DNA of 64,000 nt, from assembly GCA_038087875.1 (NCBI GenBank), contig CM075978.1, forward strand, positions 100,130,001 to 100,194,000, read 5' to 3'. Both the position numbers and the translations under genes were made by a program. Under the pieces are notes generated by a model. It was not told where the DNA came from, did not search any database, and saw only the letters and a list, made by a program, of their open reading frames with translations. Every line of letters starts with the position of its first letter. Position 1 is the stretch's first letter. This document shows positions 1 through 64,000 of the stretch, one piece after another. This stretch comes from Malacoraja senta (Eukaryota).

Positions 1-601
1 GGCACGTGGAGTATTCCCACTAAGCGCAGGGGACAACAATTGCCATCGGCAAACCCCGAGGTAGGTGGGTCTGGTCCTGTAAGAGACATATTAAATGTTT
101 CACACTTACAAGTTGGAGGAAGATTACAATTCTTCCTAAAAGAATGGCAAAAAATAACATCTGATGCATTTATACTGTGCAGCATTGTGGGGTTTAGAAT
201 TGAATTCTACCGATATTTGGATCCTCCTACTCAGCATATTTCAAGCCAGACACGTATTTTCTCAAAATAAGAGAATATGGAGATTCAGGCAGAACTTGAA
301 ATATTGTGTAAAAAAGGGGTAATTGAGAAGTCAGTTCACCAACACCACCAATTTGTGTCAAGTATTTTTCCAAGAGCAATAAAGGATGGTGGGTGTAGAA
401 TTATTCTAGATCTGACGTCTTAACCCTTTTGTACAGTATAAACATTTTAAAATGGAGTCATTTGCCAATGCCATACAGCTAATATCAAGAAAATGCTATA
501 TGGCTAGTATAGATCTTCAAGATGCATATTACTCTGTGGCTGTGCATGGTAATGATCGGAGATACTTAAAATTTAGCTGGATGAGTCAATTATGGCAATT
601 T

Positions 602-1057
602 CATATGAAGAAAGACTGGATAGACTTGGCTTATACTCGCTAGAATTTAGGAGATTGAGAGGGGATCTTATAGAAACGTACAAAATTCTTATGGGGTTGG
701 ACAGGCTAGATGCAGGAAGATTGTTCCCGATGTTGGGGAAATCCAGGACAAGGGGTCACAGCTTAAGGATAAGGGGGAAATCCTTTAAGACCGAGATGAG
801 GAAAAACTTTTTCACACAGAGAGTGGTGAATCTCTGGAACTCTCTGCCACAGAGGATAGTTGAGGCCAGTTCATTGGCTATATTTAAGAGGGAGTTAGAT
901 GTGGCCCTTGTGGCTAAGGGGATCAGGGGGTATGGAGAGAAGGCAGGTACGGGATACTGAGTTGGATGATCAGCCATGATCATATTGAATGGCGGGTGCA
1001 GGCTCGAAGGGCCGAATGGCCTACTCCTGCACCTATTTTCTATGTATCTATGTATCT
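602..1057 (+). mobile_element. 5'-truncated CR1 (HER1-like) LINE inserted into the DIRS RT
   Basis: ORF2 C-terminus YEERLDRLGLYSLE..RGDLIETYK..RTRGH..FFTQRVVNLWNSLP and a (TATGTATC)n tail. Removing it rejoins the DIRS RT as LWQF|KALPNG. Confidence 0.93.
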
Positions 1058-1161
1058 AAAGCATTGCCTAATGGTTAAACCTCAGCTCCAAGACTATTTA
1101 CCAAATTGTTAAAACCAATCTTAGCACAACTAATAGCTCAGGGCCATTTGGTAATGCCTAT

Positions 1162-2442
1162 TTGGATGATATTCTGATTGTGGGCGACACTCGGGCTACA
1201 ACAAAAGCATCAGTGTCAAGAATCAAGCTCACTTTCGAGAGGCTGGGATTTATTATCCATCCAGTTAAGTCCAAACTATTACCAAGCACAGTAATTGATT
1301 ACTTGTGTTTCACTATTAATTCAGAACACATGGTAGTGACTCTGCCCAAGGATAAAAGGTTGCAGTTAATTGAAGGTTGTATTAAGCTCATTACACAGCA
1401 CCAACCCTCAATTAGGCAGGTAGCAAGCTTGCTTGGCAAACTAATTGCTTCATTTCCGGCTGTACAATTTGGACCACTGCATTATCAGCAATTACAGCGA
1501 GCAAAGGTACAGGCATTGAGGATACATTCAGGGCATTTTGACAGGCCCATGCAATTGCCAGTTGCAGCTATTAATGAAATACAATGGTGGATCAGGAGTG
1601 TCTCAAATGCTTCCAGAGAAATTCTGGTTGAAACACCTTCCATTATTCTACAGACTGATGTAAGTGCTCTACGTTGGGGCGCTACTAATACTATTTCCAG
1701 CTGTGGAGGTAGATGGAATGTGGAGGAAGTACCTTTGCTCCAAGAACAAGAGATTAATTACCTAGAGCTTTTAGGAACATTTTATGAGCTTAAAGCTTAT
1801 TGCTCTAATATGCAAAATTTGCATGTTCAGGTACAGATTGACAACACTACGGCAGTGGAGTATGTTAATCATATGGGTGGTATCAAGTCAGAATCTTGTG
1901 TTAGATTGGCAAACGTGATCTGGACCTGGTGTATTACCAGAAACATTTGGCTTTCGGCAATCTACCTACCAGGTAGATTCAACATAGTTGCAGACACAAG
2001 GTCACGTAAATTCAATGACAATACAGAATGGATGTTGGATCGTGACAAAATTTTAAAAATTGTTGCACGGTTCGGGATGCCAGAGATTGACTTGTTTGCA
2101 TCCAGACTTAACCACCAATTACCTAAATATGTGTCATGGGAACCTGATCCTGGGGCAGTAGCGGTGGATGCTTTCTCGCTGCATTGGGGTAGAATGTTTC
2201 TGTATGCATTTCCTCCATTTTGCCTCATTAGTCAGTGTATACAGAAGATCAAACAGGACTCCGCTTCAGGAGTATTGGTGGTACCAGACTGGCCTACACA
2301 ACCATCGTACCCTCTGGTGTTAAAAATGATCACAAAGCCCCTTATGATTATTCCTAAACAGGAATACCTGCTTGTGCACCCTGTAACTGATGATTCCCAT
2401 CATTTACATGTTCGTATTGGTTTGTTGATTTGCAGATTCTAA
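1162..2442 (+). pseudogene. DIRS pol C-terminal part: RT thumb, RNase H and DNA N6-adenine methyltransferase-like domain
   Basis: LDDILIV; RNase H motifs TDVS..WG, INYLEL, DNTTAV, NIVAD; DAM-like IDLFASRLN, AVDAF, YAFPPF. The upstream RT has an in-frame TAA near 1076 and a frameshift just before YLDD. Confidence 0.9.
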
Positions 2443-3406
2443 GGAGGCCATATCTCGGAAGAGGACTATCAGATCGTACTGTGAATGTTATTGCGGCAGC
2501 CTGGAGGGATAGTACCCAGAAGCAGTACATTTCTTACATAAGGAAATGGGAGGTGTTTTGCTTAAGGCGGAATATTACATATCACACTGCAGACAACTCA
2601 GACATGTTAGAGTTTCTGTCAACTCTTTATTTTGATTTGCAGTTAAGCTATAGTGCGATCAATACTGCAAGGAGTGCCCTCTCTGCATATCTATGGAGGG
2701 AATCAGAACAAAATCCTGTAGGGTCACACCTTTTGGTCTGTAGGTTTATGAAGGGAATTTTCCAAGTATACAGAAATCTGGAATGTAAGAGATGTGCTAA
2801 TGCTCCTTCATCAATGGACTCCTATTGCAGCTCTGTCCTTGGCCAAAATTACCATGAAGGTAGTCATGCTCATGGCACTGGTTTCAGCACAGAGTGCAAA
2901 CATTGCAGAAACTACGAATAGACAGGATGAAAATAGCAGCAGATGCCATTATGTTCTATGTCTATGATTTGCTCAAACAGAGTAGACCTGGAATCACAGG
3001 ATGTAAGTTGTTTTTTTCAGCATATACTACGGATCCACGTCTATGTGTAGTATCACATTTACGATGTTACATTGAAGCCACCAGAACCTTAAGAGGTGCA
3101 GAATCAGCATTCTTTATCAGCCATAAAAAAACACATAAGAAAGTGTCGGTTCAGACTATTTCAAGGTGGCTGAAGTAGGTGTTGGTTGATGCAGGTATTG
3201 ATACTGACAAATTTAAATCTCATTCCACCAGGGCGCCATCAACATCGGCGTCCAAGGATTTGGACGTCCCAATAGACCATACCCTCATGGCCGCAGGATG
3301 GGCAAGTGAACGGATGTTTCACAAGTATTACCATAAGGAGATTACAGAACCTGGGGTATTTGGTGGTGCTGTTTTGGATTCAGTATTAAGTTCCCCCTTG
3401 GGATAA
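2430..3406 (+). pseudogene. DIRS tyrosine recombinase, frameshifted and stop-interrupted
   Basis: SAM-like N-domain (STQKQYISYIRKW, YSAINTARSALS), LKQSRPG, LCVV, FKSHSTR (H-x-x-R) and AAGWAS..FHKYY, spread over three ORF pieces. Confidence 0.88.
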
Positions 3407-4482
3407 AGGGGTTACTATTGTTGTGATAAATAAACCATTAACTGATTGCATCTATGTTATGGTTATGCATTGTTGATTGCTTCACTCATTTAGAGTCAAT
3501 CAATGCGGGGTCTTCTTCACGTAATCCCTCATCGTAATTCCTCATAAAATAAAGATCAAACTTCAAACTGGTAAGTTCTCGTTTAATCTTACTATTATAA
3601 ATCCCTCCTTAAAACAGCTATCTATACCCTCATCCCCGATACAGCGTGCAAACCCAAAACATCATTCATCCTTTGACTCCACAGATGAGGTCCTCCTTGT
3701 TCCAGCTTGTTTTTTTGGCATAGAAGTTGAGATTCTATCTGGTCCTGTAACCTTTTCTGTATCCAGTGCTCTTGGGCTTTGTCTGATATCTTGTGTACAA
3801 TAACTCAGATTGGCAGGAGGCTGACTCCTGTGACAATGGAGGAAGCCGGGATGCATTGTCCACTTGGAATTTCTGGCTGAAAGTGGGTGTAAATGCTTCA
3901 GCTTTTCTTTAGCACTCATACACTGGAGCCCACCATTATTGAGGATGAGGATGCTCTTAATATCTCCCCTTCCCATGAACTTTAGTAATTAACCGCCACC
4001 ATTCATGTCTTCACTACTGGTCCAGCACCATTAATGTCTACGTGGGGTCTGACTGCAGTTATCTTTGATCTTATTGATTAGTGTGTGATCTTTTAACTGT
4101 GTCTATTGCATGCTGCTTGGCTACATGAAGCCCATGTTATAAGGTTTGCCTGATTGCAGGTGGTGGAGGTGAACATTTCTGTTGATGATGATGCTCCACA
4201 GTGTCTCATGGAGGCCCCAGTGTTGAGCTGTCAGATCTGTTCTGTGTCAGATGGGAGATTTGTCGATTGTCACGTACACCTGGGTGCAATGAAATTCCTG
4301 TTCAAATGAATCTCACAGAGTTAACAGTATACAAATAGCAATTTCTCTCCTGGGATAAATAAAGTTATTTCGTATCGTATGATAAATATAACAATAGGTA
4401 CAATGACAAGTCCAAAACAGCAGAATCGTGCAAGATTGTAGTGCAATCCAAAGAAGTATAAAAAAAATTACAGTATTATTAA

Positions 4483-4776
4483 GGTGGTGCAGCAGTAGAG
4501 TTGCTGCCTTACAGCGCCAGAGACCCGGATTCAATCCTGACTATGGGTGCTGTCTGTATGGAGTTTGTACATTCGCCCTGTGACTGTGTGCGTTTTCTCT
4601 AGCTGCTCCAGTTTCCTCCCACACTCCAAAGACGTACAGATTTGTAGGTTAATTGCCCTTGGGAAAGATTGTAAATGGTCCCTAGTGTGTAGGATAGTGC
4701 TAGTGCACAGAGATCGCTGGTCAGCACGGACTCAGTGGGCCTGTTTCCACGCTGTATCTCTAAACTAAACTAAACT
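4483..4776 (+). mobile_element. tRNA-derived V-SINE (HE1-like)
   Basis: A/B-box-like head (GGTGCAGCAGTAG..GATTCAATCC), V-domain core (TTTCCTCCCACACTCCAAAGAC) and a CR1-like tail ending in (CTAAA)n. Confidence 0.85.
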
Positions 4777-5096
4777 ACAATAACAGAATAACTGAATAAG
4801 GTAGAGTTAGAATAGGAGTATGTGCTGGCATTTCTGGAAAGGGGTTGTGAAAGAGGTTAATGGCTTGGGTGTTTGTTAGCTTGATGGTAGAGCCACACAA
4901 CATGATAGAGGGTATCCTTGCTATGAAGGCGGAACTTGTCTCCTGAATGACTGCTGTGGTCACTTCCACTGATGTAGGGCAGTACAGCACAGGAACAGGC
5001 TCTTCAGCCCAAGATGTCTACACAGAAGATGATGTCAAATCAAACTAATGTACCCTGCGTACACGTGATCCATACCCCTCCATTCGCTGCACATCC

Positions 5097-5460
5097 TGCA
5101 TATTTTATCTGGATGCATCACAACATGGTTTGAGAACAGCTCCATCCAAGACCACAAGAAATTGCAGAGAATTGTGGACGCAGCCCAGATCATGACACAG
5201 GCCAACCTCCCTTCCATTGACTTCATTTACACCTCATGCTGCCTCGGCAAGGCCACCAGCATAATCAAGGAGAGTCACACACCGGCCACTCCCTCATCTC
5301 CCCTCTCCCATCGGGCAAATGGCACAGAAGTGTGAAAAGGCACATCTCCAGATTCAGGGACGGTTTCTTCCCAGGTGTTATCAGGCAACTGAACCATCCT
5401 GCCACAACTTGAGAGTATTCCTGAGCTACCATCTATCTCATTGGAGACCCTCGAACTATC
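5097..5460 (+). mobile_element. Rex1/Babar LINE 3' fragment, old
   Basis: Resembles the 3' part of the Rex1 copy at 12398-13234 (ILSGCITTWF..KLQRIV..IIKESHTG..LPSG). Confidence 0.65.
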
Positions 5461-5789
5461 TTTGTTCGGAGATGCACTCGTCAATTAGTTTTCTTAATCT
5501 ACTCGATATATTTGTAAGCACACGTTAGTGTTAGAGCCCATAATGTGCTTCTGGATGTCTTTGCAGGTTAAGGGTACGGTTAACAAAATGTTCAAAACAA
5601 GGACTGGGATTGGGCCTGGGTCACTACGGGGCTGTAATGATTCTAGAGAGATTCACAGAGATGGTCATGGCCGGATCTAAAACCAATTTGTTTTGAATAT
5701 TTTGGTTAACGCTGCCCTTAATTAGCAATTTGAGATAAGGTCACATTTGGTCGAAGAGTGTTCCAGCATCAGATCTACTGACATTCATA

Positions 5790-6205
5790 GGTTTAGTTTA
5801 CTTTACTTTAGTTTAGTTTAGAGATACAGTGCGAAAACAGGCCATTCGGCCTACCAAATCCACGCTGACCACCGATCCCCGTTCACTTGCACACTACACA
5901 CTAGGGACAATTTACAATTTTTACTGAGGCCAAATTAACCTACAAACCTGTATGTCCTCCCACACTCCAGAAGATGTACAGGTTTGTAGGTTAATTTGGC
6001 CTCAGTAAAAATTGTAAATTGTCCCTAGTGTGTAGTGTGCAAGTGAACGGGGATCGGTGGTCAGCGTGGATTTGACTACAATAAAAATTCAGCAGGCAGG
6101 GAAAACCCAGCTGGTCACGGGGAGAACGTACAAACTCTGTACCGACAGCACCCATAGCCGGGATTGAACCTGGGTCTCTGGCATTGTAAGGATGCAGCTG
6201 CACCA
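5790..6205 (-). mobile_element. V-SINE rearranged into a 98-bp perfect inverted repeat
   Basis: SINE tail at 5790-5950 and head at 6100-6205. Arms 5855-5952 and 5977-6074 are reverse complements. Confidence 0.8.
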
Positions 6206-6694
6206 GCAAAGATCTAAACCTTTCTTCGAGGAGGTTAGCATCCGATGGTTTTGGTCACTCAAGCCTCCTCCCCCCCTGGGGAAACACATTCCAGAGCCTG
6301 GGTGCCAGGAAGCTGCTGACAGGCAAGGTAGTGTGTGCATTTCCCAAAAGTTACCTTGAAAAACTGCTGCTCCTGGGGCAGGGCCCTGCTGTGTCAGCCC
6401 CTGGCCTAGATTCAGGGCCTCACAAGAAACTACTTCACCACAACCCACAGCTTCCATTGATCAGAAAGTGTTAACCACGTCAGCACGTAAAAACCAGGGC
6501 TTGGCCTTAGTCAGTGTAGCAGCTCGGAGAATGTTTCCCCCCAACCGGCCCCGGCTCCCTCCACCAGCCGCAACACAACCTCTTCTGTCTCTCTCGCTAT
6601 CTGCTTGTTGCTGAACTCATCGGATTCACAAGGTGAACTCGTTGTGCTTTTGACATCTGGAAAGAGGCCATTTGGTCCATCGGGTCTGTGCTTT

Positions 6695-6940
6695 AGAGGG
6701 TGGTTCTGTAGTCAGACGGTGGTGAATCTGTGGAATTCATTGCCACAGAAGGCTGTGGAGGCCGTCAATGGATATATTTAAGGCGGAGATAGACAGATTC
6801 TTGATTAGTAAGGGTGTCAGGGGTTATGGGGTGAAGGCAGGAGAATGGAGTTGAGAGGGAAAGATAGATCAGCCAAGATTGAATGTCAGAGTAGACTTAA
6901 TGGGCTGAATGGCCTTATTCTGCTCCTAGAACTTATGAAC
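6695..6940 (+). mobile_element. CR1 3' fragment
   Basis: GGTGGTGAATCTGTGGAATTC..GGAGAATGG..GAATGGCC 3' end shared with other CR1 copies in the window. Confidence 0.8.
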
Positions 6941-7485
6941 TTACAGTATACTGGCTCTATGTAAGAGCTATCCAGTTAGTTTCACTCCCATGCCCTCTCC
7001 CCAAAGCCCTGCAAATTATTTCCTTTCCAATACTTGTGTGGAATGTGGGCTATATAATGTGGGCTAAGTGTTAGGTGGCATCAATATGGCAGGTCCCAAC
7101 TGGTCAGCATGGATATGGGGTGATAAATGGTCTGTTTCCATGGTGTACATCTCAAGACCACGTCTTATCCAGTCCCATGTTCAACATTACCACTCAACTG
7201 CTTCCCAGCAGTGAACAAACCATTCACAGTATAACAAAAACACAAGTGCCAGAGGAGCTCAGCAGGTCAGGCTGTGTCAACACCCTTCCGATTGGAGAAG
7301 AGTTCCAATACAAAATGTCTTCTGTGCATTTCCTCCATAGACACTGACTGACTCGCTGAGTTCCTCCAGAACTTTGTTTTTTGCTCAAGGTTCCAACATC
7401 TGCAGTTTCTTGTGACTAGCTGCCTAACAATAACTGCTCCCAGCAGTGAACCAACCACTGGGTGTACAGCGAAGATAGTCTAAAA

Positions 7486-7740
7486 AATGCTGGAGTAACT
7501 CAGCGGGACAGGCAGCATCTCTGGAGAGAAGGAATGGGTGCATTTCAGAACAAGACCTTCTTCAGACTGGTTAGGGGTAAGGGAAATGAGAGATATCCCT
7601 AATTCCCTTATCCCTAACCAGTCTGAAGAAGGGTCCCGACCCAAACGCCATCCATTCCATCTCTCCAGAGATGCTGCCTGAGTTCCATCAGCATTTTGTG
7701 TCTATATTCTGTTTAAACCAGCATCTGCAGTTCCTTCATA
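7486..7740. mobile_element. Penelope pLTR-derived palindromic element
   Basis: AAATGCTGGAGTAACTCAGCGGGACAGGCAGCATCTCTGGAGAG at the left and its reverse complement at the right. Same sequence as the termini of the Penelope fragment at 25218-26680. Confidence 0.75.
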
Positions 7741-7849
7741 TGCTAGTTGTATAACAACTGCTTCTGGGCAGTGAACCAACCAACTCTATAATAACTGCAC
7801 CCCAGCAATGAACCAACCACTAGCTATAATACAAAGATAGACACTGAAT

Positions 7850-8610
7850 GCTGATAAATGTGAGGTGCTACATCTCGGCAGGACAAATCAAAATAGGACG
7901 TACATGGTAAATGGTAGCGAATTGAGGAATGCAGTTGAACAGAGGGATCTAGGAATAACTGTGCATAGTTCCCTGAAGGTGGAATGTCATGTAGATAGGG
8001 TGGTAAAGAAAGCTTTTGGTGTGCTGGCCTTTATAAATCAGAGCATTGGTGAGGCCAATTCTGGAGTATGGAGTACAATTTTTGGTCGCATAATTATAGG
8101 AAGGATGTCAACAAAATAGAGAGAGTACAGAGGAGATTTACGGGAATGTTGCCTGGGTTTCAGCAACTAAATTACAGAGAAAGGCTGAACAAGTTAGGTC
8201 TTTATTCTTTGGAGTGCAGAAGGTTAAGGGGGGACTTGATAGAGGTCTTTAAAATGATGAGAGGGATAGAGTTGACGTGGATAAGCTTTTCCCATTGAGA
8301 GTAGGGAAGATTCAAACAAGAGGACATGACTTGAGAATTAAGGGACAGAAGTTTAGGGGTAACATTAGGGGGAACTTCTTTACTCAGAGAGTGGTAGCTG
8401 TGTGGAATGAGCTTCCAGTGGAAGTGGTGGAGCCAGGTTCGATTTTATCATTTAAAAATAGATTGGATGGGTATATGGGTGAGAAAGGAATGGAGGGTTA
8501 TGGTCTTAGTGCAGGTAGATGGGACTAGGGGAGAAAAAGTGTTCGGCATGGACTTGAAGGGCCGAGATGGCCTGTTTCCATGCTGTAATTGTTATATTAT
8601 ATGGTTATTA
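7850..8610 (+). mobile_element. CR1 ORF2 3' fragment (second copy at ~10618-11375)
   Basis: KCEVLHLGR..EQRDLGI..RPILEY..IERVQRRFT..RTRGH..FFTQRVV with frameshifts. Confidence 0.88.
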
Positions 8611-8955
8611 AAATGCAGGAATAACTCAGTGGGACAGGCAGCATCTCGGGAGAGAAGGAATGGATGACCTTTTGGGTTGTGACCCTTCTTCTGAAGAAGG
8701 GTTTCGACTGGAAACGTCACCCATTCCTTCTCTCCAGAGATTCCGCCTGCCCTTGTCTCTCTCCGGTATAAGCCAGCATCTGCAGTTCCTTCCTATATAG
8801 TGGGACAGGCAGCATCTCCGGAGAGAAGGAATGGGTGACGTTTCTGGTCAAGACTGACTCTGAAGAAGGGTCTCGACCCGAAACGTCACCCATTCCTTAT
8901 CTCCAGATATGTTGCCTGTCCCTCTGAGATACTCCTGCTTTTGTGTCTATCTTCC
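8610..8955. mobile_element. Two adjacent Penelope pLTR palindromes (second copy at ~11377-11720)
   Basis: Head-to-head pLTR halves with CTGAAGA..GAAACGTC cores at 8691 and 8860. Confidence 0.75.
8860..8888 (+). ncRNA. Minimal hammerhead ribozyme core (Penelope-associated type)
   Basis: CTGAAGA-A-GGGT(CTCG)ACCC-GAAA-CG-TC gives CUGAnGA, stem II, GAAA and a palindromic ACGU mini stem III. Confidence 0.6.
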
Positions 8956-8984
8956 ACCTATCACTTGCCTAACTTTGCTTTCTT

Positions 8985-9625
8985 TACGATTGCGGCCAGG
9001 ATGTTGAAGTTGTTGACTCTCTCCATCACCGACCCGTCGATGAGGACAGGTTCATGGATTCCCGGCCTTCCTCTTCTACAGTCAACAATCAGCTCCATGC
9101 ACTTGATTCATTGAGAGCAAGGTTGTTGTTCCGGCACCATTCAATCACATGATCGATCTCCCTCCCATCATATGTCTCGTCAGTATCTGTAATACGTCCA
9201 ACAACAGTGATGTTGTCAGAGTAGGAACAGTGTCCGCCTACACGTTTATGGGTATAGAATGAGGAGAACAGGGGACTTAGCACACAGCATTGAGGTGCCA
9301 CTGTACTGATGGTTATCACGGAGGAAGTGTTGTTGCCAATTCAAACTGATTATGGTCTGTTGATGTGAAAGTCTAGGATCCAATTGCATAGAGATGTGCA
9401 GAGAACCACTTCCCTGAGCTTGGTAACAAATTTGGGGGGGATTGTGATGGGTAGTCGATGAACAACTATCTGGCATATATGTTTTTATTGTTCACGTGGT
9501 CCAGTGCTGAATGCAGAGCCAGCAAAATTGCCTCCCGTGATGATCTATTGTGGTGGCAGGCAAATTGTAGTGGGTACTAGTTCTTGCTAAGATAGATACG
9601 CCATGACCAACCTCTCTAAGCACTT
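8985..9625 (-). mobile_element. Old Rex1/Babar RT fragment (second copy at ~11750-12390)
   Basis: Minus-strand ITISTVAPQCCVLSPLFSSFYT..SDNITVVGRIT..WCRNNNLALN, a degenerate Rex1 RT. Confidence 0.8.
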
Positions 9626-10367
9626 CATCACCATGGACGTTAATGACAATGATCAGTCATCATCGACCCACTCTTTTTGGTCTTCGATTCAAGGTTTCAA
9701 GGTCAGTTTATTGTCACGTACCAATTAAGGTACAGTGACATTCAAATTACCATATAAACCACATAAAAGTTAACATAAACATCCACCTCAGCGGTTCCCC
9801 CACGTTCCCCACTGTGATGGAAGGCATTAAAGTCCAATCTCCTCTCCCCTATTCTGGGCAAGAGACTGCTTTGAACTAATCGGGTGGCACCGCGCACGGC
9901 GGCCTCATCAACAGTTTGTCCATCTTTTCACCCTTATTGTTATTTTCAGTCTGTATTAAAGTATGTTTCTGGAGGTTTCTTAATCTTTTTTTATGTGGGG
10001 AGTGGGGGGGGGGGGGGTGGGGGAGAAGAGGGGAAAGTTTCTCAGTCACTTTCTGGTCGAGGATGCGTCTTTTCTTTGAGTCGCATCTTCGCCCACCCTC
10101 ACGGCCTACCAACTGGATTGGCGCGGCATTTCCTACCTGAGACCGGCCAGAGCTTCAGCAGCGGCGCAGCACTGAATTCCATCGTGGAGCGGGAGATGCC
10201 TGTGTTGGAGCTCCGGAGCGTTGGGACAGCTGTTTAACACCCTGGAGCTGTGGTTTGCGGAGCTTTTAGCCGCGGTCTGCCTTTAACATCGCGGAATCCT
10301 GGGATCTTTTGCCGGGGGTCGCCAGTGTTGGATCTCCGCCCAGCTCGGCCTGTGGACTTTGGGAGCC

Positions 10368-10567
10368 NNNNNNNNNNNNNNNNNNNNNNNNNNNNNNNNN
10401 NNNNNNNNNNNNNNNNNNNNNNNNNNNNNNNNNNNNNNNNNNNNNNNNNNNNNNNNNNNNNNNNNNNNNNNNNNNNNNNNNNNNNNNNNNNNNNNNNNNN
10501 NNNNNNNNNNNNNNNNNNNNNNNNNNNNNNNNNNNNNNNNNNNNNNNNNNNNNNNNNNNNNNNNNNN
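10368..10567. other. Assembly gap (200 N)
   Basis: Run of N bases. Confidence 1.
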
Positions 10568-12397
10568 CACCCCAGCAATGAACCAACCACTAGCTATAAT
10601 ACAAAGAGACACTGAATGCTGATAAATGTGAGATGCTACATCTCGGCAGGACAAATCAAAATAGGACGTACATGGTAAATGGTAGCGAATTGAGGAATGC
10701 AGTTGAACAGAGGGATCTAGGAATAACTGTGCATAGTTCCCTGAAGGTGGAATCTCATGTAGATAGGGTGGTAAAGAAAGCTTTTGGTGTGCTGGCCTTT
10801 ATAAATCAGAGCATTGGTGAGGCCAATTCTGGAGTATGGAGTACAATTTTGCTCGCATAATTATAGGAAGGATGTCAACAAAATAGAGAGAGTACAGAGG
10901 AGATTTACGGGAATGTTGCCTGGGTTTCAGCAACTAAATTACAGAGAAAGGCTGAACAGGTTAGGTCTTTATTCTTTGGAGTGCAGAAGGTTAAGGGGGG
11001 ACTTGATAGAGGTCTTTAAAATGATGAGAGGGATAGAGTTGACGTGGATAAGCTTTTCCCATTGAGAGTAGGGAAGATTCAAACAAGAGGACATGACTTG
11101 AGAATTAAGGGACAGAAGTTTAGGGGTAACATTAGGGGAACTTCTTTACTCAGAGAGTGGTAGCTGTGTGGAATGAGCTTCCAGTGGAAGTGGTGGAGGC
11201 AGGTTCATTTTTATCATTTAAAAATAAATCGGATAGGTACATGGACGGGAAAGGAATGGAGGGTTATGGTCTGAGTGCAGGTAGATGGGACTAGGGGAGA
11301 AAAAGTGTTCGGCATGGACTTGAAGGGCCGAGATGGCCTGTTTCCATGCTGTAATTGTTATATTATATGGTTATTAAAATGCAGGAGTAACTCAGTGGGA
11401 CAGGCAGCATCTCGGGAGGGAAGGAATGGATGACGTTTTGGGTTGTGACCCTTCTTCTCAAGAAGGGTTTCGACTGGAAACGTCACCTATTCCTTCTCTC
11501 CAGAGAATCCGCCTGCCCTTGTCTCTCTCCGGTATAAGCCAGCATCTGCAGTTCCTTCCTATATAGTGGGACAGGCAGCATCTCCGGAGAGAAGGAATGG
11601 GTGACGTTTCTGGTCAAGACTGACTCTGAAGAAGGGTCTCAACCCGAAACGTCACCCATTCCTTATCTCCAGATATGTTGCCTGTCCCTCTGAGATACTC
11701 ATGCTTTTGTGTCTATCTTCCACCTATTACTTGCCTAACTTTGCTTTCTTTACGATTGCGGCCAGGATGTTGAAGTTGTTGACTCTCTCCACCACCGACC
11801 CGTCGATGAGGACAGGTTCATGGATTCCCGGCCTTCCTCTTCTACAGTCAACAATCAGCTCCATGCACTTGATTCATTGAGAGCAAGGTTGTTGTTCCGG
11901 CACCATTCAATCACATGATCGATCTCCCTCCCATCATATGTCTCGTCAGTATCTGTAATACGTCCAACAACAGTGATGTTGTCAGAGTAGGAACAGTGTC
12001 CGCCTACACGTTTATGGGTATAGAATGAGGAGAACAGGGGACTTAGCACACAGCATTGAGGTGCCACTGTACTGATGGTTATCACGGAGGAAGTGTTGTT
12101 GCCAATTCAAACTGATTATGGTCTGTTGATGTGAAAGTCTAGGATCCAATTGCATAGAGATGTGCAGAGAACCACTTCCCTGAGCTTGGTAACAAATTTG
12201 GGGGGGATTTTGATGGGTAGTCGATGAACAACTATCTGGCATATATGTTTTTATTGTTCACGTGGTCCAGTGCTGAATGCAGAGCCAGCAAAATTGCCTC
12301 CCGTGATGATCTATTGTGGTGGCAGGCAAATTGTAGTGGGTACTAGTTCTTGCTAAGATAGATACGCCATGACCAACCTCTCTAAGCACTTCATCAC

Positions 12398-13234
12398 TGA
12401 TCAGTGACAACGATGAGTCAGCCTACAGAGAGGAGGTCCAGCACCTGACAACCTGGTGTGCCAACAATAACCTCGTCCTCAACTCCAAGAAGACGAAGGA
12501 AATTATTGTCGACTTCAGGAAGGTCAGAGGGGGCAGACATACCCCCATCCATATAAACGTGACTGAGGTGGAGCGCGTCTCCAGCTACAAATTCCTCGGG
12601 GTACACATCTCGGAGGATTTGTCCTGGTCCCTCAACACCTCCAAGCTGATCAAAAAGGCACAGCAGCGCCTTTACTTCCTGAGGAGGCTCAAGAAAGCCC
12701 ACCTGTCCCCCCAGATCCTGACCAACTTCTACCGGTGTACCATCGAGAGCATCCTGACCACCTGCTTCACGGTATGGTACAGCAGCTGCACTGTTGCGGA
12801 CAGGAAGGCACTACAACGGGCACATAATCGGTGCCCCGCTCCCTGCCATCGATGCCCTCCACTGAAAACGGTGTCTGAAACGGGCTGGGAAGATCATTAA
12901 AGACCCCTCCCACCCCAACCATGGACTGTTTGCCCTCCTCCCATCAGGGAGGCGGTACAGGAGCCTCAGGTCTCGTACCAGTAGGATGAGGAACAGCTTC
13001 TACAATTATACCGTCGCATTGCTGAACTCTGAGTCCCGCCGATAGATTCCTCCGGTCCCTCCGTCCCCATTGTTAATTATTCTGTATTTTTGATTATTCT
13101 GTATCCTCTTTTTTTTTAAATTTCAAAATTGCACTACTACTACGGACTGACGCAAAACTGCATTTCGTTGTACCCATACTCAGTATTTGTGCAATGACAT
13201 TAAAGTTGAATTGAATTGAATTGAATTGAATTGA
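12398..13234 (+). mobile_element. Young 5'-truncated Rex1/Babar LINE with ATCAC TSD
   Basis: ISDNDESAYREEVQHLTTWCANNNLVLN..ERVSSYKFLGVHISEDLSW..QQRLYFLRRLKK and a (TTGAA)n tail. ATCAC at 12393-12397 and 13235-13239; absent from the duplicate near 9630. Confidence 0.9.
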
Positions 13235-13484
13235 ATCACCATGGACGTTAGTGACAATGATCAGTCATCATTGACCCATTCTTTTTGGTCTTCGATTCAA
13301 GGTTCAAGGTCAGTTTATTGTCACATGTACCAATTAAGGTACAGTGACATTCAATTTACCATATAAACCACATAAAAGTTAACATAAACATCCACCTCAG
13401 CGGTTCCCCCACGTTCCCCACTGTGATGGAAGGCATTAAAGTCCAATCTCCTCTCCCCTATTCTGGGCAAGAGACTGCTTTTAC

Positions 13485-14370
13485 CTAATCGGGTGGCACC
13501 GCGCACGGCGGCCTCGTCAACAGTTTGTCCATCTTTTCACCCTTATTGTTATTTTCAGTCTGTCTTAAAGTATGTTTCTGGAGGTTTCTTAATCTTTTTT
13601 TATGTGGGGAGTGGGGGGGGGGGGGGGGGGTGGGGGGGGGGAGAAGAGGGGAACCCGTTTCTCAGTCACTTTCTGGTCGAGGTTGCGTCTTTTCTTTGAG
13701 TCGCATCTTCGCCCACCCTCGCGGCCTACCAACTGGATTGGCGCGGCATTTCCTACCTGAGACCGGCCAGAGCTTCAGCAGCGGCGCAGCACTGAATTCC
13801 ATCGTGGAGCGGGAGATGCCTTACCGGTCGCCTGTGTTGGAGCTCCGGAGTGTTGGGACAGCTGTTTAACACCCTGGAGCTGTGGTTTGCGGAGCTTTGA
13901 GCCGCGGTCTGACTTTAACATCGCGGAATCCTGGGATCTTTTGCCGGGGGTCGCCAGTGTTGGATCTCCGCCCAGCTCGGCCTGTGGACTTTGGGAGCCG
14001 CGGTCTCCGGTAAGAAGTGGCCGATTCGGAAACTCCAAGCCGCTGAGAGTGTTCTTCCGTTCCGACATTGGAGTTCCATCATCCCGGCGAGAGGGCCTGA
14101 AACATCGGGCCTCCCGTAGCGGCGACTGCGGAGGGCTCAAAGGCTTCAACCACGGGTGAACAAAGAGGAAGATGACTGTACTTTATTGCCTTCCCTCACA
14201 GTGGAAAACGTTGATTCCGCTGTGTGGGGATGTTTATGTTAAACGCTATCATGTATTGTGTTCTTTTTTCTATTTGTATGGCTGTATGGTAATTCAAATC
14301 TCACTGTACCAATTGGTGCACGTGATAATAAATGTAACTTGAACAAATTTGAACTCGACTTGAACTTGAT
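13485..14370 (+). mobile_element. GC-rich non-autonomous retroposon-like repeat (partial copy at 9876-10367; related 3' ends inverted at ~9690-9850 and ~36265-36570)
   Basis: CpG-rich body, AATAAA and TTGAAC-like tail; the 3' segment recurs elsewhere in the window. No coding homology recognised. Confidence 0.55.
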
Positions 14371-14614
14371 CTGTTCCTCTCTTGATTTTGTACCCCTCTA
14401 TAAGATCACCCCTCATGCTCCTGCACTCCAAGGAACAGTCCTAGCCTGCTCAACCTTTCCCTAGAGCTCAAGTCCTCGAGTCCAGGCAACATCCTTGTAA
14501 ATCTTCACTGCGCCCTTTCCGGCTAGGCAATAAGAACTTTTTTTCTTTGTGGAGTTGGTAGGAGATAAGAAGAGGTTTAAAGGTGATCTGATGGGAATTT
14601 TTCCACATGAAAAA

Positions 14615-15020
14615 TTAGATTCCATGGAGCGCAGGAGGATGAGGGGTGATCTTATAGAGGTATAAAATCAAGAGAGGAAGAGATCAGATATACACCCAGT
14701 GTCTTGCCCAGATTAGGTGAATTAAGGACCAGAGGACATAGGTTTAAGATGAAGGGGAAAAGATTGAATAGGAATCTGAGGGGTAACGTTTTCACACAAA
14801 AGGTGGTGAATGTATGGAACAAGCTGCCAGAGGAAGTAGTTGAGGCAGGGATTATCCCAACATTTAAGAAACAGTTAGACAGATACATGGATAGGATAGG
14901 TTTGGAGGGATATGGACCAAATATGGGCAGGTGGGACTAGTGTAGCTGGGACATGTTGGGCAGTGTGAGCAAGTTGGGCCGTAGGGCCTGTTTCCATGCT
15001 GTGTCACTCTCTATGACTCT
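14615..15020 (+). mobile_element. CR1 3' fragment
   Basis: RTRGHRFK..FTQKVVNVWNKLPEEVV..KQLDRYMD. Confidence 0.85.
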
Positions 15021-15354
15021 ATGGAGGATAGGTGGAATTTGGAACACACTGCCTGAGGAAACAGTGAAGGCAGCCACTCCAACAACATGTAAGAAGCAGC
15101 TGGAAAAGTACTTGAATCAGCAAAGTGTAGAAGACTATGGACCAAATGACGAGAAATTAGTTTAGTTTAGTTTATTGTCACGCATACCAAGGTACAGTGA
15201 AAAGCTTTTTTGTTGTGTGCCATCCAGTCGGCAGAAAGATTATACATGATTACAATCAGTCCGTCCACAGTGTACTGATACAGGATAAAGGGATTAACGC
15301 TTAGTCCAAGATAAAGTCCAGTAAAGTCCAATTAAAGTTAGTGAAATTGGAATT

Positions 15355-15560
15355 TTTAAGAAAGAACTGCAGATGCTGGAAAAATTGAAGGTAGACAAAA
15401 ATGCTGGAGAAACTCAGCAGGTGAGGCAGGTGAGGGTGAGCCAAGGAATAGGCGACGTTTCGGGTTGAGTCTGAAGAAGGGTCTCGACCCGAAACGTCGC
15501 CTATTCCTTCGCTCCATTGATGCTGCCTCACCCGCTGAGTTTCTCCAGCATTTTTGTCTC
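15355..15560. mobile_element. Penelope pLTR-derived palindrome with hammerhead core at 15471-15498
   Basis: AAAATGCTGGAGAAACTCAGC..GCTGAGTTTCTCCAGCATTTT arms enclosing CTGAAGAAGGGTCTCGACCCGAAACGTC. Confidence 0.75.
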
Positions 15561-15885
15561 GCTGTGAAATTGGAATTAGTATGGATAAGCATAATAGCCT
15601 GTTGGACATGGTAGGTTGAAGTCTGTTACTGTGCTATACAAATTTATGATACTTGTATACACACAAGGAGCTAAGTGATCACACAATCGATGGATCAGTC
15701 ATCAACAATGCTCTTCAAGGGTTAATCACTCACCCACAGACTACATGCTGATGCTCAAATTCAGGCCTGGACCAATCAATGAGGATATTAACATTGGCAT
15801 TACAAATAACCTTGTCTCCAAAAAGGGAGAGCATACCCTTGACTTTCAATAAAGTTATCATTATCACCACCATTAACATCTTCAA

Positions 15886-16195
15886 GGGCGGCACGGTGAT
15901 GCAGCAGTTGAGTTGCTGCCTTACAGCGCAAGGGACCTGGGTTCGATCCTGACTATGGGTGCTGTCTGTACGGAGTTTGTACGTTCTCCCCGTGACCATG
16001 TGGGCTTTCTCTGGGTGCTGCGGTTTCCTCCCACACTCCAAAGACATACTGGTTTGTAGGTTAATTGGCTTTGGTAAAAATTGTAAATCGTCCCTAGCGT
16101 GTAGGATAGTGCTAGTGTATGGGGATTGCTGGTTGGCATGGACTCCGTGGGCAGAAGGACCTGATTCCATGCTGTATCTTCAAGCTAAACTAAAT
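15886..16195 (+). mobile_element. V-SINE (HE1-like)
   Basis: Full head (GGTTCGATCC B box), V domain and tail. Confidence 0.88.
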
Positions 16196-16544
16196 CCTGG
16201 AGGTCATCATTGACCAGATAATCAAATGGACTAATGACATGAACATCATAGCTACAGGGCCAGGGTAGACCCTGAGTACCTACAGCATAAGGCCAGGTGA
16301 CCTAGCTTCAGCTCAAAAGGTTTTTATGGGGTTTGGGTAGGTAGGCAACAGCCATAACGTATCTCAGAGTAATCTGCTTACCAATCTCAGAATGTGTTCT
16401 GAAATGAGTCAGTATTGGGTTCAAGTGTTCCACTCCATCCTTTATCAGTAAATCAGATCTGTTATTTCAATATTTGTTTTTTTGCAATAGTAACTGTAAA
16501 AAACTTCTCTACATCTCCACTCCTACCATTGGACCAAGTTAGTA

Positions 16545-17080
16545 CTGGTTAGATTACAGAGAGCGAAGCTGCCGCTACATGGTCCCATCACACACACCAA
16601 GGGCAGTACGGGTGTCAGAGGTTGTGGGGAGAAGGCAGGAGAATGGGGTTAGGAGGGAGAGATAGATCAGTCATGATTGAATGGCGGAGTAGACTTGACG
16701 TGCCGAATGGCCTAATTCTACTCCTGTCACATGATCTTATGATCTTATGATAGGGTCAAACACAGAATCAAGCTCCCTAAGCACTGTCCCATAACACACT
16801 CCAAGGATAGGGTCAGACACAGAATGAAGTTCCCTCTCCACTGTCCTTTCCCAGGGTTAGATACAGAGTGAAGCTGTCTCTACAGGTCCCACTACGCACT
16901 CCAAGTACAGGGTCAAACACAGATGGAAGCACCCTCTACACTGCCCTGTCACACATTCCCAGGGTTAGATACAAAGTGAAGCTCCCTCCACATGGTCCCA
17001 TCACATACTCCAAGGGCAGGATCAGCTTTGTTAGATACTCATGGAAGTTCCTTCCACATTGTCCCACATACACTGCCAGG
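16545..17080 (+). repeat. Diverged ~50-60 bp tandem repeat interrupted by a CR1 tail (~16606-16750)
   Basis: Recurring GGGTTAGATACAGAGTGAAGCTCCCTCTACACTGTCCCATCACACACTCC-like units. Confidence 0.75.
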
Positions 17081-17319
17081 TTGGGGACACCACCTAGAGT
17101 AAATTCCTGCATTACACACATTTTAGGCAGAGACATTCTAGAACTCAGAAAAAAGATGGCACTTTCGAAAGAATAGTAAGGGTTGAGAGAGATATGGGTC
17201 AAATGTGGGCAAATGGGACTAGTCCAAAATCTCAAATTGACTGGCATGGACAGGGAGGGCCAAAGGGCCTGATTCCATGCTGTATAGCTCTATGATTATG
17301 ACAAAAATAGAAATGTACA

Positions 17320-17995
17320 GCATAGGAACAGGCCTTCAGCCCACCATGTCTGTGCTGAACAAGATGTCAAATTAAACTAATCGCTTCTGCCTGCACAACC
17401 TCCATATCCCTCCATTGTCTGCATATTCATGGGTCTATCTAAAAGCTTTTGAATGCCATTATCCTATCTGCTTTCACCATCATGCCTGGCAGTGCATTCC
17501 CGGTATCTACAATTCTCTAGGTTAAAAAAAAATATCTATGTCTCTCATGATTTTATAATCTATCGTTAGGTCTCCCCTCAATCTTCGACGCTTCAGAGAA
17601 AACAAACTAAGTTTGTCCAAACTCTCCTGATAGTTAATACCCACTACTCCAGCCAGCATCCTGCTACACTTCTTCTGCATTCCTCTCCAAAGTCTCTACA
17701 TCCTTCCTGTAATGGGGCAACAAGAACTGCACACTTCAAATGCGGCCTGACCAAAATTTTATGAAACTGCTTCATGGTTTCCTGACTCATACTTGATGTC
17801 CTGACTGATAAATACATACCATACTAGTATAGTATTTTTTAAAACTATTTTATCTACTTGTGTTGCACTTTCAGAGAGCTATAGACTTGGACTCCAGGAT
17901 CCCTCTGTACATCAGTGCTGTTAAGGATCCTGCCATTAACTGTATACTTTCCCCATATATTTGACTCACCTCAAACTTGGCTGGATTAAACTCTC
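17320..17995 (-). mobile_element. Old CR1 fragment
   Basis: Degenerate reverse-complement CR1 ORF2 and 3' end. Confidence 0.6.
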
Positions 17996-18170
17996 CTGTT
18001 GTAGGCTGTGGGCCGAGGAGCTTTTTCGTTCAAGTTTGTGACCTAACTCACGGAACTATCTGAATTTTTAACATATTGTGTAAAAATATTATATAAATCT
18101 TACCTGAAACTCATCAAGACCAAAATCTGCACTTTTTTTTGAAATATGGGAAAAACATCCAATTTTCCGA

Positions 18171-18530
18171 GTAGGCCTGTGAGTGCTGCGAAGGGTCGGT
18201 CGGGCTGTCGGTAGGCCTGTGAGTGCTGCGAAGGGTCGGTCGGGCTGTCGGTAGGCCTGTGAGTGCTGCGAAGGGTCGGTCGGGCTGTCGGTAGGCCTGT
18301 GAGTGCTGCGAAGGGTCGGTTGGGCTGTCGGTAGGCCTGTGAGTGCTGCGAAGGGTCGGTCGGGCTGTCGGTAGGCCTGTGAGTGCTGCGAAGGGTCGGT
18401 CGGGCTGTCGGTAGGCCTGTGAGTGCTGCGAAGGGTCGGTTGGGCTGTCGGTAGGCCTGTGAGTGCTGCGAAGGGTCGGTCGGGCTGTTGGTAGGCCGGT
18501 GAGTGCTGCGAAGGGTCGGTCGGGCTGTCG
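18171..18530 (+). repeat. 40-bp GC-rich minisatellite, 9 copies
   Basis: GTAGGCCTGTGAGTGCTGCGAAGGGTCGGT(C/T)GGGCTGTCG repeated head to tail. Confidence 0.97.
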
Positions 18531-18773
18531 GCCGGCTGGTGTTGCAGCGAGCGTGCGGGCAAACTTAGAGAACCGGCGCTACGGTGGTGCTGAAGGCGGC
18601 CCCAGGCATGCAGGGCAGTGCTGCTCCCCACCATCATCACCACGATGATCCAGAAGGGCATGCTGGCCGAGGTCGACTCTCTGAGTGGCCACACTTACGG
18701 AGCCCGCAGCCGGTCCCAAAGCGGCTCCAGCTCCAGCCGTGGGCAGCTCTGGAAGGGGGGCGAGTTAGGGTTT

Positions 18774-19018
18774 AGGGCCTGTCCCATTTTCACGACCTAA
18801 TTCATGACCTCTGCCGAGTTTGCCCTAGACTCATACTCGCAGCATGGTTGTCACGAGGTTATAGGAGGTCATAGGAGGTCGTAGGCAGGTCGTAGGTAGG
18901 TTATGCTAGTTGTAAGTACTCGTGGAATCAAGTAGGTCGGGGCGTTTTTCTAGCCTGATGAAAAATGTCCACGAGTAAAAAAGGTCGTGAATTAGGTCGT
19001 GAAAGTGGGACAGGCCCT
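18774..19018. mobile_element. PIF/Harbinger-like MITE
   Basis: TIRs AGGGCCTGTCCCA(T/C)TTTCACGACCTAATTCA and its reverse complement, TTA/TTT-like flanks, internal AGGTCGT subrepeats. Confidence 0.8.
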
Positions 19019-19264
19019 TTAGGGTTAGGCATTTTCCTCTCAGTGGAAGATGCCTTAGCCTTCCCCCAGCCTGGCACTGCCCCAGTCCCACTATGGCCGT
19101 GACCCCCACTCTGCACACTGGCAGTCAGTGGGGTTCAGTAAACGAGGGAACCCACAGGAACTGCCCTCACCCATTAATTAGGCTGGTTCAGGAGCCGGGC
19201 CTCTGCGGCACTCATTCAAATGACACACTCACAATTATATTCATTATATTATTTTTATATAATA

Positions 19265-21528
19265 CTAGACCAAGTGCAGACCCGTTGGGTCTGTTCCTCC
19301 AAAGCACGGTTGCGGGGTTGGAATCTTGCACCCACAAACACACACACTCATCACACCCCTTGATATTATCTTAATTTTATTAATTGGCTTCTTTTATCCC
19401 ATCTCCACCCTATCCACTGACGAATAGCCCTCATCTCTCAGGTGCGTCTAGAGGGGGGGGGGGCAGAGAGAGTGTGCACAGACAGAGTGGAAGAGAGAGG
19501 GAGAGGGCAGAGAAAAAGATAAAGATCAAAGAGAGAGAGAGAGAGCAGAGAGATAGCGGATGACAGGCGCTGCAAGTCGAAAAGTGATTTATTAAATCTT
19601 AAAATGTAAATAACCTAAAATACAACAATTTAAATGGTAAAGATAAAATGTATTCAGTTATGTTCATTTTTGTTGTGTCTCTTGCTCCATGTTTTGTGTT
19701 CTTTCTCGTTGATCCTCGACATATTCAGTTATTTCTTCTTGGGTCTCTCCTCTTTCTCCCTCCACACTCTTCCCCCTCCCTCCACACTCTTCCCCCTCCC
19801 TCCCCTACCCCATCTCCCTAATTCCCTCCCCCCCCTCCCCCACACCTCTCTCCCCCTCCCCCATCCAAGGGGTGGGGGGAGAGAGGGGAGGGAAGGGGAA
19901 GGGAGGGGGAGAGAGAGAGGGGTGGGTAAGGGGGAGAGAAGTGGAAGAGTGGGGAGGGAGGGGAGGGAGGGGTAGGGGGAGTGGTGGATGAAGGACAGAG
20001 GGGTAGGGGGAAGTGGGTGGGGGGAGAGAGGGAAGGGGAACAGGAGAGAGGGATGGGGAGGGGGAGAGAGGTGTAGGGGAGGGGGGAGGGAGGGGATTAG
20101 GGAGATGGGGTAGGGTAGGGAGGGGGAAGAGTGTGGAGAGAGGGGGAAGAGTGTGGAGGGAGAAGGGGTGTGAGGGAGAGAGGGATGGGGGTGGGAGGAG
20201 GGGTGGAGGAGGGGAGGAGAGGGAGAGGGGTGAGGAGAGGGAGATGGAGAGGGGGAGGAGAGAGGGGTGGGGGACGGGAGGAGAGAGGGATGGGGGAGGG
20301 GAGAGAGGTGTGGGGGAGGGGGAGGGATGGGGAGGGAGGGGAGGAGGGAGATGGGGTAGGGGAGGGAGGGAGAAGAGTGTGGAGGGGTGGGGGGAGAGAG
20401 TGGAAAGATAGGGGAGGGAGAGTGGGAGGGGGAGGGGGGGAGAGAAGTGGAAGAGTGGGGAGGGTGGGAGGGGAGAGGGGTAGGAGGAGTGGTGGAAGAG
20501 GGACAGGGGGAGTGGTGGAAGAGGGACAGAGGGGTAGGGGAAGGGGTGGGGGAGAGAGGGGAGAGAGGGGAGGGAGGGGGAAGGGAGGGGGAGAGAGAGG
20601 GGTGGGGGAGGGAGAGGGAGAGGGGTGTGGTAAGGGGGAGAGAAGTGGAAGAGTGGGGAGGGAGGGGGAGGGGGAGTGGTGGAAGGGGGACAGAGGGGTA
20701 GGGGTAAGGGGCGGGGGAGAGAGGGAAGGGGTGGGGTAGAGAGGGAAGGGGGGTGGGGGAGAGAGGGAAGGGGTGGGGGATGGAAGGGGGAGAGGGAAGG
20801 GGGGTGGGGGAGAGAGGGATGGGGGTGGGTGGAGGAGGGGGAGAAGAGGGAGATGGTGAGGAGAGGGAGGGAGAGGGGGAGGGAGGGATGGGGGGGAGAG
20901 AGAGGTGTGGGGGAGGAGGGGAGGGATGGGGAGGGAGGGGAGGAGGGAGACAGGGTAGGGGAGGGTGGGGGAAGAGTGTGGAGGGAGGGGGAGAGGGGTG
21001 GGGGAGAGAGGGGAAATAGTAGGGAGGGAGAGTGGAAGGGGGAGGGGTAGGGACAGTCCATCTGTTCCCCATTCCCTATCACCCCCAATCCTCTTTCTCA
21101 ATTCCCACACACGTGATGACGCGCTTCGACACAGGCTGCGGGGGTGGGGGGGAGGGGCTGGGGCTGGGGCTGCTGCAAAGGCATATGTAAATGGGTTCAT
21201 TCCGATTGGACATCTGTGAGCATTGGGCACTGTGACATCACACGATGGAACCTTCACCAACATTCTATGGTTGAGAGCTGTTTTTTTTTAACATTTTGAA
21301 ATTTTGGGGGTGAGGGGGAGAAGGATTTTATTTAAAATGTGTACATAAACAGGACAAAATGTAATCAGGAGTGGCTACTCATAAAGAAAAGTGAAATCTC
21401 TAAAGAAATTGAAAAATATCTCGGCGTTTCTGCGTGCGGTGTTGGCGTAGCGAGGAATCAAAGGCTGCTGGCTGGCACAAGTCAAGCAGAAACACACACA
21501 CACACACACAGTTTTAAATATAGATAGA
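19265..21528 (-). mobile_element. Non-autonomous Helitron
   Basis: Minus strand starts TC (21528), followed by (TG)n, and ends CTAG (19268-19265). A 7-bp GC hairpin CAGACCC-GTT-GGGTCTG (19277-19293) lies ~12 nt from the 3' end. Inserted between A (19264) and T (21529) with no TSD. Confidence 0.82.
19745..21055 (+). repeat. G/A-rich polypurine low-complexity array inside the Helitron
   Basis: About 1.2 kb of G-run units. The first ~120 bp is the C-rich inverted copy of ~20050-20163. Confidence 0.9.
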
Positions 21529-21664
21529 TAATTATACATAATTATATTATGATTACATTGATATGATTACAGTCATATTCACAAGTTATAAATATATATC
21601 ACTTTTATATATATCAAGTGATATATATATATATATATATATTACTTTTATATATATAGATATA

Positions 21665-21905
21665 TAATAATAATAATAATAATAATCATTTTATTTACTG
21701 GCGCCTTTCTCAAACCCAAGGACACCTTACAATGCATAGAATCACAACAAAACAAAAAAACACATAATCGGAATAAATTAAATATAAAAACACCACAGTA
21801 CACAAATCAAGGACAGAATTCAATTTCAAAAGCACCAAAAGAAAATAAGAAACACAAGTTTGAGGAGAGAGCAGCGGCGACCAATTCGCGCCAGCGTCCA
21901 CTATG
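21665..21905 (-). mobile_element. L2-like LINE 3' end with (ATT)n tail
   Basis: Reverse complement reads GTAAGGTGTCCTTGGGTTTGAGAAAGGCGCCAGTAAATAAAAATG(ATT)n. Confidence 0.6.
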
Positions 21906-22255
21906 GTATAATACATGGTTCAAATAGACTGCCACACGGAAATAGGCTCCCCATGGTGTAATATGGGCATTGGACACGAGATGGCGATTACTTTTTCGAT
22001 CTCATTTCTAATTAGTTTAATTAATTAATGTGCAACTTTTGGCACTGACGAGTTATGATTTCCTTCTCACTTATATTTTAACTAAATCTGTGCAAAATTT
22101 AATGTAGTTCCGAGACATAGGTCACGGAGCTTGATTTCTAGACACATTTTTGATGCTCGGCCCCCAGCCTATAGTGCCACAACTGAATTGGTCTCTGCTG
22201 TCCCCATCAATCCATTGCTGATTCAGCCATGCCTGGCAGGCAACTCCTGCAGGAC

Positions 22256-22545
22256 AGCACAGTGCTGCTGCAGTAGAGTTGCTGCCTTATAGCACCAGTA
22301 TCCCGGCTTCACTCCTGACTACGGGTGCTATATACAAAGTTAGTACATTCTCCCCGTGACCTGCATGGGGTTTCTCCGGGTGCTCAGGTTTCCTCCCACA
22401 CTCCAGAGACATACAGGTTTGTAGGTTAATTGGCTTGGTTTAATTGTAAACTGTCCCTAGTGCGTGTCGAATAGTGTTAGTATGCGGGGGTCGCTGGTCG
22501 GTGCGAACTCAGTGGGCCGCTGTATCTCTAAACTAAACTAAAGAC
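22256..22545 (+). mobile_element. V-SINE (HE1-like)
   Basis: Same family as 15886-16195. Confidence 0.82.
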
Positions 22546-22999
22546 CTAAACAGCTCGTTCACGGTGAATCTCCATTGTCTGCCAGATGAGGCAACCAGTC
22601 GCTCTGTGTGACCCCCTGCCTACCTCACTTGTCTAGTGATATGTGGAAGCAATTAGTTTGTTTTTATTGACAGGGAGCACTGCCTTTAATGATGCAGGAG
22701 AGAGGGTCTGATACTAATCATCAAGGCATCCATTGACTGACTTGGGCAGACTTGCCATTTAATGTGATTGCCTGCTCATTCCTTCTATCTTCCCTACTAC
22801 TCAAAGCACTCATGCAAGGGCTTTTTAATGGTTTGGTCAAATCAATTGTGCCAGGATGCTGCTTGCATTAGAGGGAATCAGCCAAATGGATAGGGTAGAC
22901 ATACTTTTAATGTAATAAAAAGGGACTGCAGATGCCAGTATATACCAATGATAAAAACTAACTGCTGGAGTAACTCAGTGGTTCAGGCAGCATTGAGTA

Positions 23000-23235
23000 T
23001 TTAGTCAGAGGGTGGTGAATCTGTGGAATTCTTTGCCACAGAAGGCTGTGGAGGCCAAGTCAGTGGATATTTTTAAGGCAGAGATAAATAGATTCTTGAT
23101 TAGTACAGGTGTCAGAGGTTATGGGGAGAAGGCAGGAGAATGGGGTTAGGAGGGAGAGATAGATCAGCCAGGATTGAATGGCGGAGTAGACTTGATGGGC
23201 CGAAAGGCCTAATTCTCCTCCTATCACTTATGACA
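23000..23235 (+). mobile_element. CR1 3' fragment
   Basis: AGAGGGTGGTGAATCTGTGGAATTC..GATGGGCCGAA tail. Confidence 0.8.
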
Positions 23236-24756
23236 TGCTGATTTGCTACATAATCTTGTGTCTATCTTTGGACAAACTTGGATTGTTTTCTCTGAAGCAT
23301 CGGATGGTTGAGGGGAGACCTGATAGAAGTATATAAAATAGTATATAAAATGGACAGGGTTGACAGAATCCTTTCTCTCTTCAGAATGTAAATTTCAAAT
23401 ACTAGGTGGATAGATTTAAGGTCAAGGAGAGGGGCCGTTTTAAGGAGAGGGGCCGTTTTAAGGAGATGTGCAAGGCAAGTTTTTTACTCAGGGAGTGGTG
23501 GGTGCCCGGAACGGTGGTAATGAAAGCACATGCAGTGGTGGCATTTAAGAGGATTTTTGATAGGCACATGGATATGCCGAAAAGTGAATTAGATTAGGTT
23601 GGCTGGATATGGACCACATGCGAAGGAGATTGTTCGGAACTGACATTGTGCGCTCAGGAGCCTGTTCCTATGTTGTACTGTTCTATTTCTCTGTTCTATG
23701 TGGCGTTGTGTTTATGCAATAACAATTACATTAACGGTGAATGTTCACCCATTTCCTCTTTGTCGGGCAGCGTCTGGCCTGGCTTGACCTTGTTGGCAGG
23801 CTGGAGTCGGAGGCGAAGCAGGGGTAGATAGATACGCAGACAGGGGTAGAAGCAGGGGTAGGTTGTTGGCCCATATCTTGTACAAGTCCTCAACACCGGA
23901 TACAATCTGATACTCAGCCATTTGGTAGTAACTCTGAAGTGAAGCCATCAGCTTATCTTTGCCAGTGTGCAGGTTACAAAATGACTCATTCGACCGATAA
24001 TTATGAGTTGAGTGCTTCTCATTGGTGCAGAAACACATTGCAGCCTTGGACATGTCATTAGAGACAGGCTTGACCTGGTTGGCAGCATGATCTTATGAAC
24101 AAACAGACATTTGCTGTTTCCGTTCTATATAACCCTGAAATGCTCCCAAAATTAAGCTGCAATGTCCTAACTCACACCACGTGCCATTCACCAATCAGCC
24201 ATGTAGTGGCTGACTACTGTGGCTTCTGGTTAAGAAATACGCTGGAGGAACTCAGCAGGTCAAGCAGCAACTATGGGGGGGAGAAAGAAATTGTTGACAT
24301 TTTGGGTCAAAACCCTGCATCAGGATACATGTCCTCCAGTAAATAGTTGGCTGTCGCTTTGTGTCTTCTGGTTAAGAAACACTCTTGACTTTAAAATTCT
24401 TATCTTTGTTTTGAAATCACTCAAGTGATCTTGCGTCGCTCTATCTTGGAAACCACCTCAGTGACCAAGTCCAAAAGTTTTGGAATTCCTTCCATAAAGC
24501 ACTCCACATTTCGCTCACAACAAACTGCTGGAGGAAGGGGATGGGCAGCATCAGTGGAGATAAAAAACAATTGTCGCTTTCTCTTCCACAGATAAGAGCT
24601 ACTAGGCAATGTCAAATTCTCCCACTTCAATTACGTTGTTTCTCTGAGTGTATTAGAGCTCATCATTTCTGCTGTAATATATTGGCTGTTTTCCTCTCTC
24701 CGTTCATACGGTTTGACCCTCTGGCTTGCCAGATATCCCTCTATTTCACAACTGGA

Positions 24757-25012
24757 GGCAGCACAGTGGTGCAGCGGTAGAGTTGCTGCCTTACAGCGCA
24801 ATGGACCCGGGTTCGATCCTGACTACGGGTGCTGTCTGAATGCAGTTTGTGCGTTCTCCCTGTGACCGCGTGATATTCGGTTTCCTCCCACACTCCACAG
24901 ACGTACAGGTTTGTAGGTTAATTGGCTTGGTAAGAATGTAAAATTGTCACTAGTGTGTGTAGGGTAGTGTTAATGTGCGGATATCGCTGGTCGGCGTGGA
25001 CTTAGTTGGCCA
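24757..25012 (+). mobile_element. V-SINE (truncated copies at ~40701, ~48266, ~60799)
   Basis: tRNA-like head and V domain. Confidence 0.82.
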
Positions 25013-25298
25013 CAATTTTGTGGCTCGGCTACATTTTCACTCACTATATCTGTTCCCAGTAACCCATTGATCAGATAATCACTACGACCTATCTTCCGGG
25101 GCTGGCATCACCCTATCAGAGATAATCTATCTGTCTTCTCAATTGTGTGCCACGCCTTCATGTTTGCTCTCGGCAACGGGTGTACGAGGGCACTTGGGTA
25201 CCTTTGTAGGTAGCCACAAAATGCTGGAGTAACTCAGTGCGACGGGCAGCATCTCTGGAGAGACGGAATGGGTAATGTTTTGGGTCAAGACCCTTCTT

Positions 25299-25721
25299 TT
25301 TTTTTTCTTTTTTTTAAAATATTTTTATTTTATTAGAAGTACAATTGTATACAATCATATTTTCATAATACATTTTATGTACAGCTTCTTATTTTTTTTA
25401 AGTTTTATAATAAAGAAGAAAAAGAAAAAGAAGTTAGATAATGAAATATAGAAAAATGTGAGATATATAGTGTGTGGAAAAGAAAAATAGAGAGTGAAAG
25501 AAGAAAGTTAAAGAATAGAAAATAGGAAAAAGAGAATAAAAGAAGAAAAGGGAAGAAAAAGAAAAAAGAAGTAAGGAGATCTTATTTATAATCTTGACCA
25601 TCCCTCGCCCAGTCACAAGTTAGCTTTTACAATTGTGTTGCACCACATGATTCCAAAAAGACGACAAATGGAGACCAACTCGTTGTGAATTGGTTAAATT
25701 TATCTATTAGGAGGAATCGCA
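25299..25721 (-). mobile_element. 5'-truncated L1 3' end with 17-bp TSD
   Basis: TSD GGGTCAAGACCCTTCTT at 25282-25298 and 25722-25738; poly(T) and TTTATT at the left. Reverse complement RFLLIDKFNQFTTSWSPF aligns by eye to the L1 ORF2 C-terminus near 44260. Confidence 0.85.
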
Positions 25722-26554
25722 GGGTCAAGACCCTTCTTAAGACTGATGTCAGGGGAGTGGGTGGGACAGAGATAGAATGAAGTGGCAGACAGTAAGACTG
25801 GTGGGAGAACTAGGAAGGGGGAGGGGATGTCTCCAGGTGTCAACAGAAGTTGACACCTGGAACAGCAGATACAGTAGATGAGGTTGGAGGAGGTGCAAGT
25901 GAACATCTGCCTCACCTGAAAAGACTGTCGGGGTCCTTGGATGGAGTCGAGGGGGGAGGTAAAGGGACAGGTGTTGCATCTCCTGCAGTTGCAGGGGAAA
26001 GTACCTGGGGAAGGGGTGGTTTGGGTGGGAAAGGACGAGTTGACCAGGGAGTTGTGATGGGAAGGGTCTCTGCGGAAAGCAACAAGGGGTGGAGATGGGA
26101 AGATGTGGCCAGTACTGGGATCCCATTGGAAGTGTTGGAGTATTATATGCTTGCATTATAGGCATATAATCCTTCAGGTGTCAACTACTGTACATCGGCG
26201 AGACCAAGCGCAGGCTCGGCGATCATTTCGCTGAACACCTCCGCTCAGTCCGCCTTAACCTACCTGATCTCCCGGTTTCTCAGCACTTTAACTCCCCCTC
26301 CCATTCCCAATCTGACTTTTCTGTCCTGGGCCTCCTCCATTGTCAGAGTGAGGCCCAGCACAAATTGGAGGAACAGCAGCTCATATTTCGCTTCGGTAGC
26401 TTACACCCCAGCGGTATGAACATTGACTTCTCTAACTTCAAGTAGCCCTTGCTTTCCCTCTCTCTCCATCCCCTTCCCCTTCCCAGTTCTCCCACCAGTC
26501 TTACTGTCTCCCACTTCATTCTATCTCTGTCCCACCCACTCCCCTGACATCAGT

Positions 26555-26582
26555 CTGAAGAAGGGTCTTGACCGGAAACGTC
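26555..26582 (+). ncRNA. Minimal hammerhead ribozyme core in the Penelope 3' pLTR
   Basis: CTGAAGAAGGGTCTTGACCGGAAACGTC, ~110 nt downstream of the GIY-YIG stop; one stem II mismatch. Confidence 0.55.
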
Positions 26583-27407
26583 ACCCATTCCTTCTCTCCA
26601 GAGATGCTGCCTGTCCCGCTGAATTACTCCAACATTTTCTGTCTACCTTCGATTTAAACCAGCATCTACAGTTCTTTCCAACTGGGTACCTTTGTATATC
26701 CACACTTCCTAATCGATCACCATTTAATTAATAGTAATATGTAAATGAACCGGCCTAAGGGCCGTTTTTGTGTTGTGTAGCGCCAAGCGATGATAACTTT
26801 TTTTTCCTGCCAGTGAATATCTTCACATTTATCGGTTATTATAATACATTTGCCATGGTTTTGCCCATTTGCCCAATTTCAACGTCTCAATGATTCCTCT
26901 CTGCGTCCTCCTTATAACTCACAATCTCACTCCATTCAGTGTCATCGGCAAACTTCTACATATTGCATTTTGTTCATTTGTCCAAATTAGTGATGTATGT
27001 TGTGAACAACTCAGGCCAAAGCATGATCCCTGCAGTACCTCACTGCCACATGGGAAGCACCATTGGTCCTGCTTCCTGTTCAATGCCTGGTCAACCAATC
27101 TTCAATCCATGCCAGTGTATTACCCCAATCCTACGTATTTCATTTTTAAATACAACTTTCACATGAAACTTAATTTAAAAACTTGAAAATACAAGTGCAG
27201 CATATCTCCCTTATCTATTCTAGGTTACATGCATTAGTTTAGTTTAAGTTAGTTTAGTTTAGTTTAGTTTAGTTTAGAGATATCGCGTGGAAACAGGCTT
27301 ATCAGCCCAACGACCAACAAGCCCTGAACACTAACGTGCACACACAAGGGACAATTAACAATTTTACAGAGCCAATAAAACTGAACATCTTTGGAGTGTG
27401 GGAGAAA

Positions 27408-28040
27408 GCATTTATTTCAAGAGGGCTTCTATACAAAAACATGGATATAATGCTGAGGCTCTATAAGGCACTAGTAAGGCTGCATTTGGAATATTGTGAG
27501 CAATTTTGGGCACCATAACTGAGTATGTGCTGACTATGGAGAGAGTTCAGAGGATGTTTACAAGAATGATCCCAGGAATGAGTAGGTTAACTTATGATGA
27601 ATGTTTGTCAGCACTGGGCTTCTACTCGCTGGAGTTTAGAAAAATGATGGGAGACCTCATTGAAACATACAGAATAGTGAAAGGCTTGGATAGAGTGGAT
27701 GTGGAGAGGATGTTTCCACTAAAGGGAGAGTCTAGGACTAGAGGTCATTGCCTCAGAATTAAAGGACATTCTTTTAGGAAGGAGATGAGGAGAGATTTCT
27801 TTAGTCAGAGGGCGGTGAATCTGTGGAATTCTTTGCCACAGAAGGCTGTTAGTGGATATTTTTAAGGCAGAGATAGATAGATTCTTGATTAGTACAGGTG
27901 TCAGAGGTTATGGGGAGAGGGCAGGAGAATGGGGTTAGGAGAGAGAGTTAGATCAGCCATGATTGAATGGCGGGGACTTGATGGGCCGAATGGCCTAATT
28001 CTATTCATATTCCTTATGACCTTATGTTCTATTCCTATTC
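27408..28040 (+). mobile_element. CR1 3' fragment (shorter copies at ~48800-49200 and ~61331-61730)
   Basis: LYKALVRLHLEYCEQFW..ERVQRMFTRMIP..SRTRGH..FFSQRAVNLWNSLP. Confidence 0.87.
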
Positions 28041-28044
28041 CTTA

Positions 28045-28185
28045 TGAAACCACAGCTCCTGGAGAAAATCCACGCAGGTCACGGGGAGATCGTACAAACT
28101 CCGTACAGACAGCACCCGTAGTCATGATCGAACCCGGGGCTCTGGTGCTGTAAGGCAGGAACTCTACCACTGTGCCACCGTGCCG
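28045..28185 (-). mobile_element. V-SINE 5' half (copies at ~49205-49343 and ~61730-61868)
   Basis: Reverse complement of the tRNA-like head. Confidence 0.75.
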
Positions 28186-28949
28186 CACAAAGCTACTAGA
28201 TACAGAATATATTGTGTTTGGATGCACGAATACTGGGCTTTACAGTGCATGTAGGAGGTGGAATAGACCCATACAGTTATAGAGCATGGAAACAGGCCGT
28301 TCAGCCCAACTAGTCCATGCCCAACAGGATCCCCATCTAAGTTAGAAACATTTGTCAGAGTTTGACCCATATCCTTTTCATATGGGACTAGCTTAGATGT
28401 GGTAGAATAGACTATGTGAAGACAACAAGGAAATCAGTTCTGGTTACGTAGATGTACAATACAGATTGGGATGTGAGAGAAAACCCAGATGAAATCCACC
28501 CGTTCACAGGGAGAATATACAAACTCCACATAGACAGCGCCAGAGGTCGGGATTGAACCTAGCTCACTGGAGCTGTGGTCTATCAATTAAGCCACAGTCC
28601 CATAAGTAAATAAATATTACAAATAATAAATACCTGTATCTGATATGGATAAGTTTCGATTTACTGACATTGTGTAAACCTTTAGGAATTGGCAAGTGAT
28701 ATTGTGAATGCCCTACATAGCCCACACAGTGAAACAGCAGTGGGAAGAATCAAAGTTACAACCAACATTGGCCTACATTTAAAGCAAACCTGAAACCAGC
28801 TCTAGTAACACCAAGAATAAGAACGGAAAATGCTAGAAATACTCAGCAGGCCAGGAAGCAACTGTGGAGAGAGGCAGAATTAACATTTTAAGCTGCTTTC
28901 AGCATTTTCTATTTTTCTGTCTCAGCATCCACAGTTGTTAGTTTTCAAC

Positions 28950-29238
28950 TAATTTAGTTTAGAGATACAGTGCACAAACAGGCCCTTTGGCCCACCGAGT
29001 CCGCACCGACCAGTGATCACCCCGTACACTAACACTATCCTACACACTGGGGACAATTTACAATTCTTACCAAAGCCAATTAACCTACAAACTATACGTC
29101 TTTGGAAAGTGGGAGGAAACTGGAGCTCCCAGAGAAAACCCACGTGGTCACGGTGAGAACATACAAACTCCGTACAGACAGCACCCGTAGTCAGGATAGA
29201 ACCCTGGTCTCTGGCGCTGTAAGGCATCAACTCTACCC
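28950..29238 (-). mobile_element. V-SINE, unit A only
   Basis: Reverse-complement SINE with (TTTAG) tail. Confidence 0.82.
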
Positions 29239-29789
29239 TTCATTATGATGGCAGCCTTGCCCAGTGCAGTGGGTGCCTGGAACGTGCTGTCAGGGATGTT
29301 GGTGTTGTGACTGGGAGCCGTACTGTACACGGCCCCTTACGGTTTGTTAAGACCCTGAGGCCCAACGTCTTCACACAGGCTAGTAGGTATATGGAACGAG
29401 CTGCCAGGAACGAGGCAGGTACAATGACAACAATCAACAGACATTTGGACAGATACATGGATAGGGATACATGTTTCGAGGGATATGGGTCAAAAGTGGG
29501 CAAATAGGACTCCCGAGTTCAGCATGCTGGTTGGCAGGGATGAGTTGCGCCGAAGGGCATGTCTCTGTGCTGCCTGACCCTCAATAAAGATCATTGTGCC
29601 ATGTGCAGGAACACTGAAGCACATGGTGTCTAGACCCTCTGTTTTCTGGGCATGAAAGAGTGAGTCAGCACTGAGAAGGTGCAGAGGATTTACATCGTAA
29701 GATGATGTGTAGGGATTTATTTGATGCGGTGAGCTGTGGTGGGGATGTGGTTTGCAGGGGCAGAGGTGGGCAGCAAGGAACCTTTACTT

Positions 29790-30090
29790 TAAGCTTTAGA
29801 GATACAGCGCAGAAACAGGCCCTTTGTCCCACCGTGTCCGCACCAACCAGCGATCACCCATACAGCACTATCCTACGCACGAGGGACAATTCTTTTTTTT
29901 TTTTGCCAAAGACAAATAACTTACAAACATACACATCTTTGGCATGTGGGGGGAAACCGGGGCACCCGGAGGAAACCCACGCGTCACAGGGCGAACATGC
30001 AAACTCCGTAGAGGCAGCACCCATAGTCGGGATCGAACCTGAGTCCCTGGCACGGTAAAGCAGCAAAATTACCACTGCGCCACCGTGCCG
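29790..30090 (-). mobile_element. V-SINE (copy at ~62452-62750; truncated in unit C)
   Basis: Reverse-complement full SINE. Confidence 0.8.
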
Positions 30091-31649
30091 CCTGGCCGGG
30101 TAGCAACAGAGAGACCACCAAGCATTTCCGACTCACCACCCCACTTCCACTCATGCAACAAGTTCTCAAGATTATGTTTTATTCCTTTCTTTAATCGGTT
30201 AATGTAAAAAGAATCCAGTTACGCAGTTAAGGCCACCGGTCTACTTAACCTCTCACTCTGCCACAAGTGTGCTCCACCTACAGATCTGTCGGATGGAAGT
30301 ACTTCTGAATTGGTCTACTTTCTGTATGATGCAACCTGCCTCAATCTCGCTAATGCAGCTCTCTAAATGCAGCAGCAATTTAGCCTGAGCTGCCTTCCTT
30401 CTACCGAGGCAGGGCTCACAGCAACAGCACACAGCAATGCCTCTACAACCACTGTGAGAGGCTTGAACAGAAGAGAGGTTAAATGAGAATAATGTTGACT
30501 AACGGAACGTGTAAAGAGATTGAAGAAGGACCTCGACCCCGAATGTCACCTATCCATGTTCTCCAGAGATGCTGCCTGACCCACTGAGATACTTCAGCAC
30601 TTTGGGTCTTTTTGTGTGAAGGAACAAGGTTGGATGGTCTCTGTAAATGATAGCTGCAGAATCTGGTCCAGCACACACTATCTAATAAAATCAAGGTTAT
30701 CACCTGGAATTGTTGAACTCAATGGAGAGATAAGTTGCTGTACCTCATGTTTATGCTGATTTTCATTGTGTGGGAGGCTGAGGGCAGGTGGAGTAAATGA
30801 GCCAAAAATCTAGAGGAGAGCATGAAGTCTTACCGACATTCATCATCAACCAACGATGTCAAGTAAAGGTTAAAGCCCCGTGCCTAGTGTAGCATATCCA
30901 GTTCCTAGAAAAATCCCCTAAACATTCCTCCTCTGAGTGCATCTTGATACCGGGCTGGCAGCAATGGAAGGACACTGCAAGTTATCAGTGGCCACCAGAC
31001 TAACGTTCGGGTCTTGCGGTAATTGTCTGACCATCCTCATGTCTGGAGGCATGGGGCAAATCAAACACAACTAGTTCACAAGCAGGAGAGCAGGTCATTC
31101 TGCTTCTTACACTTGTCCTGCCAATAAAAATTTGACTGAATGTTGATGATGTGAGCTAGAGAATACCAAGAGAAGATCCATGTTCTTCTTGTAACATCAG
31201 GAAATCTATCATGTTGGACAAATGGAGAACAAAGGATCCTCAGTTTCCAATCTCGTCCAAAGGTTTGCCCCCCCATTGGTGCAACGTTGAAGGAGCCGTG
31301 TGCGCTCCTCTGCCTTTAGGAACGGAGCCCGGTCCAGCTGGGCCCCAGGCTGGTGCAGGGCCTCCAGCAGCCCATTCCACCATCGAGGCCGTGCACTCCC
31401 TCCCACGGCCAACTTGGTCATGGAATAGCTAACGTATTGTAGCCACAAAAATAAGGTCTACAATTGTCACGGGTTGCGATGCCTGCTTTACGAGGAGCTA
31501 GGACACCGAAGCAAAAACCTGCTCTCTCATCGTGTTCCTTTGAGCACTGCTCAAAGTGGCATGCTTTTCTTTCTGAGCCACTTGATCCCTAACAAACAGC
31601 CTTAAAATGTGACTGCAAAGTGATCAGTTGGACAACTCTTTTAATCACA

Positions 31650-31925
31650 GCCAGGGTGACGCAGTGGTAGAGTTGCTGCCTTACAGCACCTGAGACTTGG
31701 GTTTGATCCTGACTATGGAGTTTGCATGTTCTCCCTGTGACCACGTGGGTTTTCTCCAGGTACTCCGGTTTCCTCCCACATTCCAAAGACATGCGGGTTC
31801 GTAGGTTAATTGGCTTCTGTAAAGTGTCCCTAGAATCAGGGATAGAATTAGCATACAGGGTGAATATTGGTCGGAGTGGATTAGGTGGGCCAAATGGCCT
31901 GTTTGCATGCTGTATCTCTAAACTA
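31650..31925 (+). mobile_element. V-SINE (copy at ~51448-51723)
   Basis: Head, V domain and tail. Confidence 0.8.
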
Positions 31926-32710
31926 CAACTGACTAATGCAACATGCAGTGCATGTTAAAGGCTTCCAGAGAGCAGACACTACACCAAATGCAATTCTGCA
32001 GATTACCAGTCATTAATCAGCCTATAGGTTACACAGTTTCAGAGTTTTGCTTGTAGTAGATGAACCCAAGGTTTCGCTGCCTTCAACATTATTGTGGAAG
32101 CCTTTCCAGGTGTACAGATTTGCACACAGAAATTAACTTACAATGAAATAATGACAAGACAATCTTTTCTCATGATGTTAAGGAAATATTGATCAGCTCT
32201 TCTTCAAAACACGTCCGTGGGATCTTTTACATCATCCTGAAAGAACAGATGGGCCCAGGGCTAGCAACTCAGCTTGGAAACAGCAGCGACCACTCAGTAT
32301 CTCAGTCAAGAGTCACAAGAGTATAATTGTCATTTATACCGACAACAGAACAATTAATTTCTCACTTGAACCAAATACGTTTCTCACTGAGCTCTGAGAC
32401 TTCACCGATTTCCAACATTTTTTTTCGCCACTGATCCTCTAGCTTAAGCAAAGCATATAGGCAGTGGGCACTGGACAGGGATTGGGATTGGAAGCCTAAG
32501 GGTCTCCTACTTCCCTGGTCAACGTACACCCCAACAGTTATGCCAAAAGGCCACCTTCCATGAAGTGAGGATCTCATCACAAAGACAGCAGAGTGTTAAC
32601 GTCTAAGTTAGATCTACCACTCAAGGCAGGTTGCTGCTTTGATCCTAACTCCGTAATCTAGGTTAGATGTGGTTTTCAGATTAATTGTGCTCTAGATTGT
32701 TCGAAAGAAG

Positions 32711-32854
32711 AGGAAAGTCCATAAATTTGGAGGCTCTTGGGGTCTTAACCCCTGACTCAGTCATCGGTGATATCATTTTCCGTGCAAGGAGGTAGAAACC
32801 CCTCTGCTGCCAGGAACAGGCAGCAAACCACGTGGATGCTGCCCTCTATAAAAG
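32711..32854 (+). promoter_or_regulatory. IL-17 proximal promoter, unit A
   Basis: TATAAAAG at 32847-32854, 125 nt before the ATG. kB-like AGGAAAGTCC at 32711-32720, AP-1 TGACTCA at 32753-32759, E-box CACGTG at 32829-32834. Confidence 0.65.
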
Positions 32855-32971
32855 AGCATGCAGCAAGTACTCAAACAACCAGACTCAAGGCAGACTTCAG
32901 AGCAGACACTGCCTCATTCAGGGGAGACCAACCTCAAGCAACCCAAAAGCGAACAAGCAAGAGACTCCAAG

Positions 32972-32995
32972 ATGTTTTGCAAGGACCGACTTATG
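32972..32995 (+). CDS. IL17A/F: IL-17A/F-like cytokine, unit A, coding exon 1 (MFCKDRLM)
   Basis: AAGATG start downstream of a TATA box. Phase-0 donor ATG|GTGAGT joins exon 2 in frame. A short first coding exon is typical of IL-17A/F genes. Confidence 0.72.
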
Positions 32996-34429
32996 GTGAG
33001 TGATGAGAATCTGTTTAAAAAATGAGGAGGGAGATCCACCAGATATTGAAGATATTGTAATCTGGAGCAAATGAGGAACCTAGAAGGTCAGGCAGCATTT
33101 GTGGGGGTAGATGGACAGGTGATGTTTTGTGACATCAGCATAGATATGTACAGAAGGTACAGCAAATTAAGCCAGGAACGTTGAAATTTGTGGCCCTTGA
33201 ACAGCTGGGCTCGCAAGGAAGACCGTCTTACTTTCTTTTACTAACTGTGCTATCCTGTAGTTGTACACTGCAGACAGCATATGTATAGTCTTTTCGCTGA
33301 GTGGATAATATACAAACAGAAAAGCTTTTCACGGTACCTTGGTGCATGTGACAATAATAAATTAAATCCAAAAGCGGAACCATATCTTGCTTCTGCTTAG
33401 ATACGCTACTGTTAAATTTTCAGTGGAATTTTTCAGTGTAGATTGAACTGACAGCCTGTGGACAGAGGATTACCTCAAGCAGGCATTAATATAACACTGA
33501 ATCAAGGCTGCACTCCCATCTCCACTTGCAGTTTTACCCGAATGCTTAGTGATTGAGGTCTGTATTAATGCAGTGAAAGGATTTTAGCACAGATTTTCCT
33601 GAGTGTGTTTGGGAATTGGGAAGAGTGGTCACTTAAGGTCGTGATGCAGGGTCTCGATCCGAAATGGCTACCGTCCCTCTACATCCACAGATGCTACCTG
33701 ACCTGCTGGGTTCCTCCATCAGACAGGTTCCAGCATCTGTAGTCTCTCAAGTCTCTAGAGCTTAAGATAGGTTATTGTGTGGAGGGAAAGAAGTTTCCAT
33801 GTCCAGCAAGGTCCCAAATCATTATGTTTCAAAGACGCAATAAACAGTGTGATGTTGGATAAACATGGCCAGAAATCCAGATGTGCTCTCATGTCCTTTA
33901 ACCAAATGATGCCATAGGATAGAAACATAGAAACATAGATTACGCAGGTCTAACACAGGGCGGCACAGCTGGTAGAATTGCTGTCTAAGAGCGCCAGACA
34001 CTCGGGTTCAATCCTGGCCTCGATTGCTGTCTGAGTGGAGTTTTGTGTGGAGCATATTGAACGCCGGGTTAAGGCTTGAAGGGCCGGGTGGCCTACCCCT
34101 GTTCCTATTTTCTTGTATCTAGTGAAAACTGTGTTTTTGTTAGACTTATCTTGCCCAAGATTATAGCAGTGAGTTTGTGAATCGCGGAGTCGCGTGAATA
34201 TCAAACATTCTTTCTCGGTGAAGGTTTTATGCTTTTAAGGAGGATGTGGCCTTATCAATGTTTAAACCTCTCACCACTCAATTTGTTTCACTTCAAAGAC
34301 CACAGCAGGTTCAAATAAAAACTAATTTGCCAGTATTGCAATAGAAGGAAGTTGTACGCTGCCCAATGCTCCCTTGCAGACTGTCATTGTGGGCTAAGTA
34401 ACGTTTCTACCATGGCCTTTCAAATGTGT

Positions 34430-34750
34430 GGGCGGCATGTTGGCGCAGTGGTAGAGTTGCTACCTTCAGCGTCAGAGTCCTGGGTTCGATCCTGATTACG
34501 AATGGTGATCCTGATTACGGGTGTTGCCTGTACGGAGTTTGTCTGTTCTCCCCTTGTGGGTTTTCTCCGAGATCTTCGGTTTCCTCACACACTCCAAAGA
34601 CGTACAGGTTTGTAGGTTAATTAGCTTGTTGTAAATGTAAATTTGTCCCTTGTGTGTAGGATAGCGTTAATGTGCGGGGATTACTGGTCGGTACGGACTC
34701 GGTGGGCCGAAGGGCCTGTTTCCGCGCTGTATCTCTAAACTAAACTAAAC
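34430..34750 (+). mobile_element. V-SINE in IL-17 intron 1 (copy at ~54223-54545)
   Basis: Full SINE with (CTAAA)n tail. Confidence 0.85.
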
Positions 34751-35469
34751 CTGAACTGCAATAATAAAATGAGGTACTACAAGTAATTCTGCTATAATGT
34801 GATTCATAAGCAACCTTGCATGACAGAAAATTGTCTTATAGAAACAATTGTGTCAATGGGGCAAAGGGGGTTTTCAACTTAAGAGTTTAACACTTGCAAT
34901 AAGAAAGTTTTTTTTACTGCAGGGTTTTCAAATTCATAGGTCTTTTTATTCGTGTATTTTGTTACTGCAAGCTTAAAACACTAAAGGCTGTATGTTATAT
35001 TGTCTAATAGAGTATCACTGCACAAATGTCTGTGGAAGTAATTCCTTGTCAATGTCCATGGCCACTGTGTTCTTAAATGACAATGGAATCCAATTACTGT
35101 GGGGAGGTTACACAGAAACAGCTTTTCCTTGGTTTTCTTTTTTCTCCCCAATATACTTTGTCACATTCCAGACTAACTTTTGTGGTTAATTCCTGATCAA
35201 AATTGCATTATAACCAATTTGTCATGTGTATTAACAATAATGTTCCTTAGTTCATCAGTTGTATTATATCCAATTAGTAATAATTAATGTACACTGTGTA
35301 AATAATTGCCTCACACATCTACTTTAAACCTCCCCCCTCTGCTCTTATAGTATTCTACATTTCCTTCCAGGAAAAGGTTCTGACTGTTTACCCTATCTAT
35401 GCCTCTCATCATTTTATATATTCTATCATGTCTCCCTTCAATCTCCAACCTAACTTCCTTATAGCTGAA

Positions 35470-35650
35470 GGTAGACACAAAATGCTGGAGTAACTCAGCG
35501 GGATAGGCAGCATCTCTGGAGAGAAGGAATGGGTGACGTTTCGGGTAGAGACCCTTCTTCAGTCTTCTCTCCAGATGTGCTGCCTGTCTTGCTGTTACTC
35601 CAGCATTTTGTGTCCACCCAAATTAAACCAGCATCTGTAGTTCTTTCCTA
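35470..35650. mobile_element. Penelope pLTR palindrome in intron 1 with a minus-strand hammerhead core at 35535-35562 (copy at ~55265-55445)
   Basis: Reverse complement CTGAAGAAGGGTCTCTACCCGAAACGTC, inserted in an old minus-strand CR1. Confidence 0.72.
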
Positions 35651-36042
35651 CTCCTTATAGCTGATATCCTCTAATCCATATTTTGATATTGCACTTTGCA
35701 CCCCCTCCAAAGCCTCCACGACCTTCCTATAATGGGATGACCAGAACTGCATGCAATACTCCAAATGCAGCCTAACCAAAGGTTTTTAAGATGCAACATG
35801 ACTTCCTGACTCACAGTGCCATGACCAACAAAGGCACGAATTTCATCCACCTTCTTTACCACTCTATCTACTTGTGTTGCTGCTTGATGGAGCTATGTGA
35901 CTTGGAACCCAAGATTGCTCTGTGCATCCATGCTGTTCAGGGTCTTGCCATTGCGATAATCATGCTGAAGTTGAATAGATTCTCAGCCGCGGCAGGTTGT
36001 CATCTGACGCGATGTGCTAAATGGCGCTATGGTTTTTTTCAG

Positions 36043-36257
36043 GCTTCTACTGTGCTGGTCATCTTGCTGCTCGCCGCCCTAACAGAAGCTGCCTCCACGG
36101 CAAAAGGCAAGAACAACAGAAGGAAAGGGGATCGCATGCGCTTAAAGAGAACCACAAAGTTGGAAATTGTAATGCTGTCTGCCAATTTCCCCAAGTACAA
36201 CGACCACATCCACGAGACTTCCTTCAGGGACCGCTCTCTATCCCCCTGGACCTACAA
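36043..36257 (+). CDS. IL17A/F: IL-17A/F-like cytokine, unit A, exon 2 (signal peptide, basic N-terminus, RSLSPWTY)
   Basis: Acceptor TTTTTTTCAG|; hydrophobic VLVILLLAALTEA; IL-17 motif RSLSPW; phase-2 donor AA|GTAAGT. Confidence 0.9.
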
Positions 36258-37293
36258 GTAAGTTCAAAGTCAAAGTCAATTTTATTACCCAAAGGTGCAG
36301 TGAATTTACCAGCAGCGATACACTTAAAAAGAATACACAATAAGATTTAACACAAACATCCACCACAGCATTCTTCACCGTGGTGGAAGGCAACAAAGTT
36401 CAGCCCATCCTCCTCCTTTGTTCACCCGTGGTCGGGGCCATAAACCCTCCGTAGTCGCCGCTACGGACAGCCCGATGTACAGGCCCTCTCATAGGGATGA
36501 TCAAAACTCCGACGTCGGGACGGTCAAACACACTCCGCAACTTGGAGGTCCCGAATCGGCACTTTCCTGAATCGGCACTTTCAACTAACAACCCATCCTT
36601 CCTTTACCTACAAAAACACTGAACCACCAGGGAAGCACAATCATACTCCCTCAGTCAAATATTTCATCACTCTCTTACAATCTATCTCCATTACGCTGAG
36701 TTGTCCATCCCTGCAGGCTCTCTGTCACTGGGACGTTATGTTCACAAGTTGTAGGAGCACAATTAGGCTATTCGGCCCATCTGGTCTACTCCACCATTCA
36801 ATCATGGCTAAATATCTTTCTCTCTCAACCCCATTCTCCTGCCTACTCCCCATAACCCCAGATACCCTTACTGATCAGTTCACCATCAGTCCCATCACAC
36901 CGTGGGTTGCCCTTCCCTGCAGCCTCTCTGTCACTGGTGATTCTCCATCACTCCTTCCATTGCTAAGGGCACTCATTCACGCCAGCTCCCCATCACTACA
37001 CTACCTCCTTTGCTCTCTCGATCACTGTAGGCTGCCGGTCTCTTCTCCCCTTTGGGATCTCTGGTGATCGTACCATCACTGAGGACACCCCATTTCTCCT
37101 GGTTCTCCATCACTGCCTGTTCACCGACACTCTCCTCGTCACTGTAATCTCTTCATTGCTCTCTCTGTAGCACCCCTCACTTCACATTACTTCATCATCA
37201 TTCCAGAAACCACTGGGCATCTGTATAATAGGCTCTCGATGCCCAGCATGCTTCTCATCCTCTTCCATTGCAGGGTATATGGGCAGTCACAGT

Positions 37294-37573
37294 ATGGCAC
37301 AGTGGTGCAGCAAGAGTTGCTGCCTTACAGCGCCAGAGACCTTTGTTCGATTCTGACTAAGGGTGCTTGTTTGTATGTTCTCCCCATGATGGCGTGGGTT
37401 TTCCCCAGGTGCTCCTGTTTCCTCCCACACCTCAAAGACACACAGGTTTGTAGGTTCATTGGCTTTGGTAAAGATTGTGTATTGTCCCTAGCATGTAGGA
37501 TGGTGATCGCTGACCGGTGCAGACTCGGTGGGCTGAAGAACCTGTTTCCACGCTAAACTAAACTAAACTAAAC
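37294..37573 (+). mobile_element. V-SINE in IL-17 intron 2 (copy at ~57307-57586)
   Basis: Head, V domain and (CTAAA)n tail ending ~45 nt before the exon 3 acceptor. Confidence 0.82.
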
Positions 37574-37618
37574 AGTCCCTATAACAATGAGATGGTTTAC
37601 TAATTTCTCTTCTTGCAG

Positions 37619-37856
37619 GGAGGACGTTGATGCCAACCGCTATCCTTCTTCCATCTACAAGGCAGAGTGTGAGAGCAAGCAATGCTTCAACATTCGTGGC
37701 TTCAAGGATCCAGATCTGAACACCCGTCTGGTCAAGCATGAGATGCTCGTCCTCAGGAAGAAGATGTCACATGATGACAAGATAATTTACCACGTGGAGA
37801 AACTCATGGTCCCTGTTGCTTGTGTCTGTGTCCGTCCGGATGTCGTGCATGCCTGA
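37619..37856 (+). CDS. IL17A/F: IL-17A/F-like cytokine, unit A, exon 3 (cystine-knot core); spliced product 158 aa
   Basis: Acceptor TCTCTTCTTGCAG|; DANRYPSSIYKAEC....C..DLN..EMLVLRK..VPVACVCVRP*. CxxxxC spacing without the CxC of IL-17B/C/D/E. Subtype assignment is tentative. Confidence 0.92.
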
Positions 37857-38646
37857 TAGAGCCAGCTGTAGGTGTGTCAAAGGATAGTCATGTCCAGCCA
37901 ACCCCAAGCCAAGTTGAAGCATATCCTTAAGCATTTTAAACTGGAACCAGAGTGGGGGATATAGCATTTGAATTGGAAGCCAGCCAAAAGTACCGCTGCA
38001 AAAGCACTCACTCCTCTACCCTGCCCCCACCCATTCCCCTCCCCCTGGGTAAGAGGAGGCACTGTCACCTTAGCATTGAAATGACCACCAACCATCCTCT
38101 GCCTGAGTATAATTGCAGTCAGAGGCATGAAGTTGGCTGTCCTGGAACCTGACTGGTGAGGATTTGGGAAAAACATGATGAAGCCAATTATCCTCAGCTT
38201 CTCCCTCTTAAATTGTTGCAGTAACATAGAAACATAGAGAATAGGTGCAGGAGGAGGCCATTCGGCCCTTTGAGCCAGCACCGCCATTCATTGTAGATAA
38301 CAACTGTGCAACAAAGAAACATAGAAAATTAGAGCAGGCCATTTGGCATTTCCAGCCTGCTCCCCTATTCAATGTGGCCATAGAGTCAGTCAGCACGTAA
38401 ACAGGTCATTCAGCCCAACTTTTCCATACTGAATAAGGTACACCAACTACGCTAGGCCCATTAACCCATGTTTGGCCTATATCCCTTGAAACCTTTGTAC
38501 CTGTCCAAATGCCTGTAAAATGTTACGTACCTGCCTCAACCAATTCTTTTAGCAGCTCATTCCACAAACATACTTTGTGAAAATGTTGCTCCTCGGGTTC
38601 CTGTTAAATCTTTCCCCTCTCACCTTAAACATGACCTCTAGTTCTT

Positions 38647-39087
38647 AACATAGAAACATAGAAAATAGGTGCAGGAATAGGCCATTCGGCCCTTCGAGCC
38701 TGCACCGCCATTCAATATGATCATGGCTGATCATCCAACTCAGTATCCTGTACCTGCCTTCTCTCCATACCCCCTGATCCCTTTAGCCACAAGGGCCACA
38801 TCTAACTCTCTCTTAAATATAGCCAATGAACTGGCCTCAACTACCTTCTGTGGCAGAGTGTTCCAGAGATTCACCACTCTCTGTGTGAAAAATGTTTTTC
38901 TCATCTCGGTCCTAAAGGATTTCCCCTTTATCCTTAAACTGTGACACTTTGTCCTGGACTTCCCCAACATCGGGAACAATCTTCCTGCATCTAGCCTGTC
39001 CAACCCCTTAAGAATTTTGTAAGTTTCTATAAGATCCCCCCTCAATCTTCTAAACTCTAGCGAGTACAAGCCGAGTCTATCCAGTCT
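38647..39087 (-). mobile_element. Young CR1 3' fragment nested in an older CR1 (copies at ~46216-46656 and ~58659-59099)
   Basis: Translation nearly identical to the CR1 at 602-1057; (CATAGAAA)n tail. Confidence 0.92.
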
Positions 39088-40011
39088 TGATTCCCTTACC
39101 CTGCAAAAAAGGCTTTGTGTATTCACCTATCTATTCATCTCATGATTTTAATGCACCTTTAAAAGATCACACCTCAGTATCTTGCATTACAAGGAATAAA
39201 GTCCTACCCTGCCCAACCTCTCCCTGCAGGTCAGTTAATGGCTGATCCTCAGTCTCAATACCACTTTCCTACTCTCTCCGGTCACCCCTCCACCTCCTTC
39301 AGTCTCCCAGCCTTCACTATAATCAGCTGCTTTGTCTGTACCTTGGCATGCAAAGGATATTATAGCTCCCAGCACATTAGAAACGGATGCCTCTCTCTCC
39401 CTCTCTTTGGAATGGCTCTGCCCCAGGTGCACTCACATCCAATACCAATTTCAGTCAGATAGTCACTGTATACAGACTATTGTAAGTACCAGTCTCAGAT
39501 CTTTGGAGGTTGGGTCATGTGCATTGGATCTATTCTGCAGCTGCTTCATGTCTCGAGAGCGCAGACTGTACACATAAAAATTTCTACGCAGACTATTCAG
39601 ATCATTTGCTCCCTCTGCGTTCCCTCTCATTGTTCTTCCAGCCAGGAAAGGAAAAGCGATGGCTTGGAGACAATAGCAGTCCCTGGGAACTGCAACTGGG
39701 GTCACAACGCATCAGGTGCTTGCAGGCAAATGCAGTCAACTGAATGTTAGCTTAGCAAGGCTTTTTTTTGCACAGTTCTTTAGAGGTGGACAAGATTGTG
39801 GTGGGTTCCGCCCAGATTGTTGAGATAGTATTATCGACAGCAACTGTAAGCTAAGATCGAGGGCATCAGATCTGCAATACAGCCAGTTGCTATTTGCTAT
39901 CCATTGTTGACTCTTCATTCTACCTGGGTGGGAAGCGAAGCAAGATCAGGAATAACCAGAGCTGGTCACCCTGGAGATCTGGGAATGTGAAGCAAAGGGA
40001 AGTTTGAGAAT

Positions 40012-40105
40012 GTATTAATTATTAATTTATTAAGTTATTTTTGATATTTATATGAAATGTTTCTGTCTAAAGAGCCTCACCTGTACAATTTAGTTTTAAA
40101 ATAAA
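40012..40105 (+). promoter_or_regulatory. AU-rich element cluster and poly(A) signal, likely the IL-17 3'UTR end (AATAAA copies at 47665-47670 and 60212-60217)
   Basis: ATTTA at 40025, 40046 and 40088 in AT-rich context; AATAAA at 40100-40105. Confidence 0.55.
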
Positions 40106-40831
40106 GATTATGTGTTGAGCATTTGCGGCTTCAGTTTGACTATCTTTTCTGGTTTCAAAGGCACACACACTATCAGAGCAACACTCTGGGGAAAGATGTT
40201 ACACAGAAGTACAATCCTATCGCTGGTCCTTCCAGCTAATAGTTCAAAATTCAGACTGCTGGGAACTGAAGGGTTCCTGTCATGTGCATTACAATTTAAG
40301 CATCTGATATAAATCTCAAGAGAAATGTCCCAAGGGGAGGCCATTCAGCCTATAAAAAGTATATGCTGTCTCCAGCAGGGCTGTCCAATATACCTGCAAG
40401 GGATTCTTGCACCAATTCACAAGAAAATCACCTATTTCACACCGTCTTCCTGGAAGTGTGCATACTCTTTACCTCAGTTGGTTATTCCATGATTGCACTT
40501 TAATATTTTTTGCACTACTTCACATTGAACATAAAAAAGTATAGCACAGGAACAGGCCCTTTGGCCCACAAAGTCTATGCTGAACATGATGCCCAGCCAA
40601 ACTAATCTCATCTGCCTGAGCATGATCCATAGTTTTTCTCTCTCCGTTCATACGGTTTGACCATCTGGCTTGCCAGACATCCCTCCATTTCACAACTGCA
40701 GGCAGCACGGTGGCGCAGCAGTAGAGTTGCTGCCTTACAGCACAAGGGATCTGGGTTCGATCCTGACTACGGGTGCTGTTTGACTGTAGTTTGTGCATTC
40801 TCCCTGTGACCACGTGATCTTCTCTCCAGAG

Positions 40832-43800
40832 ATGCTGCCTGTCCCGCTGAGTTACTCCAGTGGAGAAATCCATGATACTCCACTTACTTTGGTAAATATA
40901 TATGCCCCTAACTTTGATAACCCCCACTTTTTCAATAAAATTTTCAACATAATTGCAGAGTCAAACTATCAAAATGTTATAATAGGAGGAGACTTTAACT
41001 GTGTTTTAGATCCGTACTTAGATAAATCAAGTCAAAAACAGAGAGGGAATATGAAATCGAAAACTGGGGAACTTCTCAATACCTATATAAACAACACTAA
41101 TATAGCAGATGTTTGGAGAATTGTTAATCCAACTGGCAGGGAATACTCGTTTTACTCAATGGTACATAAGACATACTCACGTATAGACTACTTTCTGCTG
41201 GATACAAAATTAATCCCCCAAACATCTAATGCAATATACCACACAAACTCGATTTCAGACCATTCTCCACTAACTTTCTTTTTAAAACTGGAAGGATTGT
41301 CTAAGAATAAATCGTTTTGGAGATTTAATTCTCAAATTCTAAAAGATCCACAAGCGAGTATATATTTAAAAGAACAAATGGAGGTCTTTTTTCAAATAAA
41401 TGATACTCCAGATATATCGCCTACTGTATTATGGGAATCTTTTAAAGCATACATTAGGGGTATTATAATTTCATATCAAGCTTTTCAAAATAAAAAGAAT
41501 AAGAATGAACAAAGACAGTTAGAAGAACTTATTAGACAAATGGATATAGATAATGCTAAAGATCCATCAATAGATAAACATAATAAAATAATAATTTTGA
41601 AATTTAAATTAAATAAATTATTATCTGCCAAACTTATAAGACTTTTTCAAATTACAAAACAAGAGCACTTTGAATTTGGGGATAAACCGCATAAACGTTT
41701 GGCTCGCCAGCTAAAAAAACGAGAAAAGGAACATACTATACCAAAGATCAAATCAGATAAAGGGGAATTATTAACAACACCAAAGGATATTAATAATAGA
41801 TTTGCGCAATTTTATGAGAATTTGTATACATCTAAAACGACAAGTGATTCCAATAATATCACAAAGTTCTTGGATACCTGTAATCTTCCAAAGTTAGAAT
41901 TGAAGGAACAAGAGGAACTGGGTGCACAAATCTCAATTAAGGAATTAGAAGATACAATAAACTCACTAAAGAATGGAAAAACACCAGGCCCTGACGGATT
42001 TACTAATGAATTTTATAAAAGCTTTTACGATAAAATAATACCAAGATTACAAAAAATGTACCAATATGCTTTTAAAAAACGAATACTACCTGATACATTA
42101 GCGGAATCAACGATTACATTAATACCTAAGAAAAATAAAGACTTAGAAGAACCTGGTTCATATAGAGCTATAGCATTGTTAAATACAGATCAAAAAATAT
42201 TAGCGAAAACATCAGCTAGAAGATTAAGTAAATACATTAGTAAATTAATAAACCCAGATCAGACGGGGTTTATCCCTAAGAGATACTCATCTAACAATAT
42301 GAGACGTCTACTCAACATAATGCACTCACACAAATCTGAAGATCAAGAATTATCAATTATTTCGCTGGATGCTGAAAAAGCATTTGATCAAGTAGAATGG
42401 AATTATATGGACAAAGTATTACAAAAATTTCAACTGGGGGAGAATTTTATTCTATGGATCAAGTTACTATATAACAAACCTACAGCTAGAATACTAACTA
42501 ATAACATATTATCCTCGAAATTCCAACTATCAAGGGGAAATAGACAAGGATGCTCATTATCACCACAACTGTTTGCTCTCATTATTGAACCGCTAGCAGA
42601 AAAAATTAGAATACACCCTGATATCCATGGATATAATACTAAAGATTCATATAATAAAATATCTTTATACGCGGATGATATATTACTGTACATTACAAAA
42701 CCTCAAATCACTATACCAAATATATTAAATTTAATTGAAGATTTTGGATCTTTTTCTGGATATAGAATAAATTGGAATAAAAGTGAAATTATGTCAATAA
42801 AACCGAAAGATTCATCACATCTTTTAAAATTCCCTTTTAAAATAGCTACAGAAAAATTTAAATATTTGGGAATCGAAATTACCAGATCATATCAAGGTAT
42901 GTTTAGGGCAAATTTTGACCCCTTACTTAATAAATTAAACACACTAATTAAATTCTGGAAAACGCTCCCGATGTCTTTAATAGGCCGAATAAACGCAATA
43001 AAAATGATCTTTTTACCACAAATTTTATACCTATTTCAATCAATTCCTATATACTTAGCAAAGAAGTTTTTTAAAAAACTTGACTCAGATACCACTAATT
43101 TTATATGGGACTATAAATCACATAGAATACAAAAAACTCATCTGAATAAACCTAAAGTATTGGGGGGTCTAGCACTACCTAATTTTATGTATTATTATTG
43201 GTCAGTAAATATTAAAAATATGATTCAACTGATGGATAACTCCGCCCAGCAAGCGGACTGGATTGTAATGGAGAAAGAGGATTGCTCCTCTAGAAACATT
43301 GGAGCGATCCTCCTCTCTCCAATGAAATTGAATAACATAAATTATAATAAGAACCCAATTATTCATAGTACAATCCGAATTTGGAAACAAATAAAACAAA
43401 ATTTAAAATTAAGAAATTTATCACTTTTATTACCTATAGTCAATAATCCTTTGTTTAATCCTTCTATTATAGGTAAAGCTTATACACAATGGGATAGATT
43501 AGGAATTAAAACGCTTGGTGACTTGTATGAAACTGGAAAATTACTTTCATTTCAACAATTACAAATAAAATATAAACTCGGAAATAATCAATATTTTAAA
43601 TATTTTCAAATATGCGACTATTTGAAAAAATATACAAAAGATCATCATAATAACCCAGCAGATGTACTGGACGAGGCAATGCAGATAAAAGCGGAATCAG
43701 CAAACTTAATATCATATTTGTATAATATTATCTTAAATGCACAAATACCATCTACGGAGGGTATCAGAAGAGACTGGGAACAAGAGTTAGCTATTAAAAT

Positions 43801-44338
43801 TTCAAAGGAAAGTTGGAATGAATACTTATTAAACGTGCATAAATGCTCGATTAATGTAAGACACACTTTAATACAATTTAAAATTTTACATAGATTATAT
43901 TATTCGAAAACTAAAATTCATAACATTTTCCCAAACGTATCATCTATTTGTGATAAATGTCAATCCCAAGAAGCTACCATAACGCACTCATTCGTTTCTT
44001 GTACAAAAATTCAAAAATTTGGGAATGAAATTTTTGAAATCTTTACAAAGTTATTTAAAACAAGACTGATACCCAAAGCAGAATGGATTATCTTCGGTAT
44101 AACGGAAGATGGTCCAGAACTAAATGTGTTTCAAAAGAAACTAATGGACTATGGGTTAATAACTGGAAAAAAGCTAATTCTAAAATTTTGGAAGAAGGCT
44201 CCAATACCAACTATAAATATGTGGATTTCAAATATGTTTGAAACATTACACCTAGAAGAGATAAGACTCCTCCTAGCAGGTAAACCAGATCATTTCCACC
44301 TGACGTGGTCTGCACTTATAGAATTATTACAAACATAG
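40832..44338 (+). CDS. L1 ORF2 (APE endonuclease lacking its N-terminus, reverse transcriptase, CCHC); uninterrupted frame, in-frame ATG comes from the flank
   Basis: NIYAPN, GGDFN, SRIDYF, SDH; KTPGPDGF, SLDAEKAFD, GNRQGCSLSP, LYADD, FKYLG; CDKC..H....C. No stop over ~1160 codons. Confidence 0.85.
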   Translation: MLPVPLSYSSGEIHDTPLTLVNIYAPNFDNPHFFNKIFNIIAESNYQNVIIGGDFNCVLDPYLDKSSQKQRGNMKSKTGELLNTYINNTNIADVWRIVNPTGREYSFYSMVHKTYSRIDYFLLDTKLIPQTSNAIYHTNSISDHSPLTFFLKLEGLSKNKSFWRFNSQILKDPQASIYLKEQMEVFFQINDTPDISPTVLWESFKAYIRGIIISYQAFQNKKNKNEQRQLEELIRQMDIDNAKDPSIDKHNKIIILKFKLNKLLSAKLIRLFQITKQEHFEFGDKPHKRLARQLKKREKEHTIPKIKSDKGELLTTPKDINNRFAQFYENLYTSKTTSDSNNITKFLDTCNLPKLELKEQEELGAQISIKELEDTINSLKNGKTPGPDGFTNEFYKSFYDKIIPRLQKMYQYAFKKRILPDTLAESTITLIPKKNKDLEEPGSYRAIALLNTDQKILAKTSARRLSKYISKLINPDQTGFIPKRYSSNNMRRLLNIMHSHKSEDQELSIISLDAEKAFDQVEWNYMDKVLQKFQLGENFILWIKLLYNKPTARILTNNILSSKFQLSRGNRQGCSLSPQLFALIIEPLAEKIRIHPDIHGYNTKDSYNKISLYADDILLYITKPQITIPNILNLIEDFGSFSGYRINWNKSEIMSIKPKDSSHLLKFPFKIATEKFKYLGIEITRSYQGMFRANFDPLLNKLNTLIKFWKTLPMSLIGRINAIKMIFLPQILYLFQSIPIYLAKKFFKKLDSDTTNFIWDYKSHRIQKTHLNKPKVLGGLALPNFMYYYWSVNIKNMIQLMDNSAQQADWIVMEKEDCSSRNIGAILLSPMKLNNINYNKNPIIHSTIRIWKQIKQNLKLRNLSLLLPIVNNPLFNPSIIGKAYTQWDRLGIKTLGDLYETGKLLSFQQLQIKYKLGNNQYFKYFQICDYLKKYTKDHHNNPADVLDEAMQIKAESANLISYLYNIILNAQIPSTEGIRRDWEQELAIKISKESWNEYLLNVHKCSINVRHTLIQFKILHRLYYSKTKIHNIFPNVSSICDKCQSQEATITHSFVSCTKIQKFGNEIFEIFTKLFKTRLIPKAEWIIFGITEDGPELNVFQKKLMDYGLITGKKLILKFWKKAPIPTINMWISNMFETLHLEEIRLLLAGKPDHFHLTWSALIELLQT

Positions 44339-44727
44339 GGTGCAAAAGTACTTAAAAAAAAAAAAATTTGAGGTCAGGTAAGGGGGGATGATAGTTGAAG
44401 AGTTGGTATGTCCCATTTACGTAATGCTCATAAAAATATTTGTTTCTCTCTTTTTCCTCTTTCTCTCTTTCTTTCTTTCCTAGGGTCTATTTCTTAACTC
44501 TTTTTCTTTTGTTTTTAATTTTGCTCTTATAGGGTCTTCGTCCTTTTTTGTTGTCACATTTCCTACACTTTCACTTTTTCCTTCACTTTCTTCTTTCTTT
44601 CAATCTTTTCTTTTTCTAGTGTAAAAAATAAATGGAGTACATTAATTGTAAGAAGATATAAATGACAAGTACTAATGTATGTGGTTGTAATGTAATGTAC
44701 TTCTAATAAAATACAAATTTTAAAAAA
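40861..44727 (+). mobile_element. Young 5'-truncated L1-clade LINE with 12-bp TSD
   Basis: TSD GAGTTACTCCAG at 40849-40860 and 44728-44739. Empty sites at 48414 and 60947. AATAAA at 44705 and an A-rich tail. Confidence 0.96.
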
Positions 44728-45186
44728 GAGTTACTCCAGCATTTTCTGTCTACCTTCGATTCTTTCCAACACTCACTGGGTACCTTTGTATATCCACACT
44801 TCCCAATCGATCACCATTTAATTAATAGTAATATGTAAATGAACCGGCCTAAGGGCCGTTTTTGTGCCGTGTAGCGCCAGGCGATGATAACTTTTTTTTC
44901 CTGCCAGTGAATATCTTCACATTTATCGATGTTATTATAATACATTTGTCATGGTTTTGCCCATTCGCACAATTTCTTTTTTTAAATTATAATTTTATTG
45001 GAAGCAATTGTACAAAAAAGAATGACTTAACAGTTCTACAACTCTAGCACAGCTTCATTTTTTTTTAAACATTTTACAAACAGAATATTAAATTGATGGG
45101 CTGAAGAACCTGTTTCCACGCTAAACTAAACTAAACTAAACAGTCCCTATAACAACGTGATGGTTTACTAATTTCTCTTCTTGCAG

Positions 45187-45424
45187 GGAGGACGTTGATG
45201 CCAACCGCTATCCTTCTTCCATCTACAAGGCAGAGTGTGAGAGCAAGCAATGCTTCAACATTCGTGGCTTCAAGGATCCAGATCTGAACACCCGTCTGGT
45301 CAAGCATGAGATGCTCGTCCTCAGGAAGAAGATGTCACATGATGACAAGATAATTTACCACGTGGAGAAACTCGTGGTCCCTGTTGCTTGTGTCTGTGTC
45401 CGTCCGGATGTCGTGCATGCCTGA
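45187..45424 (+). pseudogene. IL17A/F: Orphan IL-17 exon 3 (unit B; no promoter, exon 1 or exon 2)
   Basis: Intact acceptor, open frame and stop; one M>V change (KLVVPVACVC). Upstream similarity to unit A stops at a junction at ~45097. Confidence 0.88.
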
Positions 45425-48400
45425 TAGAGCCAGCTGTAGGTGTGTCAAAGGATAGAGTCATGTCCAGCCAACCCCAAGCCAAGTTGAAGCATATCCTTAA
45501 GCATTTTAAACTGGAACCAGAGTGGGGGAAATAGCATTTGAATTGGAAGCCAGCCAAAAGTACCGCTGCAAAGCACTCACTCCTCTACCCTGCCCCCACC
45601 CATTCCCCTCCCCCTGGGTAAGAGGAGGCACTGTCACCTTAGCATTGAAATGACCACCAACCATCCTCTGCCTGAGTATAATTGCAGTCAGAGGCATGAA
45701 GTTGGCTGTCCTGGAACCTGACTGGTGAGGATTTGGGAAAAATATGATGAAGCCAATTATCCTCAGCTTCTCCCTCTTAAATTGTTGCAGTAACATAGAA
45801 ACATAGAGAATAGGTGCAGGAGGAGGCCATTCGGCCCTTTGAGCCAGCACCGCCATTCATTGTAGATAACAACTGTGCAACAAAGACACATAGAAAATTA
45901 GAGCAGGCCATTTGGCATTTCCAGCCATCTCCCCTATTCAATGTGGCCATAGAGTCAGTCAGCACGTAAACAGGTCCTTCAGCCCAACTTTTCCATACTG
46001 AATAAGGTACACCAACTACGCTAGGCCCATTAACCCATGTTTGGCCTATATCCCTTGAAACCTTTGTACCTGTCCAAATGCCTGTAAAATGTTACGTACC
46101 TGCCCCAACCAATTCTTTTAGCAGCTCATTCCACAAACATACTTTGTGAAAATGTTGCTCCTCGGGTTCCTGTTAAATCTTTCCCCTCTCACCTTAAACA
46201 TGACCTCTAGTTCTTAACATAGAAACATAGAAAATAGGTGCAGGAATAGGACATTCGGCCCTTCGAGCCTGCACCGCCATTCAATATGATCATGGCTGAT
46301 CATCCAACTCAGTATCCTGTATCTGCCTTCTCTCCATACCCCCTGATCCCTTTAGCCACAAGGGCCACATCTAACTCTCTCTTAAATATAGCCAATGAAC
46401 TGGCCTCAACTACCTTCTGTGGCAGAGAGTTCCAGAGATTCACCACTCTCTGTGTGAAAAATGTTTTTCTCATCTCGGTCCTAAAGGATTTCCCCTTTAT
46501 CCTTAAACTGTGACACTTTGTCCTGGACTTCCCCAACATTGGGAACAATCTTCCTGCATCTAGCCTGTCCAACCCCTTAAGAATTTTGTAAGTTTCTATA
46601 AGATACCCCCTCAATCTTCTAAACTCTAGCGAGTACAAGCCGAGTCTATCCAGTCTTGATTCCCTTACCCTGCAAAAAAGGCTTTGTGTATTCACCTATC
46701 TATTCATCTCATAATTTTAATGCACCTTCAAAAGATCACACCTCAGTATCTTGCATTACAAGGAATAAAGTCCTACCCTGCCCAACCTCTCCCTGCAGGT
46801 CAGTTAATGGCTGATCCTCAGTCTCAATACCACTTTCCTACTCTCTCCGGTCACCCCTCCACCTCCTTCAGTCTCCCAGCCTTCACTATAATCAGCGGCT
46901 TTGTCTGTACCTTGGCATGCAAAGGATATTATAGCTCCCAGCACATTAGAAAGGGATGCCTCTCTCTCCCTCTCTTTGGAATGGCTCTGCCCCAGGTGCA
47001 CTCACATCCAATACCAATTTTAGTCAGATAGTCACTGTATAGACTATTGTAAGTACCAGTCTCAGATCTTTGGAGGTTGGGTCATGTGCATTGGATCTAT
47101 TCTGCAGCTGCTTCATGTCTCGAGCGCAGACTGTACACATAAAAATTTCTACACAGACTATTCAGATCATTTGCTCCCTCTGCGTTCCCTCTCATTGTTC
47201 TTCCAGCCAGGAAAGGAAAAGCGATGGCTTGGAGACAATAGCAGTCCCTGGGAACTGCAACTGGGGTCACAACGCATCAGGTGCTTGCAGGCAAATGCAG
47301 TCAACTGAATGTTAGCTTAGCAAGGCTTTTTTTTGCACAGTTCTTTAGAGGTGGACAAGATTGTGGTGGGTTCCGCCCAGATTGTTGAGATAGTATTATC
47401 GACAGCAACTGTAAGCTAAGATCGAGGGCATCAGATCTGCAATACAGCCAGTTGCTATTTGCTATCCATTGTTGACTCTTCATTCTACCTGGGTGGGAAG
47501 CGAAGCAAGATCAGGAATAACCAGAGCTGGTCACCCTGGAGATCTGGGAATGTGAAGCAAAGGGAAGTTTGAGAATGTATTAATTATTAATTTATTAAGT
47601 TATTTTTGATATTTATATGAAATGTTTCTGTCTAAAGAGCCTCACCTGTACAATTTAGTTTTAAAATAAAGATTATGTGTTGAGCATTTGCGGCTTCAGT
47701 TTGACTATCTTTTCTGGTTTCAAAGGCACACACACTATCAGAGCAACACTCTGGGGAAAGATGTTACACAGAAGTACAATCCTATCGCTGGTCCTTCCAG
47801 CTAATAGTTCAAAATTCAGACTGCTGGGAACTGAAGGGTTCCTGTCATGTGCATTACAATTTAAGCATCTGATATAAATCTCAAGAGAAATGTCCCAAGG
47901 GGAGGCCATTCAGCCTATAAAAAGTATATGCTGTCTCCAGCAGGGCTGTCCAATATACCTGCAAGGGATTCTTGCACCAATTCACAAGAAAATCACCTAT
48001 TTCACACCGTCTTCCTGGAAGTGTGCATACTCTTTACCTCAGTTGGTTATTCCATGATTGCACTTTAATATTTTTTGCACTACTTCACATTGAACATAAA
48101 AAAGTATAGCACAGGAACAGGCCCTTTGGCCCACAAAGTCTATGCTGAACATGATGCCCAGCCAAACTAATCTCATCTGCCTGAGCATGATCCATAGTTT
48201 TTCTCTCTCCGTTCATACGGTTTGACCATCTGGCTTGCCAGACATCCCTCCATTTCACAACTGCAGGCAGCACGGTGGCGCAGCAGTAGAGTTGCTGCCT
48301 TACAGCACAAGGGATCTGGGTTCGATCCTGACTACGGGTGCTGTTTGACTGTAGTTTGTGCATTCTCCCTGTGACCACGTGATCTTCTCTCCAGAGATGC

Positions 48401-48662
48401 TGCCTGTCCCGCTGAGTTACTCCAGCATTTTCTGTCTACCTTCGATTCTTTCCAACACTCACTGGGTACCTTTGTATATCCACACTTCCCAATCGATCAC
48501 CATTTAATTAATAGTAATATGTAAATGAACCGGCCTAAGGGCCGTTTTTGTGCCGTGTAGCGCCAGGCGATGATAACTTTTTTTTCCTGCCAGTGAATAT
48601 CTTCACATTTATCGATGTTATTATAATACATTTGTCATGGTTTTGCCCATTCGCACAATTTC

Positions 48663-48798
48663 TTTTTTTTAATTATAATTTTATTGGAAGCAATTGTACA
48701 AAAAAGAATGACTTAACAGTTCTACAACTCTAGCACAGCTTCATTTTTTTTAAACATTTTACAAACAGAATATTAAATTGATATAAGGAAAAAGAGAC
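48663..48798 (-). mobile_element. Short L1-like 3' tail (also at 44977-45097 and ~61193-61329)
   Basis: Poly(T)-TTTTATTGGAAGCAATTGTAC resembles the minus-strand L1 tail at ~25300-25350. Confidence 0.55.
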
Positions 48799-51700
48799 CT
48801 ATGATGAACGTTTGTCAGCACTGGGCTTGTACTCGCTGGAGTTTAGAAAAATGAGGGGGGACCTCATTGAAACATACAAAATAGTGAAAGGCTTGGATAG
48901 AGTGGATGTGGAGAGGAGAGAAACATTCTTTTAGGAAGGAGATTAGGAGAGATTTCTTTAGTCAGAGGGCGGTGAATCTGTGGAATCTTTTGCCACAGAA
49001 GGCTGTCAGTGGATATTTTTAAGGCAGAGATAGATAGATTCTTGATTAGTACAGGTGTCAGAGGCTATGGGGAGAGGGCAGGAGGATGGGGTTAGGAGGG
49101 AGTGATAGATCAGCCACGATTGAATGGCGGGGACTTTATGGGCCAAATGGCCTAATTCTATTCCTATTCCTTATGACCTTATGTTCTATTCCTATTCCTT
49201 ATGAAACCAGAGCTCCTGGAGAAAATCCATGCAGGTCACGGGGAGATCGTACAAACTCCGTACAGACAGCACCCGTAGTCAAGATCGAACCCGGGTCTCT
49301 GGTGCTGTAAGGCAGGAACTCTACCACTGTGCCACCGTGCCGCACAAAGCTACTAGATACAGAATATATTGTGTTTGGATGCACGAATACTGGGCTTTAC
49401 AGTGCATGTAGGAGGTGAACTAGACTCATAGAGCTTGGAAACAGGCCGTTCGGCCCAACTAGTCCATGCCCAACAGGACCCCCATCTAAGTTAGAAACAT
49501 TTATCTGAGTTTGACCCATATCCTTTTCATATGGGACTAGCTTAGATGTGGTAGAATAGTCTATGCGAAGACAACAAGGAAATCAGTTCAGGTCATGGAG
49601 ATGTACAATACAGATTGGGATGTGAGAGAAAACCCAGATGAAATCCACCCGTTCACAGGGAGAATATACAAACTCCACACAGACAGCGCCAGAGGTCGGG
49701 ATTGAACCTAGCTCACTGGAGCTGTGGTCTATCAATTAAGCCACTGTCCCATAAGTAAATAAATATTACAAATAATAAATATCAGTGTCTGATATGGATA
49801 AGTTTCGATTTACTGACATTGTGAAAACCTTTAGGAATTTGCAAGTGATATTGTGAATGCCCTACAAAGTCCTCACAGTGAAACAGCAGTGGGAAGTAGT
49901 GGGCAGCAAGGAACCTTTACTTTATGCTTTAGAGATACAGCGCAGAAACAGGCCCTTAGTCTCACCGAGACTGCGCCAACCAGCGATCACCGCATACAGC
50001 ACTGTCCTACTCACTAGGGACAATTCATATATTTTTTTGCCAAAGCCAAACTTAACCTCTCACTCTGCCACAAGTGTGCTCCACCTACAGATCTGTCGGA
50101 TGGAAGTACTTCTGGTCTACTTTCTGTATGATGCAACCTGCCTCAATCTCGCTAATGCAGCTCTCTAAATGCAGCAGCAATTTAGCCTGAGCTGCCTTCC
50201 TTCTACCTAGGCAGGGCTCACAGCAACAGCACACAGCAATGCCTCTACAACCACTGTGAGAGGCTTGAACAGAAGAGAGGTTAAATGAGAATAATGTTGA
50301 CTAACTGAACGTGTAAAGAGATTGAAGAAGGATCTCGACCCCGAATGTCACCTATCCATGTTCTCCAGAGATGCTGCCTGACCCACTGAGATACATCAGC
50401 ACTTTGGGTCTTTTTGTGTGAAGGAACAAGGTTGGATGGTCTCTGTAAATGATAGCTGCAGAATCTGGTCCAGCACACACTATCTAATAAAATCAAGGTT
50501 ATCACCTGGAATTGTTGAACTCAATGGAGAGATAAGTTGCTGTACCTCATGTTTATGCTGATTTTCATTGTGTGGGAGGCTGAGGGCAGATGGAGTAAAT
50601 GAGCCAAAAATCTAGAGGAGAGCATGAAGTCTTACCGACATTCATCATCAACCAACGATGTCAAGTAAAGGTTAAAGCCCCGTGCCTAGTGTAGCATATC
50701 CAGTTCCTAGAAAAATCCCCTAAACATTCCTCCTCTGAGTGCATCTTGATACCGGGCTGGCAGCAATGGAAGGACACAAGTTATCAGTGGCCACCAGACT
50801 AACGTTCGGGTCTTGCGGTAATTGTCTGACCATCCTCATGTCTGGAGGCATGGGGCAAATCAAACACAACTAGTTCACAAGCAGGGGAGCAGGTCATTCT
50901 GCTTCTTACACTTGTCCTGCCAATAAAAATGTGACTGAATGTTGATGATGTGAGCTAGAGAATACCAAGAGAAGATCCATGTTCTTCTTGTAACATCAGG
51001 AAATCTATCATGTTGGACAAATGAGAACAAAGGATCCTCAGTTTCCAATCTCGTCCAAAGGTTTGCCCCCCCATTGGTGCAACGTTGAAGGAGCCGTGTG
51101 CGCTCCTCGGCCTTTAGGAACGGAGCCCGGTCCAGCTGGGCCCCAGGCTGGTGCAGGGCCTCCAGCGGCCCATTACACCATCGAGGCCGTGCACTCCCTC
51201 CCACGGCCAACTTGGTCATGGAATAGCTAACGTATTGTAGCCACAAAAATAAGGTCTACAATTGTCACGGGTTGCGATGCCTGCTTTACGAGGAGCTAGG
51301 ACACCGAAGCAAAAACCTGCTCTCTCATCGTGTTCCTTTGAGCACTGCTCAAAGTGGCATGCTTTTCTTTCTGAGCCACTTGATCCCTAACAAACAGCCT
51401 TAAAATGTGATTGCAAAGTGATCAGTTGGACAACTCTTTTAATCACAGCCAGGGTGACGCAGTGGTAGAGTTGCTGCCTTACTGCACCTGAGACTTGGGT
51501 TTGATCCTGACTATGGAGTTTGCATGTTCTCCCTGTGACCGCGTGGGTTTTCTCCAGGTACTCCGGTTTCCTCCCACATTCCAAAGACATGCGGGTTCGT
51601 AGGTTAATTGGCTTCTGTAAAGTGTCCCTAGAATCAGGGATAGAATTAGCGTACAGGGTGAATATTGGTCGGAGTGGATTAGGTGGGCCAAATGGCCTGT

Positions 51701-52508
51701 TTGCATGCTGTATCTCTAAACTACAACTGACTAATGCAACATGCAGTGCATGTTAAAGGCTTCCAGAGAGCAGACACTACACCAAATGCAATTCTGCAGA
51801 TTACCAGTCATTAATCAGCCTATAGGTTACACAGTTTCAGAGTTTTGCTTGTAGTAGATGAACCCAAGGTTTCGCTGCCTTCAACATTATTGTGGAAGCC
51901 TTTCCAGGCGTACAGATTTGAGCACAGAAATTAACTTACAATGAAATAATGACAAGACAATCTTTTCTCATGATGTTAAGGAAATATTGATCAGCTCTTC
52001 TTCAAAACACGTCCGTGGGATCTTTTACATCATTCTGAAAGAACAGATGGGCCCAGGGCTAGCAACTCAGCTTGGAAACAGCAGCGACCACTCAGTATCT
52101 CAGTCAAGAGTCACAAGAGTCTAATTGTCATTTATACCGACAACAGAACAATTAATTTCTCACTTGAACCAAATACGTTTCTCACTGAGCTCTGAGACTT
52201 CACCGATTTCCAACATTTTTTTTCGCCACTGATCCTCTAGCTTAAGCAAAGCATATAGGCAGTGGGCACTGGACAGGGATTGGGATTGGAAGCCTAAGGG
52301 TCTCCTACTTCCCTGGTCAACGTACACCCCAACAGTTATGCCAAAAGGCCACCTTCCATGAAGTGAGGATCTCATCACAAAGACAGCAGAGTGTTAACGT
52401 CTAAGTTAGATCTACCACTCAAGGCAGGTTGCTGCTTTGATCCTAACTCCGTAATCTAGGTTAGATGTGGTTTTCAGATTAATTGTGCTCTAGATTGTTC
52501 GAAAGAAG

Positions 52509-52655
52509 AGGAAAGTCCATAAATTTGGAGGCTCTTGGGGTCTTAACCCCTGACTCAGTCATCGGTGATATCATTTTCCGTGCAAGGAGGTAGAAACCCC
52601 TCTGCTGCTGCCAGGAACAGGCAGCAAACCACGTGGATGCTGCCCTCTATAAAAG
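52509..52655 (+). promoter_or_regulatory. IL-17 proximal promoter, unit C
   Basis: Same kB-like, AP-1 and E-box motifs as unit A; TATAAAAG at 52648-52655. Confidence 0.65.
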
Positions 52656-52772
52656 AGCATGCAGCAAGTACTCAAACAACCAGACTCAAGGCAGACTTCA
52701 GAGCAGACACTGCCTCATTCAGGGGAGACCAACCTCAAGCAACCCAAAAGCGAACAAGCAAGAGACTCCAAG

Positions 52773-52796
52773 ATGTTTTGCAAGGACCGACTTATG
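52773..52796 (+). CDS. IL17A/F: IL-17A/F-like cytokine, unit C, coding exon 1
   Basis: Identical to unit A exon 1, donor GTGAGT. Confidence 0.72.
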
Positions 52797-55700
52797 GTGA
52801 GTGATGAGAATCTGTTTAAAAAATGAGGAGGGAGATCCACCAGATATTGAAGATATTGTAATCTGGAGCAAATGAGGAACCTAGAAGGTCAGGCAGCATT
52901 TGTGGGGGTAGATGGACAGGTGATGTTTTGTGACATCAGCATAGATATGTACAGAAGGTACAGCAAATTAAGCCAGGAACGTTGAAATTTGTGGCCCTTG
53001 AACAGCTGGGCTCGCAAGGAAGACCGTCTTACTTTCTTTTACTAACTGTGCTATCCTGTAGTTGTACACTGCAGACAGCATATGTGTAGTCTTTTTGCTG
53101 AGTGGATAATATACAAACAGAAAAGCTTTTCACGGTACCTTGGTACATGTGACAATAATAAATTAAATCCAAAAGCGGAACCATATCTTGCTTCTCCTTA
53201 GATACGCTACTGTTAAATTTTCAGTGGAATTTTTCAGTGTAGATTGAACTGACAGCCTGTGGACAGAGGATTACCTCAAGCAGCAGAGTGCAGGCATTAA
53301 TATAACACTGAATCAAGGCTGCACTCCCATCTCCACTTGCAGTTTTACCCGAATGCTTAGTGATTGAGGTCTGTATTAATGCAGTGAAAGGACTTTAGCA
53401 CAGATTTTCCTGAGTGTGTTTGGGAATTGGGAAGAGTGGTCACTTAAGGTCGTGATGCAGGGTCTCGATCCGAAATGGCTACCGTCCCTCTACATCCACA
53501 GATGCTACCTGACCTGCTGGGTTCCTCCATCAGACAGGTTCCAGCATCTGTAGTCTCTCGAGTCTCTAGAGCTTAAGATAGGTTATTGTGTGGAGGGAAA
53601 GAAGTTTCCATGTCCAGCAAGGTCCCAAATCATTATGTTTCAAAGACGCAATAAACAGTGAATCTGTGATGTTGGATAAACATGGCCAGAAATCCAGATG
53701 TGCTCTCATGTCCTTTAACCAAATGATGCCATAGGATTACGCAGGTCTAACACAGGGTGGCACAGCTGGTAGAATTGCTGTCTAAGAGCGCCAGACGGGT
53801 TCAATCCTGGCCTCGATTGCTGTCTGAGTGGAGTTTTGTGTGGAGCATATTGAACGCCGGGTTAAGGCTTGAAGGGCCGGGTGGCCTACCCCTGTTCCTA
53901 TTTTCTTGTATCTCGTGAAAACTGTGTTTTTGTTAGAATTATCTTGCCCAAGATTATAGCAGTGAGTTTGTGAATCGCAGAGTCGCGTGAATATCAAACA
54001 TTCTTTCTCGGTGAAGGTTTTATGCTTTTAAGGAGGATGTGGCCTTATCAATGTTTAAACCTCTCACCACTCAATTTGTTTCACTTCAAAGACCACAGCA
54101 GGTTCAAATAAAAACTAATTTGCCAGTATTGCAATAGAAGGAAGTTGTACGCTGCCCAATGCTCCCTTGCAGACTGTCATTGTGGGCTAAGTAACGTTTC
54201 TACCATGGCCTTTCAAATGTGTGGGCGGCATGTTGGCGCAGTGGTAGAGTTGCTACCTTCAGCGTCAGAGTCCTGGGTTCGATCCTGATTACGAATGGTG
54301 ATCCTGATTACGGGTGTTGCCTGTACGGAGTTTGTCTGTTCTCCCCTTGTGGGTTTTCTCCGAGATCTTCGGTTTCCTCACACACTCCAAAGACGTACAG
54401 GTTTGCAGGTTAATTAGCTTGTTGTAAATGTAAATTTGTCCCTTGTGTGTAGGATAGCGTTAATGTGCGGGGATTGCTGGTCGGTACGGACTCGGTGGGC
54501 CGAAGGGCCTGTTTCCGCGCTGTATCTCTAAATTAAACTAAACCTGAACTGCAATAATAAAATGAGGTACTACAAGTAATTCTGCTATAATGTGATTCAT
54601 AAGCAACCTTGCATGACAGAAAATTGTCTTATAGAAACAATTGTGTCAATGGGGCAAAGGGGGTTTTCAACTTAAGAGTTTAACACTTGCAATAAGAAAG
54701 TTTTTTTTACTGCAGGGTTTTCAAATGTGTAGGTCTTTTTATTTGTGTATTTTGTTACTGCAAGCTTAAAACACTAACGGCTGTATGTTATATTGTCTAA
54801 TAGAGTATCACTGCACAAATGTCTGTGGAAGTAATTCCTTGTCAATGTCCATGGCCACTGTGTTCTTAAATGACAATGGAATCCAATTACTGTGGGGAGG
54901 TTACACAGAAACAGCTTTTCATTGGTTTTCTTTTTTCTCCCCAAGATACTTTGTCACATTCCAGACTAACTTTTGTGGAGTTAATTCCTGATCAAAATTG
55001 CATTATAACCAATTTGCCGTGTGTATTAACAATAATGTTCCTTAGTTCATCAGTTCTATTATATCCAATTAGTACTAATTAGTGTACACTGTGTAAATAA
55101 TTGCCTCACACATCTACTTTAAACCTCTCCCCTCTGCTCTTATAGTATTCTACATTTCCTTCCAGGAAAAGGTTCTGACCGTTTACCCTATCTATGCCTC
55201 TCATCATTTTATATATTCTATCATGTCTCCCTTCAATCTCCAACCTAACTTCCTTATAGCCGAAGGTAGACACAAAATGCTGGAGTATCTCAGCGGGATA
55301 GGCAGCATCTCTGCAGAGAAGGAATGGGTGACGTTTCGGGTAGAGATCCTTCTTCAGTCTTCTCTCCAGAGATGCTGCCTGTCTTGCTGTTACTCCAGCA
55401 TTTTGTGTCCACCCAAATTAAACCAGCATCTGTAGTTCTTTCCTACTCCTTATAGCTGATATCCTCTAATCCATATTTTGATATTGCACTTTGCACCCCC
55501 TCCAAAGCCTCCACGACCTTCCTATAATGGGATGACCAGAACTGCATGCAATACTCCAAATGCAGCCTAACCAAAGGTTTTTAAGATGCAACATGACTTC
55601 CTGACTCACAGTGCCATGACCAACAAAGGCAAGAATTTCATCCACCTTCTTTACCACTCTATCTACGTGTGTTGCTGCTTGATGGAGCTATGTGACTTGG

Positions 55701-55837
55701 AATCCAAGATTGCTCTGTACATCCATGCTGTTCAGGGTCTTGCCATTGCGATAATCATGCTGAAGTTGAATAGATTCACAGCCGTGGCAGGTTGTCATCT
55801 GACGCGATGTGCTAAATGGCGCTATGGTTTTTTTCAG

Positions 55838-56052
55838 GCTTCTACTGTGCTGGTCATCTTGGTGCTCGCCGCCCTAACAGAAGCTGCCTCCACGGCAAAA
55901 GGCAAGAAGAACAGAAGGAAAGGGGATCGCATGCGCTTAAAGAGAACCACAAAGTTGGAAAATGTAATGCTGTCTGCCAATTTCCCCAAGTACAATGACC
56001 ACATCCACGAGACTTCCTTCAGGGACCGCTCTCTATCCCCCTGGACCTACAA
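55838..56052 (+). CDS. IL17A/F: IL-17A/F-like cytokine, unit C, exon 2
   Basis: 215 nt, same splice sites; three amino-acid differences from unit A (LLL>LVL, KNN>KKN, EIV>ENV). Confidence 0.9.
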
Positions 56053-56898
56053 GTAAGTTCAAAGTCAAAGTCAATTTTATTACCCAAAGGTGCAGTGAAT
56101 TTACCAGCAGCGATACACTTAAAAAGAATACACAATAAGATTTAACACAAACATCCACCACAGCATTCTTCACCGTGGTGAAAGGCAACAAAGTTCAGCC
56201 CATCCTCCTCCTTTGTTCACCCGTGGTCGGGGCCATAAACCCTCCGTAGTCGCCGCTACGGACAGCCCGATGTACAGGCCCTCTCATAGAGATGATCAAA
56301 ACTCCGACGTCGGGATGATCAAAACTCCGACGTCGGGACGGTCAAACACACTCCGCATCTTGGAGGTTCTGAATCGGCACTTTCCTGAATCGGCACTTTC
56401 AACTCACAACGCCTCCTTCCTTTACCTACAAAAAACACTGAACCACCAGAGAAGCACAATCATACTCCCTCAGTCAAATATTCCATCACTCTCTTACAAT
56501 CTATCTCCATTACGCTGAGTTGTCCATCCCTGCAGGCTCTCTGTCACTGGGAGGTTATGTTCACAAGTTGTAGGAGCACAATTAGGCTATTCGGCCCATC
56601 TGGTCTACTCCACCATTCAATCATGGCTAAATATCTTTCTCTCTCAACCCCATTCTCCTGCCTTCTCCCCATAACCCCAGATACCCTTACTGATAAGTTC
56701 ACCATCAGTCCCACCACACCGTGAGTTGCCCTTCCCTGCAGGCTCTCTGTCACTGGTGATTCTCCATCACTCCTTCCATTGCTAAGGGCACTCATTCACG
56801 CCAGCTCCCCATCACTACACTACCTCCTTTGCTCTCTCGATCACTGTAGGCTGCCGGTCTCTTCTCCCCTTTGGGATCTCTGGTGATCGTACCATCAC

Positions 56899-57087
56899 CA
56901 GAGATATACTAGCTATATTTAAGAGGGAATTAGATGTGGCCCTTGTGGCTAAAGGGATCAGGGGGTATGGAGAGAAGGCAGGTACGGGATACTGAGTTGG
57001 ATGATCAGCCATGATCGTATTGAATGGCGGTGCAGGCTCGAAGGGCCGAATGGCCTACTCCTGCACCTAATTTCTATGTATCTATGT
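56899..57087 (+). mobile_element. Short young CR1 3' insertion in unit C intron 2, ATCAC TSD
   Basis: Absent from unit A (~37075). ATCAC at 56894-56898 and 57088-57092; (TATGTATC) tail as at 602-1057. Confidence 0.88.
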
Positions 57088-57631
57088 ATCACTGAGGACA
57101 CCCCATTTCTCCTGGTTCTCCATCTCTGCCTGTTCACCGACACTCTCCTCGTCACTGTAATCTCTTCATTGCTCTCTCTGTAGCACCCCTCACTTCACAT
57201 TACTTCATCATCATTCCAGAAACCACTGGGCATCTGTATAATAGGCTCTCGATGCCCAGCATGCTTCTCATCCTCTTCCATTGCAGGGTATATGGGCAGT
57301 CACAGTATGGCACAGTGGTGCAGCAAGAGTTGCTGCCTTACAGCGCCAGAGACCTTTGTTCGATTCTGACTAAGGGTGCTTGTTTGTATGTTCTCCCCAT
57401 GATGGCGTGGGTTTTCCCCAGGTGCTCCTGTTTCCTCCCACACCTCAAAGACACACAGGTTTGTAGGTTCATTGGCTTTGGTAAAGATTGTGTATTGTCC
57501 CTAGCATGTAGGATGGTGATCGCTGGCCGGTGCAGACTCGGTGGGCTGAAGAACCTGTTTCCACGCTAAACTAAACTAAATTAAACAGTCCCTATAACAA
57601 TGAGATGGTTTACTAATTTCTCTTCTTGCAG

Positions 57632-57869
57632 GGAGGACGTTGATGCCAACCGCTATCCTTCTTCCATCTACAAGGCAGAGTGTGAGAGCAAGCAATGCTT
57701 CAACATTCGTGGCTTCAAGGATCCAGATCTGAACACCCGTCTGGTCAAGCATGAGATGCTTGTCCTCAGGAAGAAGATGTCACATGATGACAAGATAATT
57801 TACCACGTGGAGAAACTCATGGTCCCTGTTGCTTGTGTCTGTGTCCGTCCGGATGTCGTGCATGCCTGA
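57632..57869 (+). CDS. IL17A/F: IL-17A/F-like cytokine, unit C, exon 3
   Basis: Protein identical to unit A exon 3; intact acceptor and stop. Confidence 0.92.
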
Positions 57870-60800
57870 TAGAGCCAGCTGTAGGTGTGTCAAAGGATAG
57901 TCATGTCCAGCCAACCCCAAGCCAAGTTGAAGCATATCCTTAAGCATTTTAAACTGGAACCAGAGTGGGGGAAATAGCATTTGAATTGGAAGCCAGCCAA
58001 AAGTACCGCTGCAAAGCACTCACTCCTCTGCCCTGCCCCCACCCATTCCCCTCCCCCTGGGTAAGAGGAGGCACTGTCACCTTAGCATTGAAATGACCAC
58101 CAACCATCCTCTGCCTGAGTATAATTGCAGTCAGAGGCATGAAGTTGGCTGTCCTGGAACCTGACTGGTGAGGATTTGGGAAAAACATGATGAAGACAAT
58201 TATCCTCTGCTTCTCCCTCTTAAATTGTTGCAGTAACATAGAAACATAGAGAATAGGTGCAGGAGGAGGCCATTCGGCCCTTTGAGCCAGCACCGCCATT
58301 CATTGTGGATAACAACTGTGCAACAAAGAAACGTAGAAAATTAGAGCAGGCCATTTGGCATTTCCAGCCTGCTCCCTTATTCAATGTGGCCATAGAGTCA
58401 GTCAGCACGTAAACAGGTCCTTCAGCCCAACCTTTCCATACTGAATAAGGTACACCAACTACGCTAGGCCCATTAACCCATGTTTGGCCTATATCCCTTG
58501 AAACCTTTGTACCTGTCCAAATGCCTGTAAAATGTTACGTACCTGCCTCAACCAATTCTTTTAGCAGCTCATTCCACAAACATACTTTGTGAAAATGTTG
58601 CTCCTCGGGTTCCTGTTAAATCTTTCCCCTCTCACCTTAAACATGACCTCTAGTTCTTAACATAGAAACATAGAAAATAGGTACAGGAATAGGCCATTCG
58701 GCCCTTCGAGCCTGCACCGCCATTCAATATGATCATGGCTGATCATCCAACTCAGTATCCTGTACCTGCCTTCTCTCCATACCCCCTGATCCCTTTAGCC
58801 ACAAGGGCCACATCTAACTCTCTCTTAAATATAGCCAATGAACTGGCCTCAACTACCTTCTGTGGCAGAGAGTTCCAGAGATTCACCACTCTCTGTGTGA
58901 AAAATGTTTTTCTCATCTCGGTCTTAAAGGATTTCCCCTTTATCCCTAAACTGTGACACTTTGTCCTGGACTTCCCCAACATCGGGAACAATCTTCCTGC
59001 ATCTAGCCTGTCCAACCCCTTAAGAATTTTGTAAGTTTCTATAAGATCCCCCCTCAATCTTCTAAACTCTAGCGAGTACAAGCCGAGTCTATCCAGTCTT
59101 GATTCCCTTACCCTGCAAAAAAGGCTTTGTGTATTCACCTATCTATTCATCTCATGATTTTAATGCACATTCAAAAGATCACACCTCAGTATCTTGCATT
59201 ACAAGGAATAAAGTCCTACCCTGCCCAACCTCTCCCTGCAGGTCAGTTCATGGCTGATCCTCAGTCTCAATACCACTTTCCTACTCTCTCCGGTCACCCC
59301 TCCACCTCCTTCAATCTCCCAGCCTTCACTATAATCAGCGGCTTTGTCTGTACCTTGGCATGCAAAGGATATTATAGCTCCCAGCACATTAGAAAGGGAT
59401 GCCTCTCTCTCCCTCTCTTTGGAATGGCTCTGCCCCAGGTGCACTCACATCCAATACCAATTTCAGTCAGATAGTCACTGTATACAGACTATTGTAAGTA
59501 CCAGTCTCAGATCTTTGGAGGTTGGGTCATGTGCATTGGATCTATTCTGCAGCTGCTTCATGTCTCGAGAGCGCAGACTGTACACATAAAAATTTCTACG
59601 CAGACTATTCAGATCATTTGCTCCCTCTGCGTTCCCTCTCATTGTTCTTCCAGCCAGGAAAGGAAAAGCGATGGCTTGGAGACAATAGCCGTCCCTGGGA
59701 ACTGCAACTGGGGTCACAACGCATCAGGTGCTTGCAGGCAAATGCAGTCAACTGAATGTTAGCTTAGCAAGGCTTTTTTTTGCACAGTTCTTTAGAGGTG
59801 GACAAGATTGTGGTGGGTTCCGCCCAGATTGTTGAGATAGTATTATCGACAGCAACTGTAAGCTAAGATCGAGGGCATCAGATCTGCAATACAGCCAGTT
59901 GCTATTTGCTATCCATTGTTGACTTGCAACCAGATGGAGTTGGAAACATTGGCTAAAGATATCAACACCAAGTCGGGGCTGACATATTCCCTGCTCACAT
60001 CAGCTGGTCAGGTCGGCCTGCACTCTTCATTCTACCTGGGTGGGAAGCCAAGCAAGATCAGGAATAACCAGAGCTGGTCACCCTGGAGATCTGGGAATGT
60101 GAAGCAAAGGGAAGTTTGAGAATGTATTAATTATTAATTTATTAAGTTATTTTTGATATTTATATGAAATGTTTCTGTCTAAAGAGCCTCACCTGTACAA
60201 TTTAGTTTTAAAATAAAGATTATGTGTTGAGCATTTGCGGCTTCAGTTTGACTATCTTTTCTGGTTTCAAAGGCACGCACACTCTGGGGAAAGATGTTAC
60301 ACAGAAGTACAATCCTATCGCTGGTCCTTCCAGCTAATAGTTCAAAATTCAGACTGCAGGGAACTGAAGGGTTCCTGTCATGTGCATTACAATTTAAGCA
60401 TCTGATATAAATCTCAAGAGAAATGTCCCAAGGGGAGGCCATTCAGCCTATAAAAAGTACATGCTGTCTCCAGCAGGGCTGTCCAATATACCTGCAAGGG
60501 ATTCTTGCACCAATTCACAAGAAAATCACCTATTTCACACCGTCTTCCTGGAAGTGTGCATACTCTTTACCTCAGTTGGTTATTCCATGATTGCACTTTA
60601 ATATTTTTTGCACTACTTCACATTGAACATTAAAAAGTATAGCACAGGAACAGGCCCTTTGGCCCACAAAGTCTATGCTGAACATGATGCCCAGCCAAAC
60701 TAATCTCATCTGCCTGAGCATGATCCATAGTTTTTCTCTCTCCGTTCATACGGTTTGAACATCTGGCTTGCCAGACATCCCTCCATTTCACAACTGCAGG

Positions 60801-62922
60801 CAGCACGGTGGCGCAGCGGTAGAGTTGCTGCCTTACAGCACAAGGGATCTGGGTTCGATCCTGAATACGGGTGCTGTTTGACTGTGGTTTGTGCATTCTC
60901 CCTGTGACCACGTGATCTTCTCTCCAGAGATGCTGCCTGTCCCGCTGAGTTACTCCAGCATTTTCTGTCTACCTTCGATTCTTTCCAACACTCACTGGGT
61001 ACCTTTGTATATCCACACTTCCCAATCGATCACCATTTAATTAATAGTAATATGTAAATGAACCGGCCTAAGGGCCGTTTTTGTGCCGTGTAGCGCCAGG
61101 CGATAACTTTTTTTCCCTGCCAGTGAATATCTTCACATTTATCGATGTTATTATAATACATTTGTCATGGTTTTGCCCATTCGCACAATTTCTTTTTTTT
61201 AATTATAATTTTATTGGAAGCAATTGTACAAAAAAGAATGACTTAACAGTTCTACAACTCTAGCACAGCTTCATTTTTTTAAAAACATTTTACAAACAGA
61301 ATATTAAATTGATATAAGAAAAAAGAGACCTATGATGAACGTTTGTCAGCACTGGGCTTGTACTCGCTGGAGTTTAGAAAAATGAGGGGGGACCTCATTG
61401 AAACATACAAAATAGTGAAAGGCTTGGATAGAGTGGAGAGGAGAGAAACATTCTTTTAGGAAGGAGATTAGGAGAGATTTCTTTAGTCAGAGGGCGGTGA
61501 ATCTGTGGAATCTTTTGCCACAGAAGGCTGTCAGTGGATATTTTTAAGGCAGAGATAGATAGATTCTTGATTAGTACAGGTGTCAGAGGCTATGGGGAGA
61601 GGGCAGGAGAATGGGGTTAGGAGGGAGTGATAGATCAGCCATGATTGAATGGCGGGGACTTGATGGGCCAAATGGCCTAATTCTATTCCTATTCCTTATG
61701 ACCTTATGTTCTATTCCTATTCCTTATGAAACCAGAACTCCTGGAGAAAATCCATGCAGGTCACGGGGAGATCGTACAAACTCCGTACAGACAGCACCCG
61801 TAGTCAAGATCGAACCCGGGTCTCTGGTGCTGTAAGGCAGCAACTCTACCACTGTGCCACCGTGCCGCACAAAGCTACTAGATACAGAATATATTGTGTT
61901 TGGATGCGCGAATACTGGGCTTTACAGTGCATGTAGGAGGTGAACTAGACTCATAGAGCTTGGAAACAGGCCGTTCGGCCCAACTAGTCCATGCCCAACA
62001 GGATCCCCATCTAAGTTAGAAACATTTATCTGAGTTTGACCCATATCCTTTTCATATGGGACTAGATTAGATGTGGTAGAATAGACTATGCGAAGACAAC
62101 AAGGAAATCAGTTCTGGTCACGGAGATGTACAATACAGATTGGGATGTGAGAGAAAACCCAGATGAAATCCACCCGTTCACAGGGAGAATATACAAACTC
62201 CACATAGACAGCGCCAGAGGTCGGGATTGAACCTAGCTCACTGGAGCTGTGGTCTATCAATTAAGCCACTGTCCCATAAGTAAATAAATATAACAAATAA
62301 TAAATATCAGTGTCTGATATGGATAAGTTTCGATTTACTGATATTGTGAAAACCTTTAGGAATTTGCAAGTGATATTGTGAATGCCCTACAAAGTCCTCA
62401 CAGTGAAACAGCAGTGGGAAGTAGTGGGCAGCAAGGAACCTTTACTTTATGCTTTAGAGATACAGCGCAGAAACAGGCCCTTAGTCTCACCGAGTCCGCG
62501 CCAACCAGCGATCACCGCATACAGCACTGTCCTACTCACTAGGGACAATTCATATATTTTTTTGCCAAAGCCAATTAACTTACAAACCTACACGTCTTTG
62601 GCATGTGGGGGGAAACCGGGGCACCCGGAGGAAACCCACGCGTTCACAGCGCGAACGTGCAAACACCGTGGAGGGAGCACCCATAGTCGGGATCGAACCT
62701 GAGACCCTGGCACGGTAAAGCAGCAAAACTACCACTGCGCTACCGTGCCGCCTGGCCGGGTAGCAACAGAGAGACCACCAAGCATTTCCGACTCACCACC
62801 CCACTTCCACTCATGCAACAAGTTCTTAAGATTATGTTTATTCCTTTCTTTAATCGGTTAATGTAAAAAAGAATCCAGTTACGCAGTTAAGGCCACTGGT
62901 CTACTTAACCTCTCACTCTGCC

Positions 62923-63726
62923 CCCAATGTATCATCCATTTGTGATAAATGTCAATCTCAAGAAGCTACTATAGCGCACTCATTTGTTTTTTGTACAAAA
63001 ATTCAAAAATTTTGGATTGAAATGTTTGAAATTTTTGCAAAATTATTTAAAATAAAACTGATACCAAAAGCAGAATGGATTATCTTCGGAACAACGGAAG
63101 ATAGTCCTGAACTAAATGTGTTTCAAAAGAAATTAATAGATTACGGGTTAATAACTGGAAAAAAGTTAATCCTAAAATTCTGGAAAAACGCTCCAATGCC
63201 AACTATAAACATGTGGATTTCAAATATGTTTGAAACATTACACCTAGAAGAGATAAGACTCCTCCTGGCAGGTAAACCAGATCACTTCCACCTGACGGGG
63301 TCTGCATTTATAGAATTATTACAAGTATAGGGTGCAAAAGTACTTTAAAAAAAAAACTGAGGTCAGGTAAAGGGGGATGAAAGCTGGAGAGTTGGTATGT
63401 CCCATTTGCGTGATGCTTATAACAAAGTATTTGTTTTTCACTTTTTTCCTCTTTCTCTTTTTTTGTCCCTTTCGGGTCTATCTCTTAATCCTTTCTTTTT
63501 AATTTCTTTTCTACAGGGTCTCTGTTCTTTCTTGTTGTCACGTTTTTACACCTTCACTATTTTCCTTCACTTTCTCTTTTTTCTTAATCTCAACCTTTCC
63601 TTTTTATCAGTGTAAAAAATGACGGAGTACATTAATTGTAATAAGATATACGTGATGAGTACTAATGTAATTGGTTGTAATGTAATGTACTTCTAATAAA
63701 TAAAAAATAAAAAAAATTAAAAAAAA
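62923..63726 (+). mobile_element. 5'-truncated L1 (same family as 40861-44727) with 13-bp TSD
   Basis: TSD CTCTCACTCTGCC at 62910-62922 and 63727-63739; empty site at 30250-30262. ORF2 C-terminus (CDKC, LIPKAEWIIFG..HLEEIRLLLAGKPDHFH) and an A-rich tail. Confidence 0.94.
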
Positions 63727-64000
63727 CTCTCACTCTGCCACAAGTGTGCTCCACCTACAGATCTGTCGGATGGAAGTACTTCTGAATTGGTCTACTTTCT
63801 GTATGTTGCAACCTGCCTCAATCTCGCTAATGCAGCTCTCTAAATGCAGCAACAATTTAGCCTGAGCCGCCTTCCTTCTACCAAGGCAGGGCTCACAGCA
63901 ACAGCACACAGCAATGCCTCTATAACCACTGTAAGAGGCTTGAACAGAAGAGAGATTAAATGAGAATAATGTTGACCAACGGAACGTGTAAAGAGATTGA

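What the first reader, a model, noticed from the sequence alone, without database searches (positions are those of the whole stretch)
24688..64000. Young tandem amplification of an IL-17A/F-like cytokine gene (at least 4 units)
Seen: a 12.5-16 kb unit repeated head to tail. Two units (A, C) hold intact, spliceable 158-aa genes, one (B) holds only exon 3, and a fourth (D) is entering. Units carry private insertions and deletions, so they are not simply the same reads assembled twice. Known: IL-17A/F genes have a short exon 1 with phase 0 then phase 2 introns, as here. Inference: a recent lineage-specific copy-number expansion of a type-17 cytokine in a cartilaginous fish. By collinearity, another exon 1 should lie about 2.4-2.5 kb beyond the window end.
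Basis: partly seen in the sequence, partly recalled or inferred. Interest (0 to 1): 0.8.

Follow-up and report, generated by a model that had tools for sequence, protein, structure and literature searches.

The report
Skate IL-17A/F cytokine gene array
A skate genome carries four head-to-tail copies of an IL-17A/F-type inflammatory cytokine gene next to MCM3 (three intact, one reduced to its last exon); the first duplication is old and shared with another skate, only the last two copies are young, and this is an ordinary though well-resolved case of cytokine gene turnover.

Summary
The repeat is real in the sequence. There are four head-to-tail units on the + strand:
- A, 26591-40818.
- B, 40819-48383.
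- C, 48384-60916.
- D, 60917 to about 17.9 kb past the window end.

No fifth unit occurs within 100 kb downstream or elsewhere in the assembly. A and C encode intact 158-aa proteins. D encodes an intact, more divergent 161-aa paralogue. B keeps only exon 3.

Exon 3 scores 65 bits on Pfam IL17 (cut-off 24). The best solved relatives are IL-17F and IL-17A. The genes have three exons with a 24-nt first exon, and MCM3 lies 43 kb downstream. All of this fits the IL-17A/F subfamily.

"Young" holds only in part. The head-to-tail joint is also present in Amblyraja radiata, which has three intact tandem genes, so the base duplication predates that species split. What is young is a triplication of a 12.45-kb segment: A, B and C differ by 0.7-1.2%, against 4.6% to D. 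This triplication has a private non-homologous joint at 50049|50050.

Rhinoraja longicauda duplicated the gene independently.

Read evidence was inconclusive, and there is no expression evidence. This is a new member of a known kind.

The parts
26591..40818 (+). Unit A: the first unit, with a 5' spacer that differs from the others (4-17% from C and D)
   Evidence: Self-BLAST; three-way alignment in windows; the unit start is where similarity to 48384 and 60917 begins.
32847..32853 (+). TATAAAA box 125 nt upstream of the ATG of gene A. The same box is at 52648 in C, in D, and in all three A. radiata genes.
   Evidence: Sequence comparison. Promoter function is inferred, not shown.
32972..32995 (+). 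Gene A exon 1 (8 codons, MFCKDRLM; GTGAGT donor; phase 0)
   Evidence: It is the only ATG + open frame + GTRAG candidate in 30000-36042. It is identical in C and 98% identical with flanks in D.
36043..36257 (+). Gene A exon 2 (215 nt; signal peptide, basic region, RSLSPW motif; GTAAGT donor; phase 2)
37619..37856 (+). Gene A exon 3 with stop codon (IL-17 cystine-knot domain)
   Evidence: Pfam PF06083 at 65.5 bits, E = 5.9e-18; IL-17F and IL-17A in PDB, E about 1e-12.
40861..44727 (+). 5'-truncated L1-like LINE inserted 42 bp into unit B. It has an uninterrupted 1182-aa endonuclease/reverse-transcriptase frame (40790-44335), an AATAAA signal, a poly-A tail and a 12-bp target-site duplication GAGTTACTCCAG (40849-40860 and 44728-44739).
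   Evidence: Pfam RVT_1 at 134 bits and Exo_endo_phos_2; ends and duplication read directly.
40819..48383 (+). Unit B: the first 412 bp of a unit (interrupted by the LINE) joined at 45097 to the equivalent of A 37529. An 8.7-kb deletion removed exons 1 and 2.
   Evidence: (joint with about 1 bp of microhomology).
45187..45424 (+). Orphan exon 3 of unit B. The frame is open, the acceptor is intact, and it has one replacement (Met to Val) relative to A and C. No exon 1 or 2 lies upstream, so it is a gene fragment.
   Evidence: (IL17 at 64 bits).
48384..60916 (+). Unit C, a chimera. The stretch 48384-50049 is D-like (0.7-1.3% divergence) and 50050-60916 is A-like (0.4-2.3%).
50049..50050 (+). Joint j2: the non-homologous join of a D-type spacer (equivalent to 62574) to A-type sequence (equivalent to 30243). 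It marks the young segmental duplication.
   Evidence: (the two halves lie about 330 bp apart in A. radiata and Rhinoraja). Contigs of two read sets both end exactly at 50050, which is weak support.
52773..52796 (+). Gene C exon 1
55838..56052 (+). Gene C exon 2 (4 differences from A, 3 of them replacements)
57632..57869 (+). Gene C exon 3 with stop codon
60917..64000 (+). Start of unit D. The unit runs to window-equivalent 81933. Its intact 161-aa gene has exons at 71159-71182, 74646-74872 and 77795-78029, all beyond the window.
62923..63723 (+). L1 3' fragment private to unit D, with a 13-bp target-site duplication

Best explanation
This is the IL-17A/F locus of a skate, lying 43 kb upstream of MCM3, expanded into a four-unit head-to-tail array. 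Three units (A, C, D) carry complete three-exon genes with a conserved TATA box. Each gene encodes a secreted-type precursor: a signal peptide, a basic stretch, and an IL-17 cystine-knot domain with the four knot cysteines. Unit B is a dead fragment that keeps only exon 3.

Inferred history:
1. An old tandem duplication produced two units through a non-homologous joint (j1) that contains about 166 bp of SINE-derived filler. This joint is shared with Amblyraja radiata.
2. Recently, a 12.45-kb segment was duplicated through a second non-homologous joint (j2, 50049|50050). The segment runs from 2.7 kb upstream of the first gene to 1.66 kb into the second unit.
3. The segment was copied once more by unequal crossing-over. 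A and B share a 98-bp deletion.
4. An 8.7-kb deletion then removed exons 1-2 of the middle copy, and an L1-like element inserted between A and B.

The products presumably act like IL-17A/F: dimeric pro-inflammatory cytokines that signal through IL-17 receptors. With three paralogues, heterodimers are possible. This functional part is inferred from family membership only.
For: - Repeat structure and joints.
- Gene models with canonical splice sites and open frames.
- Family assignment: Pfam IL17 at 65 bits against a cut-off of 24. IL-17F and IL-17A are the best solved relatives at 50 bits, against 32 bits for IL-25. The nearest database proteins are batoid proteins named 'interleukin-17A-like' or 'interleukin-17F-like', at 63-82% identity.
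- Synteny: MCM3 exons at G000:C2:100251380-100260600 on the minus strand, identified as MCM3 at 135 bits against 98 bits for MCM7. The three-exon structure, a 24-39 bp first exon and mcm3/paqr8 synteny are described for IL-17A/F genes in PMC8276262.
- Age of the base duplication: j1 spans 16887-16977 of the tiled A. radiata locus, with collinear flanks.
- Young triplication: A-B 0.67%, A-C 0.87%, B-C 1.16%, and 4.6% to D. C is chimeric. j2 is absent from both other skates.
- Against an assembly artefact: no N gap lies between A and the first 8 kb of D, and independent assemblies of two other skates also hold tandem copies.
Against: - No long reads or raw reads were available. The only read test used short Logan contigs swamped by SINE copies, with no single-copy baseline. 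Contig depths of about 42-51, 94 and 135 fit both 'three paralogues' and a haplotype mix.
- Some B-private variants (47121, 47153) were not seen in those contigs.
- No RNA run of this organism was found, so the exon 1 choice, the splicing and the expression of each copy are unverified.
- Trees group the copies by species. The shared joint therefore has to be reconciled with the trees by invoking gene conversion or repeated turnover, which is inferred rather than shown.
- The order of the young events rests on few sites (21-36 differences).
Confidence: 0.8

Rival explanations
1. Assembly artefact. A and C (and B) would be allelic haplotypes, or mis-assembled reads, of one unit. The true array would then have only two units: one A/C-type and D.
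For: - A, B and C differ by only 0.7-1.2%.
- The same window holds a likely gap-flanking false duplication: 7798-10367 against 10568-13999 around the N run.
- The contig-depth ratios are uninformative without a baseline, and some B-private variants were not seen.
Against: - The sequence is contiguous, with no N, from A through B and C into D.
- The units are linked by distinct, specific joints: j1 three times, j2, the 45097 deletion joint, and an L1 insertion with a target-site duplication. A haplotype collapse or expansion would not create these.
- C is a chimera of D-type and A-type sequence.
- Contigs of two samples both end exactly at 50050, as expected if that sequence has two left-hand contexts.
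- No extra haplotig copy of exon 3 exists elsewhere in the assembly.
- A. radiata independently shows three units.
Confidence: 0.12
2. Wholly independent, species-specific amplification. All four units would have arisen in this lineage after it split from Amblyraja.
For: In trees of 4.8 kb of gene and intron sequence, the copies cluster by species with 100% support.
Against: - The head-to-tail joint j1, including its 166-bp filler, is present and collinear in A. radiata.
- The derived 12-nt shorter exon 2 is shared by A, C and all three A. radiata genes. D keeps the long form found in Rhinoraja, Pristis, Narcine, Mobula and the whale shark.
- In the exon 2 to 3' part of the alignment, D is not resolved as sister to A + C.
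Confidence: 0.06

Closest known systems
IL17A-IL17F gene pair of mammals and birds, and the adjacent IL-17A/F1-IL-17A/F2 pair of teleosts
   Same: - IL-17 cystine-knot cytokine genes with three exons and two introns and a short (24-nt) first exon.
- Neighbouring paralogues on one chromosome, close to MCM3 (PMC8276262).
   Different: - All copies here are in the same orientation and head to tail.
- The copies are much more alike (0.9-8% protein-coding divergence), and one of them is a fragment.
- The mature proteins have only the four knot cysteines. The extra cysteine seen in human IL-17F at the aligned 'GCS' position is absent.
Annotated 'interleukin-17F-like' genes of Amblyraja radiata (XP_032880906.1, XP_032882303.1, XP_032882302.1) on CM021373.1
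   Same: - Same locus: upstream and downstream flanks are collinear at 90-95% identity.
- Same head-to-tail joint j1, same promoter/TATA box, and the same short exon 2 as A and C.
   Different: - Three units with periods of 18.6 and 22.7 kb.
- No j2 joint, no exon-3-only fragment, and no long-exon-2 (D-type) gene.
- The third gene has a 15-nt in-frame deletion. The middle gene is annotated as 119 aa but has a full 158-aa frame.
Two 'interleukin-17A-like' genes of Rhinoraja longicauda (XP_078262111.1, XP_078262112.1)
   Same: Tandem, same-orientation IL-17A/F-like genes at the orthologous locus, about 96-97% identical to each other.
   Different: - Different duplication joint. The unit runs from the equivalent of about 31400 to about 86693, so it includes 4.7 kb of sequence that here lies downstream of the last unit.
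- No j1. Both genes have the long exon 2. This is an independent duplication.

Membership tests
IL-17 cytokine family (Pfam PF06083) | Significant match to the IL17 domain profile | tested here: met
   Exon 3 of A and C scores 65.5 bits, B 64 bits (cut-off 24). D scores 59.8 bits in the genome scan.
IL-17 cytokine family (Pfam PF06083) | Four conserved cysteines of the cystine knot (C-x4-C ... C-x-C) | tested here: met
   AECESKQC and VACVCV are present in A, C and D and align to the IL-17F knot cysteines.
IL-17 cytokine family (Pfam PF06083) | Secreted protein with an N-terminal signal peptide | tested here: inconclusive
   A hydrophobic stretch (ASTVLVILLLAALTEAAS) follows the 8 residues of exon 1. 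No signal-peptide predictor was available.
IL-17A/F subfamily | Closer to IL-17A and IL-17F than to IL-17B, C, D or E | tested here: met
   PDB search gives IL-17F and IL-17A at 46-51 bits and IL-25 at 32 bits, with no other member listed. The nearest database proteins are named IL-17A-like or IL-17F-like. A full family tree was not built.
IL-17A/F subfamily | Three coding exons with a short first exon (24-39 bp) | tested here: met
   Exon sizes are 24, 215 and 238 nt (227 nt for exon 2 in D), with intron phases 0 and 2. The criterion comes from PMC8276262.
IL-17A/F subfamily | Conserved synteny with MCM3 | tested here: met
   MCM3 exons lie 43-52 kb downstream of unit D on the minus strand. 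PKHD1 was not found nearby with the G8 profile.
IL-17A/F subfamily | Dimer that binds IL-17RA/IL-17RC and induces inflammatory genes | not testable with these tools
   No experiment was possible and no complex prediction was run.
Genuine tandem segmental duplication (not an assembly artefact) | A specific head-to-tail joint, repeated, and present in an independent assembly | tested here: met
   j1 is at 40818|40819, 48383|48384 and 60916|60917, and at 16887-16977 of the A. radiata locus.
Genuine tandem segmental duplication (not an assembly artefact) | Reads spanning units, and depth proportional to copy number | tested here: inconclusive
   Only short Logan contigs could be laid. The unit boundary lies in a SINE with depths in the millions, and there is no single-copy baseline.
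'Young' amplification | Low divergence between all units and absence from related species | tested here: not met
   The feature holds for A, B and C (0.7-1.2%) and for joint j2, which is private to this genome. It fails for D (4.6%) and for joint j1, which is shared with A. radiata.

The most novel reading that the evidence does not exclude
The IL-17A/F locus of skates may be a hotspot of recurrent copy-number turnover under diversifying selection. Three skate genomes each carry a different array: four units here, three in A. radiata, and two by an independent joint in Rhinoraja. The copies are homogenised within each species. Pairwise dN/dS is about 0.6-1.3, and replacements concentrate in the exon 2-encoded N-terminal part. 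The paralogues (158-aa A/C type and 161-aa D type) could then form distinct homo- and heterodimers, a cartilaginous-fish parallel to the IL-17A/IL-17F split.
Probability: 0.25. Interest if true: 0.5.

Novelty: new member of a known kind. Interest (0 to 1): 0.3.

Why it matters
IL-17A/F cytokines drive mucosal and anti-bacterial inflammation. How the type-17 arm looked in early jawed vertebrates is still being worked out from cartilaginous-fish genomes. This locus shows that skates hold several intact, fast-evolving IL-17A/F genes at the conserved MCM3-linked site, and that copy number differs between related skates.

The joints are resolved well enough to order the events and to design copy-specific assays. 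That helps annotation, since orphan exon 3 copies and under-annotated copies exist, and it helps expression studies. It does not reveal a new kind of system. Tandem IL-17A/F paralogues are the rule in vertebrates, and automatic annotation already lists the multiple copies in A. radiata and Rhinoraja. The held literature has no paper describing them.

Tried and rejected
1. **SINE-SINE homologous recombination as the origin of the unit joint and of B's internal joint.** Rejected. The alignments show unrelated sequence on the two sides, with at most 1-5 bp of microhomology.
2. **Read test.** The four runs were all short Logan contigs. SINE and LINE copies gave depths in the millions, no piece spanned a joint, and there was no single-copy baseline. 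This gives no verdict on copy number.
3. **RNA evidence.** No run of this organism is on record as RNA. The one 'RNA?' run of a relative looked like DNA.
4. **PKHD1 as a second synteny marker.** The G8-domain scan found no hit near the locus. This is uninformative.
5. **More units or more IL-17 genes nearby.** None lies within 100 kb downstream or 20 kb upstream.
6. **Other genes in the flanks.** The long open frames there are retroelement remnants only.
7. **Copies in Pristis pectinata and Narcine bancroftii.** Only one gene was seen within 10 kb on either side. This is weak evidence for single copy. No DNA was available for Mobula.


Full report
**Observation**

The window is G000:C2:100130001-100194000 of a 1.94-Gb assembly. 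Self-BLAST of the window, and of the window extended by 100 kb downstream, shows a head-to-tail repeat on the + strand from about 26.6 kb to window-equivalent 81.9 kb. The main matches are:
- 30243-37079 with 50050-56898, 97.7%.
- 37075-39912 with 57088-59924, 99.1%.
- 37529-40860 with 45097-48425, 99.2%.
- 47475-50049 with 60022-62574, 98.0%.
- Weaker matches (92-97%) of all of these to 69400-81933.

The only N runs are at 10368-10567 and, beyond the window, at 69199-69398. A, B, C and the first 8 kb of D are therefore one contiguous stretch of sequence. No further unit occurs in the next 82 kb. A whole-assembly scan with the exon 3 peptide and with Pfam IL17 finds only these four copies, plus one unrelated IL-17 locus on another chromosome.

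**Genes**

Reading the + strand gives an RSLSPW-containing exon and a cystine-knot exon. Only one ATG + open frame + GTRAG candidate exists upstream of them, at 32972-32995.

| Unit | Exon 1 | Exon 2 | Exon 3 | Product |
|---|---|---|---|---|
| A | 32972-32995 | 36043-36257 | 37619-37856 | 158 aa |
| C | 52773-52796 | 55838-56052 | 57632-57869 | 158 aa |
| B | none | none | 45187-45424 | fragment |
| D (beyond window) | 71159-71182 | 74646-74872 | 77795-78029 | 161 aa |

- All exons have canonical splice sites, and the intron phases are 0 and 2.
- A and C differ at five coding positions, three of them replacements.
- B's exon 3 has an intact acceptor and one replacement.
- D is intact. It has a 12-nt longer exon 2 and a 3-nt shorter exon 3, and is about 83% identical in protein to A.
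- A TATAAAA box sits 125 nt upstream of each ATG and is conserved in A. radiata.

**Family**

- Exon 3 scores 64-65.5 bits on Pfam IL17, against a cut-off of 24.
- Against all solved structures, the best matches are IL-17F and IL-17A (46-51 bits, E about 1e-12). IL-25 scores 32 bits.
- The nearest database proteins (63-82% identity over exon 3) are batoid and whale-shark proteins that NCBI names 'interleukin-17A-like' or 'interleukin-17F-like'.
- An MCM gene lies on the minus strand 43-52 kb downstream of unit D. Its exon matches MCM3 at 135 bits, against 98 bits for MCM7.
- Three exons, a 24-39 bp first exon and mcm3/paqr8 linkage are the published hallmarks of IL-17A/F genes (PMC8276262). 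IL-17A/F is already known from the elephant shark (PMC6795676).
- The mature proteins hold only the four knot cysteines and a basic N-terminal stretch with RLKR. This agrees with an earlier scan note (s1-187682).

I file the genes as IL-17A/F-like. A full-family phylogeny was not built.

**Anatomy of the repeat**

*Joint j1.* The head-to-tail joint reads '...gtgaccacgtgat|CTTCTCTCCAGAG...'. It lies at 40818|40819, 48383|48384 and 60916|60917.
- Its right side is the start of the unit, equivalent to 26591 in A, where it sits inside a very abundant repeat.
- Its left side is about 166 bp of a tRNA-type SINE head. This follows the point where similarity to the end of unit D stops (40652, 48217, 60750, all equivalent to 81933).
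- The two sides share no homology, so j1 is a non-homologous joint with filler and not a SINE-SINE crossover.

*Unit C is a chimera*.
- From 48384 to 50049 it is 0.7-1.3% from D and 4-17% from A.
- From 50050 onwards it is 0.4-2.3% from A and 1-7% from D.
- The switch is a second non-homologous joint, j2 (50049|50050). It joins the equivalent of D 62574 to the equivalent of A 30243 and skips about 330 bp.

*The young repeated segment.* It is about 12.45 kb long, the exon 3 to exon 3 distance from B to C. It runs from 2.7 kb upstream of the first gene to 1.66 kb into the next unit.

*Unit B.*
- It is the 3' part of the middle copy. The first 412 bp of a unit are joined at 45097 to the equivalent of A 37529, with about 1 bp of microhomology. 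This 8.7-kb deletion removed exons 1-2 and the middle j2.
- A 3.87-kb 5'-truncated L1-like element lies 42 bp into unit B. It has an uninterrupted 1182-aa frame, a poly-A tail and a 12-bp target-site duplication.

*Unit D* has a private L1 fragment (62923-63723), a 5-kb insertion followed by the assembly gap, and two more insertions.

**Ages**

Over the 3.1 kb shared by all four units:

| Pair | Divergence |
|---|---|
| A-B | 0.67% |
| A-C | 0.87% |
| B-C | 1.16% |
| A, B or C to D | 4.6-4.7% |

A and B share a 98-bp deletion relative to C and D. The inferred order of events is:
1. j1 duplication.
2. j2 duplication.
3. One more copy by unequal crossing-over.
4. The deletion in B.
5. The L1 insertion.

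The last steps rest on few sites.

**Related genomes**

*Amblyraja radiata.* Three annotated IL-17F-like proteins sit in one 90% cluster. Their loci tile 67 kb of CM021373.1.
- The locus is collinear with this one, at 90-95% identity, from upstream of A to downstream of D.
- It holds three complete genes, all with the short exon 2. The middle one is annotated as only 119 aa but has a full 158-aa frame.
- It contains j1 with collinear flanks at 16887-16977.
- It lacks j2. The two halves of j2 lie about 330 bp apart, which is the ancestral arrangement.

*Rhinoraja longicauda.* It has two genes 14.2 kb apart. Its repeat unit runs from the equivalent of about 31400 to about 86693. It therefore includes 4.7 kb that here lies downstream of the last unit, and it lacks j1. 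This is an independent duplication.

*Other batoids.* Pristis and Narcine show one gene within 10 kb on either side.

*Trees and indel.* Trees of gene plus intron sequence group the copies by species with full support. In the 3' half, D is unresolved against A + C and the Amblyraja copies. Two facts stand against independent origin: j1 is shared with A. radiata, and the derived short exon 2 occurs in A, C and all Amblyraja genes, while D and the more distant batoids keep the long form. Together these point to an ancestral array of two or more units that has since been homogenised and re-expanded separately in each lineage. Concerted evolution is inferred here, not demonstrated.

*Selection.* Pairwise dN/dS is 0.4-1.3, that is, weak constraint or diversifying selection, as is common for cytokines. 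The counts are small.

**Is it an assembly artefact?**

The direct test could not be done. The two runs of the same organism are kept only as short contigs, the boundaries lie in SINEs with depths in the millions, and the 5.9-kb stretch holds no single-copy baseline. Contig depths of about 42-51, 94 and 135 in run X2 fit a 1:2:3 sharing of sequence among copies, but they would also fit a haplotype mixture. Some B-private variants were not seen.

Indirect evidence favours a real array:
- The sequence is contiguous.
- There are five distinct specific joints.
- C is chimeric.
- Contigs of both samples end exactly at 50050.
- No stray haplotig copy exists elsewhere in the assembly.
- Independent assemblies of two other skates also hold multi-copy arrays.

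I put the artefact reading at about 0.12.

**Function**

No RNA data for this organism were found, so expression and the exon 1 assignment remain predictions. By family membership, A, C and D should encode secreted dimeric pro-inflammatory cytokines. B cannot encode one.

**Verdict**

The array itself is old, is shared with another skate, and is already visible in public annotation of relatives. This is a new member of a known kind and of modest interest.

Noticed in passing
window 7798-10367 and 10568-13999, flanking the N run 10368-10567: The two sides of the assembly gap repeat each other: 7798-9631 matches 10568-12397 at 98.4%, and 9627-10367 matches 13235-13999 at 94.8%. This looks like a gap-flanking false duplication or a real local duplication. 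It shows that the assembly can hold such structures next to gaps.
   Followed up: partly
window 40861-44727: A 5'-truncated L1-like LINE with an unbroken 1182-aa endonuclease/reverse-transcriptase frame, an AATAAA signal, a poly-A tail and a perfect 12-bp target-site duplication. It is a very recent insertion, so this LINE family is probably still active in this genome. An 82% identical copy sits in the A. radiata array.
   Followed up: yes
G000:C6:48215066-48215290 (L020:5066-5290): A second IL-17 domain exon on another chromosome (63 bits on Pfam IL17). It is closest to IL-17A among solved structures (49.8 bits) and only about 30% identical to the array's proteins. It is probably a separate IL-17A/F-type or other IL-17 gene.
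   Followed up: partly
G000:C2:100251380-100260600, minus strand (L010-L011): MCM3 exons lie 43-52 kb downstream of the array. This is the conserved IL17A/F-MCM3 linkage.
   Followed up: yes
A. radiata CM021373.1:64821825-64888795 (L017, L018, L015): The middle A. radiata gene is annotated as a 119-aa protein (XP_032882303.1) but has an intact exon 1 and a full 158-aa frame. The third gene has a 15-nt in-frame deletion that removes NIRGF.
   Followed up: yes
Rhinoraja longicauda CM130171.1:54166712-54205510 (L019, L016): Two tandem IL-17A-like genes (96-97% identical units, 14.2-kb period) made by a duplication whose joint differs from the one in this genome and in A. radiata.
   Followed up: yes
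window 18171-18550 and 19867-21053: A 40-bp-period tandem repeat, and a 1.2-kb degenerate G-rich repeat (GC skew 0.66 in 20001-22000) with long open frames on both strands and no Pfam match.
   Followed up: no
window 1072-2918: A retroelement remnant: the tail of a reverse transcriptase followed by a tyrosine-recombinase-like N-terminal domain, which suggests a DIRS-like element. Both matches are below the Pfam cut-offs.
   Followed up: partly
window-equivalent 64170-69198 (L005), then N 69199-69398: A 5-kb insertion private to unit D, without a Pfam match in its longest frame, ending at an assembly gap. It replaces about 0.8 kb present in A and C.
   Followed up: no
runs X3 and X18 laid on window 44700-50600: Contigs of related organisms (B and F) lie on the unique parts of the unit at about 4-5% divergence. 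Both skip 45790-45861, a 72-bp stretch present here, and each place shows one variant only. Copy number in those species is unknown.
   Followed up: no
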